Shown here in pieces: positions 1-64,000 of a DNA stretch of 64,000 nucleotides. The notes beneath the pieces were generated by a model. It was given only the letters and a program-made list of their open reading frames with translations. It searched no databases and was not told the DNA's origin. The DNA lies in the NCBI GenBank assembly GCA_002070645.1, contig MWDQ01000150.1, positions 36,261 through 100,260 of the forward strand. The letters run 5' to 3'. The translations under genes and the position numbers were made by a program. Numbering within the stretch: the stretch's first letter is position 1; each line of letters begins with the position of its first letter. The DNA comes from a candidate division TA06 bacterium ADurb.Bin131 (GTDB lineage: Bacteria > Ratteibacteria > UBA8468 > B48-G9 > DTJG01).

Positions 1-472
1 CTTTCTCATTGAGACATCCAAGTTTTTTTGCTATAAGGAAACATATTTCTCCAACAGACGAACGATCACAACTGACCAGATTAATATCTCCAAAAAGGGT
101 ATTGCCTTCATGATGATCAATATTTATAATCACCCGAGCATCTGAAATATCCTCAAAAGGTCTGCCTACCCTTTCTTTACTACTACAGTCAAAAACTATA
201 GCAACATCAGGTTTAAATCTTAAGCGCCTGTATATCTCAGGGTTTACTATTTTTGAAAAATAAGGAAGAAAATTAAATACTGGTCGCGCAGAAAATTCAT
301 TAACAATAACTACATTTTTCCCAAGGTTAATCAACATATCAAAAAAAGCCAGTTCGCAACTCAATCCGTCTCCATCAGGCAGTTGATGTGTTGTCAAAAT
401 AAAATTATTGTATTTCTCTATCTCGGAACAAATTTTATCAATCAGTTTTCTTTCATGATTTGAAGTATACAT
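1..472 (-). CDS. DHH-family phosphoesterase (NrnA-like nanoRNase/pAp phosphatase), N-terminal part; the 3' end lies beyond the window
   Basis: The minus-strand ORF starts at the ATG at 472-470 (MYTSNHERKLIDKI...) and shows the DHH-family signatures LPDGDGLSC and NIDHHEGN. It runs off the window start. It overlaps the hflX stop by about 20 nt. Confidence 0.6.
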   Translation of the reverse strand, partial: MYTSNHERKLIDKICSEIEKYNNFILTTHQLPDGDGLSCELAFFDMLINLGKNVVIVNEFSARPVFNFLPYFSKIVNPEIYRRLRFKPDVAIVFDCSSKERVGRPFEDISDARVIINIDHHEGNTLFGDINLVSCDRSSVGEICFLIAKKLGCLNEK

Positions 473-1604
473 AACCACCTATCATTTCTCCTATTTTCGT
501 TCTTAAATCATTAAATCCAGAACCAGTCCTTGCTGAAATAAAAATACCGTCGGGGTAAGTTCTTTTAAGAATATTCAACTCTGTTTCATCTATAAGATCT
601 ATCTTGTTAAATACATTAATCCTCGGTTTACCCTGAATCTCCATCATTTCGAGAACATTGTTAATTGTTGTAATCTGTCTTTCTAAATTCAGCCCAACTA
701 CATCAATAAGACAAATAAGTGCATCTGCAAACCTTATTTCTTCGAGGGTTGCCCTGAAAGCAGCAATAAGATGATGTGGAAGAGAAGAAAGAAGTCCAAC
801 AGTATCTGACATCAAACAAAATCTACCCTCGCCAAGATATACCAGACGCGTGAGAGGATCAAGTGTAGAAAACAATCTATTATCAACGGTTGCATCCTGC
901 TTGTGAATAAGTGCATTTAAAAGCGTACTCTTACCAACATTGGTATAGCCGAGAAGTACAGCGACTGGAAGATTTTTGCGACGCCTCGTTGCACGAATAA
1001 TCTCCCTGTGCTTTTCAATTTCCTTTATCTTCTGATTCAAAAATCTTATCCTTTCCCTGGCTCTTCTCCTATACACCTCTAATTTCTGTTCGCCAGGTCC
1101 TCTTGTTCCAATTGTACCGCCCAATCGTGAAAGTTGCCCAGAATATCCTGCAAGCCGTGGCAAAAGATATGTTGTTTGTGCAAGTTCAACCTGAAGTTTT
1201 CCTTCAAGAGTATGCGCATGTTTTCCAAAAATTAAAAGTATAAGGACCGTCCTATCAATCACAACAAGATTCAAGAGTTCCTCGAGATTTCGTTGTTGAA
1301 CAGGAGTAAGTTCTTTTTCAAAAATTATAAGTTCACATTTATACATATTGATAATCTGACGAATCTCGTTAATTTTGCCTTTACCAATATAGGTTGCCGG
1401 GTGAATAGGATCTGGATGCCTGATAAAAATAGAATGAACAACATGAATGTTAACAGTCGCTGCCAGGGATTTTAATTCCTCGAGATTTTCTGAACCTGCT
1501 GCATTACTTGTTTTCTCGTTGAATACTATTATTAGTGCCTTTTTCCCTGAAATATTATCACCTGTAAAAACATTAGGATGTTGCATCAGTGGTTTGAATC
1601 CCAA
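453..1604 (-). CDS. hflX: GTPase HflX
   Basis: An HflX-type N-terminal domain is followed by a GTPase domain with G1 GYTNVGKSTLLNAL, G3 DTVG and G4 NKID. The GYTN(A/V)GKST form of G1 is the HflX hallmark. Confidence 0.85.
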   Translation of the reverse strand: MGFKPLMQHPNVFTGDNISGKKALIIVFNEKTSNAAGSENLEELKSLAATVNIHVVHSIFIRHPDPIHPATYIGKGKINEIRQIINMYKCELIIFEKELTPVQQRNLEELLNLVVIDRTVLILLIFGKHAHTLEGKLQVELAQTTYLLPRLAGYSGQLSRLGGTIGTRGPGEQKLEVYRRRARERIRFLNQKIKEIEKHREIIRATRRRKNLPVAVLLGYTNVGKSTLLNALIHKQDATVDNRLFSTLDPLTRLVYLGEGRFCLMSDTVGLLSSLPHHLIAAFRATLEEIRFADALICLIDVVGLNLERQITTINNVLEMMEIQGKPRINVFNKIDLIDETELNILKRTYPDGIFISARTGSGFNDLRTKIGEMIGGYVYFKS

Positions 1605-1899
1605 TAATTTTGATGACGCTTATATAATCGCGATGTCCAATTTTGCGATGATAACCAGTTTTTTTCTTCTTCTTAAAAACATGAATTTTTTCTCCTTTTT
1701 TTTCATCGACAACCTCAACAAGTACAGAATAGTTTTTAAGGGATGCCTTGTCGACAATAAGTACCCCGTCCTTTTCAATCGCAGAGATATCCTGAATTGA
1801 AAATTGTTCTCCTTTTTTATGATTAACCCTAAATATCTCAATAATATCACCATCCTGAACATGAAACTGCCTTCCAGATATTCCAATTATTGCTTTCAT
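1573..1899 (-). CDS. rplU: 50S ribosomal protein L21
   Basis: The 108-aa protein has the L21 pattern (MKAIIGISGRQF...HVFKKKKKTGYHRKIGHRDYISVIKI), comparable to bacterial L21 KKxGHRQxYT. Its start overlaps the valS stop. Confidence 0.85.
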   Translation of the reverse strand: MKAIIGISGRQFHVQDGDIIEIFRVNHKKGEQFSIQDISAIEKDGVLIVDKASLKNYSVLVEVVDEKKGEKIHVFKKKKKTGYHRKIGHRDYISVIKIIGIQTTDATS

Positions 1900-4556
1900 T
1901 ATTGCTCCCTGGTTAAAAGTTTAAGATTCTTTTCAATCTTTTCAATCTCATATTTAAGTTCATCTCGGAGTTTTTTTGTTTTTTCTATAACATCTTCGGG
2001 TGCATGTGTCAAAAATTTATCGCTTGAGAGTTTATTTTCGACCCCCTCAAAAATTTTCATAATCTTGTCTCTTTCACCTATTAATTTTTTCTTTTCTGCT
2101 TCAAAATCAATAACTCCCTCTGTTTTCATAGAAAACCAGCCATTGCCCCATATTTTTACAATCTCGCCATCAGGTATATTCTTTATTGAATTTTTTTCTT
2201 TACTATTGAATTTTACCTTTGCAAGAAACTCAACAATCTTCCTGTATTCATCGTTTGAAAGCAGTAAAATTCCGTAATAATCAACATCTACATTTTGATT
2301 TACAGGTATCCTAAAACCAGTTTTTACGTCTCTGATTTCTATCACAATATTTTTAATCTCTTCCATATTCTCCAGTGTTTCCTCAAAATTAAAACCATAT
2401 GGTCGAGGCCAGGAACTCTTTGTAATAAAGTCTGCATCAACATCTACAAATCTTTGTAAATGATGCCATAACTCTTCTGTAATAAAAGGAACAAATGGAT
2501 GTAAAAGTTTCAGTACCTTTTCCATAACATAAAACAGAGATGGAATAACACATGAAACAAGGTACTGGTCTTTTTCAGAATACATCTTTGACATTTCAAT
2601 ATACCAGTCACAATATTGATGCCAGAAAAATTCATAGATACAATCAGATGCCTCATTAAACTTAAAATTTTCGAGACACTCACAAATATGTCGAATATTC
2701 TGGTCAAGAAGCGTAAGAATCCATTTTTCTTGTAAATGCAGCCCTTTTGCATTCTCGATTACCGACGCAAAAGAAATTTTATTAACCTGGTTTTTTTCTG
2801 CGAGTATCTCAAGATACCTGAAAGAGTTCCAGATTTTATTTAAAAAGTTTCTTCCTTTATAATAAAACTTATCCGGCAGAAATACATCCTGACCAAACGA
2901 GGTTAATGAAATCAAACCAAACCTTAGAGAATCAGCACCTGATTCATCTATAATTTCAACTGGATCAATTGCATTACCGAGCGATTTACTCATTTTTCTT
3001 CCGGTTTCATCCCGCACAGTTCCGTTTATGTAAACAGAACTGAAAGGTTTTTCTCCCATGAATTCAAAACCAGCCATAACCATTCTTGCTACCCAGAAAA
3101 AAAGAATTTCCTGGGCAGTAACAAGGGTATCAGTTGGATAAAAAATTTCAAGATCCTTTGTTTTTTCTGGCCAACCAAAAACCGCAAATGGCCATAGCCA
3201 CGATGAAAACCATGTATCAAGGACATCAGGATCCTGAACAATCTTATCACAACCACAGCAAGGGCATACCACGGGTATTTCAATGCTGACGATAGGCGGA
3301 CATTTTTCATTTGCACAGTACCACACTGGAATTCTATGCCCCCACCATATCTGCCGACTGATACACCAATCTTGAATATTATCCAGCCATTGAAGATATA
3401 CCTTTGTCCATCTTTCAGGATAAAATTTAAGATCCCCATCGACAACCACCTTTATGGCTGGAATGGAAAGGTCTTTCATTTTCACAAACCATTGCCGTGA
3501 GATATAAGGCTCTATTACAGTATCACACCGATAACAATGTCCAACTCTGTGTGTATAAGGTTCAATCTTCTCTACAAGATTCTTCTCCTGCAATTGCTGA
3601 AGTATTTTTTCTCTGCAGGAAAATCTATCGAGCCCCGCAAAATCAACGGCATTTTCATTCATCTTACCAGTTGTATCCATCACAGTAATAAATTGAAGAT
3701 TATGTCTTCTGGCGATATTATAGTCCTGAGGATCATGCGATGGAGTTACCTTTACAGCACCTGTTCCAAATTCTCTCTCAACATTCTCGTCAGCAATAAT
3801 CGGTATTAACCTGTCAACAAACGGTAGATTAACCATTTTCCCGATTAATCCTTTATATCTGGTATCCTCAGGATGAACAGCAACAGCAGTGTCACCGAGC
3901 ATTGTTTCGGGTCTTGTTGTTGCCACAACAACAAAACCATTTCCTTCTACAGGATATCTAAGATAATAAAGATAGCCATCTTCTTCTCTATATTCAACCT
4001 CTTCATCTGATAAAGCCGTGGTACACCTTGGACACCAGTTAATAATTCTTGTTCCTCTATAAATAAAACCTTTTTCATACAAACTAACAAAAACTGTTTG
4101 AACCGCTCGAGAGAAATTCTCATCCATTGTAAATCGTAGCCGACTCCAATCACAGGATGCTCCAAGTCGTTTCAATTGTTCAATAATTCTATTGCCATAT
4201 TTTTCCCGCCATGACCATACTTCTTTTAAGAATTTTTCTCTTCCGAGAGATTCCCTCGACAGACCTTTTTTCATCAATTCTTTTTCTACAACATTCTGGG
4301 TAGCAATCCCAGCATGATCTGTACCAGGAACCCACAACGCATTAAATCCCTGCATTCTTTTCCAGCGTATAAGAATATCCTGTATTGTATTATTTAATGC
4401 GTGTCCAATATGAAGATAACCTGTTATATTTGGGGGAGGAATCACAATCACATAGGGTTCCCCATCATATCTATCTACACGAAAACATCCTGACTCTTCC
4501 CATTTTTGGTACCAATATTGTTCTATTTCTTTAGGGTGGTATCTATCTTTTTCCAT
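1899..4556 (-). CDS. valS: valine--tRNA ligase
   Basis: The 885-aa protein carries the class I HIGH motif (PPNITGYLHIGHALN) and KMSKS (KMSKSLGN), plus ValRS-typical editing and anticodon-binding regions and a C-terminal coiled coil. Confidence 0.95.
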   Translation of the reverse strand: MEKDRYHPKEIEQYWYQKWEESGCFRVDRYDGEPYVIVIPPPNITGYLHIGHALNNTIQDILIRWKRMQGFNALWVPGTDHAGIATQNVVEKELMKKGLSRESLGREKFLKEVWSWREKYGNRIIEQLKRLGASCDWSRLRFTMDENFSRAVQTVFVSLYEKGFIYRGTRIINWCPRCTTALSDEEVEYREEDGYLYYLRYPVEGNGFVVVATTRPETMLGDTAVAVHPEDTRYKGLIGKMVNLPFVDRLIPIIADENVEREFGTGAVKVTPSHDPQDYNIARRHNLQFITVMDTTGKMNENAVDFAGLDRFSCREKILQQLQEKNLVEKIEPYTHRVGHCYRCDTVIEPYISRQWFVKMKDLSIPAIKVVVDGDLKFYPERWTKVYLQWLDNIQDWCISRQIWWGHRIPVWYCANEKCPPIVSIEIPVVCPCCGCDKIVQDPDVLDTWFSSWLWPFAVFGWPEKTKDLEIFYPTDTLVTAQEILFFWVARMVMAGFEFMGEKPFSSVYINGTVRDETGRKMSKSLGNAIDPVEIIDESGADSLRFGLISLTSFGQDVFLPDKFYYKGRNFLNKIWNSFRYLEILAEKNQVNKISFASVIENAKGLHLQEKWILTLLDQNIRHICECLENFKFNEASDCIYEFFWHQYCDWYIEMSKMYSEKDQYLVSCVIPSLFYVMEKVLKLLHPFVPFITEELWHHLQRFVDVDADFITKSSWPRPYGFNFEETLENMEEIKNIVIEIRDVKTGFRIPVNQNVDVDYYGILLLSNDEYRKIVEFLAKVKFNSKEKNSIKNIPDGEIVKIWGNGWFSMKTEGVIDFEAEKKKLIGERDKIMKIFEGVENKLSSDKFLTHAPEDVIEKTKKLRDELKYEIEKIEKNLKLLTREQ

Positions 4557-4565
4557 CTAATATCC

Positions 4566-4859
4566 TTATCTTTCAAGTGAATAAAAACTGATTTCTTCCC
4601 GTATAATAATAACATCTCCTGTTTCTTCAAAAATGTCTCTTATTGATGTAAAAACATCCTCTGCTTTTTTTGCATCTGAATTAACATATGCAACACCCAT
4701 AACACTCCTCTGCCATTTATCATGAAAATCAAGTTCAGCGATTGAAACATTAAAACGGTTTCTTGATTTTACAAGAATTGACTGCAATATACTTCTTTTT
4801 TCTTTAAGGTTTTGCGCGTATGGTATATGTAATTCAACCCTCCATACCCCAACAACCAT
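4566..4859 (-). CDS. DUF503 family protein (YlxP-like)
   Basis: The N-terminus reads MVVGVWRVELHIPYAQNLKEKR, the typical DUF503 opening. I moved the start to the internal ATG at 4859; the ORF track starts 4 codons upstream at 4871. Confidence 0.55.
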   Translation of the reverse strand: MVVGVWRVELHIPYAQNLKEKRSILQSILVKSRNRFNVSIAELDFHDKWQRSVMGVAYVNSDAKKAEDVFTSIRDIFEETGDVIIIREEISFYSLER

Positions 4860-4932
4860 CTTTTCCTCCACAGGTGTTTATAAATGATTCTATAAGAGGG
4901 CAATATAGTTAATTATTATAGCCTATTTTTCC

Positions 4933-6075
4933 TTATTTTCCCTTCAGAATAACCCTTAAAACCTCTTCAACAACCTTCTTTAATGGAATACCTTCTCTGA
5001 TAGCAACCGCCTTGCAATCTTCATATTCTGGCATAATATTTACTGGCTCTTTTGATGAAAGATATGCAATCTTTACATTTATATCTCCATATTTTGTCTT
5101 TATTTTTCTTATTCTTCTTTCAAGAATAATTCTTTCTTCTTCCCTATATCTGATGCCAAGTGTTGTGGTTTCCTTAAAAATAATCTCTGAAATTCTCTGT
5201 TTCTGCTCAGGCCGACACATAATTCTTATTGAGAATATCGGCCTTGATTTTTTTGTGATTCCTGTAAAAAAACTCACCTCGAGAGCACCTACCTTATACA
5301 AAACCTCCATCAAATGGTCAAAAACCAGAGGATTCATATCATCTACAGATGTTTCAAGAACCCCTATTCTTTCAAAATTGCTACCTATATTTTTGCCATA
5401 TGAAAATTGCACGACATCTGGCAAATCTGTCAGTAAAGTGCCAGTTCCATATGAATAGTTTTCAAATAAAAATGGTGGTGTATCCTGATATGATTCAACA
5501 AGTGTTTTGATAATCGAGATGCCCGTTGGCGTTGTTGATTCAAAATCAAAATTGCGCATGATAACCGGAATACCCGAAGCAATCTTTAATGTTGCAGGTG
5601 CAGCACAGGAAATTCCAACAGGAGAAGCAAAAATCCTCTTTATGCCAAGAAAATCAAGGGCAATTATCGAAAAAGCAACCTCAACAAGGGCATCTGTCTG
5701 GCCGACAGAATGAAAATGCAATTTTTCTATTGGTTCTTCATGAACCTTGCTTTCAGCGTGCGCGAGGGTTTCAAAAACAGCCAGAATTCTTTCTTTAATA
5801 GATAAGGGCAGTCTGCTTTTGTTAAAAATTGAAACAATCTCTTTATAAGATCTCTCATTTTCTTTTTCATTTACATTTACAATAAACTGATTTGCCTTTA
5901 TTCCATGGGAATGTCCAGAGGATCTTAAAACCTGTCTTATTTCAATGCTATATCCATAAGGAAAATCAATACCATTGAGAATTTTCTTGATTTCATTACC
6001 CCCAACACACCCAGCAAGCGCACCGGCTATCATATCTCCTGCACAACCGTTTCTAACATCGAAATATCCAATCAT
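4933..6075 (-). CDS. larC: LarC-family nickel-pincer-nucleotide cofactor nickel insertase (DUF111)
   Basis: The N-terminus MIGYFDVRNGCAGDMIAGALAG matches the LarC/DUF111 signature (MxxLYFDxxSGxSGDM). The length fits LarC1 plus LarC2. Confidence 0.65.
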   Translation of the reverse strand: MIGYFDVRNGCAGDMIAGALAGCVGGNEIKKILNGIDFPYGYSIEIRQVLRSSGHSHGIKANQFIVNVNEKENERSYKEIVSIFNKSRLPLSIKERILAVFETLAHAESKVHEEPIEKLHFHSVGQTDALVEVAFSIIALDFLGIKRIFASPVGISCAAPATLKIASGIPVIMRNFDFESTTPTGISIIKTLVESYQDTPPFLFENYSYGTGTLLTDLPDVVQFSYGKNIGSNFERIGVLETSVDDMNPLVFDHLMEVLYKVGALEVSFFTGITKKSRPIFSIRIMCRPEQKQRISEIIFKETTTLGIRYREEERIILERRIRKIKTKYGDINVKIAYLSSKEPVNIMPEYEDCKAVAIREGIPLKKVVEEVLRVILKGK

Positions 6076-6081
6076 AGCGGA

Positions 6082-6366
6082 TTACTTTTCTTCTTGATAA
6101 ATCTGAGCAATCGCATTTTTTACAAAATCAATCTTTACCTCACCCACCTTAAGAGATACAATCTTGCCTTTAATCTCATCCACAGTTGCAATCATACCCC
6201 CAACAGTGATAACGCGATCACCCTTCTTAAGGTTATCAAGCATCTCTCTTCTACGTTTTTCCTTTCTTTGTTGTGGCAAAATCAGAAGAAAGTAAAAGAT
6301 AAAGAAGATAAGCAGAAGAGGTAGAATTGCCTGAAACAACGAAGCACCCTGTGCATTATTTGGCAT
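6082..6366 (-). CDS. yajC: preprotein translocase subunit YajC
   Basis: The 94-aa protein has a single N-terminal TM and the YajC core KKGDRVITVGGMIATV. It sits downstream of tgt, as in the canonical queA-tgt-yajC arrangement. Confidence 0.8.
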   Translation of the reverse strand: MPNNAQGASLFQAILPLLLIFFIFYFLLILPQQRKEKRRREMLDNLKKGDRVITVGGMIATVDEIKGKIVSLKVGEVKIDFVKNAIAQIYQEEK

Positions 6367-6367
6367 A

Positions 6368-7477
<1,110 letters not shown>

Positions 7478-7728
7478 TTAAATTTTAACACAGAACGCCT
7501 GTTTGTGTAAATGCATTCAACAAAACACCAATAAAATCCATTCCAGATTTCCCTTACAAAGAAAGGAATTAAAAAATGCGAATTGTAAAATGAAGCACGC
7601 AAAATTAAAAGCTCGAAGATGGTTAAAATTTTGCCTTTTGCATTTTGAATTGGTAATAAATGTATTCCTTACCAAAAAACCTTTTTCCTTGCCACTATAC
7701 AAGAAGAAAAAAGTATACACATCTCCTT

Positions 7729-8736
7729 CTAAATAATCAGCATTGCATCACCATAAGAATAAAATCTATACCCAGTATCAACTGCAATAGTATAAGCCTT
7801 TTGAATCAATTCAGTACCACCAAATGCACATACCATTGAAAGATGTGTTGAACGAGGCAAATGAAAATTTGTTATCATCTTATTTATATACCTAAACTCG
7901 TATCCAGGTTCAATAAATAAGTCAGTATACCGTTTACAAGCACAAATTTTATTGTTTGCTTTTTCTACACTTTCAATCGCCCTTACAGTACTTGTTCCTA
8001 CAGCGCAAATTTTTTTCCCTGTCCTAATTGCATCATTCAAAACACTGGCTGATTCTTCGGATATTTCAAAAAATTCAGGCAGAATGAGTTTTTTTTCGTC
8101 AAAACCTCTATATATACGCAATGAAGCATAACCAATATGAAGGGTTATAAACGTAATAACAACTCCTTTATTTTCTAATTCTTTAAGGATATTTTTTGTA
8201 AAATGTAATCCAGCAGTGGGCGCAGCAACTGAACCATATTTTTCTGCGTATACTGTCTGATAATCTGTTATATCTTTTTCATCATCGTCTCTCTTTATAT
8301 AAGGTGGAATTGGAACCCTGCCTATACTGAAGACCTTCTCATCATCATCTGTATCAAACTGCAAAATCCAGGAACCAACATCATTTTTTTTAAGAACTGT
8401 ACCCGAGATTTCATCAAATAATATCTGCATCCCTTCTTTAATTTTTCCTCGTATAAGAACCTCCCATATGCTGGGTTGTATTTTCTTTAATAAAAGAATC
8501 TCGATCTTTCCACCTGTTTCTTTTTTTCCGTAAAGCCTTGCTGGAATTACCCTTGTATTGTTTAAAACAAGCACATCTGAATTAGAAAAAAAATTTATGA
8601 TGTTTTTGAATATCGAATGTTCAATTTTTCCTGTCTGACGATTGACTATCATCAATTTTGCTTCTTCCCTTTGTTCAAGAGGTCTTTGAGCAATTCTATC
8701 CTGCGGAAGTTCATATTCAAAGATTTTATTATTCAT
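7729..8736 (-). CDS. queA: S-adenosylmethionine:tRNA ribosyltransferase-isomerase
   Basis: The 335-aa protein has the QueA N-terminus FEYELPQDRIAQRPLEQREEAKLM and lies upstream of tgt. Confidence 0.9.
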   Translation of the reverse strand: MNNKIFEYELPQDRIAQRPLEQREEAKLMIVNRQTGKIEHSIFKNIINFFSNSDVLVLNNTRVIPARLYGKKETGGKIEILLLKKIQPSIWEVLIRGKIKEGMQILFDEISGTVLKKNDVGSWILQFDTDDDEKVFSIGRVPIPPYIKRDDDEKDITDYQTVYAEKYGSVAAPTAGLHFTKNILKELENKGVVITFITLHIGYASLRIYRGFDEKKLILPEFFEISEESASVLNDAIRTGKKICAVGTSTVRAIESVEKANNKICACKRYTDLFIEPGYEFRYINKMITNFHLPRSTHLSMVCAFGGTELIQKAYTIAVDTGYRFYSYGDAMLII

Positions 8737-10400
8737 GGCTTATAAAAAAGCAAGATTTTAGGGTGGGCATAAATCATATCATGAAGGGTCCAGTCACAAT
8801 CAAAATATAGTTGACCAAAATGAGGTTCATTCTCAAAGATTTTTTTAAGCACAAATCCTTTTTTTTGGCAAAAATCTATCTTGTTTTGCATTTCCTTAAC
8901 TCTACTACCATAGGTAAGAAAATATTGAAGTTCTCCTATAATTAGAAAACTCCCGGAAGGTGCTGTCTCAAGATCTTTTTCTGATACTACTGCGTATCTT
9001 AATGGATTCACCGGGGGAACCTCGAATATCCATGGATCCTTTGTAAACACAAGTTTTTTATCCTGTGGAATCTCGTTGCTTATATACTCTGCTGCAAGAA
9101 TCCTTACATCCTTACAGGCCATTACCTTTGAATAAGCAACTGACTTAATTAAAACAGCCACAAGAATTAAGATACACAATGAAGAAGCAAAAATTTTTGC
9201 TCTTTTATTTTCTATCTGGAAAAAATCATTAAAAACAGAGCCTGCGCTTAAACATAAAAAAGGAAGTACCAATAAATAATATCGTGCGTACTTAAATCCT
9301 CCTGCAGTAAAAAGCGGCACAAGACAAAGAATAAGCCCTGTCAGGATTATTCTATCTTCTAATAATCTTCTTCTTGCGAGAAAATATATAGACAGGATAA
9401 ACAAAAACACAAGCAACCATGAACCAACCCAGAATGCCGCGAAAAAATTAATGAAACAGTTTATATACTGATATAAGCCAGAAGCACCAACACCTCTTGA
9501 TCCTGTCTGATATAGAATATCTCTTTTAAACTCATTAAATGCAATTATGCAGTATGGAGTTGTTATTAAAAATCCCACAAGAAACAAAACAAACAATATC
9601 AGCATATTTTTGATAAACCTACCAGGAGATTTTTCATAGGTTCTATAATAGACAAAGGGTAATAGGAATATAAGTATTCCTGCAGGATATTTTGTTCCAG
9701 TTGCAATTCCGAGTGTAAAGGCAGAAAATGCAATGTAAAAAAATTTTCTTCTTTTTACAAACATTACAATAAAAAAAAGGGAAACTATAATCCAGAAAAC
9801 CATTGGAATATCAACAGTCATATAATGGCTGTTTATTGAATATAATGGACAGAACCCAAGGCACGCAGTTGCAAAAGCAGCGCCATACCTTCCGCATAAT
9901 ACCAGTGCGACTTTATAAAATAAAATTAAACCACAAATAGCCATCAACAGCGTAATATATCTTCCTGCAAGATACATTTTTGCCATTTCATCAGGATGCT
10001 TGAAGTAATAAGAAATATCTGGTTCTATCTTTATAAATCCTGGTATTGAAAGAACCTTTAATGTAACTGCAACAAGATATATCTGAGAAGAAGGATACTC
10101 GAAAAAATGAGGATTAAAATCAAACCTTTCAGGAGACATTGTGCTTATACTTTTCAGGATATTTTGTTCATCAGGATGAAAAGAACGGATCGCATTAAAA
10201 ACAGACCTTGGCAATTTCTCTGGTAGATTTTCTTTGGAAATTTCCCAGCTGTGTTTGACATATTCTTGGGAAATATTGGCATCTTGAATATAAAAACTCT
10301 TTGTTTCTTCTGAAGGTAGTCCCCACTTTATACCTGTTGTATATAACAAAGATGCAAAGATAAAAATGCCAATAATTATAAACAAATAGGGCTTGTTCAT
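8733..10400 (-). CDS. polytopic membrane protein, putative GT-C-fold glycosyltransferase (paralog 1 of 3)
   Basis: The 555-aa protein has an N-terminal TM followed by the GIKWGLP motif, at least 9 predicted TMs and a conserved ~100-aa C-terminal soluble domain (EPHFG...HPKILLFYKP) shared with the ORFs at 20340 and 23287. It lacks the loop-1 DE motif of canonical PMT_2. Confidence 0.4.
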   Translation of the reverse strand: MNKPYLFIIIGIFIFASLLYTTGIKWGLPSEETKSFYIQDANISQEYVKHSWEISKENLPEKLPRSVFNAIRSFHPDEQNILKSISTMSPERFDFNPHFFEYPSSQIYLVAVTLKVLSIPGFIKIEPDISYYFKHPDEMAKMYLAGRYITLLMAICGLILFYKVALVLCGRYGAAFATACLGFCPLYSINSHYMTVDIPMVFWIIVSLFFIVMFVKRRKFFYIAFSAFTLGIATGTKYPAGILIFLLPFVYYRTYEKSPGRFIKNMLILFVLFLVGFLITTPYCIIAFNEFKRDILYQTGSRGVGASGLYQYINCFINFFAAFWVGSWLLVFLFILSIYFLARRRLLEDRIILTGLILCLVPLFTAGGFKYARYYLLVLPFLCLSAGSVFNDFFQIENKRAKIFASSLCILILVAVLIKSVAYSKVMACKDVRILAAEYISNEIPQDKKLVFTKDPWIFEVPPVNPLRYAVVSEKDLETAPSGSFLIIGELQYFLTYGSRVKEMQNKIDFCQKKGFVLKKIFENEPHFGQLYFDCDWTLHDMIYAHPKILLFYKP

Positions 10401-11116
10401 TAGTTTTGGAACCTGATTTGTATAAGTTCAACAAAACACTTAAAAGAATCTCTTAAAAACCTTACTGTCGTGGTTGGATCATTTGCCCATATTACACCAA
10501 TTTCTTTTATCCTGTATCCTGATTTTACTGCCCTATAAATAATCTCAACATCAAAAACAAATCCTTTATGCTTAAGTTCAGCAAATAGTTTCTTTGCAAT
10601 AGATCCTCTGAATAATTTGAATCCACATTGAGTATCAGAAAAAGGAAGATGTAGGATTGTGCGCACAAGCATTTGAAAAACCTTTCCTGATAATCTTCTC
10701 GGAAATGGTTGCTTTCTGGTAATCTGTGAATCCATTACTCTTCTTGAGCCAATTACTATGTCATATCCATTGGCAAGATAGGGCATAAATTTCTCTATCT
10801 CAGAGATTGGCGTTGATAAATCAGCATCAGAAAAAAGGATAAACTCTCCCTTTGCAACAAGTACCCCCTGAGAAATGGCTTCTCCCTTTCCCTTATTTTC
10901 TTTATAAGAAACAAGTTTGACAGAATTCAGTTTTTTGGCAATCGATTTAACTTTTGACGAGGTTTCATCACAACTTCCATCATCCACAACAACAATCTCA
11001 AAGATAATATTCTGCTTCTCAAAATATTCATTGATATTGTATAGGGTTGCCTCAATCGTGTTTTCCTCGTTATAAGCCGGAATTACTACACTAAGGTTTA
11101 CAGTATCTTTGTCCAT
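10400..11116 (-). CDS. GT2 glycosyltransferase, polyprenyl-phosphate sugar synthase-like (DPM1/ArnC/GtrB type)
   Basis: Motifs: LSVVIPAYNEE...IVVVDDGSCDET...SDADL. The ~240-aa length is typical of Dpm1/ArnC-like enzymes. Confidence 0.7.
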   Translation of the reverse strand: MDKDTVNLSVVIPAYNEENTIEATLYNINEYFEKQNIIFEIVVVDDGSCDETSSKVKSIAKKLNSVKLVSYKENKGKGEAISQGVLVAKGEFILFSDADLSTPISEIEKFMPYLANGYDIVIGSRRVMDSQITRKQPFPRRLSGKVFQMLVRTILHLPFSDTQCGFKLFRGSIAKKLFAELKHKGFVFDVEIIYRAVKSGYRIKEIGVIWANDPTTTVRFLRDSFKCFVELIQIRFQN

Positions 11117-11814
11117 GATTTTATCAATACATATATGTAAAGTTTCATGTATGGAAATGTCCTTGTTATCCTGAATTTTGATTTCCCTTTTTTTCTTCCA
11201 ACCCAGAATGTTGGCACATCACAAATCCTGTATCCGTATAAACAGAACTTCATTGCAGCTTCCATTGAAATAGCAAACCCATTTTCCTTTAAGCGAATAT
11301 CTTGAAGGATACTTCGCCTGTATGCCTTAAAAGCATTTGAAATATCCCTGGTCGGAAACCTTGCGAGATAATATAAAGAAAGACAGACAAACCTTGAAAA
11401 AAATCCCTGTAGTTTAGGCCCACCTATCTTTCCTGCACCTTTCATATATCGACATCCACATATAAGGTCATATCCTGATTTTGCTTTTTCAATCATCAGA
11501 GGTATTGTTTCTGGATCATCACATCCATCTGCCATTACAGGAAGAACAAATTCTCCACTGGCATTTTCAAACCCTGTTTTCAATGCATTTGCAAATCCTG
11601 CAGGTTTTTGATTATAAACCAGCTTTACCTCTTTATGTATACTGCATAATTTTTTTACAATTAATGAAGTATCATCAGTAGAATGGTCATCAACAACAAT
11701 AATCTCAACAAGATTTATACCCGTATATGGCAGAATATTTTCAATTGTTGAAGCAATAAGTTCTTGTTCATTTCTCGCTGGAATAACAATACTCAAAAAG
11801 GGTTGATCTTTCAT
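11098..11814 (-). CDS. GT2 glycosyltransferase, polyprenyl-phosphate sugar synthase-like
   Basis: Motifs: LSIVIPARNEQ...IIVVDDHSTDDT. The DxD-type catalytic core reads MADGCDD. Confidence 0.65.
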   Translation of the reverse strand: MKDQPFLSIVIPARNEQELIASTIENILPYTGINLVEIIVVDDHSTDDTSLIVKKLCSIHKEVKLVYNQKPAGFANALKTGFENASGEFVLPVMADGCDDPETIPLMIEKAKSGYDLICGCRYMKGAGKIGGPKLQGFFSRFVCLSLYYLARFPTRDISNAFKAYRRSILQDIRLKENGFAISMEAAMKFCLYGYRICDVPTFWVGRKKGKSKFRITRTFPYMKLYIYVLIKSWTKIL

Positions 11815-12938
11815 ACTAATTTTTTCTTCTTAAGTTCTTCCATTACAGAGATAAATCTATCTTCAGCAATCACAGAATCAGACCATTTTAATAGATTTAA
11901 CATCCCCCTTTCAAATGAAAAAGTAGGTTTAAAACCAAGAACCTTCTCTATTTTTCTCGTATCTGCATAGCAATGTCTTACATCTCCCTTTCTAAATCTA
12001 TAAGTCACAAGGGGGTGTATTTTTTTTCCTGAAAGATTAATAAGATTTTTTGCGACATCAAGGATGCTGACAGGTTTTCCTGTTCCAACATTAAAATACT
12101 GTTGGTTTGCCTTTTCATTTTCAAGGGCAAGAATATTTGCCCTTATAACATCATCAACCCATATAAAATCCCTTGTCTGAAGACCATCTTCAAATATAAC
12201 AGGTGGCTTATTATTTTTTATCCTGCTAATAAAAATTGCCGCAACGCCTGTATAAGGATTGCTCAATGATTGACGTGGGCCGTAAACATTAAAAAACCTC
12301 AGAGAAACAACTGGAATCCCATAGAGTTTCCCGATAAGTAAACACATTTCTTCTTGTTCTTTTTTTGTAATTGCGTAGATAGAATTAGAATCAAGTAAAG
12401 ATCCTTCGTCTGTTGGTATTGAATCTGCAATATCCCCGCATAAAGGACATTTTATTTCCCAGTACTCTTTTTCTTTTACTCCTGTGCCTTCAGGAATGTT
12501 TCTCAATGCAGGCTTGAAAATCCCGCACTTTTTACATCTTGCTTTACCCTCGCCGTAACTACTCATTGAAGCAGCAACAATCAATTTCTTAATGTGATGA
12601 CGACTATTAACAAGAATATCAAGAAGATTTGCAGTACCACAAATATTTACATCAACATATTTTGAAATCTGATACTGAGACTGCCCTACCCCAACTGCAG
12701 ATGCAAAATGAAATATAAAATCAGCATTGCATACTACTTCCTTTAGTTTTGAATAATCCCTTACATCTCCTTTAACAAAATCAACATTCCTGTTAAGATA
12801 TTCTGGAATATTTCCCTCAGGATGAACCTGTTGATCAAGATTATCAAATACAACAACACCATAGCCATTTTCAAGAAGCGCATCACAGAGATGACTCCCA
12901 ATAAATCCGGCTCCACCAGTGATAAGAACCTTTTTCAT
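11811..12938 (-). CDS. NAD-dependent sugar-nucleotide epimerase/dehydratase (extended SDR) with an inserted Cys4 zinc ribbon
   Basis: It has the Rossmann motif ITGGAGFIGSH, and the SDR fold resumes after the insert. A ~50-aa insert carries CKKCG...x24...CPLCG. Confidence 0.6.
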   Translation of the reverse strand: MKKVLITGGAGFIGSHLCDALLENGYGVVVFDNLDQQVHPEGNIPEYLNRNVDFVKGDVRDYSKLKEVVCNADFIFHFASAVGVGQSQYQISKYVDVNICGTANLLDILVNSRHHIKKLIVAASMSSYGEGKARCKKCGIFKPALRNIPEGTGVKEKEYWEIKCPLCGDIADSIPTDEGSLLDSNSIYAITKKEQEEMCLLIGKLYGIPVVSLRFFNVYGPRQSLSNPYTGVAAIFISRIKNNKPPVIFEDGLQTRDFIWVDDVIRANILALENEKANQQYFNVGTGKPVSILDVAKNLINLSGKKIHPLVTYRFRKGDVRHCYADTRKIEKVLGFKPTFSFERGMLNLLKWSDSVIAEDRFISVMEELKKKKLV

Positions 12939-13873
12939 TTTTTAACCTTAATGTAATAATCCAATGTCTTTTTTAGCCCTTCTTCAAGTTTTATAGTTGG
13001 AAACCAACCAAGAATTTTTTTTGCCAGTGTAATGTCGGGTTTTCTCTGTTTCGGGTCATCAGGAAGACCATCGAGAAACTTAATAGAAATATCAGCCCCA
13101 GAAAGTTTTTTCATTTTTTCAGCAAGTTCAATAATTGTAAATTCTTCGGGATTTCCAAGATTTACAGGTAGATGATAATCTGTTTCTATCAAAAGCAAAA
13201 AAGCAGAAATCAAATCATCCACATAACAAAAACTTCTTGTTTGTTTCCCATCGCCATATATTGTAAGTGGCTTGCTTGAAAGAATCTGTGAAATAAAATT
13301 TGGAATAACCCTGCCATCATTCAGACGCATCCGCGGCCCATATGTATTAAAAATCCTCGGAAGGTATGTTTTTAATCCATATTGTCTATGATAAGCCATA
13401 ACAAGCGCTTCTCCGTATCTTTTCCCTTCATCATAGACTGATCTTGGACCAACAGGGTTTACATTTCCCCAGTAGGTTTCTTTTTGAGGATGTACAAGGG
13501 GATCTCCATAAACCTCTGATGTTGATGTAAAAAGAAATCGAGCCCCTGCTTTTTTCGCAAGAGATAAACATCTATCTGTCCCGATTGAATTAACCCTGAG
13601 AGTTTCAAGTGGAAATTTCATATAGTCAGGAGGAGATGCTGGACTTGCAAGATGAAAGATTATATCTGGTTTTATAGAAATATTCTCAATATTAAATGAA
13701 ATGATATCTTCCTGTATAAACTTAAACCTAATATTTCCCGAAAGGTGTTTTACATTCTCAAAAGAACCTGTTATCAGATTATCAATGCAATATACATAAT
13801 CTCCGTTTTTCAATAATCTTTCACACAGATGACTACCAAGAAACCCTGCACCACCTGTAACAATAGCATTCAT
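12935..13873 (-). CDS. uxs: UDP-glucuronate decarboxylase (UDP-xylose synthase)
   Basis: The 312-aa protein has VTGGAGFLGSHL and the UXS-typical strings YGDPLVHPQKETYWGNVNPVGPRSVYDEGKR and FNTYGPRMRLNDGRVIPNFI. Confidence 0.8.
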   Translation of the reverse strand: MNAIVTGGAGFLGSHLCERLLKNGDYVYCIDNLITGSFENVKHLSGNIRFKFIQEDIISFNIENISIKPDIIFHLASPASPPDYMKFPLETLRVNSIGTDRCLSLAKKAGARFLFTSTSEVYGDPLVHPQKETYWGNVNPVGPRSVYDEGKRYGEALVMAYHRQYGLKTYLPRIFNTYGPRMRLNDGRVIPNFISQILSSKPLTIYGDGKQTRSFCYVDDLISAFLLLIETDYHLPVNLGNPEEFTIIELAEKMKKLSGADISIKFLDGLPDDPKQRKPDITLAKKILGWFPTIKLEEGLKKTLDYYIKVKK

Positions 13874-15192
13874 ACCTTTCTCCCGATTCCTGAATAGATA
13901 AATCCAAGTTTTTTTAAATGCTTCACATCAAGAAAATTTCTACAATCAATAATAAATGGGCTTTTCATCAATTTCTTTATTCTCTCAAAATTCAGTTCAG
14001 CAAACTGGGACCATTCCGTTAACAACATTAATAAATCACATGAATCAACTGCATCATAAGGATTGTTATAAACATCAACATCAGGTACCTCTATAACAAG
14101 ATTTTTAAGAGCCATCGGATCATAACATCTAACCTTTGCTCCCCTTGATATAAGTTTTTTTATTATCTCAACCGCCGGACTTTCTCTTAAGTCGTCTGTA
14201 TCTGGCTTAAACGCTGCTCCGAAAGCGCAAATTTTTTTGCCTGCAAGTCTTCCACCAAGAAGAGAAACAGCTTTTTTTATTGCTATTTCTCTCTGTTGTT
14301 TATTTATTTTTTCTACCTCTCTTAAAAGATTAAAAGAAATGCCAAGTTTTTTTGCAAGATAAATAAAAGCCCTGACATCTTTTGGAAAGCATGATCCACC
14401 ATAACCGATACCTGCATTAAGAAATGCCCTTCCAATTCTTTTGTCGTAACCCATTCCATCTGCCACATTATCAACATCTGCGTCACATCTCTCACATATT
14501 CGTGCAATAATATTAATATAGGAGATTTTCAAGGCAAGAAAAGAATTTGAGGCATGTTTTATTAATTCTGCACTTTTTATGTCAGTAAATAGCATAGGTG
14601 CATCTAATGGTTTATAAATCTCCTCAAATATTTTCTTTGCCCTCTGGTTTTCCACGCCAACAACAATCCTGTCGGGCTTCATAAAATCATTTACTGCACT
14701 TCCCTCTCTTAAAAATTCCGGATTTGCCGCCACATCAAAATCAAGGCCAACTGGCAGCATAATTTGCAGTGTTTTTTTAACCCATTCTCCTGTAAAAACA
14801 GGAACTGTGCTTTTCTCTACAATAATCTTGTAAATGCCAGATGGGTTCTTCAAACAGGTAAGAGCATCTGCTATCTCTGCTGTAACCTTCTCAATTGCCG
14901 ATAAATCAGCCCTACCACAATCTGATGAAGGAGTTCCGACTGCAATGAAAATAATTTCTGATTCGAGGGTTAACCTTTTAATAGAAGAGGTGAAAACAAG
15001 TTTTCCTTTCTCTGTTTCGCTTCGAACAAGATCATCAAGATTCGGTTCATAGAAAGGAATCTTATTTTTTTTCAGACACCTTATTTTCGATATATCATTG
15101 TCAGCACATAAAACATAATGGCCCATATTTGCAAAACACGCTGCTGTAACAAGGCCAACATGCCCAGCACCGATTATACCAATTTTTCTCAT
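13870..15192 (-). CDS. ugd: UDP-glucose 6-dehydrogenase
   Basis: The 440-aa protein has the NAD-binding N-terminus IGIIGAGHVGLVTAACFA, the catalytic Cys region GGSCFPKD and a UDP-binding C-terminal domain. Confidence 0.85.
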   Translation of the reverse strand: MRKIGIIGAGHVGLVTAACFANMGHYVLCADNDISKIRCLKKNKIPFYEPNLDDLVRSETEKGKLVFTSSIKRLTLESEIIFIAVGTPSSDCGRADLSAIEKVTAEIADALTCLKNPSGIYKIIVEKSTVPVFTGEWVKKTLQIMLPVGLDFDVAANPEFLREGSAVNDFMKPDRIVVGVENQRAKKIFEEIYKPLDAPMLFTDIKSAELIKHASNSFLALKISYINIIARICERCDADVDNVADGMGYDKRIGRAFLNAGIGYGGSCFPKDVRAFIYLAKKLGISFNLLREVEKINKQQREIAIKKAVSLLGGRLAGKKICAFGAAFKPDTDDLRESPAVEIIKKLISRGAKVRCYDPMALKNLVIEVPDVDVYNNPYDAVDSCDLLMLLTEWSQFAELNFERIKKLMKSPFIIDCRNFLDVKHLKKLGFIYSGIGRKV

Positions 15193-16223
15193 TTCTTCCC
15201 CTGGGAAAAAAATCCTGGATTTTCTCTTACCCAGTTTATCAAATATTCAACACCCTTAAAACCAGAAATCTCTGGTTCCCAGCCAGTTGCCTTTTTAATA
15301 GAAGCATTATCACTTATAAAAACCTTTTGATCACCAGGTCTCCATCTATCAAAACTGTATTTTATCTTTTCCCCGGTTATCCTCTCTATAATTTCTATGA
15401 TTTCAAGAAGGGAAAAAGAGTTTTGTTTCCCCCCACCAATATTAAAAATACTACCCGAACACACCTCTGCCTTTTCAAAAAGTGTTTTATACGCCCTGAT
15501 AAGATCATAAACGCAAAGAATATCTCTTACCTGTTTGCCATCTCCATAGATGGTAATTCCCCTACCTGAAAGGGCACAGATTACAAAATGTGCAATCCAG
15601 CCCTGGTCAACATTTCCATGCTGAAATGGTCCATATATACATGACTGCCTGAGGACAACTGTTTTCATATTATAAATTCGCGAATAATCTCTTGTATATT
15701 GATCTCCTGAACCTTTTGAACATCCATATGGAGAATGAAAATCCAGTTGCTGTTCTTCACTGATACCGTTTTCTTTATCTATAAAAGCATATCTGGTCTT
15801 AAGTTTTCTTATCCTTAAATTAGAAAGATCACCATAAACCTTGTTCGTTGAGGCATATAAAAAGAATGCATCCCTGGCCTTTTTTCGACATGCCTCAAGA
15901 AGGTATAATGTTCCTGAGGCATTTGTTTCAAAGTCATTGATTGGGTCATCAACAGAACTTGTAACAGCAACCTGTGCAGCAAGATGAAAAACGCAATCAG
16001 CGCCAGAAACAACCTGTTTCAGAAGATTAAAATCTCTTATATCTCCCTGAATAAACTGAAAATTCTTAAATCCCTGACCAAGAAGGAATCTAATATTACT
16101 CTTGACACCCTTCCTCGAAAGATTGTCATAAACAACAATAACATTATCAGGATTTCCTAAAAGATCCAGTGCAAGATTCGTCCCGATAAAACCAGCACCG
16201 CCCGTAATAATTATTTTTCTCAT
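15189..16223 (-). CDS. CDP-paratose/tyvelose 2-epimerase-like SDR epimerase
   Basis: It shares diagnostic strings with RfbE-type CDP-tyvelose 2-epimerases: ITGGAGFIG, FDNLSRKG, NKVYGD, LDFHSPYGCSKG and DQGW. Confidence 0.6.
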   Translation of the reverse strand: MRKIIITGGAGFIGTNLALDLLGNPDNVIVVYDNLSRKGVKSNIRFLLGQGFKNFQFIQGDIRDFNLLKQVVSGADCVFHLAAQVAVTSSVDDPINDFETNASGTLYLLEACRKKARDAFFLYASTNKVYGDLSNLRIRKLKTRYAFIDKENGISEEQQLDFHSPYGCSKGSGDQYTRDYSRIYNMKTVVLRQSCIYGPFQHGNVDQGWIAHFVICALSGRGITIYGDGKQVRDILCVYDLIRAYKTLFEKAEVCSGSIFNIGGGKQNSFSLLEIIEIIERITGEKIKYSFDRWRPGDQKVFISDNASIKKATGWEPEISGFKGVEYLINWVRENPGFFSQGKK

Positions 16224-16317
16224 TTCATTATTTTATCATTACTGCTAAAAAAAATCAGGCGAAACCTGCTGGTAAGGAATTAAAACCAGATAATATGAAA
16301 TTCTTAAGTTAATAAGT

Positions 16318-17172
16318 TCATATTTTCTTCTGGCAAACTGCAACCATTGAATTCCTTCCGCAGAATATCTTCAAAAATGCCTGTAAAAAAAACAATAACA
16401 TATAAACAGGGCTCTTTTTAAGAAAAAAACCAGGGATATCATCAAGGGTAAATATACAAACAACATTAAACCCATTCATAAAACAGAATTTTTGAAGTGA
16501 TGTCTCTTCAAAATGAAATATTTGTGCGGGTATATGAAGAAGAACCCTTGATTTCCTCGTAAACTTAAAAAGACGCGCAATATAAAAAAGTCGGGAGGGA
16601 TGTTTTGGCGTTTTGATTATAACAAGTCCATCATCCCTTATAACCCTTTTTATCTCTTTCAGATAGTCCACAGGATTTTCAATATGAGCAATGACATCAA
16701 AAAGCACAACAACATCAAAATATCCTGAAGGTAATGATAATTCTGAAAGATGTCCCTGAATAACATTAAATTTTTTTTGTCTGCAATATGCCAGAGCAGC
16801 AGGAGAAATATCCACACCTACTGCTTTCCAGTGGTTTTGCTTCGCAATATCAAGGAATATCCCAGCGCCACACCCAACATCAAGATAATTACCCTCTGGT
16901 AGTTTAGTATATTTTCTCTCTATTTTTTTCAAAATCTTTTTTAGATATCTTTTCCTTTTTTGGGCAGACCTGATATACCACCTGTAGAAATAGTTTTTAT
17001 CATAAAGAAAAGTGTTATTTCTGCTTTCAGAAAAAACAACCCCACATCTTTTACATCTGAAAGCATAATAACCTGCCTCGTTCCATGTACTACGGGAATC
17101 ACCCCCACATAACGGACAGATTAAAATCTGTACCTTATTAGTGTCCATATGGCAATGACTCCATCCTTCCAT
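16318..17172 (-). CDS. class I SAM-dependent methyltransferase with an N-terminal zinc ribbon
   Basis: The N-terminus carries CPLCGG...x14...CKRCG, followed by SAM motif I (LDVGCGAGIF). The true start may be the internal MDTNKV. Confidence 0.6.
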   Translation of the reverse strand: MEGWSHCHMDTNKVQILICPLCGGDSRSTWNEAGYYAFRCKRCGVVFSESRNNTFLYDKNYFYRWYIRSAQKRKRYLKKILKKIERKYTKLPEGNYLDVGCGAGIFLDIAKQNHWKAVGVDISPAALAYCRQKKFNVIQGHLSELSLPSGYFDVVVLFDVIAHIENPVDYLKEIKRVIRDDGLVIIKTPKHPSRLFYIARLFKFTRKSRVLLHIPAQIFHFEETSLQKFCFMNGFNVVCIFTLDDIPGFFLKKSPVYMLLFFLQAFLKIFCGRNSMVAVCQKKI

Positions 17173-17801
17173 CTGATTTTTTTCCCCTCTCTTATTTTAC
17201 GAGGAGTATATCTTATTGGAACCTCGTATATCCTGATTTTCTTTTTTGCAATCTTCGCTGTTACTTCAGGACAAAACTCAAATCCTTTACAGTTAAGTTT
17301 GATACCTTTTAAGATATCACTCTTAAACATCTTATAACATGTGGGTTCATCAGTGATTGATGTTCCATAAAGAAGGTTTGTAAAAAAGGAAAGAATCCTT
17401 CCCCCAACATAAAATGAAAAAGAAGATGTTTGATTCTTCCCAAGTATTCTCGAGCCATAAACAACATCAGCCCTGCCCTGCTCTATTGGCTCTATCATCC
17501 TGAGATAATCCATTGGTTCATATTCAAGGTCTGCGTCCTGTATCACAACAACATCACCTGTAATCTCGTTTATTGCCCTTCGAATGGCATATCCTTTTCC
17601 AATATTCTTCGGTTGAAAAATAACCTTAATCAATGGGAATTTTTGCTGGGAAATCTTTTTGAGTATTTGACTTGTTCCATCTGTACTGCCATCATCAACA
17701 ATAATAATTTCTTTATTAATAGGAACTGTAAGAAGTTTTTGAATAATGACCTCAATGGTATTTTTTTCATTATAAACAGGAACGATCACAGAAAGTTTCA
17801 T
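17121..17801 (-). CDS. GT2 glycosyltransferase (short Dpm1-like form); paralog of the ORF at 25005
   Basis: Motifs: LSVIVPVYNEKNTI...IIIVDDGSTDGT...QDADLE. Confidence 0.7.
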   Translation of the reverse strand: MKLSVIVPVYNEKNTIEVIIQKLLTVPINKEIIIVDDGSTDGTSQILKKISQQKFPLIKVIFQPKNIGKGYAIRRAINEITGDVVVIQDADLEYEPMDYLRMIEPIEQGRADVVYGSRILGKNQTSSFSFYVGGRILSFFTNLLYGTSITDEPTCYKMFKSDILKGIKLNCKGFEFCPEVTAKIAKKKIRIYEVPIRYTPRKIREGKKIRWKDGVIAIWTLIRYRF

Positions 17802-18988
17802 TTATTTACAATCCCCTTTACATGCTCAAGAAACCAGAAAAACCCCTGACATGCAAACAGAATTACAAATGGTTCAATCGCAATCCTATAGCGTACAGAA
17901 GCAAGAAAAATCATATGAAAAATTGTAAAAAAAACAATTATACCTATAAGAAATGCCTTTTTCAGATCTAACGGCGGAATAAATAATCCAATGACAAAAA
18001 ATGGAAGCAGCAGTCCAAAACTCAATACGCTGACAAGACGATAAAAAAAACTGCTATAGTCGGATGCATTCAGTACAACATTCCAAAATCTGACAAACTT
18101 CTTCCCGAGGAGTTTTATAAATCTTACAGGATCTTGTTTTATATAGTCAATGGTAATCTTATAAAAAACACTGTCCCTTTTTGATTCATCAATCTGCCAG
18201 ACACCATCAGGAAAGTACCTGCAAGGACCACCTTCAGAATATGGATTATTTCCTTCCCAGAAAACAGCCCCTCCCATTGTTGTTCCCGGAATAAATTTGC
18301 CGAGGACAACAAAATTCCTTATAACCCAGGGAGATAGAATAAGAATAAAACCAAGCCCAGCAAAGAAAATTTTCAACAATCTTTTTTTGTAAGAACCTTC
18401 ACTAAAAAGAATGAAAACAAGAGCAAATGGGAAAAATGCTTCCATCGTTGGTCTGCATAAACCAGCGATACCTGTTATAAAACCTGGAATAGTTCCATAT
18501 AAAGGTGATGTGTCTGATTCAAAAACCCTAATGAACATAAGAATGGCAGATACCATAAGAAATATAAACAATGTTTCAGTAAGTAAAAACCCAGTATAAA
18601 AAATAAAAAATGGATAAACAGAGGAAATACAACCAGCAAGAATAGCAACCCTCTCAGAAAATACTTTTCTTCCGAGTAGATATATTAAAACACTTGTTAC
18701 TGCAGAAATTAACGCCTGAACAATCCTTATGCCCACAATACCAGAACCAAGTTTAACAAGTATCGCAATAAACAAAGGATAAACAGGAGGTCTATATGCT
18801 TTTAATGTTTCAGATACCATTAGACCTTTTCCAGAAAGAAAATTATTTACCATCTTCCAGTATTCCTGCTCATCATCAAAATAAAAATGTGGACCAAGTA
18901 AAAGAATAAATACAATTCTGACTAAAAATCCTACCAGAAATATCAAAAACAAAATATGACTTATTTTATACGAAGTTTTTTCAGCCAT
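17798..18988 (-). CDS. GT-C glycosyltransferase, PMT_2 / ArnT-like (GT39/GT83 family)
   Basis: The 396-aa polytopic membrane protein has a loop-1 DE motif (YFDDEQEY) and the PMT_2-like core (RPPVYPLFIAILVKLG...VYPFFIFYTGFLLTE). Confidence 0.65.
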   Translation of the reverse strand: MAEKTSYKISHILFLIFLVGFLVRIVFILLLGPHFYFDDEQEYWKMVNNFLSGKGLMVSETLKAYRPPVYPLFIAILVKLGSGIVGIRIVQALISAVTSVLIYLLGRKVFSERVAILAGCISSVYPFFIFYTGFLLTETLFIFLMVSAILMFIRVFESDTSPLYGTIPGFITGIAGLCRPTMEAFFPFALVFILFSEGSYKKRLLKIFFAGLGFILILSPWVIRNFVVLGKFIPGTTMGGAVFWEGNNPYSEGGPCRYFPDGVWQIDESKRDSVFYKITIDYIKQDPVRFIKLLGKKFVRFWNVVLNASDYSSFFYRLVSVLSFGLLLPFFVIGLFIPPLDLKKAFLIGIIVFFTIFHMIFLASVRYRIAIEPFVILFACQGFFWFLEHVKGIVNK

Positions 18989-19638
18989 ATTTTTAACCTG
19001 AATGTAAAAAGTGAATTATGTCCATATATACCAATCCTCGGAAGTGAATAAGAATCAAAACTACCCTTCCAGTTTGTAATAACCGCACCAGCGTACCCAG
19101 CATTTTTAACTGTTTGCCTGATTTTTTCGTTTTGACGACCATAAGGGTAGCAAAAAAAATCAATCCTCTGTCCAATGTTTTTTTCAATATATTTCTTTGA
19201 TTCAAATATTTCACTCCACACCTGTTTTCTTGGAAGTTTGGTAAGATCTGGATGTGTTAATGTATGAGAACCAAAGATAACGCCTGATTTTAACATCTCC
19301 TGAATCTCTTTCCATTTAAGGTATCTATCCTTTTCTTTGTCTTTATATCTTTCATGAATTTTCTCTGTTCCAATACTATGGGCAATAAGAAAAATTATTG
19401 GTTTTATCCCATATTTTTTCATAATTGGAAAAGCAATGAAAAAGTTATCTGCAAATCCATCATCAAATGTAACACAAAAAGTTCTTCTATGCGCATTGTT
19501 TTTGATATACTCATATAAAGAAACTGGCTCGTACTTTTCTTTCAATAAAAATCTTATCTGAGATTCAAACATTTCAGGAGAAACGCTTAATGCATCATCA
19601 GGATACCATTTGTTTATTCTATGATATGCAAGAATCAT
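18961..19638 (-). CDS. polysaccharide deacetylase (CE4, NodB homology; ArnD-like)
   Basis: It has the CE4 motifs TFDDG, HSIGTE...H and SHTLTHPDL. Confidence 0.7.
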   Translation of the reverse strand: MILAYHRINKWYPDDALSVSPEMFESQIRFLLKEKYEPVSLYEYIKNNAHRRTFCVTFDDGFADNFFIAFPIMKKYGIKPIIFLIAHSIGTEKIHERYKDKEKDRYLKWKEIQEMLKSGVIFGSHTLTHPDLTKLPRKQVWSEIFESKKYIEKNIGQRIDFFCYPYGRQNEKIRQTVKNAGYAGAVITNWKGSFDSYSLPRIGIYGHNSLFTFRLKIWLKKLRIK

Positions 19639-20353
19639 TTTTGAAGTTTATCCTCTTAAACCTGTATTGTATAATAAGAAATATCATTTTCATACCGAGA
19701 ACAAGTGATTTCCTGAAACTACCTGTTACAGAAGATTTTCCTACCCTCGGTTTATAGTTTACGGGAATCTCGATAAATCTAACATTTGCCTTTGCAACAA
19801 GAAGGGTTAATTCAGGTCCAAAATGTTGTGTTCCTACAGAAAAATGCGGCTTGAGTTTTTCATACAAAGGTCTTTTTATCAATCTCATTGTACAACCAAC
19901 ATCAGTAAGTGTTGTTGTATTGTATAAAAACTCGAGAAGTTTGGCTACAGCCCAATTTCCCCATTTTAAGAAAGCACCCATATTTGCATCTTTCCATATT
20001 AATTCTCTTGTTGTCCTTGTTCCAATAACATAATCAAAATCATCAGAATAGGCGAGCAATTTTATAACATCCCTTCCTGAAAATGTACCATCTGGTTCAG
20101 ATATAATAAAAAGTTCTCCTTTTGCCTCTTCTAATCCCTTCCATATCGCATATCCATAGCCCTGTTTTTTTTCATAGACAAGTTTTGCATTTGTTTTCTT
20201 TACCTCTTCGTCTGTCCCCTTTGCCGCATTATTATTAACAACAATAATCTCGTCAACAAATCCTGATGCAAAAAAATCTTCTATTGCATCTCTGATAGAA
20301 TCTTTCTCGTTATAGGTTGGGAAAATCACACTTACTTTTTTATTCTTCCACAT
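19619..20353 (-). CDS. GT2 glycosyltransferase, Dpm1/Ppm1-like polyprenyl-phosphate sugar synthase
   Basis: Motifs: VSVIFPTYNEKDSI...EIIVVNNN...EPDG (acidic catalytic motif). Confidence 0.65.
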   Translation of the reverse strand: MWKNKKVSVIFPTYNEKDSIRDAIEDFFASGFVDEIIVVNNNAAKGTDEEVKKTNAKLVYEKKQGYGYAIWKGLEEAKGELFIISEPDGTFSGRDVIKLLAYSDDFDYVIGTRTTRELIWKDANMGAFLKWGNWAVAKLLEFLYNTTTLTDVGCTMRLIKRPLYEKLKPHFSVGTQHFGPELTLLVAKANVRFIEIPVNYKPRVGKSSVTGSFRKSLVLGMKMIFLIIQYRFKRINFKNDSCIS

Positions 20354-22079
20354 ATTTCCTCTTATAAATTATAATATAAGGGTTTGCAACCCAGACATCC
20401 TTCGCAGAGAATTTTGTTCTATTAAAGGTTATTCCAAAAAATGAAGCAGGTTTCTGAAATTTCTTCAGTGTATAATAATGCAAAAAAAAGTTTCCAAGGG
20501 TTTCTTCTGTCTGCCATAATGTTTCATATTCGCTGATAATAAAATAATCTGGCTTCGTTGTTTCCAGTTTTTCTTTATCCCATAAAACAGGGATAATATC
20601 ATATCTGTAAAATTGAAAGCTCGGAGTTCTATAAGGAGCCGGCATCTGAAGCATTCCTATCTTTGATTTTTCAGGGATATTCATATTTATCCATCTTCCT
20701 GCCTCTTCACGAATATTCTCCTGCGCAAAAACTCTCGTGTTTGCTCCAGAATAGAAAAATGTTAATATAAGCACAAAAAGTGTTAACATTCCTCCGATAA
20801 TCCTGATTCTTTTTATTACATGAATTAGAAATATCCCTGCAAACATAGCCATAAATGGCATCAGAAATATTCCTCTGCGCACATACCAGGGAGAAAAACA
20901 CGAAAAAATCACCAGTGGTACTATTATTGAGGTAATCAGAAAAATAGAATTACTGTTCCTTTCCTTCATGCATAATAAAATATATCCTGCAATAAAACTC
21001 AATAAAAATGGCCATCCAGCACCGGATTTTAAGGAAGCAAAAACAAAATAGAAAAAATCAGGAGAAAACTTAAAATCTCCTCCTTCAAATTTTAATACCT
21101 TTAGAAAGGTTTCCTTATCAAGAATAAGGAATATATGAATTATGCCAACCACTACAATAAACATCACAATTCCGAAAGCACTGTTTTTCAACATTCTATA
21201 CAAATCTTCCCTTTTCCCATTATACGCTGATATCAATCCTGCAGTAATCATAAACATAATACACACACCATACAAGGAAACAACAGACATAGCAATAGAT
21301 GCAAATATAGCAGAGATAAGATAATATTTTAACTGTTTATTGGAAATTATCTTAAGTCCATATAAAAAAGACAAAAGCACAAAAGGCAATGCAAAGCCGT
21401 AGTAATACCCAAAGTGATTCCACATATTCAATGCAGGACATATACCAAACAGAAAAGAGGAAACAAGTCCAACCTCTGGTCCCCAGAGGTTATTGCTGAT
21501 TGACCAGACAAGATAAATGCTAAAAAGGAACGCAAGAATTAAAAGAATCCTTATGGAAAGGTAAACCTTTTTTAGTTCTCCTGGATGTTCAAGATAAAAA
21601 GTAGAATCCCCCAATTTTATTATTTGGAGAAAATTGCACATACCAAGCCATAATCCTGTAGCATAAACATAAAAACACCCGGGTATTAAAACCTTTGGGC
21701 TGAATTTTTTCTCTTTGGGATTGATATTTGAAAGAGCCGCCAGGGTTATATGTTCATCAGGATAATATGTTCTTAAAAGATATGTGCGCATGGCATTTAT
21801 CTTACCCACTGTTAATGGAACCTTAAAACCACTGAATTTAATAATTTTATCCTCATCATAATCTTTTCGGTACTCATCCCCAGGAGATTTAATCATCTGT
21901 CTTATTTCTTGTCTTGTTTCTGCCATTATAGGAACAAGAGCATTTAGAACTTTTTCATTTCCAAAAATAAGATTAATTATATTCTGTCCAGGAAGTCCCC
22001 ATCCAATTCCCAAAAGATTAATACATAAGGAAATTAACATAATAAAAAACAGTAAAATATAAATTCTTTTCTGTTTCAT
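20340..22079 (-). CDS. polytopic membrane protein, putative GT-C-fold glycosyltransferase (paralog 2 of 3)
   Basis: The 579-aa protein has an N-terminal TM plus GIGWGLP, many TMs and a C-terminal soluble domain (QKPASFFG...ANPYIIIYKRK) homologous to those of the ORFs at 8733 and 23287. Confidence 0.4.
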   Translation of the reverse strand: MKQKRIYILLFFIMLISLCINLLGIGWGLPGQNIINLIFGNEKVLNALVPIMAETRQEIRQMIKSPGDEYRKDYDEDKIIKFSGFKVPLTVGKINAMRTYLLRTYYPDEHITLAALSNINPKEKKFSPKVLIPGCFYVYATGLWLGMCNFLQIIKLGDSTFYLEHPGELKKVYLSIRILLILAFLFSIYLVWSISNNLWGPEVGLVSSFLFGICPALNMWNHFGYYYGFALPFVLLSFLYGLKIISNKQLKYYLISAIFASIAMSVVSLYGVCIMFMITAGLISAYNGKREDLYRMLKNSAFGIVMFIVVVGIIHIFLILDKETFLKVLKFEGGDFKFSPDFFYFVFASLKSGAGWPFLLSFIAGYILLCMKERNSNSIFLITSIIVPLVIFSCFSPWYVRRGIFLMPFMAMFAGIFLIHVIKRIRIIGGMLTLFVLILTFFYSGANTRVFAQENIREEAGRWINMNIPEKSKIGMLQMPAPYRTPSFQFYRYDIIPVLWDKEKLETTKPDYFIISEYETLWQTEETLGNFFLHYYTLKKFQKPASFFGITFNRTKFSAKDVWVANPYIIIYKRKYVEE

Positions 22080-23335
22080 TTGTTCTTTTCAGGAATAAAA
22101 CATCTTATACCAAATACTGCCATTATAATCAAAAAAGGCATCAATGGCTCACGATACCTTATAACTGTCTTGAAAAACAGAATTACGGGAATGGATAGAA
22201 AAATAATCAACAAATATATTAAAAGGTATTCCCTCCATTTTCTCAAAGAAAAAATAAACCCAAGTCCTGCAAGGATAAAAATAGGAAGATTTGTAAGGAT
22301 GGCTACTTTTACATGATAGGATTTATAATTCTCTCCAGGACCCGAAAAGGTGTGAGGTGATATCCTCCAAAATCTAACAAACCTGTCTGCTACAAGACGA
22401 AAATACACATGTGGATTGTTTTTAATAAAATTAAATGCCGCCCTGTAAAAGTATCTATCTGTTTCAACTTCTGACAATCCTTTGATTGCTTTTATAACAG
22501 GTTCATCATATCTACCAGTTGGATCCCAGTATCCAGAATCCTGATAAAGGGATTTCTCGTTGTTTGCAATATAGCAAACAATCCCACCTTCTGTTGATGT
22601 TAGCAAAATTGTCTTATGAATATGGTAGTTTCTTAAAATCCATGGTGTCATTACAATAAAACACGATAAAAGCATATAAACTGTATTTTTAAGAGCAAAC
22701 TTCACATTACATATCACGGTCAGCCATATAAAGATTGCCGGTATAAAAACAAGAAAAAGAGATCTTGTTAAAACTCCAAAACCAAGAACAAAACCAGAAA
22801 TAAAAAATAGAAGTGAATCCTGTTTTTTCTCTGCAAGAAAACATAGATACACTGTAAGTAATGCAAAGAATATTTCAAGAGTAACAGGTACAAGATAACC
22901 AGTCCAGAAAATCCCAGGTGGATAAAAAACATAAAGAAGAGACGTAAGAATCGCTGATTTATTATCTAGAAGAATTCTGCCAAGGGAAAAAAGCAATAAA
23001 CATGTAATAGAACTAACTATTGCAAGACAAATCTTTGCTGCAAGAAAACTATGCCCAAACAATTTATACACGCCTGCAAGAAATAATGGGAATACTGGAG
23101 ACCTCCAGGAATAATAAACAGGACCATCAGAAAAATAGGGATTATTTACCCAGTATCCTTGGCCTGTTGCTAATTTCCATCCCAGTTCATCCCACCAGTC
23201 CCCCCAGACATCAACTGTATTGTCGAGAGTAGAAATAAAGCCAATCCTTAAAATTAATGCAAGAAAAAATATCCCAACAAGAAGGATTATAAGTTTTTTC
23301 TTTTCCATATTAGTATTGTTGGATTTGGATGACAC
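22076..23335 (-). CDS. GT-C glycosyltransferase, PMT_2 / ArnT-like
   Basis: The 419-aa protein has a loop-1 DE motif (WWDELGW), the PMT_2 core (RSPVFPLFLAGVYKLFG...VFYPPGIFWTGYLVPVTLE) and more than 10 TMs. Confidence 0.65.
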   Translation of the reverse strand: MSSKSNNTNMEKKKLIILLVGIFFLALILRIGFISTLDNTVDVWGDWWDELGWKLATGQGYWVNNPYFSDGPVYYSWRSPVFPLFLAGVYKLFGHSFLAAKICLAIVSSITCLLLFSLGRILLDNKSAILTSLLYVFYPPGIFWTGYLVPVTLEIFFALLTVYLCFLAEKKQDSLLFFISGFVLGFGVLTRSLFLVFIPAIFIWLTVICNVKFALKNTVYMLLSCFIVMTPWILRNYHIHKTILLTSTEGGIVCYIANNEKSLYQDSGYWDPTGRYDEPVIKAIKGLSEVETDRYFYRAAFNFIKNNPHVYFRLVADRFVRFWRISPHTFSGPGENYKSYHVKVAILTNLPIFILAGLGFIFSLRKWREYLLIYLLIIFLSIPVILFFKTVIRYREPLMPFLIIMAVFGIRCFIPEKNK

Positions 23336-25008
23336 CAGTCATAAGGAATAGATTCAGGATGACTGAATACCAGATTAAAAAAATGTGGTTCACTCTTAAA
23401 CTCCTTGATGATTTTATAATCAGATAGAAGTTTTTTTATGTTTTCAAAAGACCCTCCTCTAACCCATTGATACTCACTTACAACAAAATATTCTGAATAC
23501 TTGATTGTTTCTTTTGATGCTCCGATAAGTATATTATATTTCAAAAATTGAAATGGCGGTGTTCTCCACGGAGAGGGTGCTTCGAGAAGTCCAATTTTTG
23601 ATCCATAAGGAATATTATTATTAATCCATATACCCGCAGATGTTCTAACATTTTCCTGAGAAAATAAGTTCACATACGATAAGGAAAAAATAAATGTATA
23701 TAATATTCCTATAGAAATCAATATTTTTGGAAATTGTTTTTTTATCTTCGTCATACCCAGAACAATAACAACAAAAATATAAGGGTATAATATAAAAGCA
23801 TAGTGAACCCATCTACCTGTTGAAAACCCAAAATAAAGAAATCCTGGAAGTATACTCAAAAAAATCAGTATAAATCTTTTATCCTGCCTTATTAAAAAAC
23901 AAACAACAAGAAAAACAATGGAAATAAGATATGTTGCTGTACCAAGTCCATACCTCAGGGATGTCGTCATAAAATACTTGAGATTAGCAAAATTAGAGGA
24001 ACCCTTCCAGTATGACTGTATATAAAACATTTCATTGATGAATTCTTTGAAAGAAATTAAAACATAAGGGTTTGTCAAAAAGTAGGAAAACAAAAAACAA
24101 ACAAGACATATCAGTATATTTTTGAATAAACTCTTAAAATCAGTAGACACAAGAAATATCATAAAAATGAAAGTAATAAAAACATATCCATAAGAAAGGA
24201 TGCTGCCCATTGAAATACCTGAAAATAAACAACCAGCAATAAGCCATTTTCTTTTCTTCTCATCCATAAATCTAAAAGCACAGTAGAGAGCAAGAATAAC
24301 CCATAACATTCCATAGCAGTAAGGTTTAAGATAATGAGACCACATAACAAAAACAGGAGATATCGCGAACAACATTGACACAAGAAAAGAGGCACTATCA
24401 TCCTTCAAAATATAAGAAGACAGAAAATAAAAACATATCACTGAAAAAATAAAGAAAATCCCACCGAAGATTCTTAAAAGCGTATAAAGACGACCAATTT
24501 TATCAGGATTTGTAAAATAAAAACTAATGTCACTGTGCAATTCAGCAATTTTAAGAGCAGAACAAATCTTCAAAAAAATTCCAGCAGGATAAAGATACGC
24601 TCCTCCATACTCGAAAAAATGCGGGTTGAAATCAAACCTCGAGGGATTCATCTTGCTTAAACTAACAAGAACAGCCTGTTCATCTGCGCCATAGGATCTT
24701 ATCAAATAGCTTCTCATTGAATTTATAATTTCTCTTGAAACAAGATGTTTTTTTCCATTAATATTAATCTCTACCTTTTCTGCAGGATTATAACTGCCTG
24801 AATATGGTGCACCATAAAATTCTTGCATCTCACGTATTTCTTCATGAGCATCCCTCATTAATTCTGAAAGATTTTGAACTTCTGTTTCTCCATTAAACAC
24901 AGAAGAAATACGGCCTTTATCAGGAACACCCCAGTTTATTCCCTTAAAGTGAAAAAAACCTGTTATTAAAATAAGCAACAGCAAATAAAATATTTTTTTA
25001 ACACTCAT
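23287..25008 (-). CDS. polytopic membrane protein, putative GT-C-fold glycosyltransferase (paralog 3 of 3)
   Basis: The 573-aa protein has GINWGVP after the first TM, the string NPSRFDFNPHFFEYGG (almost identical to that in the ORF at 8733) and the C-terminal domain SEPHFFN...HPNPTILIWKRK. Confidence 0.4.
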   Translation of the reverse strand: MSVKKIFYLLLLILITGFFHFKGINWGVPDKGRISSVFNGETEVQNLSELMRDAHEEIREMQEFYGAPYSGSYNPAEKVEININGKKHLVSREIINSMRSYLIRSYGADEQAVLVSLSKMNPSRFDFNPHFFEYGGAYLYPAGIFLKICSALKIAELHSDISFYFTNPDKIGRLYTLLRIFGGIFFIFSVICFYFLSSYILKDDSASFLVSMLFAISPVFVMWSHYLKPYCYGMLWVILALYCAFRFMDEKKRKWLIAGCLFSGISMGSILSYGYVFITFIFMIFLVSTDFKSLFKNILICLVCFLFSYFLTNPYVLISFKEFINEMFYIQSYWKGSSNFANLKYFMTTSLRYGLGTATYLISIVFLVVCFLIRQDKRFILIFLSILPGFLYFGFSTGRWVHYAFILYPYIFVVIVLGMTKIKKQFPKILISIGILYTFIFSLSYVNLFSQENVRTSAGIWINNNIPYGSKIGLLEAPSPWRTPPFQFLKYNILIGASKETIKYSEYFVVSEYQWVRGGSFENIKKLLSDYKIIKEFKSEPHFFNLVFSHPESIPYDWCHPNPTILIWKRKNL

Positions 25009-25688
25009 TTTATAATTCTATATTTTAAGATTGAAAATATTGCCTTGAAACCATCCTTCCAACCTATTTTCTTCCCTTTTTTTCTCGGGCTATAGGAGAT
25101 TGGAATTTCTTTGATTTTATAACCTTGTTTCAAAATTTTACATGTTATCTCTGGTTCTATCTCAAACCTTTCTGAAGTGAGATTTAAGGACTGTAGAAGT
25201 TTTCTCGGACATAACTTATAGCAGGTTTCCATATCAGAAAGTTTTGCATTAAAAACAAGGTTTGTAAAAGATGTAAGAAATTTATTCGCAAGTATAGATA
25301 ATAATGGTAAGGAAGTATTTGTTTTACCCAGAAATCTTGAGCCATAAACCACCTGACAATTTTCTGTTTTAATTGCATTTATCAGTTTCAAATAATCATT
25401 CGGATTGAGTTCTAAATCAGCATCCTGTATAATAACAAAATCATTTTTTGCCTCTTTCAGTCCACACCGGATTGCATACCCTTTACCCCTATTTTTCTCG
25501 AGAAATATAACCTTAAAATGATTTTTTTTATTTCTGTGTATGTTTTCAAGTAATTGTCTTGTCCCATCTGTTGAACCATCATCAATAACAATAATTTCTT
25601 TTTCAACAGGGACTTTTTCTACATCTAAAAGAACCTGCTCTATTGTATGTCTTTCATTATAAACAGGTATTAGCACTGAAATTTTCAT
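25005..25688 (-). CDS. GT2 glycosyltransferase (short Dpm1-like form); first gene of the long minus-strand operon
   Basis: Motifs: ISVLIPVYNERHTI...IIVIDDGSTDGT...QDADLE. It is a close paralog of the ORF at 17121. Confidence 0.7.
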   Translation of the reverse strand: MKISVLIPVYNERHTIEQVLLDVEKVPVEKEIIVIDDGSTDGTRQLLENIHRNKKNHFKVIFLEKNRGKGYAIRCGLKEAKNDFVIIQDADLELNPNDYLKLINAIKTENCQVVYGSRFLGKTNTSLPLLSILANKFLTSFTNLVFNAKLSDMETCYKLCPRKLLQSLNLTSERFEIEPEITCKILKQGYKIKEIPISYSPRKKGKKIGWKDGFKAIFSILKYRIIK

Positions 25689-25842
25689 ATGACTATAATA
25701 TTATAATACCTACGGCTTAATATATGAAATCTGTTGAATACTGTAGAAATCATCTGAATGACTGGGTTAGAATTAAATATTTCTATTGAAAAGGGTATAA
25801 TAGAAGAAACAAGCAATCGTAAAAAACACAAGGAGAATAAAA
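25689..25842. promoter_or_regulatory. divergent intergenic region (likely promoters for the glycosylation operon and the hydrolase gene)
   Basis: This 154-bp AT-rich spacer separates divergent starts at 25688 (-) and 25843 (+). An AAGGAG SD lies 8 nt before the plus-strand ATG, and TTGAAA and TATAAT-like hexamers are present. Confidence 0.3.
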
Positions 25843-27768
25843 ATGAATAAAACACTCTGGCAGTATTATGTTGATAAGGCAACTGAAATAACTGATAATG
25901 CACTTGAGGATATTAAAAATCTCGAGCAGTGGAAACAGGAAAGACAACAAATCAAAAAGGAATTCTTCATCTCTATGGGACTTAATAGTATCCTTGAAAA
26001 AAGTACCTCTGTAATTAAAACCCTCGGTGAATTTAAGGGAGATGGTTTTATTGCAAAAAAGATTGCATATCAAATCTTACCTGATTGCTGGAGCAGCGGT
26101 CATTTCTATCTTCCAGATCCTTTGCCTGAAAAAAAATTACCCGCTGTGCTGTACGCGTGTGGGCATGCTGGAATAGGAACACATTGGTATCAAAAACATG
26201 CAATTATGTGGGCAAGAAGAGGATATGCCTGTTTTGTTTTTGAAACGATTATACAAAGCGAGAATACTGGCTGGCATCATGGCTTACACACAGGAAAACG
26301 ACTTGACTGGATTTCTCTTGGTTATACAGCAGCAGGTGGAGAACTTCTTAATTCAATTCATGCACTCGATGTTTTATGTCAGATGCCAGAGGTTGATATT
26401 AATAGAATCGGGGTAACAGGAATTTCAGGCGGAGGAGCCCATAGCCATTTTCTTGCAATTGCAGATGAAAGGATTAAAACAGTTGCAACATCAGCAGGCA
26501 TCAGTTCAATTAAATCAGCACTTGGAAACAGAACAATGTTTCAGCACTGTGATTGTATGTATGCCCATGGCAATTTTCAAAGGGATATCAGTGAATTTTC
26601 TGCTTTGATTGCTCCAAAACCAATACTTTATTGTTTTGCGTCACACGACAATCTTTTTGCTGTAGATGAATATAAAACGCTTTACAGTAAAGTAAAAAGG
26701 ATATACGAACTTTATGGGTGTCCTGAAAAATGTGAACTTTTTGAGTACCCAGGACCTCACGCATATTCAGATGCTTCTATAAAAAAAATCAACGAGTGGT
26801 TTGATAGATATGTTGCTGAAGAGCAACATCCTGATGTTGGCCTTAATAACAATGATATTATTCCTGAACATATCATGAGTGTGTTTAATGGAAAATCACC
26901 TGAACCAAATAGATTAAATCTACTACCAGAATTATTAACAGTTCAAAGGACAAGGCCACTACCGAAAAATGAAGATGAGTGGGAAATAATTCGTACTGAT
27001 ACACTAAAGCAATTAAAAACCAATGTTTTCCATTGGCTTGATAGATGTAATGAAAAAATGGAAATAAGAAATATTGGAAAATGGGATTTTGAAGGCAGGT
27101 CTTTTTCAAGGTACAGAGCAGAAAATAAAGGCATGGAGGTTTATATTGAAGCATATGCTCCAAAAATAACAGCAGAAACAACAATTATTGCCCTCGGTGA
27201 TTATGGTCATAATACAACTACACTGATGAAAAAGATTGGTGAATCAACTAAAAACTGTAATCAGGTATTGGTTGAATCAAGGGCATGTGGAAGAAATGCT
27301 GCAAATATAGAACATGGAAATTATTGCCTTTACAGGGCTGGTGCACTTGTAGGAATTACTCCTGTAATGATGTGGATGAATGACCTAAAGTATATTGTTG
27401 AATTCTTTCGTAATATTTTAGAATATAAAACAGATATTGTCTTGTACGGAGCAGGCGAAGCCGCTGGCGCCTGTCTTTATTATGCAATCTTTGACGAGAG
27501 AATCTCAGGCGTTATTATTGATGATGCACCTGACACACATGCGAAAGGTTGTTATATACCTGGAATTCTAAAAGAGATTGATATTACAGAGGCATCTGGA
27601 CTTATTGCTCCGAGGATGTTTGGAGTTGTCTTTCCCGAAATATTAAACCTGTGGGTTTCAAAGATGCACTGGGGAATAAGGGTGTATGAACGACTGGGAA
27701 TAAAAAACAGGTATATTATGTCCCATAGCACCAATATTGCAATAACAAAGGTATTATCAGATATTTAA
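25843..27768 (+). CDS. tandem-duplicated alpha/beta-hydrolase (acetyl-xylan-esterase/S9-like); the second copy lacks the catalytic Ser
   Basis: Domain 1 has the nucleophile elbow GVTGISGGGAH. Domain 2 aligns position for position (DIVLYGAGEAAGAC...DERI) but has Gly in place of Ser. Confidence 0.6.
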   Translation: MNKTLWQYYVDKATEITDNALEDIKNLEQWKQERQQIKKEFFISMGLNSILEKSTSVIKTLGEFKGDGFIAKKIAYQILPDCWSSGHFYLPDPLPEKKLPAVLYACGHAGIGTHWYQKHAIMWARRGYACFVFETIIQSENTGWHHGLHTGKRLDWISLGYTAAGGELLNSIHALDVLCQMPEVDINRIGVTGISGGGAHSHFLAIADERIKTVATSAGISSIKSALGNRTMFQHCDCMYAHGNFQRDISEFSALIAPKPILYCFASHDNLFAVDEYKTLYSKVKRIYELYGCPEKCELFEYPGPHAYSDASIKKINEWFDRYVAEEQHPDVGLNNNDIIPEHIMSVFNGKSPEPNRLNLLPELLTVQRTRPLPKNEDEWEIIRTDTLKQLKTNVFHWLDRCNEKMEIRNIGKWDFEGRSFSRYRAENKGMEVYIEAYAPKITAETTIIALGDYGHNTTTLMKKIGESTKNCNQVLVESRACGRNAANIEHGNYCLYRAGALVGITPVMMWMNDLKYIVEFFRNILEYKTDIVLYGAGEAAGACLYYAIFDERISGVIIDDAPDTHAKGCYIPGILKEIDITEASGLIAPRMFGVVFPEILNLWVSKMHWGIRVYERLGIKNRYIMSHSTNIAITKVLSDI

Positions 27769-27788
27769 AAAATAGGATTCAGAAATTT

Positions 27789-28892
27789 TTAGGGCAGAAT
27801 AAATCTTGCAAGTAAACTTCTCTTGATTTTTATTGCCCTGTGTGGGCATACCTCAAAACAACATAAACAATTTATACACTTTTTCCTGTTTATTTTCAAA
27901 TCCTCTGATATCGCCTTTACAGGACAAACCTTAAAACACTCCATACATTTTCTGCAATGTTTGTGTTCAATTACTGGTATAATATTAAGGCGGTTTGCTG
28001 AAAACCTTAAAACATTTGAAAGTACTGGTTTATCCTGAATCTTAAAAATTGCAGAAGATAATGGGGGACAAAAATTATTGATTACTTCTGGTTTATCACC
28101 AACAACCTCAAAATCAGGTACACCATATTCTGCGCTATAAATCTTAAGAAAAACAACATCCTCAAGTAAAAGTCCTGCAAGACCCGCACAAAAGATATCA
28201 ACACATACTGCATCCTTTCCTGCAATAAGATAACCATAATGTCTTTTTCTCCCTGAGGATGGACCATTTTTATCCATTATTTCAACTGCATCGATAAGAT
28301 TGAAAATAATTCTGTTTTTAAGAAGATTATATAATTCAACAATAAATCTATTAAAAAACTCTGGTTCAGGAAATTTTGTATGAAGAAGACCTTTAGAATA
28401 ACCTGATATCAGACCATAAAGATTTTTCATACATAAAGACAAAACTGTAATATTATGCGTCTTGAATTTAGGAAGATTAAATACAGGATAGGTAAAAACA
28501 AGGTCAGAAACAGGAAAAGAAACAATCCTACCTGAAATATTCAGGTTAAATAAGGTGCTTTTACCTTCGAGTTTTACAAGTGTTGCCTTTGTTTTTGAAG
28601 CAACATCAGAATATCCACATTTTTGCCAGTATTGTTCAATCCCTTTATGTGACCCAGGGGGACTATCGCCGATATAAATCTTTTCTGGAAGGATTTCTGA
28701 AAGGACCTCGAGGATAACAGGATGGGTTGTTACCGCTTCGTCAGGACTGCGGGCAGAAAGCATGTTTGGTTTAAGGAGTATTCCCTGTTCTGAAGATTCC
28801 CAACCAAGTAAATCAAAAATCCTGTTTATTGCATCCCTTACAGTTGATTTTTTGTAATCTCTACATTTAACAATAGCAATTTTTTTCTGCAT
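27789..28892 (-). CDS. DUF362 domain protein with a C-terminal 2x[4Fe-4S] ferredoxin domain
   Basis: The N-terminus MQKKIAIVKCRDY is typical of DUF362. The C-terminus has two CxxCxxCxxxCP motifs (CRKCMECFKVCP / CINCLCCFEVCP). Confidence 0.65.
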   Translation of the reverse strand: MQKKIAIVKCRDYKKSTVRDAINRIFDLLGWESSEQGILLKPNMLSARSPDEAVTTHPVILEVLSEILPEKIYIGDSPPGSHKGIEQYWQKCGYSDVASKTKATLVKLEGKSTLFNLNISGRIVSFPVSDLVFTYPVFNLPKFKTHNITVLSLCMKNLYGLISGYSKGLLHTKFPEPEFFNRFIVELYNLLKNRIIFNLIDAVEIMDKNGPSSGRKRHYGYLIAGKDAVCVDIFCAGLAGLLLEDVVFLKIYSAEYGVPDFEVVGDKPEVINNFCPPLSSAIFKIQDKPVLSNVLRFSANRLNIIPVIEHKHCRKCMECFKVCPVKAISEDLKINRKKCINCLCCFEVCPHRAIKIKRSLLARFILP

Positions 28893-29066
28893 ATTAATAT
28901 TTTATCATCAACAGCAAGTCGTAGATTCAAAACTAAATCTTAAATGTAAAAAAAGCAACCATTAAACTATATCATAGTTTTATTGTCTAATTTTCCAGAC
29001 AAAAACTCAGATGATTTAAGGCAGTTCTTATGATATACTTATAAAAATGTCTAAAAGAAGGTAGTT

Positions 29067-30668
29067 ATGAAAGGAAATAATTGTTGTATTGGATTAAAGG
29101 TTTACTTTTCTGGATTTTTAGCCATGATTTTTCTTTTCCCCTGTTTTTTATCTGCACAGATAATACATCCTGTTGTTAAACCATATGAAGATGAAGTATG
29201 GTCTACTCCTCTAAATCTCATTGATCTACAGATAGCAGAAATTCTGAAAAAAAATGGCCTGAAGATGAGAAACCCCTGTTCTGACAGTGTATTTATCAGA
29301 CGGGTTTATCTCGATGTAATAGGAACACTTCCAAAGCCAGAAGAGATTGATGATTTTATGAAAGACACAAAACCTGATAAACGAGCAAGATTAATAGATA
29401 ATCTTCTTGAAAGAGAGGAATTTGCTCTTTACTGGACAATGAAATGGTGCGATATACTACGGGTTAAATCAGAATATCCAGTAAACCTCTGGCCAAACGC
29501 AGTTCAGGCATATTATCAGTGGATTTATGAAAATATTCGTAAAAACCAGCCCTATGACATATTTGTGCGTGAACTTTTAACATCGAGTGGAAGTAATTTC
29601 AGGGTACCAGCAGTTAATTTTTACAGGGCAGTTCAATCAAAGGATTCATTATCAATAGCAAAGGCAGTTGCTCTTACATTTATGGGAGTACGTCTTGAAA
29701 AAATGCCAGAAAATCAACAAAAGAATATATCACTGTTTTTCTCGCTCGTTACATATAAAGGAACAAAGGAATGGAAGGAAGAAATAGTTTATTCAAATCC
29801 TGATACAACAAAGACAATTAGAGCAGTGTTGCCTGATGGTAGATTCAGAGAAATACTGCCTGAACAGGACCCAAGATGTGTATTTGCCGACTGGCTTATT
29901 TCCCCTTACAATGAATATTTCAGTAAAAACATCGTCAATAGAATATGGGCATGGCTTATGGGACAGGGTATTATTTCTCCTGTTGATGATATATATCAGA
30001 AGATAACAGATAATAATAAAAATATACTTGGTACCCTCGAAAATGAACTTATAAAATCCAATTATGATTTAAAGCATATTTACAGGTTAATTCTTAATTC
30101 ACGCACATATCAACAATCATCTATATTAGGAGAAGATAAACCCGATATATTCACTCAGTTTGCATTTTATAAGGTTCGCCAGATTGATGCAGAAGTCCTC
30201 CTTGATGCATTGTGCTGGATATCTGGTAGGTATGAAGGTTATGTAAGCCAGATTCCAGAGCCATATACATTTATTCCAAATACCAACAGAACAATTACGC
30301 TTGCCGATGGAAGTATCACAAGTCCTTTTTTGATGATATTCGGCAGACCATCTCGTGATACTGGACTTGAATCAGAAAGAAATACAAGCCCAACTGATAA
30401 ACAACGGCTTTATCTATTGAACTCAAGCGATATTCAAAAAAAAATTAAATCAAGCCCTGTTCTGAAAAAGGCATACCAGCAGGTGTGGAAAAATAAAAAA
30501 GAAAGTATTAATCTGATTTATAAAATTATTCTTTCACGGTTTCCAACAACTGAAGAATCCTCTATCTGCGAAGAATTTTTTACAAATTCAGGACTTCCTG
30601 CTGATCAGTCAGCAATGACCATTGCCTGGGCTTTGATAAACAGCAAAGAATTTTTATACAGACATTGA
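29067..30668 (+). CDS. DUF1549/DUF1553 domain protein (Planctomycete-type), secreted
   Basis: It has a signal peptide, the DUF1549 hallmark VFIRRVYLDVIGTLPKPEEIDDFMKD...ERW-like string, and the DUF1553 string IVNRIWAWLMGQGI...ILNSRTYQQSS. Confidence 0.7.
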   Translation: MKGNNCCIGLKVYFSGFLAMIFLFPCFLSAQIIHPVVKPYEDEVWSTPLNLIDLQIAEILKKNGLKMRNPCSDSVFIRRVYLDVIGTLPKPEEIDDFMKDTKPDKRARLIDNLLEREEFALYWTMKWCDILRVKSEYPVNLWPNAVQAYYQWIYENIRKNQPYDIFVRELLTSSGSNFRVPAVNFYRAVQSKDSLSIAKAVALTFMGVRLEKMPENQQKNISLFFSLVTYKGTKEWKEEIVYSNPDTTKTIRAVLPDGRFREILPEQDPRCVFADWLISPYNEYFSKNIVNRIWAWLMGQGIISPVDDIYQKITDNNKNILGTLENELIKSNYDLKHIYRLILNSRTYQQSSILGEDKPDIFTQFAFYKVRQIDAEVLLDALCWISGRYEGYVSQIPEPYTFIPNTNRTITLADGSITSPFLMIFGRPSRDTGLESERNTSPTDKQRLYLLNSSDIQKKIKSSPVLKKAYQQVWKNKKESINLIYKIILSRFPTTEESSICEEFFTNSGLPADQSAMTIAWALINSKEFLYRH

Positions 30669-32020
30669 AGGATAAAAATTTGAGACGAAAAAATAAAATG
30701 AAGAAACAAAAAATAAAACCACAAATCCTGGTTTTCCTGGTAATAGTTTCTGTATCTCTCATGATAAACAATAATCTTATTGCATCAGATACTTCTGCTC
30801 AACAAAAACAACAGGCAAAATCAGTTATTCAAATATGGTTGTGGGGAGGGCCTTCTCAAAATGATACATTCGACCCAAAGCCAGATGCAGGATATGACTA
30901 TTGTGGCCCACTTTCAAAATCAATCCCTACAAACGTTCCTGGAATAGAGATTAATGATTCCCTGCAGATGCTTGCAAAGCAGGCAGATAAATTTTCAATT
31001 ATCAGAAGTATGACCCATGGTATAGGAGCCCATGAAACAGCAGCATATTATATGCAAACAGGCCATAAACCAGGAGTAGGTCTTGTATATCCATCCCTTG
31101 GTGCAATTGTATGCTTGTTCAGGGGCTATGGAAAAGGATACACAGGAAAAATTCCACCCTATATTGTTCTTACAACATCCCAAGGCAGATTTTCTGAAGA
31201 AGGATTTCTTGGCCCTGGATATAAACCATTTGTTACAGGTGGGGATCCAAACCAGAAGGTTTTTGCTGTTGAGGGTATTATCTCTCGTGATGTTTCGGAC
31301 CAGATGCAGGTAAAGCGCAGAGAATTGCTTAAAAAGATTGATACCCTCGGAAAATCAATGCCTGGCTGTCCTGATTTTGAACTTTTCAATGAATGTGAAA
31401 AAGAAGCGTATGATTTGATTTTAGGGGAACCTCGAAAGGTTTTTGATCTCTCGCAGGAACCAGACACTATAAGGGATAGATATGGCAGAAACTGGTTTGG
31501 GCAGACATGCCTGGTTGCAAGACGTCTTGTTGAAATAGGAGTGCCTTATATCACAATCAATTATCCTGGTTGGGATACACACAAACAACACTTTCAGACA
31601 ATGCAGAGAAAACTTGCTGAATTTGACCAGGGTTTTTCAGCACTTCTTGAAGACCTATCAAGCCGTGGGCTTCTCGATACAACAATTATATGGTGTTGTG
31701 GAGAATTTGGAAGAACCCCAAAAATAGAATGGGATCCACCATGGAACGGAGGCCGGGGACACTGGGGAAATTGTTTTTCTTCAGTTGTCGCAGGAGGCGG
31801 ATTCAAGGGTGGATGTGTTGTTGGAAAATCTGATTCAAAAGCAGAATATGTTGTTGAAAGACCTGTATATCCAGAAGATTTATTAAGGAGTATGTTGATA
31901 CTTCTCGGGATTAACCCTGACGAACAGATGCCAAATGATAAAGGACTTGATATAAAGGTTATGCCATACCCGGATAATTATTCAGGTAATGGCGAGCTTA
32001 AAGAAATTATGGAAAAATGA
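30665..32020 (+). CDS. DUF1501 protein (sulfatase/alkaline-phosphatase-like superfamily)
   Basis: Motifs: VIQIWLWGGPSQNDTFDPKPDA, DTHKQHF and CCGEFGRTP...GRGHWG. The start overlaps the stop of the previous gene. Confidence 0.7.
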   Translation: MKDKNLRRKNKMKKQKIKPQILVFLVIVSVSLMINNNLIASDTSAQQKQQAKSVIQIWLWGGPSQNDTFDPKPDAGYDYCGPLSKSIPTNVPGIEINDSLQMLAKQADKFSIIRSMTHGIGAHETAAYYMQTGHKPGVGLVYPSLGAIVCLFRGYGKGYTGKIPPYIVLTTSQGRFSEEGFLGPGYKPFVTGGDPNQKVFAVEGIISRDVSDQMQVKRRELLKKIDTLGKSMPGCPDFELFNECEKEAYDLILGEPRKVFDLSQEPDTIRDRYGRNWFGQTCLVARRLVEIGVPYITINYPGWDTHKQHFQTMQRKLAEFDQGFSALLEDLSSRGLLDTTIIWCCGEFGRTPKIEWDPPWNGGRGHWGNCFSSVVAGGGFKGGCVVGKSDSKAEYVVERPVYPEDLLRSMLILLGINPDEQMPNDKGLDIKVMPYPDNYSGNGELKEIMEK

Positions 32021-34209
32021 AAAATAAAAAAGATTCAACAAATGTTTTTCGCCTGACACTGGGATTATTTCTATTGTTTGTATCCTGTGTGTTTTCTCAG
32101 GTAAAAGAACCATATATTGGTTATATTTATCCTGCTGGCGGACAAAAAGGAACTGTTTTTAACATAACAGTTGGTGGACAAAACCTAAATGGAACAAAAA
32201 CAGTTTATTTTTCAAAAAAAGGCATTAGCGCAAGTATTATCAATTATCAAGGTTCATCAGGCCCATTAAATCAAAAGCAGATTGAGGAACTCAGACGCAG
32301 ATTAGATGAGATAAGATTAAAAAGAGCAGGACAAACTCCTCCAAAAGATAGCACAAGAGCTGAAACAGAGAAACCTGTTGCGCTTCCTGATATTCCTGAA
32401 TTAAGAGATCTCGAAAATAAGTCAGCAAAAGATCTTGCCAGGATTTCTGCCAAGTATCTTAATTCTCAGAATAAACCAAAGCCACCAATTGCTGAAGAAA
32501 TAACACTATCAGTTAAGATAGAACAGGACACAGAACCAGGTGATTGTGAAATTCGTCTGAAAACGCCAAATGGAATTACAAACCCTGTTTTGTTTCAGAT
32601 AGGTGAATTTCCTGAGGTTACCTGCACCTCCAACCAATACAGATATGAACTTGAAGAAACAATGCAGGACACGCGGATTTTTCAAATCCCGGTTGTACTG
32701 AATGGAAGAATAATGCCAGGAAAAACAAATAAGTTTCTACTGCAATTACAAAAAGATAAAGATTTAGTTTTCTATGCTGAAGCAAGAAAGATCATTCCAT
32801 ACATTGCTGACGCTGTACCTGGATGGTTTCAAGCAGTACTTGTACTTTATGATAAAAATGGGAAAGAGATTTCTTTTGTTGATGATTGTGGTTATGACCC
32901 TGATCCTGTTTTAATATTTCATGTTCCTGAAACAGGAATGTATACCCTCGAGATAAGAGATGCTTTATACAGAGGAAGAGAAGATTTTGTCTATCGTATT
33001 TATGCTGTGGAAAGATCTTATGCAAAACAACTCTTTCCATCTGGAAGATGTGGAGGCGTAAAAATTGCAGATGGGGATATTCCTTTGATGCCACCTGAGA
33101 GGGTAAATTTTCAGCAGTATAAAGAAAAAGAATACACAAAGAACTATGTCCACTCAATACCAACACCTGTGATGATTTCTGGTTGCATCAATTATCCTGG
33201 AGATATTGATAGATATAGATTTTATGGGAAAACAGGTGAAACAATTGTCGTGGAGGTTTATGGAAGAAGGATTGGCTCATTAATAGATTCAATGGTAAAA
33301 ATCATTAACTCAAAAGGAGAGGTAATACAAAAAAATGATGATACAGAAGACATTGAATATGGGCTGATTACACATCAATCTGATTCTTATGTTATGGCTA
33401 AAATTCGAGAATCAGGGTACTACACTGTACAGATTTCAGACATTCAAAATCATGGTGGTCCTGATTATCAGTACTTTGTAAGAATAGGTCCTCCTCAGCC
33501 AGATTTTTCTCTTATAATTTCTCCTTCACAGATAAATATACCCACAGGTGGCATTGCTGTTGCAACACTGTACGCAATAAAAAAAGATGGCTGGGACCAG
33601 GACATTAATCTAAGATTAAAAGGTATGGATGGTTTTGTTCTTGATGGAGCAGTAATCCCAAAAGGAAAACAAAGTATCAGGATAACGATAAAATCCCCAC
33701 AAAAATATTCAGGCCAGATTACTCCCGTGGATTTAGAAGGTACCTCTATAATTAATGGAACACAGGTTAGCCGAATTGCCAGACCAGCAGAAAATATGAT
33801 GCAGGCATTTGCCTATACACATCTTGTACAATCAGAAGAATTGCTTATTGCACTAACACAAACAAGGTTCAGACCAGTAAAAATAGAAATACCTTCTATG
33901 GGACTAAAAATTCCTGCAGGGGGCTCGTCAAAGATATTATGCGCATTAGAAACATGGTTTAAGCCATCTTCATCTCTTTCTATTAACTTTGAATTAAACA
34001 ATCCTCCTTCAGGGATAAAAATCAGGGACCAGTCCTTTGTCTCTGATAAATACATTCTTACAATTGAGGCAGATAAAAAACTTACAGGATACAAAGATAA
34101 TCTAATAATTGAGGTTATCGAAGAAATATCAATGCCTGGAGGACAAAAAAGAAAGGTACCTGTTGGATTTTTGCCTGCTATACCAATTGAGGTTTTAGAA
34201 AATGAGTAA
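32017..34209 (+). CDS. secreted (possibly lipo-)protein with repeated PPC/pre-peptidase-C-terminal-like beta domains
   Basis: It has a signal peptide ending LFVSC. There are at least two PPC-like motifs (GDIDRYRFYGKTGETIVVEVYG...; YTLEIRDALYRGREDFVYRIYA). The start overlaps the DUF1501 stop. Confidence 0.5.
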   Translation: MKNKKDSTNVFRLTLGLFLLFVSCVFSQVKEPYIGYIYPAGGQKGTVFNITVGGQNLNGTKTVYFSKKGISASIINYQGSSGPLNQKQIEELRRRLDEIRLKRAGQTPPKDSTRAETEKPVALPDIPELRDLENKSAKDLARISAKYLNSQNKPKPPIAEEITLSVKIEQDTEPGDCEIRLKTPNGITNPVLFQIGEFPEVTCTSNQYRYELEETMQDTRIFQIPVVLNGRIMPGKTNKFLLQLQKDKDLVFYAEARKIIPYIADAVPGWFQAVLVLYDKNGKEISFVDDCGYDPDPVLIFHVPETGMYTLEIRDALYRGREDFVYRIYAVERSYAKQLFPSGRCGGVKIADGDIPLMPPERVNFQQYKEKEYTKNYVHSIPTPVMISGCINYPGDIDRYRFYGKTGETIVVEVYGRRIGSLIDSMVKIINSKGEVIQKNDDTEDIEYGLITHQSDSYVMAKIRESGYYTVQISDIQNHGGPDYQYFVRIGPPQPDFSLIISPSQINIPTGGIAVATLYAIKKDGWDQDINLRLKGMDGFVLDGAVIPKGKQSIRITIKSPQKYSGQITPVDLEGTSIINGTQVSRIARPAENMMQAFAYTHLVQSEELLIALTQTRFRPVKIEIPSMGLKIPAGGSSKILCALETWFKPSSSLSINFELNNPPSGIKIRDQSFVSDKYILTIEADKKLTGYKDNLIIEVIEEISMPGGQKRKVPVGFLPAIPIEVLENE

Positions 34210-35395
34210 AAAAATTATCAGTTATACGTTTAACCTCAAAGATATCCCGGTATCAGTAAATTTTTCATATTTTACAGGAGTAAATAGAATCAATGAATAC
34301 CATATCACCATAGTTCCAACAAAATATAAGGATATCTATGAACAGACACAACTGCTTCAAAACTCCTACAAAGAAACACTTAAACACCTTAGCCTTAATT
34401 TAGAAACAGTTGTATTCAAAAGATTTTTCTTCAGTGATATTTATAACCAGTATAAAATTATTAAAAATCATCCTTTTATAAACCCTAAAACTAATGAGGA
34501 GAAATGCGCTATTTCCCTTATTTCTCAGCCACCATGTCCACCAGCAAAGATTGCACTATGGGCATATCATATTCAAGATAAAAACTGTACTATTTCAAAG
34601 TATATGGACAACTCAATATTTTCAATCTGCAGGAATAATATTAAACACTTCTGGGATACAAACATCACATCTGTTAAAGGAAACACCATATCTCAACAAA
34701 CATTTGATATTCTCGATAAATACAATTCTTCACTTGAAAAAAGAAATATGAAACTTGCCAGCAATGTCGTGAGAACATGGTTTTTTATTAAGGATATAGA
34801 TTCAAATTATAAAGATTTTACAGAAGCAAGAAAAAATTATTTCAAAGAAAAAGGGCTGATCCCACAGACACATTTTATTACAAGCACTGGTGTTGAGGGA
34901 GAATCTGTAGATATAAATGCAAAACTTTCAATGGATGCATACTCAATCTCTGGCATTCAATCACAGCAGATTGAATTTTTGAGGGCTCCTGAATATATAA
35001 GTCCAACTTATGTTTATGGGGTTACATTTGAAAGAGGATCAATTATAAAATACAATGACCGCAAGCATATATTTATTTCAGGTACAGCCAGTATTAATAA
35101 TAAAGGCGAAATTGTATATCCTGGCGATATACTTAAACAATTTGAACACACATTGAAAAACATAGAGATTCTTCTTAACCAGGCAGGTGCAGGATTTAAA
35201 GATGTGTGTATCTTTATTGTGTATATCAGGGATATAACCGATGTACAGATTATTCATCGCGAGATGAGAAAACGATTTAAAGATACACCATTTATTTTAG
35301 TTTTAGCGAAAGTATGCAGACCTGGCTGGCTTATTGAGATAGAATGTCAGGCAATACTCACCCAAGATAATCAGGGACTTCCTGAATTCTTATAG
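34202..35395 (+). CDS. tandem RidA/YjgF (endoribonuclease L-PSP)-like domain protein
   Basis: The C-terminal domain FISGTASINNKGEIVYPGDILKQFEHTLKNIEILLNQAGAGFKDVCIFIVYIRD fits RidA. The N-terminal half shows the same pattern in degenerate form. The start overlaps the upstream stop. Confidence 0.55.
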   Translation: MSKKIISYTFNLKDIPVSVNFSYFTGVNRINEYHITIVPTKYKDIYEQTQLLQNSYKETLKHLSLNLETVVFKRFFFSDIYNQYKIIKNHPFINPKTNEEKCAISLISQPPCPPAKIALWAYHIQDKNCTISKYMDNSIFSICRNNIKHFWDTNITSVKGNTISQQTFDILDKYNSSLEKRNMKLASNVVRTWFFIKDIDSNYKDFTEARKNYFKEKGLIPQTHFITSTGVEGESVDINAKLSMDAYSISGIQSQQIEFLRAPEYISPTYVYGVTFERGSIIKYNDRKHIFISGTASINNKGEIVYPGDILKQFEHTLKNIEILLNQAGAGFKDVCIFIVYIRDITDVQIIHREMRKRFKDTPFILVLAKVCRPGWLIEIECQAILTQDNQGLPEFL

Positions 35396-35622
35396 ATATA
35401 GCCATCTTTCTGCATATAATTTCCTTTAATGAAAACACGATAGGGATTTAAACACCCTGTCTCTATGAAACACCCCTCTAAAAGAAGGGAATTAAAATAT
35501 CATCCAATCTCTGTTTATAAAAGTGGGAAGCAGTATACAATGTAAAACTTTTCATTTTGAATCGTGAAAAAGCCCTGCCCGCAAACAGAATTAACCATAA
35601 TTTCTTATAAAAAAATCTATCT

Positions 35623-36414
35623 ATGGTAAAATATATTATTATGCTTAAAGCTATTATCCTCGGGTTATTACAGGGAATTACTGAATTTTTACCGGTAAGC
35701 AGTTCTGGACATCTCTTATATGTAAATAATGTCTTGATGAAACAAGTATATGACCTTCCACTTTTAATATCTGCCCACGCAGGAACAATGCTGGCTGTTC
35801 TGGTTTTTTTCAGAAATCAGGTTAAAAGATTGATACTCGCGGTATTCCAATTCAAGAACCCAGAGTATTCCTATGAAAGAAAACTTTGGTGTTATCTAAT
35901 TGTTGCATCAATCCCTGCTGGACTTGCAGGGTTTTTTCTCGAATCTCGTATAGATAAAATATCGAGTATTTACATTCTTGGTGTTTGCTGGATTATAAAT
36001 GGACTTATGTTGATTATTGGTGAGATTATGTCGAAACGAAAAAAGGAATCTACCATAAATTTTTTATCTGCCTTAATCATAGGGATATTCCAGACGATTG
36101 CAATACTTCCAGGGATTTCAAGATCAGGAAGCACCATAACTGCTGCAAGAAATACAGGACTTAATCCTGAACAGGCATTTGAATTTTCTTTTCTTCTCGG
36201 GATTATTGCAATAATGGGAGGGTTTTTACTCGAGATTATAAAAAAACCACAGGGATTTACATATCCCTGTCTTGTCAGCGGGATTGTAGCAATGATTTCT
36301 GGTTATCTTGCGCTTATTGTGCTGTTAAAGGCGATACGCTCGAACAACTTAAAATTTTTCGGTGTTTACACAATACTTTGTGGCATTATAGCAATACTTA
36401 TCCAGCAGATATGA
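35623..36414 (+). CDS. uppP: undecaprenyl-diphosphate phosphatase
   Basis: Signature: ILGLLQGITEFLPVSSSGHL. It is a ~260-aa polytopic membrane protein. Confidence 0.85.
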   Translation: MVKYIIMLKAIILGLLQGITEFLPVSSSGHLLYVNNVLMKQVYDLPLLISAHAGTMLAVLVFFRNQVKRLILAVFQFKNPEYSYERKLWCYLIVASIPAGLAGFFLESRIDKISSIYILGVCWIINGLMLIIGEIMSKRKKESTINFLSALIIGIFQTIAILPGISRSGSTITAARNTGLNPEQAFEFSFLLGIIAIMGGFLLEIIKKPQGFTYPCLVSGIVAMISGYLALIVLLKAIRSNNLKFFGVYTILCGIIAILIQQI

Positions 36415-37178
36415 AACATCAAAAAGTAATCTTACTTTCAAAGAAAATTTATAACGATAGGTATGTTGATATGTGGTTTGAAAATAATCTTTCTGATGTT
36501 CCAGAACCAGGACAGTTTATTCATATCTTCACAGGGGCAAGTTTTATCCGCAGGCCATTTTCAATAGCAGAGTTTACAAAAGAACAATTTAGAATTCTAT
36601 TTCAGATAAAGGGGTGTGGAACAAGAAATCTTGCAGATAAAAAAATTGGTTCTGGTATTGACATTATTGGTCCTGTTGGAAATTGTTTTCCTATTAAAAA
36701 AAGATTTAATATGATATATATCGCTGCAGGTGGAGTTGGAATTGCACCACTTCTTTTTCTGGCATCTTCACTGATTCAGAATAATAAAAAATTTATGTTT
36801 TTTTATGGAGCAAAAACAAGGTTGGATCTTCTTGATTTTCTTATGCCTGGTGGAGATTACGAGAAGGTTTTGTGTACAGATGACGGAAGTTCTGGAGAAA
36901 AAGGCACAGTTGTTGATGTAATAAAAAAATATCTGAAACAAAAAAAGCCAGATGTTATTTTTTCTGCAGGACCATACCTGATGTTAAAAGGAATAAGTCA
37001 GTTGTGTGATAGATATAATGTAGAAGCGTATGTGTCTCTTGAGAATGTGATGTTTTGTGGGCTTGGTGTATGTCAGGGCTGTGTGATTAACACAAAAACT
37101 GGTTATAAAAAGGTATGCAAGGATGGACCTGTATTTAATCATAGGGATATTCTGTGGCAAAGAAAAGCATTGATTTAA
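36411..37178 (+). CDS. pyrK: dihydroorotate dehydrogenase (class 1B) electron-transfer subunit
   Basis: It has FAD/NAD-binding motifs (RPFSIA; AGGVGIAPL) and a C-terminal 2Fe-2S Cys cluster (CGLGVCQGC). I moved the start to the ATG at 36411, which overlaps the uppP stop (ATGA); the ORF track starts upstream at 36378. Confidence 0.8.
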   Translation: MKHQKVILLSKKIYNDRYVDMWFENNLSDVPEPGQFIHIFTGASFIRRPFSIAEFTKEQFRILFQIKGCGTRNLADKKIGSGIDIIGPVGNCFPIKKRFNMIYIAAGGVGIAPLLFLASSLIQNNKKFMFFYGAKTRLDLLDFLMPGGDYEKVLCTDDGSSGEKGTVVDVIKKYLKQKKPDVIFSAGPYLMLKGISQLCDRYNVEAYVSLENVMFCGLGVCQGCVINTKTGYKKVCKDGPVFNHRDILWQRKALI

Positions 37179-38068
37179 GGGTAAAAATAGGCGGGATTTG
37201 TTTTGATACACCCATAATACCCGCAAGTGGAGTTTTTGGATATGGAGATGAACTTATAGATACCATTGATTATAGATTCCTCGGAGCAATAGTAACAAAA
37301 ACACTTACATGGAATGAAACACATGGTAATGTGCCGCCGAGAATATGGGAACTTGAAAATGGAATAATCAATAGAATAGGCCTTCAGAATATAGGAGTAA
37401 AACGTTTCTGTAAAGAAAAATTGAGTAAATTAGCAGAAACAGGAAAACCAGTTATAGTAAGTGTTGGAGGAGAAAAATTAGACGATATTGCAAAAAGTAT
37501 TGAGTTTCTGGATAACCAGCAATCAATTACAGGATTTGAACTTAATCTTTCGTGTCCTAATATAAAAACAAACCAGATTATTGCCGAGGATTTGGATTCT
37601 ATCTATAAGGCAGTAAAAAAAATCAGAAAATTAACAGACAAAACTTTGATAGCAAAATTAAGTCCAAATGTAACGGATATCTGCGAAATAGGCATTGCTG
37701 CAGAAAAAGCAGGTGCTGATATTCTGTGTGCTGGAAATACTTTTAAGGGTGTATATTATGACTGGCAACTTGAAAGGTTTTATACAGGAGGCGTATCCGG
37801 GAGTATGATTTTCCCGATGGCGTGCAAAAATGTTTTTGAACTTTATAAAAAGGTTTCTATACCAATTATTGGACTCGGCGGTATAAATTCTGAAAAAAAA
37901 GCAATAGAAATGGTTTTTGCGGGAGCATCAATAGTAGGGTTGGGGACACATCTTGTAATAATGCCTGATCTTCCAGCAAAAATCTATAGATTTTTTATTG
38001 AGTATCTAAAACAATCTAAAAAATCAAAGATTTCTTCTATTGTAGGAATAAAGAATGAAAAAGAATAA
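37154..38068 (+). CDS. pyrD: dihydroorotate dehydrogenase catalytic subunit (class 1B)
   Basis: It has the FMN-binding TIM-barrel motifs PASGVFGYG, NRIGLQNIG and GLGGINS. It lies downstream of pyrK. Confidence 0.85.
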   Translation: MAKKSIDLRVKIGGICFDTPIIPASGVFGYGDELIDTIDYRFLGAIVTKTLTWNETHGNVPPRIWELENGIINRIGLQNIGVKRFCKEKLSKLAETGKPVIVSVGGEKLDDIAKSIEFLDNQQSITGFELNLSCPNIKTNQIIAEDLDSIYKAVKKIRKLTDKTLIAKLSPNVTDICEIGIAAEKAGADILCAGNTFKGVYYDWQLERFYTGGVSGSMIFPMACKNVFELYKKVSIPIIGLGGINSEKKAIEMVFAGASIVGLGTHLVIMPDLPAKIYRFFIEYLKQSKKSKISSIVGIKNEKE

Positions 38069-39848
38069 AGATTATAAGGGCGAAGTTTTTTTTAATTTTC
38101 TTAAGATATGCCTTTTAATTTTCCTTTTCCTCAGACCCTATTTTGATGGATTTTCACATACTTCTTTCAATCATATAAGTAGCTTAGTTCTGTTTATCAT
38201 ATTTATAATCTCAATCATTATGATGAGAAAAAATCTTGTTTTTTCTCCTTCACAGGTTGCTTTTTTTTTGTTTATTGGTATCTGTGGGTTTCTTCTTTTT
38301 TTATGGCCTACGTGGTACAGATCAGCAAGAGAGATATCGTATTTATTTGGTTTAGTCACAATATGGGTTGTTTTCAAGATGGTTTTTGATGAAAAAGATT
38401 TCCCTTCTATTACAGTTGCGCTTTTCAGTATGCTTGCTGTGATTATTATCTATGGCATTGATCAATATTTCGGCGGTCTCGAGATGACAAAACAGTATAT
38501 AATGCAGCATCCTGAACTAATAAGGAATATGTCGGATACATATCTTCAAAGAATGGCAAGTAACAGGATTTTTTCGAGGTTTGTTTATCCAAATACATTT
38601 GCAGGGTATCTTCTAATACTTTATCCTGTTGTGCTTTTTTCTATATTCTATTATAAAAAACCTTTGACAAGGGTTGTATGTGGTATTCTTCTTGCCTTGA
38701 TTTTACCTGTATTTGCTGCAACAGAATCAATGGGTGGATGGTTTTGCTTTGTAATAGTAAGTGTCCTCATTTTGCTGTATTTAATTGTCCCTAAAAGATT
38801 TTATTTTTACTGGTGTTTTGCGCTATTGATAGTGTGTTCAATTTTTGTCTACATGGGAATACAGATAGGATTTTTGCCAAAAATTGGATCTCTTGCTGAT
38901 AGGATAAATTACTGGATATCAGCAACAAATATATTCAGAAAAAACCCTGTCTATGGTATCGGTCCTGGAAATTTTTCCCAGTTTCACCTGATGTTTAAGG
39001 TTCCAGGAGCAATGGAGGCAAAATTTGCTCATAATATTATCTTTGAAATAGCCGCCTGTACAGGAATAGTTGGAATTGTATTTTTTCTTGCCACAGGAAT
39101 CTTTTTTATACTAAGAAATCTGCGAAATTTTCTTTATTCAGATAATCTTCTTTTAACAGGATTTATTTTTGGTGTTATTGGTTTTTTTCTGCATTGTCTT
39201 GTTGATTTTGATTATGCCAATCCTGCTATTACCGCAATTGCATTCGCATTTTTAGGTATTATCGAGTCAGTACCTGATAAACATGATATATCATCAGGAT
39301 TGACAAAATTCTTCGCAGGAGGTATGATTATTGCAGGAGTTTTGGCATCAACTGTTGAGATTAAAACACTACAGGTAGATAAAATAATAGAAAACATAAA
39401 AGCAGGCGAATACAGACAGGAAAATCCAATTCAGGTTCTTGAGCAAGCATCTCGTATCTATCCTGAACCTGAGTTGTTTTTTATAGAGGGTGAAATATTT
39501 GTATCTGCGTTTGAGGCAACATCCAGTGTTGAACTTGCCAATATGGCAATTACCTCTTATAAGAAAGCAATCAAACTTAATCCAGATTCATCAAAATACC
39601 ATAGGGCTCTTGCCAGAATACTTGTAAAACTCAATAGAAATGAAGAAGCAGAAAAAGAGTTTCTCGAGGCAATAAAAAATTATCCAACAAAAGCACTCTA
39701 TAATCTTGAACTCGGATTGTTTTATAGAAAAATCGGGGAGGAACAAAAAGCAAAGATTTATCTTGAAAAAGCCAGGGATTTACCCGCAAGCAGCGTGGAT
39801 GAAGCAGAAATAATTAAAAAGGAAATTAAAAATGGAGAAGATTTTTGA
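38055..39848 (+). CDS. Wzy_C (O-antigen ligase/O-oligosaccharyltransferase-like) membrane protein with C-terminal TPR repeats
   Basis: It has more than 10 TMs and the Wzy_C motif FAHNIIFEIAACTGIVG. The C-terminal ~150 aa contain TPR-like repeats (AIKLNPDSSKYHRALARIL...). Confidence 0.6.
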   Translation: MKKNKDYKGEVFFNFLKICLLIFLFLRPYFDGFSHTSFNHISSLVLFIIFIISIIMMRKNLVFSPSQVAFFLFIGICGFLLFLWPTWYRSAREISYLFGLVTIWVVFKMVFDEKDFPSITVALFSMLAVIIIYGIDQYFGGLEMTKQYIMQHPELIRNMSDTYLQRMASNRIFSRFVYPNTFAGYLLILYPVVLFSIFYYKKPLTRVVCGILLALILPVFAATESMGGWFCFVIVSVLILLYLIVPKRFYFYWCFALLIVCSIFVYMGIQIGFLPKIGSLADRINYWISATNIFRKNPVYGIGPGNFSQFHLMFKVPGAMEAKFAHNIIFEIAACTGIVGIVFFLATGIFFILRNLRNFLYSDNLLLTGFIFGVIGFFLHCLVDFDYANPAITAIAFAFLGIIESVPDKHDISSGLTKFFAGGMIIAGVLASTVEIKTLQVDKIIENIKAGEYRQENPIQVLEQASRIYPEPELFFIEGEIFVSAFEATSSVELANMAITSYKKAIKLNPDSSKYHRALARILVKLNRNEEAEKEFLEAIKNYPTKALYNLELGLFYRKIGEEQKAKIYLEKARDLPASSVDEAEIIKKEIKNGEDF

Positions 39849-40497
39849 GATACAGGTCAGAAAAGTTGAAAAACCTTGTTATGTAAGGGGTGATGATTCT
39901 ACAGATCTGAAACCTGGTGATATATGTATTGTTGAGTTTGAAAAAGGAACCCAGGATAATGCACGGATTTACAGTATACCCAAAACAGGCCAAGTAGATC
40001 CTAAAAATGTTATTTCAGGGAAGATTTTGCGGAAGGCAAATGAGCATGACCTTTTAATAATACAGGAAAACGAAGGGCTTAAGGCAGATGCATTCAGAAT
40101 TTGTGATGATAAGATAAAGGAAATAAACCTACCCATGAAATTATTAGATGTGAGTTATTCTTTTGACAGAACTGTTATAACTTTTTATTACTGGGCTGCT
40201 GGAAGAATTGATTTCAGAAAACTCGTAAAGGAACTTGCGGGAGTATTTAATTGCAGAATAGAAATGAGACAGATAGGGTTAAGGGATGAGGCAAAAATAA
40301 AAGGTGGATATGGTATATGCGGCCAAGAAATATGCTGTTGCAGATTTCTTAAGGATTTTGAGCCAATAACAATGAAACTTGTAAAAAACCAGAGTTTGCC
40401 TCTGGATATGAGTAAAATTTCAGGACTTTGTGGAAGATTAATGTGTTGTTTAATATATGAAAACAAAATGTACGAGGATAACGAGGATAAAAAATGA
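39832..40497 (+). CDS. ricT: PSP1 C-terminal domain protein (RicT/YaaT-like)
   Basis: It has a Cys-rich PSP1 signature (GICGQEICCCRFL...GLCGRLMCCL). It lies upstream of metG, as in Firmicutes synteny. Confidence 0.65.
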   Translation: MEKIFEIQVRKVEKPCYVRGDDSTDLKPGDICIVEFEKGTQDNARIYSIPKTGQVDPKNVISGKILRKANEHDLLIIQENEGLKADAFRICDDKIKEINLPMKLLDVSYSFDRTVITFYYWAAGRIDFRKLVKELAGVFNCRIEMRQIGLRDEAKIKGGYGICGQEICCCRFLKDFEPITMKLVKNQSLPLDMSKISGLCGRLMCCLIYENKMYEDNEDKK

Positions 40498-41987
40498 AGT
40501 TTTATATTACCACACCCATATATTATATCAATGCTGAACCACATATAGGACATTGCTATACAACAATTGCGGCTGACTGCCTTGCACGATATCATAGAAT
40601 AAAAGGCAGGGATGTTTTCTTTCTCACAGGAACAGATGAACATGGAGATAAAATTGTCCAGGCGGCCAGCAAAAAAGGAATTACAGTTGAGCAGTTCACA
40701 GATAATATGTCTGGTATATTCAGGTCTATGTGGAAAAAACTCAATATTTCATATGACAGGTTTATAAGAACAACTGAGAAAGAGCATGAACAAATTGTTC
40801 AAAATGTTTTTAAGATTCTTATGGATAAGGGAGATATTTATCCAGGAGAATATTCTGGTTATTATTGTGTTCCCTGCGAGTTTTTTATACCAAAGACAAA
40901 GATAGAACAGAGCAGTCCCGTGTGTCCTGATTGTGGAAGACCAGTACAGGTACTTACAGAAAATTCGTATTTTTTTAGATTGTCAAAATATGAAAAGCGC
41001 CTTCTTGAATATTTTTCAAAAAATCCAGAAATGATTCAACCACCATTTAGGATTGATGAGGTTAAAAATTTTATATCACAGGGACTTGCAGATTTATCAA
41101 TCACAAGACAAACCTCGTCATGGGGAATACAATCACCAACACCCGAGAAATATTCTGTGTATGTATGGTTTGATGCCCTGTTGAATTATCTTACAGGCGT
41201 TGGGTTTAAGGATGGTAAACCTGGTAGATACTGGCCACCAGATGTGCAACTTATAGGAAAAGATATATTAAGATTTCATACAATAATATGGCCCGCAATT
41301 TTGATGGCTCTAAACCTTCCTCTTCCAGGAAAAATTTTCGCGCATGGCTGGTGGACAGTAGGAAGTGAAAAGATATCAAAATCAAAAGGAAACATAGTTG
41401 ACCCTGTATATTTGATGGAACGATATGGAACAGATGGTTTTAGATATTTTTTGTTAAGAGAGGTAACATTTGGACTTGATGGAGAATACTCAGAAGAGAA
41501 ATTTATAAAAAGATATAATAGCGATCTTGCAAATGATCTCGGAAACCTTGTAAATAGAACAATTAACCTTGTGGAAAAACTTTTTGGCGGTGTATTTCCT
41601 GAAAGCAACATCAGCACAGATATGGAACGATTAATAGATAATGTTATTGCTGAAGTAGAACGAAGTATGCTTAATATATCCTTTACTGATGCCCTCGATA
41701 ATATCTGGAAAATTATCAATGAACTCAATAAACTTCTTGATAGAGAAAAACCATGGAACGCTCCTCTTGATTCAGCTAGACATACAATTTCTCAATGTAT
41801 ATCAGGGATTTCAATTATTTCTGTGCTTATTTATCCTTTTATACCAGAAACATCTAAAACAATATGGAATATCCTTAATATTAAGCACAAGGATGATAAA
41901 ATTCTTCTTAGCAATGACCTGTTAAAAATACCGTCAGGTACAAAATCAGGGAAAAGGGAAATACTCTTTATGAGGATAAAAACATGA
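40494..41987 (+). CDS. metG: methionine--tRNA ligase (short form)
   Basis: It has HIGH (EPHIGHCYT), a zinc knuckle (CVPC...CPDC) and KMSKS (KISKSKGN). Confidence 0.9.
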
Positions 41988-42733
41988 AAAAGGATAGTCC
42001 TGCTTTCAAAAGAATTATGCTAAAATTATCAGGAGAAGCACTTCAAGGCAAGGATAGATATGGGATTGATTCTGAATCTATGATATCAATCGCAAAGGAA
42101 ATAAAGGAGGTCCGCCGGCTTAAGTGTGAGGTTTCTGTTGTGATAGGGGGCGGAAATATATTCAGAGGTATTACAAGAGATAAAATGGTGATTGACGAGG
42201 TTACAGGCGACTATATGGGAATGCTCGCAACCGTCATTAATGGACTTGCATTACAGAGTTGTCTTGAGAAAATGGATGTAATGACAAGGGTTCAAAGTGC
42301 ATTTGAAATGAGAGAATTCTGCGAGCCATATATAAGAAGAAGGGCAATAAGACATCTCGAAAAAGGTAGGGTTGTGATATTTGTCGGCGGAACAGGAAAT
42401 CCTTATTTTACAACAGATACAGCAGCAGCATTAAAAGCAATCGAGATTGGTGCAGAGGTAATACTGAAAGCAACAAAGGTAGATGGCGTCTATACGGATG
42501 ATCCTATGAAAAATGAGAATGCCCGTCGTTATAAAATGCTCACACATAAGGATATCCTAACAAAAGACCTTAAGGTAATGGACAATACAGCAGTATCGCT
42601 TTGTATGAATAATAAACTACCGGTGATTGTCTTTAATCTTTTCAGAAAAGGAAATCTTAAGAAGGTGGTATGTGGAAAAGGTATAAAAACAATAATAGCA
42701 GATAAAAATTCACCCCTATTTCGCATGACCTAA
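41984..42733 (+). CDS. pyrH: UMP kinase
   Basis: Motifs: [12 protein letters not shown]...[11 protein letters not shown]...[13 protein letters not shown]. Confidence 0.9.
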
Positions 42734-42744
42734 CAGGGAGGATT

Positions 42745-43302
42745 ATGATAACTAAGATATGTCAGGAAGCAGAAGTTAATATGAAGAAGATTGAAGATAA
42801 TTTTATCAAAGAAATTAACAATCTACGGCTTGGTCGGGCATCTGTATCTCTTCTTGAAGGAATTCTTGTTGAATATTATGGTTCAAAACTTCCTGTAAAT
42901 CAGATTGCCACAATATCAATTCCAAATCCACAGACACTTGTTATACAACCATGGGATAAGGCCATCATCGATAAGATAGTAAAAGCAATTCAGGCGAGTA
43001 ACCTTGGGTTAAATCCAACATTTGATGCTACAACAATAAAAATTTCAGTGCCTCCATTAAGTGAAGAAAGAAGAAAAGAAATGGTAAAGGTATTGAAAAA
43101 ACTTGAGGAACAAGCAAAGATAGAAATAAGAGAAATAAGAAGAAAGGTTAAGGAAGAGATTAAAAAAATGGAAAAAGAAAAGAAAATCTCTGAGGATGAT
43201 CAGTTCAAGGCAACTGAAAAAATTCAAGAGATTACTGATAGATTCATTGAAGAAATAGAGAAGAAAACCCTGAATAAAGAAAGGGAAATTCTTGAGTCAT
43301 AA
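42745..43302 (+). CDS. frr: ribosome recycling factor
   Basis: The 185-aa protein reads LRLGRASVSLLEGILVEYYGSKLPVNQ and lies downstream of pyrH. Confidence 0.9.
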   Translation: MITKICQEAEVNMKKIEDNFIKEINNLRLGRASVSLLEGILVEYYGSKLPVNQIATISIPNPQTLVIQPWDKAIIDKIVKAIQASNLGLNPTFDATTIKISVPPLSEERRKEMVKVLKKLEEQAKIEIREIRRKVKEEIKKMEKEKKISEDDQFKATEKIQEITDRFIEEIEKKTLNKEREILES

Positions 43303-43984
43303 CAAGAATTTTGTCATTGCTATAGATGGGCCATCAGGAGCAGGTAAAAGCACAGTTGCGATGCTTGTGGCCAGAAAACTTGGCTTTCTCTATATTGATA
43401 CAGGCGCAATGTACCGTGCATTGACATTAAAAGCATTGAGAAATAAAGTTCCTCTCGACAATAGAGAAGCCCTGATAGAAATGGCAAAAAATAGCAAGAT
43501 AAAACTGGAAATGGATGAAGATGAATATAAGGTATTTCTTGATGGTGAAGATGTCTCAAAAGAAATAAGAAAAGAAGAGGTAAGCAAAGCCAGCCACTTT
43601 ATTGCTTCAATCCCACAGATTAGAGAAATATTATGGAGAATACAACGTTCGTACAGAGATACTCATAACATTGTTATGGAGGGTAGAGATATTGGAAGCG
43701 TGGTATTCCCGGATGCCCAGATTAAGGTATACCTCGACGCTTCTGTGGATGAAAGAGCCATTAGAAGATATAGACAACTAAAACAACAGGGTATTGAGTG
43801 CAGTATTGAGGATATTAAAAAAGATATAATCTCGAGAGATGAAAAAGACACAAACAGAGATATTGCACCTCTTGTAAAAAGTGATGATGCTGTTGTTATT
43901 GATTCAACATCTATGAATATAAACGAGGTAGTTAATCTGATTGTTGATTTGTATAAGAAAAAACGCCTGGAAATAGATAACTAA
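43292..43984 (+). CDS. cmk: cytidylate kinase
   Basis: It has the P-loop IAIDGPSGAGKST, the string YIDTGAMYRA and a Cmk-typical NMP-binding region. Confidence 0.85.
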   Translation: MSHNKNFVIAIDGPSGAGKSTVAMLVARKLGFLYIDTGAMYRALTLKALRNKVPLDNREALIEMAKNSKIKLEMDEDEYKVFLDGEDVSKEIRKEEVSKASHFIASIPQIREILWRIQRSYRDTHNIVMEGRDIGSVVFPDAQIKVYLDASVDERAIRRYRQLKQQGIECSIEDIKKDIISRDEKDTNRDIAPLVKSDDAVVIDSTSMNINEVVNLIVDLYKKKRLEIDN

Positions 43985-46125
43985 TATTTTCTATGTGGCT
44001 TTTGAGTTGGTTTTTCATACCTGTGAGATGGATATTTACTTGATTTTTGCTTTTCTTTTTCAATTTCTTCAGGGGTAAGCGCCTGTTTACGGCTTAAGTT
44101 TGCCCTACCTTGTTCATCAAAACCTATAAACTTCACCTTGATCTTTTCACCAATATTAACAACATCTTCAACCTTATTTACCCTGTAAGGGGCAAGTTCT
44201 GAAATATGTACAAGTCCTTCCTGATCATTTAAAAATTTTACCATCGCACCAAAATTAAATATCCGGGTGACAGTTCCCTCGTATATCCTATCAACCTCAG
44301 GTTCCTCAACCATTGATTTTATACGGTCAACAGCCTTCTGACAGTTTTCCATTTCAGTACTATAAATTGAAACAGTTCCATCATCTTCGATATCAATCTC
44401 TGCTCCTGTTTCTTCTATAATCTTACGAATGGTTTTCCCGCCTCCCCCAATTATAAGACCAATCTTGTCTGGAGAAACCTTTAAGGAAACTATCCTCGGT
44501 GCATACTTTGAAATTTCAGGTCTCGGCTCTTTGATAGCGCTATTCATAATACCGAGAATTTTATCCCTTGCCTGTTTACTCTGCATTACTGCCTCACTGA
44601 GAATATTCCATGAAAATTCTGTGGTTTTAACATCCATCTGAAAACCTGTTATGCCCACAGACGTTCCTGCAATTTTTAAATCAAGGTCTCCGACGTGGTC
44701 CTCTTCCCCGGCAATATCTGTAAGAAGAATATATCTTTCTCCTTCCTTAATCATCCCGAGTGCTATGCCTGCCACATGTCTTTTTAGTGGAATACCACCA
44801 TCCATCAAAGCCAGACTTGAAGCACAAACCGTTGCCATCGAGGATGAACCATTTGATTCGAGTATATTCGCGACAATTCTTATGGTATACGGGAAGATAT
44901 CCTCCGCAGGTATCAATGGCTGCAAAGACCTCTCAGCAAGAGCACCATGACCAATTTCTCTACGAGATGGAGCTCTAATTGGGCCTGTTTCTCCTACTGA
45001 AAATGGCGGAAAATTATAGTGAAGCATAAACCTTTTTGATGTTTCTTCAAAAAGTCCATCAATAATCTGTTGATCGTGTTTTGTACCAAGAGTAACAGAT
45101 GCAATACACTGGGTTTGCCCGCGGGTAAACAGAGAAGATCCATGTGTTCTCGGAAGAAGACCTATCCTACATTCAATATCCCTGACATCATCTGGTTTTC
45201 TTCCATCAAATCTTTTCCCGGAAAAAAGTATTGTTTCCCTTATTGTTTTCTCGAGATTTTTTTTGAAGATCAGTTTGAGTTCTGCGTGTTTTTCTTCACT
45301 ACAGGATGTTTTTAATTCTTCAAACATAGAATCATAAAATTCATTCCTCTGTTTTTTCTCAGGATACATCCATATTGACTTCATCTTATCATTGATAAAC
45401 GAAGCCACAGAATCATTCATCTGCTGGTCAATATTAACACATGTTGATTGATACACGGTATCTGTTTTCCACTGGGAAATGGTTTTGACTAATGGCTGAA
45501 CACACTCAAAACCAGTTTTTACTGCTTCAATAAATACATTTTCAGAGATTTCTTTTGCCCATCCCTCAAGCATTACAAGAGAATTTTCTGTTCCTGAAAG
45601 CACAAGATTAAGATCACTGCTGTCTAATTCTGAAATAGTAGGATTGACAATAAACCTTTCTCCAATCTTACCAATCCTGATGCAGCCAACTGGACTGGCA
45701 ACAGGCAATCCTGATAAAAGTACACCACATGATGCACCGATAACTGAAAGAATATCAGGGTCGTTTTCTTGATCAGCAGAAAATACAAAAGAAACAATCT
45801 GAACCTCATCCGTAAAATCATCCGGAAATAACGGCCTTATTGACCTGTCAATCAAACGACTTACCAGAATCTCCCTTTCAGATGGTCTACCCTCTCTTTT
45901 GAAGAAACCACCGGGAATCTTACCCGCGGCTGATGTTTGCTCACGATAATCACATGTCAAAGGAAAAAAATCACGGACTTCAGTAGATTTTCTTGAAGTG
46001 ACAGCCACCAGAACAACAGTTTCACCGCAACTTACTGTAACTGAACCAGCCGCCTGTTTGGCAAGAAGACCAGTTTCAATAATAATGCGTTTACCACCAA
46101 GATCTATTTCTAATTTTTGGGTCAT
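43981..46125 (-). CDS. pnp: polyribonucleotide nucleotidyltransferase (PNPase)
   Basis: The 714-aa protein has two RNase PH domains plus KH and S1 domains. Its stop overlaps the cmk stop convergently by 4 nt. Confidence 0.9.
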   Translation of the reverse strand: MTQKLEIDLGGKRIIIETGLLAKQAAGSVTVSCGETVVLVAVTSRKSTEVRDFFPLTCDYREQTSAAGKIPGGFFKREGRPSEREILVSRLIDRSIRPLFPDDFTDEVQIVSFVFSADQENDPDILSVIGASCGVLLSGLPVASPVGCIRIGKIGERFIVNPTISELDSSDLNLVLSGTENSLVMLEGWAKEISENVFIEAVKTGFECVQPLVKTISQWKTDTVYQSTCVNIDQQMNDSVASFINDKMKSIWMYPEKKQRNEFYDSMFEELKTSCSEEKHAELKLIFKKNLEKTIRETILFSGKRFDGRKPDDVRDIECRIGLLPRTHGSSLFTRGQTQCIASVTLGTKHDQQIIDGLFEETSKRFMLHYNFPPFSVGETGPIRAPSRREIGHGALAERSLQPLIPAEDIFPYTIRIVANILESNGSSSMATVCASSLALMDGGIPLKRHVAGIALGMIKEGERYILLTDIAGEEDHVGDLDLKIAGTSVGITGFQMDVKTTEFSWNILSEAVMQSKQARDKILGIMNSAIKEPRPEISKYAPRIVSLKVSPDKIGLIIGGGGKTIRKIIEETGAEIDIEDDGTVSIYSTEMENCQKAVDRIKSMVEEPEVDRIYEGTVTRIFNFGAMVKFLNDQEGLVHISELAPYRVNKVEDVVNIGEKIKVKFIGFDEQGRANLSRKQALTPEEIEKEKQKSSKYPSHRYEKPTQKPHRKY

Positions 46126-46127
46126 TG

Positions 46128-46394
46128 CTATTTTCTAAGATTCAATTTTTCTATAAGGGACTGGTAAGATGAGTAATCTTTTTTTTGAAGATATTTTAGA
46201 AGACGTCTTCTGTGTCCTATCAATTTTAAGAGACCGCGTCTCGAGTTAAAATCCTTCGGAAATTGCTTAAAATGTTCCGTAAGCGCTTCGATTCTCCTGG
46301 TTAATAATGCAATCTGAACCTCTGGAGATCCTGTATCATTTTGATGTCTTCCAAAATTCTGTTTTATGTTTTCTTTTACTACCTTCTCTAACAT
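46128..46394 (-). CDS. rpsO: 30S ribosomal protein S15
   Basis: The S15 motif is [23 protein letters not shown] moved the start to the ATG at 46394 (MLEKVV), which has an AGGAG SD 8 nt upstream; the ORF track started 10 codons earlier. Confidence 0.85.
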
Positions 46395-46488
46395 TTTCTT
46401 TTCTCCTTCTTCTCTTAGGCACAAGTGTTAAAAATCATAGATTTGCTATCTTAGTATATATTTTTTTTTATTTTCTGTCAATGAATTA

Positions 46489-47739
46489 TTATAAACTGGC
46501 GATATCCTTCCTGAAATACATGCCGTCAAAATGAATTTTCGAAACCCCTTCATAGGCCTTTTCCCTTGCTTCTTCAAGGGTATTACCAAATCCCACAACA
46601 TTCAATACTCTTCCTCCAGTAGTAATAAATCTATCTGATTGCTTTTTCGTTCCAGCATGAAAAATTACTACGCCTTCAGGTAAAGATCCTATATCTATAG
46701 GTACGCCAGTATTATATTCCCCTGGATAACCACCGGATGCAATTACAACATCAACTGCTGATTCTTCCCTCCATTTTATTTGAATATTTCTCAATCGACC
46801 TTCTATTGCTAATTCTATTATTTCAAGAATACTACTTTCCATTCTCGGCAAAATAACTTCGGTTTCTGGATCTCCAAACCTCACATTATATTCAAGGACT
46901 TGGGGTCCATTTTTGGTTATTATCAATCCAAAATAAACAACACCACAATACTCAACTGATTTCTTTTGTAATCCTTTTATTGTAGGAATAACAATTCTTT
47001 TTTCTATTACCTTTTCAATCTCTGGAGAACAAATTGGCACAGGGCTATAACATCCCATGCCTCCTGTATTTGGACCAGTATCATTTTCATAGATCTTTTT
47101 ATAGTCCCTCGCAGGTGCCAAAGGGACAAAATTCTCCCCATCTGTAATAACAAGGTATGATAACTCTTGGCCTGACAGAAACTCTTCAATAACAACCCTG
47201 TTGGATGTTTGTGAGAATACACGCTTCTCAAAAATATTCTCAAGAAAATTTGCGGCTTCCTGAAAATCATTTACAATACCTACACCCTTACCTGCAGCAA
47301 GTCCATCAAACTTAATAACAACAGGATATTGCACCTTCTCAATAATTTTTTTTGCTGTACTGAAGTTATCGGCCACAAAGAATCCTGCTGTAGGAATCTC
47401 ATTTTCCAGCATAAATTCTTTTGCCCATATCTTGGATGATTCGAGGGTGGCTGCTTTTTTATTCGGACCAAAAATTTTCAGCCTTTTCTTATGGAAAATA
47501 TCAACAATCCCATCTGCAAGTGGCAATTCTGGTCCAACAATGGTAAGGTCTATTTTTTCTCTTTTGGCGAATGCAGCAATTTCTTGATGATTTTCAATTG
47601 GTATGTTAACAAGATTTGCTATCTCACTTATACCACCATTACCGGGAATGGCATAAATTGTACCTGAAATAAGTTCAGAGGCAACCTTCCAGCATATCGC
47701 ATGTTCTCTACCATTACCTCCAATCACAAGAATTTTCAT
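46489..47739 (-). CDS. purD: phosphoribosylamine--glycine ligase
   Basis: The N-terminus is MKILVIGGNGREHA, followed by an ATP-grasp domain, in a ~416-aa protein. Confidence 0.9.
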   Translation of the reverse strand: MKILVIGGNGREHAICWKVASELISGTIYAIPGNGGISEIANLVNIPIENHQEIAAFAKREKIDLTIVGPELPLADGIVDIFHKKRLKIFGPNKKAATLESSKIWAKEFMLENEIPTAGFFVADNFSTAKKIIEKVQYPVVIKFDGLAAGKGVGIVNDFQEAANFLENIFEKRVFSQTSNRVVIEEFLSGQELSYLVITDGENFVPLAPARDYKKIYENDTGPNTGGMGCYSPVPICSPEIEKVIEKRIVIPTIKGLQKKSVEYCGVVYFGLIITKNGPQVLEYNVRFGDPETEVILPRMESSILEIIELAIEGRLRNIQIKWREESAVDVVIASGGYPGEYNTGVPIDIGSLPEGVVIFHAGTKKQSDRFITTGGRVLNVVGFGNTLEEAREKAYEGVSKIHFDGMYFRKDIASL

Positions 47740-47769
47740 ATCAAAGATTAAATCCCATTATAATATCTG

Positions 47770-48891
47770 TTATTCTCCTATTATCCTTGTATCCTCATCA
47801 AGATATATACCTCTGAGATTCATTTCAAGTGCATGGGGTGCAGGCGAGGCCTCGAACCCTGTTTCCTTGGTTATTTTTCCTTCATTGATTAACTTTACAA
47901 GATGCTGATTAAATGTCTGCATACCTGTTTCTTTGTCAGCAGAGATTGCACTTGGTATCTTCCCAAGGTTGTCTTCAAGAATTAGCCTTGATATAATCGG
48001 AGTTACAACCATTATTTCACACGCCGGAAGCATACCCGTACCATCTTTTTTTGGAAGAAGCCTTTGACAGCAGGTTGCCTTAAGATTGTAGGCAAGAATT
48101 TTTCTAATCATATCATGCTGATCCTGAGGGAAAAAATCAAGAATTCTGTTTATGGTTGTAAGTGTATCAACTGTATGAAGGGTACTGAAAACAAGATGTC
48201 CTGTTTCGCATGCCCTTATTGCAGCCTCAAATGTTTCAGGATCCCTTAACTCTCCTATTAAAATTATATCAGGATCTTCACGAAGCACCCTTTTTAATGC
48301 ATCATGAAATGTAAGAGTATCAAGGCCAACCTCGCGCTGATTGATAAGACAATTTTTATCAGTATAGACAAATTCAATAGGGTCTTCTATTGTTATAATA
48401 TGAAGCGCCTGTCTGCTCTGATTTATATATTCAATCATAGCAGCAAGGGTTGTTGACTTTCCACAACCAGTTGGCCCTGCGATAAGAACTAAACCAGTTT
48501 GGGAATCAGATATATTTGCAAGTACAGCAGGTAATCCGAGTTCTTCAAATGAAGGGATAAATGACTTTATCCTTCTCATCACTATACCAACATTTCCCCT
48601 TTGCCTGAATACATTAACCCTGAATCTTCCTGTCTGGGGATTTTCTGTTGCAAGATCCATTTCCATCTGCTCGAGGAAAAGTTTTTTCTGATTATCGTTC
48701 ATAATGCTTAATGCATAATCTTCGGTATCTTTTCGAGTTAGAACTTCTTCGTCAGACATCTCTTTCAGTACTGTTTTTATCCTTACAAATGGCTTTCTTC
48801 CAACCTTGAGATGAAGGTCTGATGCATCAAGATCTGCTACCTTTTTCAGCAATCTTTCAATGTTCATCCTCTGATTTTCTCCAATTCTCAA
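47770..48891 (-). CDS. pilT: type IV pilus retraction ATPase PilT/PilU family
   Basis: It has Walker A GPTGCGKSTT, Asp box/Walker B IGELRD, and His-box and AIRE-like motifs of PilT. No pilB, pilC or pilM-Q genes lie nearby. Confidence 0.75.
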   Translation of the reverse strand: MRIGENQRMNIERLLKKVADLDASDLHLKVGRKPFVRIKTVLKEMSDEEVLTRKDTEDYALSIMNDNQKKLFLEQMEMDLATENPQTGRFRVNVFRQRGNVGIVMRRIKSFIPSFEELGLPAVLANISDSQTGLVLIAGPTGCGKSTTLAAMIEYINQSRQALHIITIEDPIEFVYTDKNCLINQREVGLDTLTFHDALKRVLREDPDIILIGELRDPETFEAAIRACETGHLVFSTLHTVDTLTTINRILDFFPQDQHDMIRKILAYNLKATCCQRLLPKKDGTGMLPACEIMVVTPIISRLILEDNLGKIPSAISADKETGMQTFNQHLVKLINEGKITKETGFEASPAPHALEMNLRGIYLDEDTRIIGE

Positions 48892-49051
48892 GTTCTTCCA
48901 TTGCAGTAGTTAAAACATCAGAGACATTATCAGATCCTGAAAGCGAACCCTTTGCGAGCATTTTATGGGCACTATCAGCAAGTTTCAATACAAGGCGATA
49001 AATATTTTCCTTTTTATCATATCTATCAAGAATTTCCAGGGATTTTCTCAT
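48857..49051 (-). CDS. small protein, possibly RNA polymerase omega subunit-like
   Basis: The 64-aa protein has NIYRLVLKLADSAHKML, which resembles the RpoZ core NRFxLVxxAAxRARQL. It lies immediately downstream of rplQ. This is a weak call. Confidence 0.3.
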   Translation of the reverse strand: MRKSLEILDRYDKKENIYRLVLKLADSAHKMLAKGSLSGSDNVSDVLTTAMEELENWRKSEDEH

Positions 49052-49056
49052 TGTTT

Positions 49057-49407
49057 TTACTCCACCATTTGAATAACAGCCATTTTACTTGCATCTCCAG
49101 AACGACAACCTATCTTTATAATTTTTATGTATCCACCATTTCTTTCCTTAAACTTCTGACCAAGTTCAATAACCATAGCCGTAGTTTCAGGGTGATTAAG
49201 ATAGGCATTAATCTTTCTTATACTTGCAAGATCTTTTGTTTTACCAGTGGTAATCAATTTTTCAACAACTCTTTTCAATTGTTTTGCCTTTGCTTCTGTT
49301 GTTATAATTCTCTTATTCTGGATAAAACTTATAGCCATATTCCTGAGTAAACTTTTTCGATGAGATTTATTCCTGCTGAATTTACGAATATCTTTTTTAT
49401 GCCTCAT
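49057..49407 (-). CDS. rplQ: 50S ribosomal protein L17
   Basis: Its pattern is MRHKKDIRKFSRNKSHRKSLLRNM, and it lies downstream of rpoA. Confidence 0.9.
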   Translation of the reverse strand: MRHKKDIRKFSRNKSHRKSLLRNMAISFIQNKRIITTEAKAKQLKRVVEKLITTGKTKDLASIRKINAYLNHPETTAMVIELGQKFKERNGGYIKIIKIGCRSGDASKMAVIQMVE

Positions 49408-50390
49408 GTCTGCTCCGAGTCGGATAAATCCTCTTTCAATTTATAACCTTTCTTTTCAAGAATTTCTTCAATCTCCTGCAATGATTTTTTCCCGAGGTTT
49501 TTTATCTCACTAAACTTCTCTTTTGGCATTTCAAGTAAATCCCTTAATACATTGATTTTGTATAATTTAAGAGCATTAACAACCCTGGTAGAAAGTTTCA
49601 AATCCGTAATAGGGATATCAAGATCATCAACAATATGCTTTTTTAATTCTGATTTCTGCTGATGAGATATTAGCTGTTGACTGTTAATTTTCATAAAATG
49701 ACTGTTAAGAATATCTGTGGCAACTACCACTGCATCATATGGTGTCACAGCACCATTCGTCCAGATATCAACGAGTAATTTTTCATAATCAACAAGCGGA
49801 CCCACCCTTGTATTCTCAACAGAGAATGTAACCTTTTTTACAGGACCATAAATACCATCAATAAGTATCATATCAACAGGAACATCTTTCCTTAAAAGTT
49901 TTATCTTCTCAACCGGAAGATAGCCCCTGCCGGATGTTATTTCAAAATCAATAGTAAGTTCTTGTGATGGATCAATAGTGGCAATATGCAGATCCCCATT
50001 GATAATTTCAACGCTTCCATCAGTTATCAAATGTTTTGCACAAATCTCAGAAATACCAGAAATTGTTACAGAACATCTATGTGGGAATTCAGAAATTACT
50101 GGTTTGCATATCACCTGCTTTAGATTTAGAACAATCTGCGTAACATCTTCTTTTACACCAGGAATCGTTGAAAATTCATGGTGCACACCTGATATCTTAA
50201 CACCTGTTATCGCGACCCCTTGAACAGAAGAAAGAAGCGCCCTTCTTAAAGAATTACCAATCGTTACACCGAAGCCCCTTTCAAGAGGTTCAACAATTAA
50301 CTGTCCATAATTTGTTCTGTATGTTTCCTCCTGCCATATTATCTTTGTTGGAAACAAAAATTCAATACCTTTTTCTTCCATAATCTCCAC
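49404..50390 (-). CDS. rpoA: DNA-directed RNA polymerase subunit alpha
   Basis: The 328-aa protein has N-terminal and C-terminal domains typical of RpoA. Confidence 0.9.
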   Translation of the reverse strand: MEIMEEKGIEFLFPTKIIWQEETYRTNYGQLIVEPLERGFGVTIGNSLRRALLSSVQGVAITGVKISGVHHEFSTIPGVKEDVTQIVLNLKQVICKPVISEFPHRCSVTISGISEICAKHLITDGSVEIINGDLHIATIDPSQELTIDFEITSGRGYLPVEKIKLLRKDVPVDMILIDGIYGPVKKVTFSVENTRVGPLVDYEKLLVDIWTNGAVTPYDAVVVATDILNSHFMKINSQQLISHQQKSELKKHIVDDLDIPITDLKLSTRVVNALKLYKINVLRDLLEMPKEKFSEIKNLGKKSLQEIEEILEKKGYKLKEDLSDSEQT

Positions 50391-50391
50391 C

Positions 50392-51009
50392 TCACTTTGA
50401 ATAGAAGTTGACTATGAGATGCTCATCAACAGAAACACTTATTTCATCCCTTGTTGGGAGTCGAACAATCTTTGCCTTTAACTGTTTATCTGAAGATTCA
50501 AGCCATGCAGGTACTGGAATAGATCTTCCATTTTCAATTGCCTGCTTTGCCAGTTCAGAATATCTCGAATTTTCACCAACACTTATCTCGTCTCCAACCT
50601 TTAATTGATAAGAAGGTCTGTTTACCCTCTTTCCATTAACAAATATATGACCGTGTATAATTGCCTGCCTTGCCATTCTGCGCGAAAAAGCCCAGTTCAG
50701 TTTATATACAACATTATCAATACGACATTCAAGAAAACATAAAAGTATTTCCCCTGTTACCCCTTTTGACTTTTTTGCCATTGAAAAATAGCGGCGAAAT
50801 TGCTTTTCCAGGACTCCATAGTATGTCTTAACCTTATTTTTCTCGCGCATCTGTATTCCATATTCAGATGTCTTTGGTAAGGTCATACCTTTTCGTTGTT
50901 TCCTCGGATCGAGTGGACATTTATCACTTTCACACCTTCTCCCTTTTAGGTATAATTTTTCAGCATTTCGCCTGCAAACCATACACATAGGTTTACCAAT
51001 TCTTGCCAT
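50392..51009 (-). CDS. rpsD: 30S ribosomal protein S4
   Basis: It has an N-terminal Cys4 zinc site (CMVCRR...CESDKC) and an S4 domain. Confidence 0.9.
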   Translation of the reverse strand: MARIGKPMCMVCRRNAEKLYLKGRRCESDKCPLDPRKQRKGMTLPKTSEYGIQMREKNKVKTYYGVLEKQFRRYFSMAKKSKGVTGEILLCFLECRIDNVVYKLNWAFSRRMARQAIIHGHIFVNGKRVNRPSYQLKVGDEISVGENSRYSELAKQAIENGRSIPVPAWLESSDKQLKAKIVRLPTRDEISVSVDEHLIVNFYSK

Positions 51010-51121
51010 ATTACTCCTTTTTATAATTATTTACAGTACTTCATTAATACCCAGTAGCCAGTAAAACTCTAACAGGTGTCCATCATTACAAAATAAAAAG
51101 TTAAACTTCTTATCTACGTTT

Positions 51122-51523
51122 TTATACTTTTCTGCGATTAGGAGGTCTACAACCATTATGTGGAATTGGCGTCACATCCTTAATTGCAGTCACATTGAGT
51201 CCAGCAGTTTGAAGTGCTCTAATAGCGGTTTCACGACCTGGACCAGGACCCTTAACCATTACCTCGACCTCTTTCATATTAACCAGGTTTTGAACCTTCT
51301 TCGCGACATTCTCGGCAATCAACTGTGCTGCAAAGGGAGTTCCTTTTCTCGTTCCCTTAAACCCAACAACACCTGCACTTGACCATGCCACAACCTTTCC
51401 TTCAGGATCAGTAATGGTTATAATAGTATTATTAAAACTTGCATTGATATGAGCTACTCCTCTCGGAATAGTAATATGTTTCTTCCTTTTTTTAGTATAT
51501 TTCTTCTTTTCCTTCTCTGCCAT
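51122..51523 (-). CDS. rpsK: 30S ribosomal protein S11
   Basis: Pattern: [30 protein letters not shown]. Confidence 0.9.
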
Positions 51524-51575
51524 GTTTACTCCTTAATAAATGTTAAATAATATCCCTTAATCATTGGCTTTATTT

Positions 51576-51980
51576 TTATTCTCTGTCCGTTTTTATGGCT
51601 TTCCTCGCTGATTTATCTCTTATTACACCTACTGTCTTACGCGGACCTTTTCTGGTTCTCGCATTTGTCCTTGTTCTTTGGCCTCTTACAGGTAGTGAAC
51701 GTCTATGTCTTACACCTCTATAACAATTAATATCAATAAGACGACTAATATTACTGCTAATTTCTCTCCGAAGGTCTCCCTCAATCTTAAAATTCTGCTG
51801 AACAAAACCAGAAATTTTACCTATTTCTTCCTCTGTAAGCTCCTTTATTCTCTTATCAGGATTTATTCCTGTTGCTTTAATAATTCTTTCTGCAGTTGAT
51901 TTCCCAATACCATAGATATAGGTCAAACCAACAGCAACCTTCTTTTCATTTGGAATTTCTACACCAAGAATACGTGCCAT
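51576..51980 (-). CDS. rpsM: 30S ribosomal protein S13
   Basis: Pattern: [26 protein letters not shown]. Confidence 0.9.
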
Positions 51981-51992
51981 TAGTAAACCTCC

Positions 51993-52118
51993 TTATCCCT
52001 GTTTCTGTTTGTGTTTTGGCCCATCCTGAGGATTTTTACAGATTACCATAACCGTACCTCTTCTTTTTATTATCTTGCATTGTGGGCAAATTTTCTTTAT
52101 TGACGCACGAACCTTCAT
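51993..52118 (-). CDS. rpmJ: 50S ribosomal protein L36 (zinc-binding form); not in the ORF track
   Basis: Translating the minus strand gives [41 protein letters not shown] (41 aa) with a C-x2-C...C-x4-H site. It sits between infA and rpsM, as expected. Confidence 0.85.
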
Positions 52119-52126
52119 ATATCCTC

Positions 52127-52345
52127 CTATAATCGTTTAATAATTCTTCCACGTGTTATATCATATGGTGAAATTTCTACAATAACCTTATCGCCTGGAA
52201 TAATTTTAATATAATGAAGCCGCATTTTCCCACACAGGTGCGCATTTATTCGCATACCATTTTCAAGATCAACTATAAAACTCGTTCCAGGTAATGCCTT
52301 ATTTATTGTACCTGTAAGAATAACCTTGTCTGTTTTCTTATCCAT
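52127..52345 (-). CDS. infA: translation initiation factor IF-1
   Basis: The 72-aa protein has an S1-like fold, with [30 protein letters not shown]. Confidence 0.9.
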
Positions 52346-53094
52346 TAATTAACGCTCGTAAGAATTTCAAACCCATTTTTCTTAACAAGTACTGTATTTT
52401 CAAAATGCGCAGATGGAAGTCCATCCGCTGTTATTACAGTCCAACCATCAGGTAAAATCTTTAAATCCGGCTTACCCATGTTAATCATTGGCTCAATTGC
52501 AATTACCATGTTTTCCTTTAACTTAAAACCTGTATGCGGAATTCCAAAATTTGGAATCTCTGGTTCCTCATGAAGATTTTTTCCAATACCATGTCCTGCA
52601 AATTCACGAACAACACTAAAATTATGTTTTTCAACAAATGTTTCTATCTCCCAGCCAATATCTCCTGTTCTACATCCATCCTTTACCTTTGATATTCCTC
52701 TATCTAATGATTTCTCGGTAACCTCGATTAACCGCCTTACTTCTGTACTTATCTGACCAACGCCAACTGTTAAAGCACAATCACCCATATATCCATCTTT
52801 TATTATCCCAAGGTCTATAGAAACTAAATCTCCTTCCTTAATATATTTATTTTTTGAAGGAATTCCATGTACAACCTCTTCATTAACTGATATACATATA
52901 AGACCTGGATACCCTCCATAGCCCAAAAATGCACTTTTCACATGTTCTTTTTCCATTAAGGTTCCTGCAAATTCTGAAATATCCAATGTTGTCATACCTT
53001 CTTTCAAAAACTCAGAAACCTGGATTAGGATTTTTTTACTGAGTTTACAAGCAATCCTAATTTTCTCAACCTCATCAGGCCTTTTTATTCCCAT
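52345..53094 (-). CDS. map: type I methionine aminopeptidase
   Basis: The 249-aa protein has the metal-ligand regions (FLGYGGYPG; HGIP; EPM) typical of Map. Confidence 0.9.
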
Positions 53095-53732
53095 AGTTTA
53101 AGCCCTTCAATTCTATTCACAATATTATCAAGATTGTCCTCAACACAGATAGTATATACTCTGTGTTTACCCTGATAGTAATTAACCAACGGGCTGGTTT
53201 CATTTCTGAAAACTTCTAATCTTCTTGAAATAACCTCTGGTTTATCATCCTCTCTCTGTATTAATTCTCCCCCACATATATCACATACACCATTTTTCTT
53301 GGGTGGGATATTCTTTAGATGATAAATTGCCCCACAGTTTTTGCAAATTCTCCTCAAAGATAACCTTTCTATTAACACACTATCCTGCGCTATAAGATTT
53401 AATAGCACAATATTACTATCTTCATCTATAACCCTGTCAAACATTTCTGCCTGAGAAAGATTTCTGGGAAAACCATCCATTATAAATCCCCTTGATGCAT
53501 CATCCTGTTTAACCCTTTCACTAAGAGCCTCAAATACTATGCTATCAGGAACAAGTTCTCCTTTTCTCATAAATTCTTCTGCCTTATTGCCAATCGGGGT
53601 TGATCTTTTTACATTATCTCTCAAAAGATCCCCAGTAGAAATAAGTGGCATCTTCAATCTTTCAGCCAGAATTTTCCCTATTGTACCTTTTCCAATACCA
53701 GGCGGTCCAAACAAAATAATAATATTTTTCAT
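53085..53732 (-). CDS. adk: adenylate kinase (zinc-lid type)
   Basis: It has the P-loop GPPGIGKGT and a Cys4 lid (CKNCG...x16...CDICG). Confidence 0.9.
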   Translation of the reverse strand: MKNIIILFGPPGIGKGTIGKILAERLKMPLISTGDLLRDNVKRSTPIGNKAEEFMRKGELVPDSIVFEALSERVKQDDASRGFIMDGFPRNLSQAEMFDRVIDEDSNIVLLNLIAQDSVLIERLSLRRICKNCGAIYHLKNIPPKKNGVCDICGGELIQREDDKPEVISRRLEVFRNETSPLVNYYQGKHRVYTICVEDNLDNIVNRIEGLKLWE

Positions 53733-55039
53733 CTTGCCCGCGCCTTTTTCAAAAATCCTTCGTAGTGTCGCATTATAAGATGAGATTCAATCTGCCTAAG
53801 AGTCTCAAGTATAACAGAAACCACAATAAGAAGCCCTATACCTCCAAACATACTTGCTATAAGATATGGTATCTTAAACATATGCATAATAATATATGGA
53901 AATATTGCGATCGCAGTAAGCATTAAGGACCCTGGAAGGGTCAATCTTCCAAGTATTTTCTCAAGATATTCCTCAGTTGCCTTACCGGGTCTTATCCCTG
54001 CGACAAATCCACCGTATTTTTTCAAATCATCTGATACGTGTTCAGGATTAAAAATCACGCTCGCATAAAAATAGCAAAAACCAATAGTTAAAAGAGCATA
54101 CAGAACCATTCCCCAACCAGAAGCAGGATTAAGAATATTTGCAAGATGCTGCAGAAATGGTTTATTTGTAAACCTTAATATCGTTGAAGGAAAGGTTAAA
54201 AAAGAAACAGCAAAAATCAAAGGAAGTACCCCTCCTGGATTAATTTTAATTGGTAGATAAGTTGTCTGTCCACCATAAACCCTTCTTCCAACAACTCTTT
54301 TTGCATATTGTATAGGAATTCTTCTTTCTCCTTCGTTCAGCATTATTGCTGCGCCAACAACAATAAACATTAAAGCCAGCATCAATACAATAAGTCCTAC
54401 ATTTATTTCTCCTGCACTAACAAGCTGCACCGTCTGATGCACTGCTGTTGGCATTCTTGAAAGAATGCTCGCAGTAATGATAAGAGATATTCCATTACCT
54501 ATACCCTTTTCAGTAATTTGCTCTCCAAGCCACATAAGAAAAACAGTTCCAGCAGTTAATGTTATCGTGGCTGTGATTCTGAAAAGCCAGCCAGGTGAAT
54601 TCACCATAACAACACCATCAAAATGTGCAGGGTTTTCGAGCCAGGCACTCACAGCAAAACCTTGAAATAAACAAAGTATTACTGTCCCATATCTTGTCCA
54701 CTGGGTTAGCTTCCTTCTTCCCTCTACACCACTTCTTAACATATGTTCAAAAAATGGAAATATTGAAGCAAGAAGTTCAAGTATAATTGAAACACTTATA
54801 TAAGGCATTATGCCAAGAGCAAAAATTGTCGCATTACTTAATGCACCACCTGCGAATAAATCAGCAATACCGAATAATGTCCCTGGTATTCTATCAAAAA
54901 AAGATGCAAGTGCTTTACCATTAATTCCGGGAACAGGAATATAACAACCAAATCTATAAACCGTCAAAAGCGCTATAACAATGAGTATCTTACGCTTTAG
55001 ATCAGGAACTTTAAGAGTATCTTTGAATGCTGTAATCAT
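53729..55039 (-). CDS. secY: preprotein translocase subunit SecY
   Basis: It has 10 TMs in the SecY pattern. The start is set at the ATG at 55039 (MITAFKDTLKVPDLKRKILIV), overlapping the rplO stop (ATGA); the longer ORF would intrude into rplO. Confidence 0.9.
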   Translation of the reverse strand: MITAFKDTLKVPDLKRKILIVIALLTVYRFGCYIPVPGINGKALASFFDRIPGTLFGIADLFAGGALSNATIFALGIMPYISVSIILELLASIFPFFEHMLRSGVEGRRKLTQWTRYGTVILCLFQGFAVSAWLENPAHFDGVVMVNSPGWLFRITATITLTAGTVFLMWLGEQITEKGIGNGISLIITASILSRMPTAVHQTVQLVSAGEINVGLIVLMLALMFIVVGAAIMLNEGERRIPIQYAKRVVGRRVYGGQTTYLPIKINPGGVLPLIFAVSFLTFPSTILRFTNKPFLQHLANILNPASGWGMVLYALLTIGFCYFYASVIFNPEHVSDDLKKYGGFVAGIRPGKATEEYLEKILGRLTLPGSLMLTAIAIFPYIIMHMFKIPYLIASMFGGIGLLIVVSVILETLRQIESHLIMRHYEGFLKKARAR

Positions 55040-55488
55040 TTTTTGATGATGGTAATTTTTCCGCCAGATTTTTCTATCAAATTTCTGGCTTTTTCTGAAA
55101 AAGAATGCGCACAAACATTAAAAGATTTATTAATTTTCCCTTCGCCAAGAATCTTAACAATACAATTTTGATTTTTTATGATACCTTTTTCTGCAAGGGT
55201 TTCAGGAGAAACCGTCTCGCCGGAGTCAAACTTCTGATTAATCCTATTAATGTTCACAACACTAATCTTGATTTTTTCTGGATGATTAAAACCTCTCTTT
55301 GGTAGTCTTCGTACAAGTGGCATCTGTCCACCTTCAAAATCGCCAACACGATGGTAACCTGAACGTGACTTATGCCCTTTATTTCCACGGGTTGATTGAC
55401 CGCCATGTCCGGAACTTTCTCCTCTTCCAAGTATCTTTCTTCTATGTTTACTGTGAGGGGATGCCTTAAGATTGTGGATTTTCAACAC
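55036..55488 (-). CDS. rplO: 50S ribosomal protein L15
   Basis: It has the Gly/Arg-rich N-terminus GRGESSGHGGQSTRGNKGHKSRSG. Confidence 0.9.
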   Translation of the reverse strand: MLKIHNLKASPHSKHRRKILGRGESSGHGGQSTRGNKGHKSRSGYHRVGDFEGGQMPLVRRLPKRGFNHPEKIKISVVNINRINQKFDSGETVSPETLAEKGIIKNQNCIVKILGEGKINKSFNVCAHSFSEKARNLIEKSGGKITIIKK

Positions 55489-55906
55489 TTTTATTCTCCT
55501 TTAATTCCATAAATTTCAATGCCTTACACGTCGCATTGAGAACATTTATTGTACTCGTTGAACCTATTACCTTACAAACAGCATCTCTAACGCCAAAAAC
55601 CTCGAGGATCGCTCTCATTGTTTTACCGGCGACAAGGCCATGACCTTTTGGTGCTGGTTTAAGAATTACATATGATGCCCCATACTTAGCATCAACAGAA
55701 CTTTTTATTGTCGTACCCTTCAATGATATACGCATTCTATTTCTGTTTGCTTTTTCACGTGCTTTACGTATTGCCTCAGGGACCTCAGATGCTTTACCAA
55801 CGCCAAAACCAGCCTCTCCTTTTTGGTTTCCACAGGCAATTACTGCTCGAAATTTCAAACGCTTTCCACCTTTGGTTACCTTTGTAACCCTTCGGATTTC
55901 AATCAC
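55466..55906 (-). CDS. rpsE: 30S ribosomal protein S5 (true start probably upstream, at a non-ATG codon)
   Basis: It has the S5 core IEIRRVTKVTKGGKRLKFRAVIACGNQKGEAGFGVGKA. The reading frame stays open upstream to the rplR stop, with an AGGAGG SD 6 nt before an in-frame ATT. The ORF-track start is a GTG. Confidence 0.8.
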   Translation of the reverse strand: MIEIRRVTKVTKGGKRLKFRAVIACGNQKGEAGFGVGKASEVPEAIRKAREKANRNRMRISLKGTTIKSSVDAKYGASYVILKPAPKGHGLVAGKTMRAILEVFGVRDAVCKVIGSTSTINVLNATCKALKFMELKENKSVENPQS

Positions 55907-55965
55907 AACTTCCTTTTCTTCAATTGCACCTTCTTGTTCAATCTCTTGGATAAGTTCATCACCGG

Positions 55966-56343
55966 CTAAAATTTTAAACCTCCTTGTCGTGCACCATCTG
56001 CAAACGCCTTAACTCTTCCACCATAACGATATCCACCCCTATCAAAAACAACATTTTCTATATTCATACCTTTTGCAGATTCTGCAAGTAGTTTACCCAC
56101 AAGAAAAGCACCTTTTACATTGCCACCTTTCTCATCTGGTTTTGCAGAATCCTTAAACTGTTTTGATAATGATGAAACTGTTAAAAGTACCCTATTTGGT
56201 TGAATATCATCAATAACCAACGAACCATAGATGTGTTTCAGACCCCTGAAAATAACCAGTCGAGGTCGTCCTGCATCTCCCTTTATTTTTTTTCTTATAC
56301 GAGTATGCCGAATTTTTCTTTTTTTTTCTGAATTTAGTTTCAT
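55966..56343 (-). CDS. rplR: 50S ribosomal protein L18
   Basis: The start is the ATG at 56343 (MKLNSEKKRKIRHTRIRKKI), which has an AAGGGAG SD and lies just after the rplF stop. Confidence 0.85.
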   Translation of the reverse strand: MKLNSEKKRKIRHTRIRKKIKGDAGRPRLVIFRGLKHIYGSLVIDDIQPNRVLLTVSSLSKQFKDSAKPDEKGGNVKGAFLVGKLLAESAKGMNIENVVFDRGGYRYGGRVKAFADGARQGGLKF

Positions 56344-56353
56344 AAATACTCCC

Positions 56354-56926
56354 TTATTTCTGTGTACCAACAGCGGCTTTACCAACCTTATGCCTTACAT
56401 ATTCACCTGCATATCTAATTCCTCTTCCCTTGTATGGCTCAGGTGGGAAGATATTCCTGACACGCGCAACAAAATCCCCGAGAAGTTCTTTGTCATATGA
56501 CGAAAACTTCATCACTGTGTTCTTCTCAATCTGTACTGTTATCGGCCCCGGAATATCAACCTCAACAGGATGTGTAAAACCCAGATTCATTATTAGATTA
56601 TTGCCCTTTACCTCTGCCTTAAATCCAACTCCGTGTATCTCGAGAACCTTTTCAAATCCAGATGTAACTCCTTTTATTCTGTTAATAATTAATGTCCTTA
56701 AAAGACCTTGAAGTGCATCCGTCTTGCGAAATAATCTTCTGAACCTCGGGGTTTCCTGAACAGTATTTATTATCTGAATTTTTCTATCCTGAACAACAAC
56801 CTCGAGATTATCAAAAATATTCTGCGTAATCTTCCCTTTTGGGCCATCAATCAAAATTTGTCTGTCCTTTATTGAAACATTTACCTTATCAGGTATCTCT
56901 ATAAATTTTTTTCCTAAGCGTCCCAT
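56354..56926 (-). CDS. rplF: 50S ribosomal protein L6
   Basis: The 190-aa protein has two L6 repeats (KKFIEIPDKVNV...). Confidence 0.9.
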   Translation of the reverse strand: MGRLGKKFIEIPDKVNVSIKDRQILIDGPKGKITQNIFDNLEVVVQDRKIQIINTVQETPRFRRLFRKTDALQGLLRTLIINRIKGVTSGFEKVLEIHGVGFKAEVKGNNLIMNLGFTHPVEVDIPGPITVQIEKNTVMKFSSYDKELLGDFVARVRNIFPPEPYKGRGIRYAGEYVRHKVGKAAVGTQK

Positions 56927-56935
56927 AATATTCCC

Positions 56936-57331
56936 CTACCATATGTAAAATAAAAGTTCTCCTCCAACATTTAGTTCTGAAGCTTTTCGGCTACTTAATA
57001 TCCCTTTTGATGTACTCAATACAGCAATACCTGAATCCTGTCTACGTCTGCTTATTTTCTCAACTGACATATAAATCCTCTGTCCAGGTTTGCTTATCTT
57101 TCGAACCTTAAGTATTGCAGGTTTTTTATTAAGATAAAGAAGATGTATACGTAATACTTTATTCCCATTATTCTCAATAATTTCCCAATCCTTAATATAA
57201 TTTTCTTCCTTAAGCACCGCAAGAATTCCCTCTCTTATTTTTGACCACGGCATATCACAATACGGCTTAAGAACAATATTGGCATTCTTCAATCTTATAA
57301 TCATATCTGCTACAGGATCTGACATAACCAT
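56936..57331 (-). CDS. rpsH: 30S ribosomal protein S8
   Basis: Pattern: SDPVADMIIRLKNANIV. Confidence 0.9.
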   Translation of the reverse strand: MVMSDPVADMIIRLKNANIVLKPYCDMPWSKIREGILAVLKEENYIKDWEIIENNGNKVLRIHLLYLNKKPAILKVRKISKPGQRIYMSVEKISRRRQDSGIAVLSTSKGILSSRKASELNVGGELLFYIW

Positions 57332-57340
57332 TATCCCCCC

Positions 57341-57526
57341 TTACCAACTGGCTTTCACAACACCAGGAATTTCACCCTGGGATGCAAGTTGTCTAAAACA
57401 AACACGACATAATCCAAACTTTCTGATGTATCCTCTCGATCTTCCACATCTCCAGCAGCGATTTTTTTTCCTCACCTTAAACTTTGGTTCTTTCTTCATT
57501 TTTTCAAAAAAACATTTTCGAGCCAA
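57341..57526 (-). CDS. rpsZ: 30S ribosomal protein S14 type Z (zinc-binding, 61 aa)
   Basis: It has a Cys4 site ([20 protein letters not shown]) and sits between rplE and rpsH. Confidence 0.9.
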
Positions 57527-57528
57527 AT

Positions 57529-58074
57529 CTATCCCTCCCTTATAGGTAAACCAATTAACCTCAAAAGTTCCCTCGCATGTTCAACCTTTTTCGCATTCGT
57601 ACATATAGTAATGTTCATGCCTCGAACCTTATATATCGTGTTATAGTCAACCTCAGGAAAAATAACCTGTTCTTTTATACCCAGGGTATATGACGAATGT
57701 TGATCAAATGAATCTGCACTTAGCCCATTAAAATCTTTTACCCTCGGTAAAGCGGCTGTTATCATCCGATCAAGGAATTCATACATCCTTTCGCCTCTTA
57801 ATGTTACCATAACGCCACATATATCTCCTTTACGAAGATTAAATGCAGAAATAGATTTTTTGCCCCTTGTAATAACAGGCCTTTGTCCTGAAATTAAAGA
57901 TATTTCCTTCTGAACAGATTCAATCGCTTTCGCATCTTTGTTGTCCTTACCAACACCAACATTTATTACGATCTTTTCGATACGGGGTACCTGCATCTTG
58001 TTTTTGAAGTTAAATTTTTCCATCATTGCAGGCACAACATTTTCTCTGTAATTTTTCTTAAGTCGCGCTTCCAT
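57529..58074 (-). CDS. rplE: 50S ribosomal protein L5
   Basis: The start is the ATG at 58074 ([21 protein letters not shown]), overlapping the rplX stop. Confidence 0.85.
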
Positions 58075-58397
58075 TACTTTTCCTCCACCATCTCGCCACA
58101 CTTTTTACAATAACGTACCTTTGTCCCATCCTCCATTATTCTTATTCCTGGTCTTGTTCTTCTGGAACACTTCATACAAAACAATTGTACATTACTTATG
58201 GAAATCGGTTTCTCTATGGTCTGTATACCACCCTGTCTATCAATTTTTTTCGGCCTCGTCGCCTTCTTTACAAAATTCACACCTTCGATAAGAACCCTGC
58301 TCTTATCAGGAAATACCTTTATTACTCTTCCCTTTTTGCCAACATCCTTACCTTTTGTAACAACCACAAAATCATTCTTCTTTATCAAAAAACCCAT
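58074..58397 (-). CDS. rplX: 50S ribosomal protein L24 with a Cys4 C-terminal tail
   Basis: The start is the ATG at 58397 (MGFLIKKNDFVVVTKGKDVGKKGRV; KOW domain). The C-terminus has CMKC...x17...CKKC. Confidence 0.85.
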   Translation of the reverse strand: MGFLIKKNDFVVVTKGKDVGKKGRVIKVFPDKSRVLIEGVNFVKKATRPKKIDRQGGIQTIEKPISISNVQLFCMKCSRRTRPGIRIMEDGTKVRYCKKCGEMVEEK

Positions 58398-58398
58398 G

Positions 58399-58767
58399 TT
58401 ATAGTACCTCCGGAGCAAGTGAAACAATCTTCATAAATTTTGCATCCCTTAGTTCACGGGGTACTGGACCAAAAACCCTTGTGCCACGGGGATTTAGATC
58501 ATCATCTATTATCACTGCACAATTTCTGTCAAATTTAAGATAAGAACCATCTGGCCGTTTTATGGGTGCTTTTGTCCTTACAATTACTGCTTTCACAACC
58601 TGCTTTTTTTTAACGATGCCATCTGGTAGGGCATCCTTAACATTAGCCCTTATAACATCTCCAACTTTTGCGTATTTTCTTTTTGAATGTCCAAGGACCC
58701 CGATAACGCTTATTTTTCTCGCACCAGTATTGTCCGCTACCTCAAGTATTGTTCTCACCTGCACCAT
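58399..58767 (-). CDS. rplN: 50S ribosomal protein L14
   Basis: Pattern: [24 protein letters not shown]. Confidence 0.9.
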
Positions 58768-59053
58768 TTGTAACTCCTTTATCCTTTACATCTGACTTTT
58801 TCAGTATATCTACAACCTTCCATCTCTTTGTTTTACTCAAAGGCCTGCATTGTTTAATTAAAACAACATCTCCATTCTTACTCATATTTGTCTCATCGTG
58901 AGCATAGAATTTGTTTCTCTTACGAACAACCTTAAGATATAAAGGGTGTCTAGCCAATGTCTCAACAAGAATAACACGTGTTTTATCCATCTTATCACTT
59001 ATAACCACACCCTTTTTTTTAATTCTAATTTTCTGACTATTACTTTGCACCAT
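58742..59053 (-). CDS. rpsQ: 30S ribosomal protein S17
   Basis: It has an OB fold with [17 protein letters not shown]. Its 3' end overlaps the rplN start by 26 nt. Confidence 0.85.
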
Positions 59054-59267
59054 TTGTACCCCTTTGATTTTTCATTCTTTTTTGTTGTATAAGGGTATTT
59101 AACTGCGCTATGTCTTTACGAAGATTTCGCAGTATACGAACATTCTTCATCTGCCCGAGACGCACCTGGACTCTCTGGTCAAATAAACGCTTTGCAACTT
59201 CCATCCTTTTCTGCTCGAGTTCCTGAATGCTTAATTCTTTTAATTCATCAAAATCTTGTTTTTTCAT
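59040..59267 (-). CDS. rpmC: 50S ribosomal protein L29
   Basis: The 75-aa protein reads [27 protein letters not shown]. Confidence 0.85.
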
Positions 59268-59680
59268 TGGACTTCCCGTTTTATTATTTTTGTCTCGACA
59301 GGCAATTTATAAGAAGCAAGACGAAGTGCCTCTATTGCCACATCAGATGAAACACCTGCTATCTCAAATAGAACCCTTCCTGGTAGTACTATTGCCTCCC
59401 ATCCAGCAACATCTCCCTTTCCCTTACCCATTCTTGTTTCTGCCGGCTTTTTTGTAAAGGGTCTGTCAGGAAATATACGAATCCATAGTTTACCTTTTGC
59501 CTTAAGATGATGAGTAATTGCTATACGGGCTGCTTCAATCTGGTTATTTTTCAGACGACCTGGCTGTAAGGCCTGTAATCCGAAATCACCAAAATAAATT
59601 GTTGATCCCCGGGTTGCTTTACCCTTTGTTCTGCCCCTCTGTACCTTTCTGTATTTTACCCTTTTTGGCATTAATGGCAT
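59264..59680 (-). CDS. rplP: 50S ribosomal protein L16
   Basis: The start is the ATG at 59680 ([17 protein letters not shown]), with a GGAGAGG SD 5 nt upstream. It overlaps the rpsC 3' end by about 60 nt. Confidence 0.85.
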
Positions 59681-60407
59681 TTTTACCTCTCCTCGAAACC
59701 CTGGCCTCTTTTTCAGAATGCGGTACTTCCACATTCAAAGATTCACCAGAAATATCCTGATTCATTTGTTCTTGTCCATTGAAAACTTCACCAAGAAAAA
59801 TCCATACTTTTACCCCAATACAACCAAATTTTGTTATTGCTGTTGAGGTTGCATAGCTTATTTTTGCCCTCAGAGTATGAAGAGGAACTTTTCCTTTGAT
59901 GTAAAGTTCTGATCTTGAAATTTCTGCCCCACCAAGTCGTCCCCCAACCCTTACCTTTATCCCGAGAGAACCTGATTGTAAACTCAAACCCATGGCTTTT
60001 TTTATTGCTACCCTGTGAGGAACCCTACGCTCAAGTTGCATTGCAATACTATCTGCTATAAACTGGGCATCCTGACCTGGATTTTTTACTTCCTTTACAT
60101 CAACATCTACCATCTGTTTTTTCATCTTTTCGTGAAGTTCATCTTTTAATGATTTAATTTCCGCCCCCTTACGGCCAAAAACAACTCCTGGCCTGGGGCT
60201 ATATAGATTTATTGTTATTTTTTCAGCAATTTTTTCAATATCAATTCTTGTTACTGAACCCCGTGGGAACCTCTGAAAAAGGTATTTTCTCATCTCAACA
60301 TCTTCTTTGAGAAAATCCTTAAAACTCTTATCATCTGCAAACCAGAAAGATCTCCATCTTTCTGTAATACCAAGTCTAAGCCCTATTGGATTTACCTTTT
60401 GTCCCAT
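59619..60407 (-). CDS. rpsC: 30S ribosomal protein S3
   Basis: It has a KH domain ([14 protein letters not shown]) and a Lys-rich C-terminal tail. Confidence 0.9.
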
Positions 60408-60768
60408 ATATATTCCTCTTATTGATTTGAGATTCTGGAATCTCTTCTAAAATTACCTTGAGATGAGAAAGCTTTTTCTGGATTACAACAGCCCTTCCCA
60501 TTGGGGCTGAACGCATTCTTTTCATTCTCGGACCTTCGTCTATTAATAAGTTTTTTACGTACCATAACTTTTGTTCAGGTTTTTTTTGTCCTGCATTTGA
60601 AAGAGCAGATTTTATAAGTTTTCTGATAATAACTGCCCCGCTATTCGGGATATTCTTAAGCACTTCGATTGCAGATTCTGCTTCTTTGTTGATAACAACC
60701 GGCCTTAGATAGCGCAACTTCCTCGGACTCACTCTCGCAAATTTTGTTTTTGCTATTACCTCCATCAC
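60376..60768 (-). CDS. rplV: 50S ribosomal protein L22
   Basis: Pattern: [20 protein letters not shown]. Confidence 0.9.
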
Positions 60769-61046
60769 GTCTTCTCCGTTGTTCTCTCAGTATGAGCACC
60801 ATGTCCATGAAATATCCTTGTAGGTGCAAATTCTCCAAGTTTATGTCCAACCATGTTCTCGGTTACATAAACATTGATAAATGTTTTTCCATTATGAACA
60901 GCAAATGTATATCCCACAAACTCAGGGATTATTGTTGAACGCCTCGACCATGTTTTAATGGGTTCTTTTTTTCCTTTTTCCGTCATTTTATCAATCTTCT
61001 CAAGCAAAATCTTATCAACAAAAGGACCTTTCTTCAGTGATCTCAT
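60765..61046 (-). CDS. rpsS: 30S ribosomal protein S19
   Basis: Pattern: [18 protein letters not shown]...[17 protein letters not shown]. Confidence 0.9.
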
Positions 61047-61057
61047 TCCCTATGCTC

Positions 61058-61876
61058 CTATTTTTTCCTTCTTTGAACAATAAACTTATTTGAATATTTT
61101 TCAGGGTTGCGTGTCTTATAACCCTTTGTAGGTTTTCCCCATGGTGTTTGAGATATATTACCTTTGCCTCTTCCTTCACCACCCCCATGAGGATGATCAA
61201 CAGGGTTCATCGCAACACCCCGTACAGTAGGTCTTATTCCAAGCCACCTTGTTCTTCCAGCTTTACCGAGTGAAACGTACTTGTGTTCAGGATTGCTAAC
61301 CCTTCCAATAGTCGCCATACACTCAAGAGAAATTAACCTTACTTCTCCTGATGGAAGTTTTACAGACGCAAAACGGTCTCCCTTTGTTACCAGCATCGCA
61401 GAACATCCTGCTGCTCTTACAATCTGTCCGCCTTTACCAGGTTGAAATTCAATATTAGAAATCTCTGTCCCCTCTGGAATCCTTGAAAGGGGTAATCTGT
61501 TTCCTGGAAATAATTGCGCGTTCTCGCCACAGAAAATCCTTGCTCCAACATTCAATCCAGCAGGTGCAATGATATATGCCTTTTGACCATTAACATACTG
61601 AATTAATGCTATTCTCGCGGTTCTGTTAGGATCATACTCAATACTGAGAACCTTTGCCTCAATTGGTTTTCCCTTAAAATCAATTATTCTGTATAGTTTT
61701 TTATGTCCACCGCCATGATGTCGAACAGTTATCCGACCAGTATTATTTCTTCCACCTGTTTTCTTCTTCCCGAAAACAAGTTTTTTTTCTGGCTTGTGTT
61801 TTGTTATTTCCTTAAAATCAGGAAGTATTGCATGCCTCTGGGCATTGGTAACTGGTTTTAATTTACGTAATGGCAA
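61058..61876 (-). CDS. rplB: 50S ribosomal protein L2
   Basis: The 272-aa protein has GGGHKKLYR and the C-terminal strings HPHGGGEGR and KGYKTR. Confidence 0.95.
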
Positions 61877-62144
61877 TTTTATCTCCTTCTTTTAATGTTA
61901 CAATCGCCTTCTTATATGATGGTTTATATCCCTCTTGAGACATACGGTATCTTCTTTTCTTACCTGGCATATTAACAATTGCTACAGAAACAACTGAAAC
62001 CTTATAGATCTGTTCAATTGCCATTTTTATCTGATATTTTTTTACATTTTTTGGAACAACAAATAGATACTTATTTTCAGCCGAAAGAGCAGTCGCTTTT
62101 TCCGTTATACGTGGATATTTTATTATTGTGTATGGATTAAACAT
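61863..62144 (-). CDS. rplW: 50S ribosomal protein L23
   Basis: The start is the ATG at 62144 ([17 protein letters not shown]). Confidence 0.85.
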
Positions 62145-62787
62145 TTCTTTCTCCAGAGCAAATATCAGACAAGGAAGAAAAAACTTCTGATTGGGCAATA
62201 ATGCAATCGTTGTTTAATAAAACATAAGTATTTATTTGGTCTACATAACAATATGAAAGATTCTCTATATTTCTAATGCATCTTATAAAACTAATTCTAT
62301 CTTGAAAATTCTTATTAAGCACAACTAAAATCTTATTCCCTAAAAACCCAGTTTTGTGAAGGAAATTATAAAATATTTTTGTCTTCGGTTGTTTAATGTC
62401 ATCTGTTGATACATTAATCAGTATCAGTTTATCCTCAAGAATTCTTGTTTTTAATACATCTTTCAAGGCAATATTTTTCATTTTTTCTGGAAGCCGCTGG
62501 CTATAATCCCTATTCTTTGGACCGAAAACAATTCCTCCATGCCTCCAGACAGGAGTTCTAATAGAGCCAACCCTCGCTCTTCCAGTGCCCTTCTGTCGCC
62601 ATGGTTTTCTTCCAGATCCAGATACCTCACTCCTTGTTTTTGTTGATGCATTTCCCTGTCGTTGGTTTGCAAGAAAAGCAACAACATATCTGTGAATCAC
62701 ATCCATATTTGGATTAAAATCCTCTATTTGAATGTTTTCGCTCCTAACCTTTTCACCTGCTAAATTATAAACCGGAATTTCCTTCAT
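62137..62787 (-). CDS. rplD: 50S ribosomal protein L4
   Basis: The 216-aa protein reads RSEVSGSGRKPWRQKGTGRAR. Confidence 0.9.
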   Translation of the reverse strand: MKEIPVYNLAGEKVRSENIQIEDFNPNMDVIHRYVVAFLANQRQGNASTKTRSEVSGSGRKPWRQKGTGRARVGSIRTPVWRHGGIVFGPKNRDYSQRLPEKMKNIALKDVLKTRILEDKLILINVSTDDIKQPKTKIFYNFLHKTGFLGNKILVVLNKNFQDRISFIRCIRNIENLSYCYVDQINTYVLLNNDCIIAQSEVFSSLSDICSGERNV

Positions 62788-63434
62788 TTTGTCCTCTGTT
62801 TCTTGATTGCATATCTTACAAAAACAATACCATTTTCTCCACCTGGTACTGCACCTTTTACCATCACAATGTTTTTATCAGGAATAATCTTACAAATCTT
62901 TAGATTCTGTACACTTACATTTGCATTACCCATATGTCCTGCCATTTTTTTTCCTTTCAAAACCCTTTGAGGAGTTCCTCCACCTATTGAACCTGGTTTT
63001 CTATGTTGCATAGAACCTCTAGATGCTGGCCCACCCTTAAAGTTATGTCTTTTTACAACCCCCTGGAATCCTTTACCTATTGATTTTCCACATACATCGA
63101 CATATTCGCCTTCCTTAAAAATAGAAATATCAATCCTTTGCCCAGTAGAAAAATTTGAAACATCACCTTCATTAATCCTTATTTCTCTTAGGTATTTCAA
63201 AGGAAGTAGATTAGCCTTTTTACAATGTCCGACAGCAGGTTTTTTTGATTTCTTTTCAGGAATCTCCTGGTATCCTATTTGAATACTATAATATCCATCC
63301 ACGTCTTTTGTCTTTATCTGTGTTATAAAACATGGCCCTATTTCAAGCACAGTAACAGGAATCATATTGCCATTTTCTTCCATAATCTGCGTCATTCCTA
63401 ATTTTTTTCCAAGTAGTCCCATCGACATAATCAC
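62784..63434 (-). CDS. rplC: 50S ribosomal protein L3
   Basis: Pattern: [27 protein letters not shown]. Confidence 0.9.
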
Positions 63435-63742
63435 TCCAGTTTCATTTCAACATCAACACCAGCAGGCAGGTTAAGATGGCTTAAAGCATCAACCGTCCTG
63501 GTGCTCGGATCAAGTATATCTATCAATCTTTTATGTGTACAAAGTTGAAATTGCTCACGGCTCTTTTTGTTAACATGAGGAGATCTCAAAACAGTATAAA
63601 TTTGTTTTCTTGTGGGCAGAGGCATCGGACCAACAATTCTAACACCAGTGCTCTGCGCAATCTCAACAATCTGCTTCACGGATTCATCAAGAATCCTGTG
63701 ATCGAAACTTTTTAACTTAATTCTTATTCGTTTTTTCTCCAT
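63431..63742 (-). CDS. rpsJ: 30S ribosomal protein S10
   Basis: Pattern: [16 protein letters not shown]. Confidence 0.9.
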
Positions 63743-63750
63743 ATATTACC

Positions 63751-64000
63751 TCAAGAAATGATTTCAGTAATTGCTCCAGAACCAACTGTTCTTCCACCTT
63801 CTCTTATAGCAAACCTTAACCCTTTCTCCATCGCTACTGGCATTATTAACTCTGCTTCCATCTCTATATTATCCCCAGGCATCACCATCTCTACTCCTTC
63901 AGGCAACTTTATAGTACCTGTCACATCTGTTGTCCTAAAAAAGAATTGAGGCCTGTATCCATTAAAAAATGGAGTGTGCCTTCCGCCTTCTTCCTTCTTC
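63751..64000 (-). CDS. tuf: elongation factor Tu, C-terminal fragment (5' part outside the window)
   Basis: Translating the minus strand gives ...[69 protein letters not shown], which is EF-Tu domain III. The stop lies 8 nt before rpsJ. The plus-strand ORF 63758..63949 in the track is its antisense shadow. Confidence 0.9.

Follow-up and report, generated by a model that had tools for sequence, protein, structure and literature searches.

A gene run in which five family GT2 enzymes lie among five GT-C membrane proteins raises the question of what such a cluster would build, and on which acceptor. We analyzed this run in a window of 64,000 nt (the whole stretch of DNA under study) from the candidate division TA06 bacterium ADurb.Bin131, a Ratteibacteria-type genome. 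Our preferred reading, which we consider reasonably likely, is a conserved core-genome cluster for envelope glycosylation, organized in two modules, in which sugars would be loaded onto a lipid carrier and then transferred by GT-C membrane enzymes to extracytoplasmic acceptors.

Organization and conservation of the gene cluster

An earlier note on this DNA had placed 16 genes between 8733 and 25688, and all of these ORFs were found there in the proposed order, filling the stretch on the minus strand, on which every feature of the run described below lies. They encode five short GT2 proteins, five GT-C membrane proteins, a CE4 deacetylase, a methyltransferase, Ugd, a UDP-xylose synthase (Uxs), and two more SDR epimerase-like enzymes. 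Pfam assigned the non-glycosyltransferase genes to CE4 (PF01522), class I SAM methyltransferases, the SDR epimerase/dehydratase family (three proteins), and Ugd. Gene-to-gene overlaps ranged from 1 nt (at 10400) to 52 nt, rather than the 4-50 nt previously given, and the 94-nt gap at 16224-16317 was confirmed as the sole intergenic gap in the 16-gene run. Within it, a weak 5-bp hairpin at 16268-16256 is followed by T8; the fold of the gap RNA showed no extra stability over shuffled sequences (z = −0.64). The run extends past 8733, where it had been thought to stop: queA (tRNA queuosine synthesis; 7729-8736, minus strand; PF02547, 8e-115) shares 4 nt with the last GT-C gene, big3, which brings the count to 17 genes. 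Judging from this overlap, queA is probably co-transcribed with big3; a functional tie of queA to the glycosylation genes was not evident. The first real gap downstream (257 nt) lies between queA and tgt, and housekeeping genes stand on both flanks of the cluster.

The cluster consists of two modules that meet at the 94-nt gap. Module A, from 25688 to 16318, comprises GT2a, big1, PMT2a, big2, GT2b, CE4, PMT2b, GT2c, and the methyltransferase, whereas module B, from 16223 to 8733, comprises a C2-epimerase-like SDR (SDR1), Ugd, Uxs, a 4-epimerase-like SDR (SDR-Zn), GT2d, GT2e, and big3. A comparison with related genomes showed the same gene order at 22 loci, drawn from some 20 species-level Ratteibacteria-type genomes (protein identity 37-91%); therefore, the arrangement is not due to chance. 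The order of module B was found in three further loci (L027-L029), in which GT2d > GT2e > big3 and also big3 > queA > tgt were kept. In one of them (L029), module B stands alone with no module A upstream. The gap is thus a module boundary, and the strict co-expression as one operon that had been proposed is not supported. Similarly, the earlier count of five GT2 and five GT-C enzymes is true of the window (3:4 in module A and 2:1 in module B), but relatives with complete clusters have ratios of 5:4, and of 4 plus a remnant to 5. Because the 5:5 count is not conserved, the one-to-one pairing deduced from it is unsupported.

As context, a gene for the undecaprenyl-diphosphate phosphatase BacA/UppP (35623-36414, plus strand; PF02673, 1e-67) lies in the window, separated from GT2a by a block of about 10 kb; in relatives (loci L001 and L002), it is directly divergent to GT2a. 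A Wzy_C/O-antigen-ligase-like gene lies about 12 kb from the run.

Class of the GT2 enzymes

PF00535 matched all five GT2 proteins (E = 7e-18 to 5e-37). The paralogues share 26-49% pairwise identity and are mutually alignable end to end, with PxYNE, the second Asp of DxD, G-x-R, and a later Asp in common, and each can also be aligned with E. coli ArnC at 24-27% identity across 181-227 aa (E = 1.5e-13 to 8e-23). GT2a (227 aa; 25005-25688; PF00535, 3e-35), the first gene of module A, is polyprenyl-phosphate sugar synthase-like; its best NCBIfam matches were full length and all under cutoff (AglJ, Dol-P-hexose transferase, ArnC, and PpgS), and its D36 D37 and D89-A-D91 were invariant across 15 orthologues. 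It shares 49% identity with GT2c (226 aa; 17121-17801; PF00535, 4.9e-37; DPMS 5mlz, 2.9e-22; ArnC, 1e-16). GT2b (244 aa; 19619-20353; PF00535, 7e-18; in the PDB, DPMS 6e-8 and ArnC 2e-6) is more strongly conserved than any other protein in the cluster (orthologue identity 63-91%, mean 83%), and its motifs are atypical in the alignment, with EPD in place of DxD and NN in place of DD. GT2d (238 aa; 11098-11814; PF00535, 1.5e-29; DPMS 5mlz, 8.4e-24 over residues 7-232; ArnC, 1.6e-11) and GT2e (238 aa; 10400-11116; PF00535, 1.9e-30; DPMS, 1.8e-19; GtrB, 8e-18; ArnC, 9e-13) are, like GT2c, similar to polyprenyl-phosphate sugar synthases.

In a PDB sequence search with the four GT2s other than GT2a, the top match was the P. 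furiosus dolichyl-P-mannose synthase 5mlz, followed by ArnC/GtrB, with about 200 residues covered. GT2c was the one GT2 modeled (AF2, pLDDT 82), and the top 25 Foldseek matches of the model were exclusively ArnC, DPMS, or GtrB (TM 0.63-0.80). The best full-length NCBIfam matches of the GT2s were AglJ, Dol-P-hexose transferase, ArnC, PpgS, and PgfS, whereas matches to polymerizing and other GT2 families were confined to the N-terminal ~100 residues; no GT2 and no GT-C of the cluster reached a curated NCBIfam equivalog cutoff. These sequence matches, together with the fold match of GT2c, support the earlier assignment of the five GT2s to the polyprenyl-phosphate sugar synthase class. They differ from the structurally characterized ArnC, GtrB, and archaeal DPMS, which have TM helices. 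Processive (CESA-like) synthases, the case that the earlier note had raised against itself, are ruled out, since all five proteins lack a TM helix and QxxRW and are best matched by dolichyl-P-mannose synthase, ArnC, or GtrB.

Two other routes were weighed against these assignments. In a conventional cytoplasmic polysaccharide pathway, the GT2s would be Leloir enzymes extending an undecaprenyl-diphosphate-linked repeat, and the membrane proteins would be polymerase- or ligase-like. GT2 is a very broad family and the Wzy_C-like gene is not far off, but Pfam found no initiating phosphoglycosyltransferase, Wzx, Wzy, or ABC exporter in the run, the fold of the membrane proteins is GT-C and not Wzy, and the GT2s are nearest to polyprenyl-monophosphate synthases; this route is highly improbable. 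The other is a sequential assembly of the archaeal Agl type. In Haloferax, AglG, AglI, and AglE act after AglJ, and AglM (Ugd) and AglP (a methyltransferase) also take part. Here, one or two GT2s would prime polyprenyl phosphate and the others would extend the lipid-linked glycan in the cytoplasm, after which the finished glycan would be flipped and a GT-C, in the role of an oligosaccharyltransferase, would transfer it en bloc. In NCBIfam, four GT2s matched AglJ best, GT2e weakly matched AglG (glucosyl-dolichyl-phosphate glucuronosyltransferase, 1.6e-4), Ugd matched AglM (2e-103), the cluster includes a methyltransferase, a single GT-C adjoins GT2d and GT2e, and in relatives the GT2 counts do not follow the GT-C counts. 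However, the whole catalytic domain of all five GT2s resembles the lipid-phosphate-priming class, none of the five ArnT/PMT-type GT-Cs is STT3/AglB-like by sequence (a weak STT3 match, 2e-4, was seen for PMT2b only), and one transferase would suffice for an en bloc route, not four to seven. We therefore regard sequential assembly as unlikely.

Class of the membrane proteins

All five membrane proteins passed the PMT_2 (PF13231) gathering score, the two of 396-419 aa with 56-74 bits and the three of 555-579 aa with 29-40 bits. Identity was 22-30% among the three large proteins and 29% between the two small ones, PMT2a and PMT2b, in agreement with the paralogy noted before. Big1 (573 aa; 23287-25008), of the large family, carries a loop-1 D109/E110 pair that was invariant in 38 sequences; its gene overlaps GT2a by 4 nt, and their adjacency is kept in most loci. 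PMT2a (419 aa; 22076-23335; PMT_2, 8.6e-15) is of the ArnT/PMT_2 type, with D46, D49, and E50 invariant in 17 orthologues; it begins at GTG, and its true start may be an ATG 27 nt downstream. Big2 (579 aa; 20340-22079; PMT_2, 29.9 bits; YPDEH from residue 106) is a paralogue of big1 (30% identity) in a variable slot, where several relatives carry a 230-aa methyltransferase or nothing. PMT2b (396 aa; 17798-18988; PMT_2, 1.7e-20), also of the ArnT/PMT_2 type with weak STT3 and PMT matches, has D38 D39 E40 invariant in 14 orthologues. Big3 (555 aa; 8733-10400; PMT_2, 4.3e-10; PMT, 3.9e-5; HPDEQ from residue 75), the last glycosylation gene, belongs to the large family (27% identity to big1).

The Asp-Glu pair of the first extracytoplasmic loop was invariant in all three GT-C subfamilies. 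Thus, the motif is indeed present in the two small GT-Cs, as first described, but it is not exclusive to them. The large proteins keep both the GT-C fold and the catalytic-type loop. These results support the assignment of all five membrane proteins as ArnT/PMT-type GT-C enzymes with an invariant loop-1 acidic motif.

Loop-1 Asp-Glu is a hallmark of PMTs, and together with the Pfam PMT_2 and PMT matches it would fit protein O-glycosylation, in which PMT/TMEM260-type enzymes decorate secreted, S-layer, or lipoproteins from polyprenyl-P donors. Against solved structures, the large-family profile matched Pmt1 (0.019) and TMEM260 weakly, with ArnT 5ezm as the best match (1.5e-4). By contrast, Pfam detected no MIR, TPR, or other protein-binding lumenal domain in the five proteins, and structural scores from the one large GT-C modeled did not separate PMT, ArnT, and ALG12; we doubt that proteins are the target. 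Alternatively, some GT-C paralogues may not be transferases and may instead supply the absent flippases for polyprenyl-P-sugars or serve as scaffolds. Such a role has been proposed for archaeal Agl23, a GT-C-like protein that in purified form translocates lipid-linked oligosaccharide in liposomes (PMC11182771). No flippase (GtrA, ArnE/F, MATE, or Wzx) was recognizable among the cluster genes, TIGR03663/Agl23 weakly matched big1 (3.6e-4) and PMT2a (3.1e-5), and the GT2a-big1 overlap, with the adjacency of the pair kept in most loci, would suit such a role. Nevertheless, the TIGR03663 scores of 20-23 bits lie below the cutoff of 126, and the invariance of the catalytic-type Asp-Glu in three subfamilies argues for catalysis, so that we give this reading little credence.

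Sugar supply and modifying enzymes

A dedicated UDP-xylose supply had been suggested, and homology supports that it is genuinely encoded. Ugd (UDP-glucose 6-dehydrogenase; 13870-15192) has all three UDPG_MGDP_dh domains and scored 439.7 bits against the TIGR03026 cutoff of 189.8 (TuaD, 2.7e-146). Uxs (UDP-glucuronate decarboxylase; 12935-13873) matched human UXS1 (4gll/2b69) over its full length with 3.5e-108, compared to only ~1e-27 for the ArnA C-terminal domain. SDR1 (15189-16223), the first gene of module B, resembles CDP-tyvelose-2-epimerase, an NDP-sugar C2-epimerase (PDB 9rl0, 1.1e-91; 1orr, 1.7e-86). SDR-Zn (11811-12938) is a GalE-like 4-epimerase-type SDR (T. maritima GalE 4zrm, 5.7e-46, then other UDP-sugar 4-epimerases), in which an insertion of ~40 aa bearing CKKC...CPLC (Cys motifs from residues 135 and 164) splits the GalE match in two. 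The SAM methyltransferase (16318-17172; Methyltransf_23 and Methyltransf_11, ~1e-22) closes module A in a conserved place after GT2c and has an N-terminal CxxC...CxxC zinc-ribbon-like motif (CPLC from residue 19, CKRC from residue 40).

The CE4 deacetylase (225 aa; 18961-19638; PF01522, 9e-30) has invariant D59 D60 and H125/H129, and it is predicted to be cytoplasmic because it lacks a signal peptide and any TM helix (no hydrophobic segment). In relatives, PMT2b is always next in order, and CE4 always adjoins PMT2b and a GT2; more distant CE4 homologues are located in Wzy/GT4 clusters, not beside GT2 and PMT_2 genes. The adjacency of GT2, CE4, and PMT_2 genes in the cluster mirrors ArnC-ArnD-ArnT of the Arn pathway, which opens with Ugd (PMC4402001), and LgmA/B/C, which are needed to modify lipid A with GlcN (PMC4993483). 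Decoration of lipid A or of the LPS core, as a counterpart of Arn, Lgm/Flm, or Rgt, would place an amino sugar, uronic acid, and pentose on lipid A phosphates or Kdo and thereby tune outer-membrane charge. The nearby BacA and Wzy_C/O-antigen-ligase-like genes, the ArnT match of the large-family profile, and the addition of GalA to Kdo by RgtA and RgtB (PMC4402001) are consistent with it. However, the cluster has no ArnB aminotransferase, ArnA formyltransferase, or ArnE/F homologue, no pairwise similarity was detected between CE4 and E. coli ArnD, the decarboxylase is a true UXS and not ArnA-like, and at least five GT-Cs are many for lipid A decoration alone. This reading, which is a narrower version of the preferred one and not an alternative to it, is possible, although we lean against it in this strict form.

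Proposed pathway

Under the preferred reading of two-module envelope glycosylation, the module B enzymes would make UDP-glucuronate and UDP-xylose, as their homologies predict, and the two SDRs would probably epimerize these or related sugars at C4 and C2. On the cytoplasmic side of the membrane, the five GT2s would each load one sugar, taken from a nucleotide sugar, onto polyprenyl phosphate. Given where CE4 lies and that it has no signal peptide, it may take the N-acyl group off one lipid-linked amino sugar, as do ArnD, NaxD, and LgmC, and the methyltransferase may methylate a sugar. Flipping of the polyprenyl-P-sugars would fall to a protein encoded outside the run. Through their loop-1 Asp-Glu site, the five GT-Cs would pass the sugars on to at least one extracytoplasmic acceptor; our first guess is lipid A/LPS core or another envelope glycan, and our second is a secreted protein or lipoprotein. 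Synthases and transferases need not pair one to one, and a donor may be common to several GT-Cs; Rgt offers a precedent, with a single synthase supplying more than one GT-C. An assembly line making one complex glycoconjugate from these predicted enzymes, as the earlier note envisaged, is possible.

Comparison with known systems

Mycobacterial cell-wall (arabinogalactan) synthesis follows a similar lipid-carrier sugar-transfer logic. The concept is thus already known, from this pathway, from the Arn, Lgm, Rgt, and Gtr three-component systems, and from archaeal Agl. The combination of GT2, flippase, and GT-C is that of published three-component extracytoplasmic glycosylation (PMC11127046, PMC8035078) and of Arn (PMC4402001), so the earlier statement that the architecture is not recognized from characterized systems does not apply to its logic. 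What is unusual here is the missing flippase, the TM-less synthases, and the copy number: each part is of a familiar type, and no described system is known to combine this many of them.

Organization of the gene run and its flanks

The ORF list contained 16 consecutive minus-strand open reading frames from 25688 down to 8733, exactly where an earlier note on this DNA had placed them as one uninterrupted operon. The note had described every junction but one as an overlap of 4-50 nt; the sole gap was indeed the 94 nt at 16224-16317, but the overlaps spanned 1-52 nt. The run also did not end at 8733, because the tRNA-queuosine gene queA (7729-8736, minus strand; PF02547, 8e-115) shared 4 nt with big3, the last of the large GT-C genes. 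The first real break was one of 257 nt downstream of queA, ahead of the second queuosine gene, tgt (6368-7471, minus strand). The order big3, queA, tgt was also kept in three distant relatives (loci L027, L028, and L029), and the queA/tgt pair appears to be transcriptionally tied to the envelope glycosylation module, with no evident functional link to it.

Scanning for promoters and terminators gave site counts that were not above those of shuffled sequence, and a hairpin followed by eight T residues within the 94-nt gap folded no better than its shuffles (z -0.64). Thus, no internal terminator or promoter is claimed. Rfam returned no RNA family at threshold across the whole window. The Pfam search bore out all domain assignments of the earlier note, namely five GT2 (PF00535) and five PMT_2 proteins, a CE4 deacetylase, a SAM methyltransferase, three SDR epimerases/dehydratases, and Ugd. 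The proposed paralogy was likewise confirmed, with identities of 22-30% among the large GT-Cs, 29% between the small ones, and 26-49% among the GT2s.

The flanking genes were of the housekeeping type (queA, tgt, larC-like, valS, hflX, pyrD, metG, pyrH, frr, cmk, and pnp). BacA, the undecaprenyl-diphosphate phosphatase, was the divergent neighbor of GT2a, the first gene of the run, in two relatives (L001 and L002), whereas a ~10-kb block (25843-35395) separates the two in the window. Given the direct divergence of BacA and the first GT2 in those relatives, the block appears to have arisen by insertion or rearrangement. It encodes an AXE1-like esterase (641 aa), a DUF362 protein with a 4Fe-4S domain, a PSCyt2/PSD1 and DUF1501 pair of a type typical of Planctomycetes-type genomes, an L-PSP protein, and a 730-aa protein with a weak PPC-domain match below the cutoff. 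Near BacA, a plus-strand gene (38055-39848) encodes a 597-aa protein with a Wzy_C domain (O-antigen ligase/polymerase-like) and C-terminal TPR repeats, and a protein of this type also adjoins BacA in L001. It may ligate a lipid-linked glycan and might have to do with the acceptor.

GT2 enzymes

PF00535, the GT-A domain, was present in all five short GT2 proteins (GT2a to GT2e), and the metal-binding motif read DAD/DxD in GT2a, GT2c, and GT2e and ADGCDD in GT2d. The five aligned with one another end to end and had in common a PxYNE motif, the DxD aspartate, a G-x-R motif, and a later Asp. When GT2b, GT2c, GT2d, and GT2e were compared with PDB sequences, Pyrococcus furiosus DPMS (5mlz) was the top match, followed by ArnC/GtrB, over ~200 residues; the search was made with these four, and GT2a is 49% identical to GT2c. 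Escherichia coli ArnC aligned with all five (24-27% identity, E 1.5e-13 to 8e-23). Whole-length NCBIfam matches were to AglJ, the haloarchaeal Dol-P-hexose transferase, ArnC, PpgS, and PgfS, with no GT2 reaching a curated NCBIfam cutoff; PpgS was matched by all five at 1.7e-9 to 3.5e-18, under its cutoff. GT2c was modelled with AF2 on a shallow alignment of the five window paralogues (pLDDT 82). The best 25 Foldseek matches of this model were ArnC, DPMS, and GtrB only, with TM-scores up to 0.80, and other GT2s came next at 0.57-0.70.

The earlier note had classed these proteins as polyprenyl-phosphate-sugar synthases, and the class withstood comparison with processive polymerases. Membrane synthases of the CesA, NodC, PgaC, and HAS type were ruled out, since none of the five carries a TM helix or a QxxRW motif. 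The PgaC and NodC models of NCBIfam matched only the N-terminal ~100 residues of the GT2s, which is the nucleotide-binding half. C-terminal TM helices like those of ArnC, GtrB, and archaeal DPMS were also absent, as no GT2 had a hydrophobic segment over threshold; in the GT2c model the protein stops one helix past the catalytic domain. Human DPM1, the catalytic domain of mycobacterial Ppm1, and PpgS are members of the polyprenyl-phosphate GT2 class without TM helices. Therefore, the missing helices exclude the ArnC/GtrB subtype but not the class. From these matches, the GT2s are predicted to load polyprenyl phosphate with a single sugar taken from an NDP-sugar.

GT2b (19619-20353, minus strand) was the most conserved protein of the cluster, with orthologue identities of 63-91% (mean 83%) compared to 50-65% for its neighbors. 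Its motifs are non-canonical: DxD is replaced by EPD, and the DD nucleotide-binding motif reads NN. Together, the motifs and the conservation suggest an unusual donor or an extra constraint on the protein.

GT-C membrane proteins

The assignment of the large membrane proteins to GT-C, which had depended on their fold and catalytic loop, stood: all five membrane transferases were ArnT/PMT-type GT-Cs with an acidic loop. Their PMT_2 scores in gene order were 29.3, 55.7, 29.9, 74.3, and 40.5 bits against a gathering cutoff of 26.1. An alignment of 38 large-family sequences, including the three window paralogues (big1, big2, and big3), had only eight invariant columns, with D109-E110 among them. 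Orthologues of the two small GT-Cs had invariant acidic residues just after TM1, D49 E50 in PMT2a (D..DE) and D38 D39 E40 in PMT2b (DDE). An AF2 model of a large GT-C (pLDDT 94.7, pTM 0.94) had the GT-C fold, with a multi-TM core and the loop after TM1; here D109-E110 follows TM1 (residues 3-21) and an insertion of ~85 residues and precedes the next membrane helix, and an alpha/beta domain of ~120 residues follows the membrane core at the C-terminus. The acidic loop would face the periplasm.

Against PDB sequences, the large-family profile matched ArnT (1.5e-4) as well as Pmt1 and TMEM260, and the fold matches included AftB, AftA, AftD, EmbA, and PimE. Pfam found no MIR domain, the lumenal domain of eukaryote-type protein O-mannosyltransferases (GT39 proper), in any of the five. 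Two alternatives concern the acceptor of the sugars. A pathway dedicated to lipid A or the LPS core, where ArnT acts, is possible but on the unlikely side, and one dedicated to protein, the alternative on which the Pmt1 match and the missing MIR domain bear, seems improbable.

No flippase domain of the GtrA, SMR, or MATE type was found within the 17-gene run that includes queA, nor is there free coding space for one. Some GT-C paralogues might accordingly be non-catalytic or act as flippases themselves. The absent flippase gene speaks for such a role, and Agl23, a GT-C-like archaeal protein, provides a precedent (PMC11182771); nonetheless, we regard this as very doubtful.

An initial 48 word-index matches had made the large GT-C family look tiny or specific to Ratteibacteria; an exhaustive profile search overturned this, with 2,636 representative clusters at E <= 1e-30. 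One distant member (L034, 8001-9749; profile E 4.7e-102) sits inside another sugar-modification cluster, where a 230-aa GT2 is encoded along with three B12-binding/radical-SAM enzymes, a DegT aminotransferase, and several methyltransferases. Other glycan clusters thus also pair a large GT-C with a short GT2.

Sugar supply and modifying enzymes

Ugd scored above the TIGR03026 cutoff. Uxs, an SDR of 312 aa, matched human UXS1 over its full length at 3.5e-108, compared to 3e-48 for the next class and ~1e-27 for ArnA, and is by these matches a genuine UDP-xylose synthase. SDR1 was CDP-tyvelose-2-epimerase-like (1e-91). The GalE-like SDR-Zn (11811-12938, minus strand; 375 aa) carries an insertion of ~40 residues with CKKC...CPLC, a zinc-ribbon-like motif, which cuts the Pfam Epimerase match into two parts. 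Its orthologues in L027-L029 are 370-375 aa long, and this similar length suggests that they carry the insertion as well.

The CE4 deacetylase (18961-19638) retains its catalytic residues, Asp-Asp and His-x3-His. As it lacks both a signal peptide and a TM helix, it is expected to work in the cytoplasm. Three distant CE4 homologues (38-40% identity) were located in Wzy_C/GT4 clusters, so an inherited GT2-CE4-PMT_2 module was rejected, and any parallel of this block to Lgm, Nax, or ArnD would be one of function only.

Conservation and modularity

Homologues of big1 carried Ratteibacteria or Omnitrophica MAG labels. A scan of species-representative genomes with 19 closer large GT-C sequences returned 22 loci. 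The core order across loci was GT2a, big1, PMT2a, a variable slot, GT2b, CE4, PMT2b, GT2c, methyltransferase, SDR1, Ugd, and Uxs, where the slot after PMT2a held big2, a 230-aa methyltransferase, or nothing. Within it, the CE4-centered block GT2b, CE4, PMT2b, GT2c of the window was invariant. A rearranged order (big1, CE4, PMT2b, GT2, PMT2a) was found in L014, L021, and L023.

Two loci had additional GT-C-like genes between the methyltransferase and SDR1. In L021 (17078-20004) these encode two proteins, one of 482 aa with no Pfam match and one of 506 aa that matches PMT_2 weakly, and in L003 (17619-19169) a 516-aa protein (PMT_2, 3.9e-9). The GT-C content per cluster hence ranges from ~4 to 7. 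Between GT2b and CE4, L013 (15469-16484) and L024 (4772-5771) had an insertion encoding a SatD-family protein (PF16264, 1.1e-25) and a ~110-aa hydrophobic protein, which has no Pfam match and probably lies in the membrane; across all versions of the cluster, it was the only membrane protein left unassigned. Some cluster-bearing records had unexpected titles, 'Vermiphilus sp.' and 'uncultured Lentisphaera sp.' (L005, DYKA01000001.1; L023/L024, CAYRRM01), which probably reflect mis-binning or mislabelled MAG taxonomy.

The order SDR1, Ugd, Uxs, SDR-Zn, GT2d, GT2e, big3, queA, tgt was kept in three loci (L027-L029), and in L029 this second part stood alone behind unrelated genes. The cluster therefore consists of two modules, module A from GT2a to the methyltransferase (25688-16318) and module B from SDR1 to big3 (16223-8733), and the only gap of the run is their junction. 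The earlier note had seen the five GT2s as matched one-to-one by five GT-Cs. This was not a conserved property, since complete clusters of relatives had five GT2s and four GT-Cs (L005 with L027) or four GT2s, a 124-aa remnant, and five GT-Cs (L026 with L028). Among neighboring genes of the window, module A has three GT2s to four GT-Cs and module B two to one.

Proposed pathway and its significance

The core idea of the earlier note, a multi-step glycosylation outside the cytoplasm fed by polyprenyl-phosphate sugars, is in amended form the best-supported reading, and its interpretation was directionally right. The enzyme classes, folds, motifs, and conserved linkage were observed; the substrates, topology, acceptors, and flipping step of the scheme are those that we infer. 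Nucleotide-sugar synthesis in the cytoplasm would yield UDP-GlcA, UDP-Xyl, and their epimers, and the peripheral GT2s would put single sugars onto polyprenyl phosphate. CE4 would deacylate one lipid-linked amino sugar, and the methyltransferase would methylate a sugar. The lipid-linked sugars would then cross the membrane by a flipping protein absent from the run, and four to seven GT-Cs would pass the sugars to acceptors outside the cytoplasm.

Polyprenyl-monophosphate sugars outside the cytoplasm usually serve one-sugar side decoration, as in Arn, Gtr, and Lgm. To our knowledge, only mycobacteria and their relatives and the eukaryotic ER build whole envelope polymers from them. The present cluster belongs to the core genome, is kept across a candidate phylum, and brings together five synthases, four to seven GT-Cs, and its own UDP-GlcA/UDP-Xyl/epimerase supply; this suggests a third lineage heavily dependent on polyprenyl-phosphate-sugar chemistry. 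A bolder version, which we consider a long shot, is a self-contained extracytoplasmic line that makes a phylum-specific envelope glycan step by step from four or five different polyprenyl-phosphate monosaccharides. Its donors could include polyprenyl-phosphate-xylose or its C2/C4 epimer, not yet described in bacteria, plus a deacetylated hexosamine, and the TM-less synthases might dock directly on their translationally coupled GT-C neighbors, which would also supply the missing flippase function. If true, this would be the first such line outside Corynebacteriales and the ER.

The synthases are small, soluble, and easily expressed, so their donor specificities, possibly a polyprenyl-phosphate-pentose among them, are open to determination. 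The cluster also provides an uncharacterized large GT-C subfamily with a long insertion ahead of the catalytic loop. With no known flippase encoded nearby, it is moreover a natural setting in which to ask how lipid-linked monosaccharides get across the membrane. The uncultivated state of the host limits the value of the cluster. No description of the cluster was found in the literature, and the Ratteibacteria literature, mainly in its titles and abstracts, did not address glycosylation.

Comparison with known systems

The enterobacterial Arn pathway (Ugd, ArnA, ArnB, ArnC, ArnD, ArnE/F, and ArnT) adds L-Ara4N to lipid A; its GT2 loads undecaprenyl phosphate, a CE4 enzyme deacylates the lipid-linked sugar, and a GT-C transfers it in the periplasm (PMC4402001). 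The cluster has in common with it the Ugd entry, a UDP-GlcA decarboxylase-family SDR, ArnC-like GT2s, a cytoplasmic CE4, and ArnT-type GT-Cs. In contrast, Arn has one GT2 and one GT-C instead of five each, and in the cluster the decarboxylase is a true UDP-xylose synthase and the GT2s lack the TM helices of ArnC. BLASTP and phmmer comparison of the 17 proteins of the run with E. coli K-12 gave no counterpart of ArnB, the ArnA formyltransferase domain, or ArnE/F; ArnA was matched by Uxs in its SDR part only (1e-32). Pairwise comparison of CE4 with E. coli ArnD gave nothing significant, and no ArnD model of NCBIfam matched it; the two are kin only remotely via the CE4 superfamily. With counterparts limited to ArnC and the SDR part of ArnA, the reading of the cluster as an arn operon was rejected.

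In LgmABC and FlmF2/NaxD/FlmK, a CE4 deacetylase is likewise encoded together with a GT2 and an ArnT-like GT-C. In Bordetella, lgmA, lgmB, and lgmC are needed to modify lipid A with GlcN (PMC4993483), and Francisella FlmK is an ArnT orthologue adding GalN (PMC4402001). By domain composition and adjacency only, the run GT2b, CE4, PMT2b, GT2c would be a comparable grouping, and its GT2-CE4-GT-C block resembles ArnC-ArnD-ArnT and also LgmABC. In the Rgt system of Rhizobium, one synthase, RgtE, serves four GT-Cs (RgtA/B/C/D), which use a polyprenyl-phosphate-uronic acid donor on the LPS core and lipid A, the genes are dispersed, and UDP-GalA comes via Ugd and a 4-epimerase. Ugd and the 4-epimerase-like SDR of the cluster would be compatible with UDP-GalA supply, whereas a single synthase for four transferases and scattered genes differ from a compact cluster with five GT2s. 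Of the Rgt transferases, RgtA and RgtB attach GalA to Kdo (PMC4402001).

Three-component systems (GtrA/B/C, CsbB/GtcA/YfhO, and GT136 pentofuranose) have the gene of a cytoplasmic polyprenyl-phosphate-sugar synthase next to that of the GT-C, in some cases together with auxiliary epimerases (PMC11127046, PMC8035078), and GtrB-type synthases have 1-2 TM helices (PMC11127046). The cluster differs in that its synthases have no membrane anchor, the third component, the flippase, is missing, and the arrangement is multiplied fivefold with its own nucleotide-sugar supply.

AglJ of the haloarchaeal Agl N-glycosylation pathway (AglJ, AglG/I/E, AglM, AglP, AglS, and Agl23) was the top NCBIfam match for four of the five GT2s. 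The cluster further resembles this pathway in its Ugd, which is AglM-like, and in having a methyltransferase as well as GT-C-like proteins. The match to AglJ, Ugd, and the methyltransferase speak for an Agl-type alternative, in which the glycan is extended sequentially on the lipid and then transferred en bloc. However, the scores were far under the family cutoffs, the cluster has no AglB/STT3 orthologue, and the host is bacterial; we judge such a pathway rather improbable.

Many GT-Cs and several polyprenyl-phosphate monosaccharides also operate in mycobacterial arabinogalactan, LAM, and PIM assembly (donors and synthases Ppm1, PpgS, and DPA; Emb, Aft, Mpt, PimE, and Rv3779) and in the ALG and PMT reactions of the ER lumen. 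In line with the fold matches, mycobacterial arabinogalactan/LAM assembly and the ER-lumen reactions would be the closest system-level analogues of a pathway in which sugars are passed on by several GT-Cs. The likeness to mycobacteria would lie in TM-less synthases and in multiple GT-Cs assembling envelope glycans outside the cytoplasm. In contrast to mycobacteria, the host belongs to another, presumably diderm, phylum, its genes are gathered in a single compact cluster, its GT-Cs resemble ArnT/PMT and not Emb/Aft, and the PRPP-based pentofuranose route is absent. The earlier note had not recognized the architecture from characterized systems; its logic is known (PMC11127046, PMC8035078, PMC4402001), but copy number, TM-less synthases, and the absent flippase set it apart. 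We thus regard the cluster as a multiplied, flippase-less version of a known system logic with TM-less synthases, conserved across an uncultivated phylum.

Follow-up and report, generated by a model that had tools for sequence, protein, structure and literature searches.

Three paralogous PMT_2-type GT-C glycosyltransferases of an uncultured bacterium and their conserved gene array, a probable operon for cell-envelope sugar decoration

Gene content and conservation of the array

The window analysed here, a 64,000-nucleotide stretch of contig MWDQ01000150.1 from candidate division TA06 bacterium ADurb.Bin131, carries an array of 17 genes separated by spacings of -52 to -1 nt, with the single exception of one 94-nt gap. 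All features described below lie on the minus strand, and gene assignments are from Pfam. At the core of this study are three genes for large membrane proteins, A (8733..10400, 555 aa), B (20340..22079, 579 aa) and C (23287..25008, 573 aa), each an open reading frame with an ATG start and each exactly as delimited in a preliminary description of the sequence. They are accompanied by two further PMT_2 genes, five family 2 glycosyltransferases (GT2) of the DPM1/ArnC-like type, and genes for nucleotide-sugar and glycan modification, while no flippase gene of the GtrA, MATE/Wzx or ArnE/F type was found in the array.

Directly upstream of A are two GT2 genes of 238 aa each (10400-11116 and 11098-11814), the best PDB relatives of which are DPMS (2e-19), GtrB and ArnC. 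They are followed by a block of nucleotide-sugar genes encoding a GalE-like epimerase with a CxxC...CxxC insert (11811-12938; the GalE-type PDB match falls in two pieces), a UDP-glucuronate decarboxylase/UDP-xylose synthase (12935-13873), which matches human UXS1 with E=3.5e-108 as opposed to about 1e-27 for the ArnA type, a UDP-glucose 6-dehydrogenase (Ugd, 13870-15192), and a tyvelose-2-epimerase-like SDR (15189-16223; CDP-tyvelose 2-epimerase, 1e-91). The middle of the array comprises genes for a SAM methyltransferase (16318-17172), a 226-aa GT2 (17121-17801), a short PMT_2 GT-C protein of 396 aa (17798-18988), a polysaccharide deacetylase with neither signal peptide nor transmembrane (TM) segment (18961-19638), and a 244-aa GT2 (19619-20353). 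Between B and C lies a second short PMT_2 GT-C gene (22076..23335, 419 aa, 55.7 bits), which overlaps B in an ATGA and carries a canonical loop-1 'WWDELGW' near TM1. The stop codon of a 227-aa GT2 gene (25005..25688) overlaps the start of C in the same way; its product, presumed to be a polyprenyl-phosphate sugar synthase, has Pyrococcus furiosus Dol-P-Man synthase (1e-17) and ArnC as best PDB relatives. None of the five GT2s has a TM helix. As a group, the GT2 partners have Dol-P-Man synthase, ArnC and GtrB as their closest solved relatives, and in NCBIfam they come nearest to AglJ, ArnC, PpgS and a Dol-P-hexose transferase, in each case without reaching the cut-off.

This array, most likely an operon for decorating the cell envelope with sugars, is conserved and syntenic across 23 loci from Ratteibacteria/Omnitrophota metagenome-assembled genomes. 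The nucleotide-sugar block (11811-16223) is conserved upstream of A orthologs, and the GT2-GT2-A order is kept in two further loci (L026 and L027). Most related loci share the order of the middle of the array (16318..20353), and in most the 419-aa PMT_2 gene comes after the C ortholog, while a counterpart of the 227-aa GT2 is found directly upstream of that ortholog in 16 of the 21 loci where this could be assessed. B occupies its position in only some syntenic loci, and the 244-aa GT2 is still present in those without B, so that no synthase is demonstrably dedicated to it. The correspondence between GT2 and GT-C genes is not one-to-one.

Paralogy, fold and family assignment

A, B and C are genuine, anciently diverged paralogs. 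In BLASTP searches with compositional adjustment, B and C share 30% identity across their full length (E=4e-71), A and C 27% (E=1e-45), and A and B 21% (E=2e-23), so that the kinship proposed in the preliminary description stands far above chance or shared composition. Each paralog is 52-59% identical to its own orthologs, compared with 21-30% between paralogs; own orthologs of A reach 58-71%, and that of B (P0058) stands at 52%.

The assignment of all three to the GT-C glycosyltransferases is strongly supported. Every significant fold match of the structure model, built for C, is a GT-C protein, with the first transporter appearing in Foldseek at E=0.7 and a probability of 0.06, which speaks against a transporter or flippase fold. 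Pfam PMT_2 scores of 40.5 bits for A, 29.9 for B and 29.3 for C all exceed the gathering score of 26.1 bits, as do those of 33 of 37 relatives; A also passes the threshold of Pfam PMT (PF02366, 23.8 bits), together with 8 of the 37, and Glyco_transf_22 is touched by only one. The part alignable to Pfam is confined to the central ~135 residues. Among proteins of solved structure, ArnT is the closest in sequence (HMMER, E=8e-5, spanning TM2-TM9), and relatives bear automatic NCBI names such as 'glycosyltransferase family 39 protein', 'ArnT family glycosyltransferase' and 'phospholipid carrier-dependent glycosyltransferase'. The three proteins are ordinary PMT_2-type, presumably lipid-sugar-dependent membrane glycosyltransferases of a known kind. 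At the same time, they make up an uncharacterised subfamily, since their loop-1 insertion and C-terminal domain are covered by no NCBIfam or Pfam model and ArnT is related at E=8e-5 only. The preliminary description had suggested a divergent or undescribed GT-C subfamily: the fold and the uncharacterised status hold, while its reason, the lack of a DE motif, does not, and names for the relatives already exist.

Conserved features of loop 1 and the C-terminal domain

As noted previously, a GIxWG(L/V)P motif, first written as G(I/N)xWG(L/V)P, stands immediately past TM1 in all three proteins, at residues 23-29 of A (10314-10334), 24-30 of B (21990-22010) and 23-29 of C (GINWGVP, 24922..24942). 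It is family-wide, with G27 present in 111 and P29 in 117 of 123 sequences. In C it is followed by an insertion (residues 30-105, 24694..24921) modelled as a helix (41-61), a beta-hairpin (78-91) and a second helix (92-103). The length of this spacer is bimodal across the family (48-63 or 72-95 aa), with A carrying the short form, and drops to ~6 aa in shorter relatives.

Beyond the insertion, an R(S/T)xxxDE(Q/H) motif is found in the first extracytoplasmic loop of all three: D77-E78 in A (10167-10172), D108-E109 in B (21753-21758) and D109-E110 in C (24679..24684), as confirmed by translation. The claim that none of the proteins has a loop-1 DE motif was therefore mistaken; the motif was probably missed because the insertion shifts it 48-80 residues downstream of WGxP, rather than leaving it adjoining TM1. 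Mapping of the conserved acidic residues of loop 1 leads to this very pair, which is better conserved than anything else in the family: both residues are invariant in the 37 relatives and present in 119 and 121 of 123 sequences of the wider family, where they form the sole strongly conserved acidic pair. In an hhalign comparison (probability 100%, E=2e-40) that continues through the C-terminal domain, the DE falls on the 'VDE' found just past TM1 in shorter relatives. For the loop-1 region, no sequence alignment was obtained to any solved GT-C or to the two short PMT_2 paralogs of the window, so the equivalence rests on this bridging alignment, on position and on spacing rather than on superposition. 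On these grounds Asp109-Glu110 of C is presumed to be the catalytic DE motif.

Further along loop 1, the NPSRFDFNPHFFEYGG block of C (24601..24648) is near-identical in A (10089-10136) and degenerate in B (21675-21722), in agreement with the earlier report of a near-identical NPxRFDFNPHFFEYxxxxxY block in two of the three; A and C share it as (N/S)PxRFDFNPHFFEY. P129 and Y140 are found in 115 and 119 of 123 sequences, and shorter relatives also carry 'NPHFF(D/E)YP'; B, despite the degeneracy, retains DE, Y140, Y164, P168 and R179. The R179 position is Lys or Arg in 100% of the family and aligns with Pmt1 R138 and ArnT R111 (HMMER). In Pmt1, D77/E78 and R138 are needed for activity, and in Streptomyces coelicolor Pmt the loop-1 residues D113/E114 and R182 lie 68-69 residues apart, the same spacing as between D109/E110 and R179 in C (PMC8698208).

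The C-terminal domain, at residues ~451-573 of C (23290..23658; 8736-9125 in A and 20343-20732 in B), is a confidently modelled mixed alpha/beta domain of ~125 aa, presumably periplasmic. An extramembrane domain had been foreseen here, at ~100 aa too short, along with motifs attributed to all three proteins, of which EPHF occurs in A and C only and KRK in B and C only. Its best structural matches, weak in resemblance, are the luminal C-domains of the GT-C enzymes ALG12, ALG9, STT3 and AglB, and no PMT was matched in the structure search; identity with the carbohydrate-binding module of Emb-type enzymes, raised by the earlier analogy to EmbC, was rejected. With Lys/Arg-rich loops assigned to the cytoplasm, we infer a topology of 11 TM helices, N-in/C-out, which is consistent with the plan of ALG9 and ALG12, where 7+4 TM helices precede a luminal C-domain (PMC13503287).

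Proposed function and comparison with known systems

In our judgement the most satisfactory explanation, and a likely one, is that A, B and C form one GT-C(A)-fold PMT_2-type subfamily which transfers sugars outside the cytoplasm from polyprenyl-phosphate donors. Periplasmic glycosylation by a GT2, a flippase and a GT-C is a described concept (PMC11127046, PMC8035078). Here, the first step would fall to a neighbouring small soluble GT2, which would use a nucleotide sugar to charge polyprenyl (undecaprenyl) phosphate with a monosaccharide on the cytoplasmic side. The product would then be flipped across the membrane as a lipid-linked sugar, and the GT-C would move it, with inversion, onto a cell-envelope acceptor at the periplasmic side. 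Asp-Glu of loop 1 may serve as catalytic base or acceptor-activating pair, and the donor phosphate may be handled by R179, probably also by H225 and R/H402. The enlarged loop 1 and the C-terminal domain could together form an acceptor-selecting periplasmic cap, in which case the paralogs are most likely set apart by their specificity for the donor, the acceptor or both; in ALG12 and ALG9 the acceptor cavity is likewise built from loop 1 and C-domain (PMC13503287), although these Dol-P-Man-dependent ER-luminal mannosyltransferases (CAZy GT22) show no detectable sequence similarity to the bacterial trio, have an unlike catalytic residue context, and use a dolichol-PP-oligosaccharide acceptor, which the trio presumably does not. 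Judging from the conserved upstream block of Ugd, UDP-xylose synthase, epimerase and two GT2s, A would transfer a pentose (Xyl or L-Ara) or a uronic acid. By inference throughout, the acceptor is most likely a glycolipid or glycan of the cell surface, either LPS-core-like or some other envelope polysaccharide, which the array's five GT-Cs would decorate or extend stepwise. GtrA/GtrB/GtrX, CsbB/YfhO and PPPRS-MATE-GT136 also place a polyprenyl-phosphate GT2 beside a GT-C that finishes the transfer outside the cytoplasm (PMC11127046, PMC8035078), but pair one of each, whereas the array clusters five of each, with soluble TM-less GT2s and without a flippase gene.

A possible, if clearly less probable, reading is that each paralog, like ArnT (CAZy GT83, undecaprenyl-phosphate-L-Ara4N:lipid A transferase) or Rgt enzymes, adds one undecaprenyl-phosphate sugar to lipid A phosphates or inner-core sugars; it is a special case of the explanation above with the acceptor named. 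The array follows arn-like logic, combining Ugd, a UDP-GlcA decarboxylase, ArnC-like GT2s, a protein of the polysaccharide deacetylase family to which ArnD belongs, and GT-Cs, and some relatives carry the 'ArnT family' name. In Rhizobium, a single GT2 (RgtE) serves several paralogs of ArnT-like type (RgtA-D), which also speaks for this reading. However, the array lacks an ArnB-type aminotransferase and the ArnA formyltransferase domain, its decarboxylase is of the UXS1 rather than the ArnA type, and no NCBIfam ArnT model matches the trio. In addition, ArnC has C-terminal TM helices absent from the array GT2s, and ArnT has 13 TM helices against the predicted 11.

Protein O-glycosylation of the PMT type (CAZy GT39; yeast Pmt1/Pmt2/Pmt4, S. 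coelicolor and Mycobacterium tuberculosis Pmt), in which Ser/Thr residues of secreted or envelope proteins would receive sugars carried by polyprenyl phosphate, seems unlikely. The shared PMT_2 profile, the PF02366 matches, the DE and Arg counterparts of Pmt1 with S. coelicolor-like spacing, and the predicted 11 TM helices agree with it. Against this stand the absence of a MIR domain (Pfam) and a C-domain closest to those of ALG12, ALG9 and oligosaccharyltransferases; moreover, five GT-Cs among xylose and uronic acid nucleotide-sugar genes fit the building or decoration of a glycan better than single-sugar protein mannosylation. The trio also differs from PMTs in the insertion of 48-80 aa between TM1 and DE. 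En bloc transfer of an oligosaccharide from a polyprenyl diphosphate carrier, as by STT3/AglB/PglB or O-OTase-like enzymes, is very improbable, given that the trio has no WWDYG-type motif ('WWD' occurs nowhere in A, B or C) and no Pfam STT3 match, that the neighbouring GT2s are of the monosaccharide polyprenyl-phosphate type, and that an initiating phosphoglycosyltransferase, a cytoplasmic GT-B set and Wzx are missing. The notion that the trio are transporters or flippases, for which only the formally vacant flipping role speaks, or that their motifs are compositional artefacts of hydrophobic proteins, is refuted by the adjusted BLASTP values, the presence of a conserved catalytic signature (DE and Arg), and significant fold matches that are exclusively GT-C.

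Relationship, fold and predicted membrane topology of the trio

The three paralogous membrane proteins encoded at 8733-10400 (A, 555 aa), 20340-22079 (B, 579 aa) and 23287-25008 (C, 573 aa; residue numbering follows C) are canonical DE-motif enzymes of the GT-C class, and not the divergent or undescribed subfamily without a DE motif that the preliminary description had considered. All three reach the gathering threshold of Pfam PMT_2 (PF13231; 26.1 bits, whole-protein score), with 40.5 bits for A, 29.9 for B and 29.3 for C; A additionally lies above the threshold for Pfam PMT, and PMT_2 is matched by 33 of 37 relatives at E<=0.01. In NCBIfam, A and B match no family, and C gives only a weak sub-threshold match to Agl23. 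The main value of the result lies in this correction of the first reading: the trio represents an uncharacterised subfamily carrying an insertion in loop 1, rather than a new, motif-less class.

ORF calls agree exactly with the boundaries first proposed for the three genes, all of which are on the minus strand. Their paralogy, originally suggested from shared motifs, was borne out by pairwise BLASTP with compositional adjustment (B-C, E=4e-71, 30% identity across 566 columns; A-C, E=1e-45, 27%; A-B, E=2e-23, 21%), and on the strength of these alignments the proteins are homologous along nearly their whole length. The motif following TM1, GIxWG(L/V)P, is common to A, B and C as described. A and C share the (N/S)PxRFDFNPHFFEY block, of which B has a degenerate form, and the C-terminal extramembrane domain, found in all three, spans ~125 residues instead of the ~100 aa initially estimated.

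An AlphaFold model of C, built from a 37-sequence alignment (pLDDT 94.7, pTM 0.93), retrieved GT-C enzymes as its top 38 Foldseek matches, the first transporter appearing only at E=0.7 with a probability of 0.06. C is a multi-span protein matching solved GT-C enzymes, with the conserved 7-TM module and the variable module of the GT-C(A) fold. Because Pfam PMT_2, the C model and Foldseek agree on GT-C, both alternatives that the preliminary description had raised against its own reading are excluded: a transporter or flippase identity is rejected on the fold matches, and the shared motifs are no artefact of composition.

Taken together, the model helices, hydropathy, alignments with ArnT and Pmt1, and the distribution of Lys and Arg are most consistent with 11 TM helices and a cytoplasmic N-terminus. 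In this topology loop 1 of C (residues 22-175) would be very long and hold juxtamembrane helices, and C would further have a periplasmic loop 4 (residues 313-356) and a periplasmic C-terminal domain (residues 451-573). A 13-TM arrangement, with helix 136-151 as TM2, was dropped in favour of the 11-TM model on account of parity conflicts. The plan of the 11-TM model is that of ALG9/ALG12, which consist of a 7-TM conserved module, four TM helices and a luminal C-domain, and in ALG12 the acceptor cavity is built from loop 1 and the C-domain (PMC13503287). The subfamily combines a PMT-like catalytic core with this ALG9/ALG12-like plan (7+4 TM helices, luminal domain).

The C-terminal domain of the trio is a plausible acceptor selector. 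Its match scores (STT3B 6.5, ALG9 5.9, AftD 5.7, AglB-L 5.7, ArnT 4.5) are modest, and the enrichment for C-domains of GT-C enzymes is clear. The suggestion that it might be a carbohydrate-binding module of the Emb/AftD type found no support and was rejected, the domain being alpha/beta with a low Z; the trio showed none of the large periplasmic carbohydrate-binding modules that follow the GT-C core in enzymes of that type (GT53 and relatives). A word-indexed homolog search with an alignment of the C-terminal domain returned three fragmentary proteins only and was uninformative on other architectures.

The loop-1 DE motif and its equivalents

Contrary to the preliminary description, an Asp-Glu pair is present in the first extracytoplasmic loop of each protein, within R(S/T)xxxDE(Q/H): D77-E78 in A, D108-E109 in B and D109-E110 in C. 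D109 and E110 lie between TM1 and TM2, as the conserved acidic loop-1 residues of GT-C(A) enzymes do, and are invariant in 37 relatives. In the wider family (123 representatives), no acidic position other than these two exceeds 75% conservation (D109 in 119/123, E110 in 121/123).

The identity of this pair was established through shorter relatives (~500-540 aa, auto-named 'ArnT-like'), in which the DE stands about six residues past the post-TM1 G-x-G-I-P; as in the trio, an NPHFF(D/E)YP block comes after it, and the C-terminal domain is shared as well. A profile-profile alignment between the trio family and these proteins (probability 100%, E=2e-40, 448 columns) begins exactly at the DE and extends to the C-terminus. 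Since it starts at the DE of the shorter relatives, we equate the DE of the trio with the canonical loop-1 motif, displaced, as far as sequence comparison can tell, by an insertion of 48 residues in A-type and 78-80 residues in B- and C-type proteins; the length of the WGxP-to-DE spacer is bimodal across the family. This route was taken because the two short PMT_2 paralogs of the window (419 and 396 aa) align with the trio by hhalign in the membrane core only (TM2-TM7 of the inferred topology), with loop 1 unaligned. A profile of loop 1 alone had no match in the PDB at E<=10.

R179 stands at a position where all family members (100%) have Lys or Arg, and HMMER alignments to solved structures match it with yeast Pmt1 R138 and ArnT R111. 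The activity of Pmt1 depends on D77/E78 and R138, and Streptomyces coelicolor Pmt carries D113/E114 and R182 in loop 1 (PMC8698208); the DE-to-Arg distance in C, 69 residues, agrees with the 68 of the S. coelicolor enzyme. Further conserved residues on the periplasmic side, namely H225 (87% basic), R/H402 (86%) and a TNPY motif at 312-315, are by analogy candidate binders of the donor phosphate. As loop 1 is too divergent for alignment with solved GT-C enzymes or with the short PMT_2 paralogs, we infer the active-site geometry of the trio, and the role of D109/E110 as the catalytic pair is a predicted one.

A 17-gene array and its conservation

The trio belongs to an array of 17 minus-strand genes, running from 25688 down to 7729, whose junctions overlap or abut (-52 to -1 nt) with the single exception of a 94-nt gap. 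From the 5' end the order is GT2(227), C, PMT_2(419), B, GT2(244), polysaccharide deacetylase, PMT_2(396) and GT2(226), followed by a methyltransferase, a tyvelose-epimerase-like SDR, Ugd, UDP-xylose synthase (UXS), a GalE-like epimerase, GT2(238), GT2(238), A and queA, numbers in brackets giving lengths in aa. The array thus holds five GT-C genes (three long and two short PMT_2), five GT2 genes and a UDP-GlcA/UDP-Xyl pathway; the UDP-glucuronate decarboxylase of this pathway, a 312-aa SDR, is of the UXS1 type (E=3.5e-108).

All five GT2 proteins lack a TM helix. Their nearest solved relatives are the polyprenyl-phosphate glycosyltransferases Pyrococcus furiosus Dol-P-Man synthase, ArnC and GtrB, and their best NCBIfam similarities, all below cut-off, agree with such an activity; the gene of the 227-aa protein overlaps the start of C. 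DPM1/ArnC/GtrB-like genes next to the trio form the genomic context for a putative polyprenyl-phosphate-linked donor. As in three-component periplasmic glycosylation systems, a GT2 polyprenyl-phosphate sugar synthase is encoded with a GT-C. None of the 17 array genes, all otherwise assigned, encodes a flippase of the GtrA, MATE/Wzx or ArnE/F type, no further minus-strand ORFs of at least 80 aa occur between them, and a flippase may be encoded elsewhere.

Three smaller features of the array were also observed. At 17798-20353 (minus strand), GT2(244), the deacetylase, which has neither signal peptide nor TM helix, and the short PMT_2(396) form a triad resembling ArnC/ArnD/ArnT, by analogy with which a lipid-linked sugar would be deacylated before periplasmic transfer; Bordetella shows this logic in its LgmA/LgmC/LgmB locus. 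GT2(244) stands well ahead of all other array proteins in conservation, with 79-91% identity in most loci versus mostly 41-78% for its neighbours. The SDR fold of the 375-aa GalE-like epimerase (11811-12938, minus strand) is split by ~35 inserted residues that include two CxxC pairs (CKKCG...CPLCG) and may form a zinc ribbon; PDB matches to this protein come in two pieces, 3-132 and 168-352. The SAM-dependent methyltransferase at 16318-17172 (minus strand), with an N-terminal CPLCGG...CKRCG, adjoins GT2(226) in related loci too and may methylate a sugar.

An exhaustive profile search retrieved 2,693 clusters (50% identity) at E<=1e-30, a count in which other PMT_2-type relatives are probably included; the shared architecture was seen for the best 150 of these (E<1e-84, 337-628 aa, most 540-625), which are mostly full-length matches. 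This large subfamily is without a characterised member. MAGs with the label Candidatus Ratteibacteria or Omnitrophota supply the close homologs, and Elusimicrobiota, Eisenbacteria and others the more distant; their NCBI names are 'glycosyltransferase family 39 protein', 'ArnT family glycosyltransferase' or 'phospholipid carrier-dependent glycosyltransferase'. A, B and C are each 52-59% identical to orthologs of their own, versus 21-30% among the trio; the duplications are therefore old, and a recent tandem duplication is rejected. In Ratteibacteria the subfamily is represented by three ancient copies within one conserved operon, together with two further GT-Cs, five GT2s and a UDP-xylose pathway; this operon is a concrete entry point to the envelope glycans of the phylum, for which only metagenomes are available.

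A scan of a genome collection yielded mostly C-type orthologs because its query consisted of the 20 closer sequences. The array keeps its gene order across MAGs with Ratteibacteria/Omnitrophota labels. In 23 genome loci the order GT2(227), C, PMT_2(419), an optional B-type gene, GT2(244), deacetylase, PMT_2(396), GT2(226), methyltransferase, epimerase, Ugd is largely kept; of the 21 loci that could be assessed, 16 have GT2(227) abutting the C ortholog. Two A-type loci keep epimerase, Ugd, UXS, epimerase, GT2, GT2, A, queA and tgt at 47-58% identity. The closest locus of the collection (DYKA01000001.1; 71% identity to C, full synteny) is deposited as 'Vermiphilus sp.', and with all other close relatives labelled Ratteibacteria, Omnitrophota or unclassified bacterium, it is probably a mislabelled or mis-binned MAG. 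At the locus of another relative, P0024 (L001/L002 9663-10004), an asparagine-synthase-like gene and a 113-aa ORF without Pfam match replace the GT2 upstream of the C ortholog, and MatE/Polysacc_synt (Wzx-like) genes a few kb upstream are possible flippase candidates.

Proposed function and genomic surroundings

By analogy, the trio would work like PMT and ArnT-type GT-C(A) enzymes in GT2/GT-C periplasmic glycosylation systems (PMC11127046, PMC8035078). A, B and C would be inverting glycosyltransferases that act on the periplasmic face and depend on polyprenyl-phosphate sugars made by the adjacent soluble GT2s; the DE would serve as the catalytic or acceptor-activating pair, R179 and other basic residues would handle the donor phosphate, and loop 1 plus the C-domain would select the acceptor. 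A probably transfers a pentose (Xyl or L-Ara) or a uronic acid, since the Ugd/UXS/epimerase block is conserved. As to the acceptor, stepwise decoration of a surface glycolipid or glycan is preferred over protein O-glycosylation and en bloc transfer.

Stepwise decoration in the manner of LPS core, ArnT or Rgt is a tentative possibility. Compared with the arn pathway, the array has ArnC-like GT2s, an ArnD-family deacetylase, Ugd and a decarboxylase, which is UXS1-type; an aminotransferase and a formyltransferase are absent from it, and similarity to ArnT (GT83) is distant (nearest 5ezm, E=8e-5), confined to the core of the trio and accompanied by no curated-model match. Protein O-glycosylation by the trio appears unlikely. 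The loop-1 DE and an Arg equivalent to Pmt1 R138 are shared with GT39 sensu stricto protein O-mannosyltransferases; the MIR (beta-trefoil) domain of eukaryotic PMTs gave no Pfam match at E<=1, the C model has no inserted beta-trefoil, and Ugd, UXS and the epimerases do not point to mannose. En bloc oligosaccharide transfer is very improbable, and an STT3/AglB/PglB (GT66) identity was rejected, the proteins being without WWDYG and without a Pfam STT3 match.

In another reading, which we consider a long shot, the 17 genes would serve as a self-contained line for periplasmic glycan assembly in a PVC-related phylum that is still uncultured (Ratteibacteria/Omnitrophota). Here the five GT-Cs would build or branch an envelope polymer containing Xyl, Ara or uronic acid, with lipid-linked monosaccharides as the sole building blocks, much as mycobacteria make arabinan and mannan; the TM-less GT2s would dock directly onto translationally coupled GT-Cs, and the loop-1 insertion and C-domain would form an undescribed acceptor-binding cap setting linkage specificity in each paralog.

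Outside the array the window is chromosomal housekeeping, and a mobile-element or phage origin was rejected given valS, metG, tgt, queA, secY, rpoA and a ribosomal protein operon. Two genes ~10-14 kb from the array add to the lipid-carrier and surface-glycan functions, one for an undecaprenyl-diphosphate phosphatase (BacA/UppP; 35623-36414, plus strand) and one for a Wzy_C (O-antigen-ligase-like) protein that ends in TPR repeats (38055-39848, plus strand). A 730-aa ORF (32017-34209, plus strand) has no significant Pfam family, only a sub-threshold PPC domain match (E=9e-5). The window also holds a PSCyt2/PSD1 (DUF1549/DUF1553) and DUF1501 gene pair (29067-32020, plus strand); such pairs are typical of genomes of Planctomycetota and the rest of the PVC group, in keeping with the taxonomic labels of the homologs.

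Follow-up and report, generated by a model that had tools for sequence, protein, structure and literature searches.

A sixteen-gene operon in Ratteibacteria, analogous to the Ara4N pathway, encodes a probable multi-branch polyprenyl-phosphate-sugar/GT-C glycosylation system

The polymyxin-resistance pathway for Ara4N modification of lipid A (Arn) combines the loading of a sugar onto a lipid carrier with the action of a CE4 enzyme and a GT-C transferase. Its decarboxylase is a domain of ArnA, its ArnC has two transmembrane (TM) helices, and its ArnD deacylates (deformylates) Und-P-Ara4FN, the donors of GT-C enzymes being lipid-linked. In the NaxD system, a GT-C is supplied by a lipid-linked HexNAc deacetylase that acts on Und-P-GalNAc (PMC10927774), and in the LgmABC system a GT-C is likewise fed by a lipid-linked HexNAc deacetylase (PMC4993483). 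Here we describe an operon that shares the logic of the Arn pathway but is analogous to that pathway, not part of it, and that resembles the three-component glycosylation systems.

The operon is located in a window of 64 kb (the whole stretch of DNA analyzed) from an uncultured bacterium with a probable relationship to Omnitrophota, where it occupies approximately 17 kb of the minus strand, from position 25688 to position 8733, the other open reading frames (ORFs) of the window being, as read by eye, of the housekeeping type. Its 16 genes encode five GT2 glycosyltransferases devoid of TM helices, five GT-C transferases (PMT_2), Ugd, UXS, two further epimerase-type SDRs, a CE4 enzyme, and a methyltransferase, with GT2s and GT-Cs, five to five, interleaved along the operon, and with start and stop codons mostly overlapping, as follows (window coordinates, database matches in parentheses):

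25005..25688, minus strand: GT2a, 227 aa, first gene of the operon (Pfam Glycos_transf_2, E 3e-35)
23287..25008, minus strand: GT-C573, large GT-C paralogue (Pfam PMT_2, E 1.2e-6)
22076..23335, minus strand: GT-C419, small PMT_2 GT-C (Pfam PMT_2, E 8.6e-15)
20340..22079, minus strand: GT-C579, large GT-C paralogue (Pfam PMT_2, E 7.7e-7)
19619..20353, minus strand: GT2b, 244 aa (Pfam GT2, E 7e-18)
18961..19638, minus strand: CE4 de-N-acetylase, 225 aa (Pfam Polysacc_deac_1, E 9e-30)
17798..18988, minus strand: GT-C396, small PMT_2 GT-C (Pfam PMT_2, E 1.7e-20)
17121..17801, minus strand: GT2c, 226 aa (Pfam GT2, E 4.9e-37)
16318..17172, minus strand: SAM-dependent methyltransferase (MT), 284 aa (Pfam Methyltransf_23 and Methyltransf_11, E ~2e-22)
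16224..16317, minus strand: intergenic gap, 94 nt (weak hairpin, then T-run)
15189..16223, minus strand: SDR344, TyvE family (PDB 9RL0, 1.1e-91; 1ORR, 1.7e-86)
13870..15192, minus strand: Ugd, UDP-glucose 6-dehydrogenase (three Pfam UDPG_MGDP_dh domains, E 2e-56, 2e-35, and 1e-32)
12935..13873, minus strand: UXS, predicted UDP-glucuronate decarboxylase, 312 aa (Pfam Epimerase, E 4.6e-55)
11811..12938, minus strand: SDR375, GalE-type 4-epimerase-like SDR (PDB TmGalE, 5.7e-46; PelX, 6e-41; BcUGAepi, 3.5e-38)
11098..11814, minus strand: GT2d, 238 aa (Pfam GT2, E 1.5e-29)
10400..11116, minus strand: GT2e, 238 aa (Pfam GT2, E 1.9e-30)
8733..10400, minus strand: GT-C555, large GT-C paralogue, last glycosylation gene (Pfam PMT_2, E 4.3e-10; PMT, E 3.9e-5)

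The gene inventory that a preliminary description had given for positions 12935-19638 (ugd, UXS, GT2, CE4, and PMT_2 GT-C) is confirmed by Pfam and NCBIfam, and these genes do belong to one operon, as had been claimed, but they represent only seven of the 16 genes of the five-GT2/five-GT-C array, the coordinates given leaving out four GT2s, four PMT_2 GT-Cs, and one SDR (SDR375). The end of GT2b and the start of CE4 share 20 nt, and the stop codon of GT-C555 overlaps the start of queA. In the sole intergenic gap, a hairpin at 16268-16256 followed by the T-run may represent an internal terminator or attenuator; the count of terminator-like sites is not above that expected from shuffled sequences. 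The methyltransferase, which has 284 aa if the longest ORF is taken and 276 aa in the gene call of the source assembly, carries an N-terminal Cys4 motif.

As to the nucleotide sugars, Ugd is recognized by NCBIfam with scores of 439.7 bits for TIGR03026 (cut-off of 189.8) and 488 bits for TuaD. The 312-aa SDR, previously proposed to be of the UXS type, is by sequence a true UXS and a predicted producer of UDP-xylose: its identity is 53% with human UXS1 (PDB match, E 3.5e-108) versus 30% with the C-terminal domain of ArnA, with bit scores of 365 for UXS1, ~100 for ArnA, and ~113 for RmlB; it retains the UXS motifs STSEVYGDP, YDEGKR, and QTR; and in the NJ tree it joins UXS1 in 100 of 100 bootstraps and never RfbB, and thus does not cluster with the dTDP-glucose 4,6-dehydratases, a placement that, according to the preliminary description, would have overturned the UDP-xylose inference. 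In UXS enzymes, the 4-keto intermediate is reduced to UDP-xylose and is not released for transamination. By homology, SDR344 belongs with the CDP-tyvelose 2-epimerases (TyvE family). SDR375 possesses a Cys4 (zinc-ribbon-like) insertion, with the four cysteines kept in six orthologues, and aligns a further cysteine with the Y299 gatekeeper of GalE. Because of this gatekeeper cysteine, and because UDP-GlcNAc 4-epimerases are among its best PDB matches, SDR375 may serve a HexNAc branch rather than making UDP-arabinose.

All five GT2s match Escherichia coli ArnC in tblastn at 24-27% identity (E 2.9e-16 for GT2a and 3e-20 for GT2c), lacking, however, the TM helices of ArnC, and none attains an NCBIfam equivalog cut-off. 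GT2a, 49% identical to GT2c, has a DAD motif, and its best NCBIfam matches, all below the cut-offs, are AglJ, PgfS, a Dol-P hexose transferase, ArnC, and PpgS; it is predicted to be a polyprenyl-phosphate sugar synthase. The DAD motif is also present in GT2c and in GT2e (NCBIfam matches PgfS, ArnC, AglJ, and PpgS). GT2b, which is unusually highly conserved (73-85% identity across relatives; NCBIfam matches AglJ, Dol-P hexose transferase, and PpgS), has EPDG in its DxD region, and GT2d (AglJ, PgfS, ArnC, and PglI), for which invariant residues are seen in comparison of orthologues, has ADGCDD there, so the polyprenyl-P assignment is weaker for these two, as neither has the canonical motif. PDB searches with GT2b and GT2c returned, as best solved relatives, DPMS (6e-8 and 2.9e-22, respectively), ArnC (2e-6 and 1.3e-16), and, for GT2c, GtrB (2.2e-11), the three known polyprenyl-P glycosyltransferases.

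The large transferases GT-C573, GT-C579, and GT-C555 have in common, when aligned, the motifs GxxWG(L/V)P and (A/P)DE(Q/H), GT-C579 being 30% identical to GT-C573, for which hydropathy indicates a soluble domain at the C-terminus in addition to about 10 hydrophobic segments, and which has no match in NCBIfam. GT-C419 and GT-C396 are also paralogues (27% identity), and GT-C419 is the only match to ArnT in the window by tblastn, a weak one (E 0.03). The AF2 model of GT-C396 (pLDDT 93.5) retrieved GT-C enzymes only in Foldseek (AglB, STT3, PglB, ArnT, Pmt4, ALG3/9/12, and AftB), with TMq values of 0.42-0.45 for ArnT versus ~0.6 for STT3/AglB/PglB, and it has an invariant D39 in its first loop (YFDDE). 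Judged by this model, GT-C396 is of a generic GT-C fold and not specifically ArnT-like, contrary to the earlier proposal.

Comparison of the CE4 enzyme with ArnD, also proposed earlier, did not reveal a relationship. Its AF2 model (pLDDT 93.5) matches PplD, BC0361, PgaB, and IcaB in Foldseek at TM ~0.8, and its best PDB match by sequence is PplD (6dq3, E 2e-19). ArnD ranks 31st in Foldseek (TM 0.44, 9% identity), gives no BLAST match, and is absent from the PDB and NCBIfam results, and an ArnD identity was rejected. Across the CE4 clade, the residues for catalysis and metal binding do not vary (D59, D60, H125, and H129, with H207 nearly invariant), no signal peptide or TM helix is present in any of its 24 members, and these share an N-terminus, MILAYHR, that begins at residue 1. 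We assign CE4, as a metal-dependent de-N-acetylase of the cytoplasm, to the PplD/PgaB/IcaB subgroup, in which we know of no case of activity on a polyprenyl-P-sugar. Its structural neighbors PplD, PgaB, IcaB, and BpsB are GlcNAc de-N-acetylases (for PplD, PMC8807736).

The gene order of the operon recurs in at least eight non-identical relatives, at 41-85% protein identity, arguing against chance, and two blocks are conserved across relatives in Omnitrophota and Ratteibacteria. One is CE4–GT-C396–GT2c–MT, with the methyltransferase as the last gene; the preliminary description did not include this placement of CE4 in a conserved block of its own. In eight of eight non-identical relatives (L007-L009, L011-L014, and L092), the gene for a CE4 homologue of at least 41% identity precedes one of the GT-C396 type, after which comes one of the GT2c type, GT2c always lying after GT-C396. 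None of the 76 homologues at or below 39% identity has a GT-C neighbor. In one metagenomic contig GT-C396 and GT2c form a single ORF (fusion protein P0273, locus L171). The other block is SDR344–Ugd–UXS–SDR375–GT2d–GT2e–GT-C555. GT2d orthologues of at least 58% identity are always preceded by SDR344–Ugd–UXS–SDR375 where the contig is long enough, GT2d being always directly downstream of SDR375.

The clustering of Ugd, a decarboxylase-type SDR, ArnC-like GT2s, a CE4, and PMT_2 GT-Cs, along with labels such as "ArnT family" or "4-amino-4-deoxy-L-arabinose transferase-like" that some sources attach to the GT-C homologues, would suit ordinary Ara4N modification of lipid A, with ArnB and a formyltransferase encoded elsewhere in the genome. 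We consider this highly improbable: the decarboxylase is an orthologue of UXS and not of the ArnA domain, it would release no 4-keto intermediate for an aminotransferase, and the match of CE4 to ArnD is poor. The absence of aminotransferase and formyltransferase genes, noted before, holds for the entire 64-kb window, where ArnB of E. coli gives a best tblastn E of 0.49, ArnA matches only via its decarboxylase domain (residues 319-652), and Pfam detects neither function in the remaining ambiguous ORFs. ArnD and ArnE/F homologues are also absent from the window (BLAST/tblastn), and most syntenic relatives lack ArnB, formyltransferase, ArnD, and ArnE/F within 10 kb of the block. The earlier interpretation is thus partly supported: the likeness to Arn stands in its logic, but not in an ArnD-like CE4, ArnC-type TM helices, or ArnE/F, and the expectation that CE4 needs a non-Arn substrate is borne out.

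Alternatively, the short GT2s may extend a glycan in conventional cytoplasmic (Leloir) polysaccharide or LPS assembly, with UDP-xylose never becoming linked to polyprenyl monophosphate. The bacterial UXS enzymes known to us serve cytoplasmic glycan synthesis; the missing DAD motifs of GT2b and GT2d, the failure of every GT2 to reach an equivalog cut-off, and the lack of a flippase (ArnE/F, GtrA, MATE, or Wzx type) in the operon agree with this scenario, and in some relatives genes for Leloir enzymes of the GT4 family, along with one that is AsnB-like, lie beside the block, so that the nucleotide sugars could be used in the cytoplasm. We nevertheless find it unlikely, as no initiating enzyme of the WecA/WbaP type, Wzx/Wzy, or ABC transporter is encoded in the operon, GT2s and GT-Cs are equal in number, interleaved, and joined by overlapping codons, the best solved relatives of GT2b and GT2c are DPMS, ArnC, and GtrB, a GT-C always comes after GT2d and GT2e on contigs that extend far enough to show it, and GT-Cs use lipid-linked donors. 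For CE4 itself, we regard it as rather unlikely that the substrate is something other than a lipid-linked monosaccharide, whether a polymer (for example, peptidoglycan, a PNAG-like glycan, or the linkage unit of a glycan), an O-acetyl group, or a soluble nucleotide sugar. Its closest structural relatives (PplD, BC0361, PgaB, IcaB, and BpsB) act on extracellular polymers, not lipid-linked monosaccharides (PMC8807736), and in locus L015 a 38%-identical homologue lies beside genes resembling SDR344 and SDR375, and the locus shows no GT-C (10 kb upstream and ~1.7 kb of contig downstream). However, the lack of export signals and the fixed N-terminus put an extracytoplasmic polymer out of the reach of CE4, the operon encodes no PgaC/IcaA-type synthase, and in all eight relatives, without exception, CE4 keeps its place beside GT-C396 and GT2c.

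Overall, we regard as reasonably probable a multi-branch polyprenyl-phosphate-sugar/GT-C system for extracytoplasmic glycosylation. In such a system Ugd and UXS, whose identities are assigned from sequence and whose activities we infer, would supply UDP-GlcA and UDP-xylose, the TyvE-type 2-epimerase and the GalE-type 4-epimerase with its Cys4 insertion would widen the sugar pool, and the five soluble or peripheral GT2s, by homology of the DPM1/ArnC/GtrB class, would transfer monosaccharides from UDP-sugars to polyprenyl phosphate at the cytoplasmic face, to be flipped by a flippase encoded outside the operon and transferred by the five GT-Cs to an envelope acceptor. The conserved CE4–GT-C–GT2–MT block suggests a separate HexNAc-to-HexN branch, in which CE4 would probably de-N-acetylate a lipid-linked HexNAc, most likely converting polyprenyl-P-HexNAc to polyprenyl-P-HexN before flipping, a counterpart of the action of ArnD on Und-P-Ara4FN and of NaxD on Und-P-GalNAc, thus providing an amino sugar without an aminotransferase, with GT-C396 as the predicted transferase for the product. 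UDP-xylose may be used by another branch, and the UXS–SDR375–GT2d–GT2e–GT-C555 block may use the same route to deliver xylose or a sugar related to it; as two GT2s and a GT-C always come immediately downstream of UXS and SDR375, polyprenyl-P-xylose is a plausible product.

The seven genes singled out in the preliminary description are closely packed in the ORF list, all on the minus strand, and the gene string runs on in both directions to a total of 16 genes. The earlier inventory is borne out by Pfam, but it covered less than half of this unit, which encodes five GT2s (226-244 aa; GT2a to GT2e in gene order), five PMT_2 GT-Cs (two with about 400 residues and the other three with 555-579, named here by their size, GT-C396, GT-C419, GT-C555, GT-C573, and GT-C579), Ugd, three SDRs, a CE4 enzyme, and a methyltransferase. 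The main features are as follows:

25688 down to 8733, minus strand: the operon, 16 genes
12935-19638, minus strand: 312-aa extended SDR, Ugd, 344-aa SDR, SAM methyltransferase, 226-aa GT2, 396-aa PMT_2 GT-C, and 225-aa CE4 (Polysacc_deac_1) (Pfam E 1e-20 to 1e-56)
23287-25008, minus strand: GT-C573
20340-22079, minus strand: GT-C579
19619-20353, minus strand: GT2b
15189-16223, minus strand: SDR344, the 344-aa SDR
12935-13873, minus strand: the UXS-type 312-aa SDR
11811-12938, minus strand: SDR375, a 375-aa SDR
8733-10400, minus strand: GT-C555

Stop and next start overlap at nearly all gene junctions, and the last GT-C gene overlaps queA. The sole intergenic gap of the operon (16224-16317) holds a short, weak GC hairpin with a T-run after it (16268-16256, minus strand), plus a promoter-like site. 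A scan for promoters and terminators returned site counts equal to those of shuffled sequence, leaving at most a hint of an internal hairpin; the two conserved blocks on either side of this gap may be transcribed separately or with attenuation. In Pfam, the 16 gene products are free of flippase domains of the GtrA, ArnE/F, MATE, or Wzx type, and the ORF list contains no small membrane-protein ORF within the operon. Outside the operon, and divergent from its first gene, a 641-aa protein (25843-27768, plus strand) has a weak acetyl-xylan-esterase match (AXE1, E 1.7e-7), and at a distance of 10-13 kb are found the undecaprenyl-diphosphatase gene uppP (BacA; 35623-36414, plus strand) and a gene for a Wzy_C (O-antigen-ligase-like) protein that has TPR repeats at its C-terminus (38055-39848, plus strand). 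PSCyt/PSD1 and DUF1501 genes, common in the PVC group, are also present in the window.

Of the individual functions in the locus, UDP-xylose synthesis by the 312-aa SDR, predicted from alignments, has the best support. Among PDB sequences, this protein scores 365 bits against human UXS1 (E 3.5e-108), versus 168 bits against a UDP-GlcA 4-epimerase, about 113 against dTDP-glucose dehydratases, and about 100 against ArnA. The full-length alignment with human UXS1 shows 53% identity over 306 residues, the STSEVYG, YDEGKR, and QTR motifs are kept, and the catalytic Thr/Glu, Tyr-x3-Lys, and Arg are present. A small NJ tree that included the E. coli ArnA C-terminus, RfbB, GalE, and RfbD for reference places this protein and its orthologues together with human UXS1 in a single split in all 100 bootstraps; ArnA branches next, likewise in 100/100, and RfbB is never seen to group with the 312-aa SDR. 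A dTDP-glucose 4,6-dehydratase, whose model TIGR01181 is the top NCBIfam match but at 143 bits falls short of the cut-off of 365, is ruled out by the PDB scores and the tree, and the decarboxylase assignment made at the outset stands. No difference from the human and bacterial UXS enzymes (EC 4.1.1.35) is detectable at the sequence level; the difference is in genomic context alone, the gene being positioned between polyprenyl-P-type GT2s and GT-Cs. Ugd, supplying UDP-GlcA, is present, with three Pfam domains and a TIGR03026 score of 439.7 bits versus a cut-off of 189.8.

The preliminary description had likened the locus to the Arn pathway (PmrHFIJKLM) of E. coli and Salmonella, devoid of the aminotransferase. 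The likeness has several aspects: both begin with Ugd, the UDP-GlcA decarboxylases belong to a common SDR superclade (100/100 bootstraps with ArnA), and an ArnC-homologous GT2, a CE4-fold amidase without a signal peptide, and a GT-C transferase are found in both. All seven proteins of E. coli K-12 arnBCADTEF were searched by tblastn against all six reading frames of the entire 64-kb window. For ArnB, the best E value in the whole window is 0.49, and the scanned ORFs contain no aminotransferase Pfam domain. The sole matching part of ArnA is residues 319-652, which are 30% identical to the 312-aa SDR; its formyltransferase half (residues 1-300) has no match in the window, and the NCBIfam ArnA model gives the 312-aa SDR 117 bits versus a cut-off of 777. 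ArnC is homologous to all five GT2s (24-27% identity, E 1e-12 to 3e-20), for which the NCBIfam ArnC model gives 27-74 bits versus a cut-off of 529. ArnD has no match in the window (E at least 0.39), nor does ArnD appear in a PDB sequence search with the CE4 protein. ArnT has a single marginal match in the window, to GT-C419 (E 0.03), with which it has only the Pfam PMT_2 superfamily in common, and ArnE and ArnF give E values above 3 in the window. Other ambiguous ORFs of the window are free of aminotransferase and formyltransferase domains in Pfam, and the remaining ones were judged by eye to be housekeeping genes. The tblastn negatives, the Pfam results, and this housekeeping reading together indicate that the absence of an aminotransferase and a formyltransferase, remarked on earlier for the operon, is real for these 64 kb.

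An Ara4N pathway is rejected on the basis of these tblastn searches of the window, the Pfam and NCBIfam scans, and structure comparison. The decarboxylase here is UXS-type, without a formyltransferase fusion; the operon lacks ArnB and ArnE/F; the CE4 enzyme belongs with the PplD/PgaB subgroup and not with ArnD (TM 0.44); ArnC has two C-terminal TM helices, whereas the GT2s here have none; the GT-Cs are not ArnT orthologues; and five GT2s and five GT-Cs are present versus one of each in the Arn system. Caution is due before such loci are labeled "ArnT family" or polymyxin-resistance genes.

The CE4 protein matches PF01522 (E 9e-30) and, weakly, DUF2334, and nothing else in Pfam. Its ORF, taken at maximal length, begins with MILAYHR, and the N-terminus is conserved from Met1 in 23 of the 24 members of its clade, in which the Asp pair of TFDD (D59, D60) and the HxxxH pair (H125, H129) are invariant and H207 is nearly so. 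The NodB-homology fold, the Asp-His-His metal triad, and the catalytic Asp and His are present. In Foldseek, the AF2 model (pLDDT 93.5) superposes at a TM of about 0.8 on PplD, BC0361/BA0330, PgaB, IcaB, and BpsB, versus about 0.47 on NodB/PgdA-type enzymes and 0.44 on ArnD (8T0J; rank 31, 9% identity); the comparison with ArnD and PgdA/NodB suggested in the preliminary description, run here on structures, has thus placed the protein closer to PplD, PgaB, and IcaB than to either. Because of the superposition of the model on PplD, PgaB, IcaB, and BpsB, the protein is predicted to be, by fold, a GlcNAc-type de-N-acetylase. It has no signal peptide, lipobox, or TM anchor, and no signal peptide or TM helix is found in any of the 24 clade members, suggesting a cytoplasmic location, unlike that of its solved relatives. 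A C-terminal amphipathic membrane anchor was considered and rejected, the hydrophobic moment being just 0.12.

The same CE4 protein, identical in sequence, occurs on a 114-kb contig of GCA_029564245.1 and in a number of metagenome assemblies or sequencing runs from ENA, JGI, and Logan, and the named homologues belong to Candidatus Omnitrophica (60-70% identity) and to Candidatus Ratteibacteria (50-57%). The source is probably an Omnitrophota-related bacterium. We surveyed 80 genome loci around CE4 homologues, in which ORFs were typed from their BLAST matches to the operon proteins. Homologues of at least 41% identity (loci L007, L008, L009, and L011-L014, plus L092 from the GT2d survey) are in all cases directly followed by GT-C396-type and GT2c-type genes and usually by a methyltransferase gene (the CE4 block, CE4–GT-C396–GT2c–MT), versus 0 of 76 with a GT-C neighbor among homologues of at most 39% identity. 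GT2b is directly upstream of CE4 in five of the eight relatives. In one contig (L171, 637-2511, P0273), otherwise syntenic, the GT-C396-type and GT2c-type genes form a single 624-aa ORF, which is a Rosetta-stone fusion or else stems from a frameshift in sequencing. One 4.3-kb contig binned as Vermiphilus sp. (Dependentiae; L011, DYKC01000094.1) encodes GT2b–CE4–GT-C396–GT2c–MT at 47-74% identity, suggesting mis-binning or horizontal transfer.

A second conserved block emerges from 80 metagenome loci around GT2d homologues, in which orthologues of at least 58% identity always occur in the order SDR344–Ugd–UXS–SDR375–GT2d–GT2e(–GT-C555). Remoter GT2d-like genes (43-50% identity) adjoin a GT2a-like gene, a DegT-type aminotransferase gene, and a TyvE-like SDR gene, the aminotransferase being found beside GT2d-like and GT2a-like genes in L102, L104, L110, and L111. 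In L008 (1-3391), an aminotransferase, a 490-aa PMT_2 protein, and a 366-aa GT2 are encoded at the cluster edge. From these five loci, aminotransferase variants of such arrays therefore exist, and that of the window is not one of them.

All five GT2s have a GT-A domain. The best solved relatives of GT2b and GT2c in a PDB search are DPMS, ArnC, and GtrB, structurally known polyprenyl-phosphate glycosyltransferases, and the top NCBIfam models for the GT2s are AglJ, Dol-P hexose transferase, PpgS, PgfS, and ArnC, all under cut-off, with the PpgS profile matching all five below its cut-off. A DAD motif is present in GT2a, GT2c, and GT2e, and the corresponding motifs are EPDG in GT2b and ADGCDD in GT2d. 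These enzymes may be assigned, at the class level only, to DPM1/GtrB/ArnC polyprenyl-phosphate glycosyltransferases, and with less weight in the cases of GT2b and GT2d. GT2b is 73-85% identical in L007, L009, L011-L013, and L092, where neighboring genes are only 41-71% identical, a constraint unusually strong for a glycosyltransferase.

PMT_2 matches are found in all five GT-Cs. GT-C396 had no match in the PDB by phmmer, and fold comparison was used instead: the AF2 model (pLDDT 93.5, from 36 sequences) retrieves only GT-C enzymes in Foldseek, with AglB, STT3, and PglB at a TMq of about 0.6, ArnT at 0.42-0.45, and Pmt4, ALG3/9/12, and AftB as further matches. The "ArnT-like" label of the preliminary description holds at the superfamily level (PMT_2) and fails beyond it, ArnT scoring below these OSTs. 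In GT-C396, the first-loop Asp (D39 in YFDDE) is invariant, and GT-C573, GT-C579, and GT-C555 have in common the motifs GxxWG(L/V)P and (A/P)DE(Q/H). The GT-C fold and an acidic residue in its first extracytoplasmic loop are thus present, as judged from PMT_2, the AF2/Foldseek comparison, D39, and the DE motif of the large paralogues. These three large proteins, with marginal PMT_2 matches, no NCBIfam match, and a soluble domain of about 130 aa at the C-terminus, are probably an uncharacterized GT-C family.

The two other SDRs of the UXS block are unusual. SDR344, encoded directly upstream of ugd, belongs to the CDP-tyvelose 2-epimerase (TyvE) family (E 1e-91 to 9RL0), and the 9RL0 enzyme carries out 2-epimerization of glucose on any of five nucleotides (PMC7851689; PMC13098431). 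Genes of a CDP-sugar pathway are absent nearby, and the substrate of SDR344 may be a UDP-sugar. SDR375 is GalE-like in a PDB sequence search, and some 40 residues are inserted between its catalytic Ser and Tyr; the four Cys of this insertion (CxxC...CPxC) are all kept in six orthologues, and the protein may represent an undescribed, zinc-ribbon-bearing epimerase subfamily. At the position of the E. coli GalE gatekeeper Tyr299, within the conserved motif RHC(Y/F)AD, SDR375 has a Cys. A small residue at this position (Cys307 in human GALE) is known to let N-acetylated substrates in. Because of this Cys, interconversion of UDP-GlcNAc and UDP-GalNAc may be as plausible for SDR375 as that of UDP-Xyl and UDP-L-Ara or of UDP-GlcA and UDP-GalA.

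Gene content, the identity of the UXS, the GT-C fold, the CE4 subgroup devoid of export signals, and the two conserved blocks are what is established here, and a mechanism can be proposed on top of them. The short GT2s would charge polyprenyl phosphate with sugars; CE4 would remove the N-acetyl group from a polyprenyl-P-HexNAc produced by GT2c or GT2b, in parallel to ArnD, NaxD, and Lgm, and the resulting amino sugar would be transferred by GT-C396. GT2d or GT2e would load UDP-xylose or a derivative, for transfer by GT-C555, and the methyltransferase would modify one of the sugars. The acceptor could be LPS, protein, or another glycan. Taken jointly, the two blocks may be read as follows, a reading we consider possible, if rather doubtful: the UXS block, conserved in Omnitrophota and Ratteibacteria, would produce a polyprenyl-P-pentopyranose (xylose and possibly L-arabinose, derived from UDP-xylose) for periplasmic xylosylation, as the preliminary description had surmised; a cytoplasmic CE4 of the PplD/PgaB type would have been recruited, independently of ArnD and NaxD, to de-N-acetylate polyprenyl-P-HexNAc; and, with the five GT2/GT-C pairs, an envelope glycan would be assembled or decorated almost wholly outside the cytoplasm, like mycobacterial arabinan and mannan assembly, but in a Gram-negative candidate phylum.

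There are precedents for parts of this proposal. One is the route to an amino sugar via a lipid-linked HexNAc deacetylase, with no aminotransferase, as in the NaxD system (PMC10927774) and in Bordetella LgmA/LgmC/LgmB, for GlcN (PMC4993483). In these lipid A modification systems (Francisella NaxD with the ArnC-like GT2 FlmF2 and the GT-C FlmK; Acinetobacter NaxD, for GalN; Bordetella Lgm), as proposed here, a GT2 makes polyprenyl-P-HexNAc, a cytoplasmic deacetylase converts it to polyprenyl-P-HexN, and a GT-C transfers the sugar. However, NaxD belongs to the YdjC superfamily and not to CE4, and the window CE4 matches PF01522 and, weakly, DUF2334, so that the resemblance to NaxD/LgmC would be functional, not homologous; the module here is also part of a much larger array, with lipid A just a candidate acceptor. 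Another precedent is presented by the three-component systems, such as GtrA/GtrB/Gtr* O-antigen glucosylation and the PRPP-based pentofuranose system, the latter using a GT136 GT-C (PMC11127046), in which a lipid-linked monosaccharide made in the cytoplasm is used by a GT-C outside, as proposed here. In contrast to these, the operon has no flippase gene and its GT2s have no TM helices, which GtrB does have, and the pentose would be a UDP-xylose-derived pyranose loaded by a GT2 rather than a furanose. A third is found in the mycobacterial networks (Ppm1 with MptA, MptB, and PimE; PpgS with Rv3779, for GalN on arabinogalactan), in which, as here, several GT-Cs are fed by short GT2s without TM helices, and the L008 cluster even encodes an MptA_B-family GT-C. 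However, the mycobacterial systems belong to an unrelated phylum, share little sequence identity, and have no UXS/Ugd branch.

In the literature searched, which is incomplete, there is no mention of polyprenyl-, dolichyl-, or undecaprenyl-phosphate xylose. For animals, an old EC entry lists dolichyl-phosphate xylosyltransferase activity. Three-component and multi-GT-C systems are already well known (PMC11127046; mycobacterial literature), but no description was found in the searched literature of a UXS branch wired to polyprenyl-P-type GT2s, of a cytoplasmic CE4 of the PplD/PgaB type tied to a GT-C/GT2 pair, or of a five-plus-five GT2/GT-C array kept in two candidate phyla. The locus is a good lead for biochemistry, with clear and cheap targets: five short soluble GT2s, one CE4 enzyme, and two unusual SDRs. 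If the proposal is true, polyprenyl-P-xylose would be a new lipid-linked donor in bacterial glycobiology, and the CE4 would be the third independently recruited fold for deacylating lipid-linked amino sugars, besides ArnD and NaxD. Uncultured PVC-related candidate phyla would then build or decorate their envelope with a GT-C array otherwise typical of mycobacteria and of eukaryotic ER pathways, and these enzymes could give access to the surface chemistry of organisms not amenable to culture.
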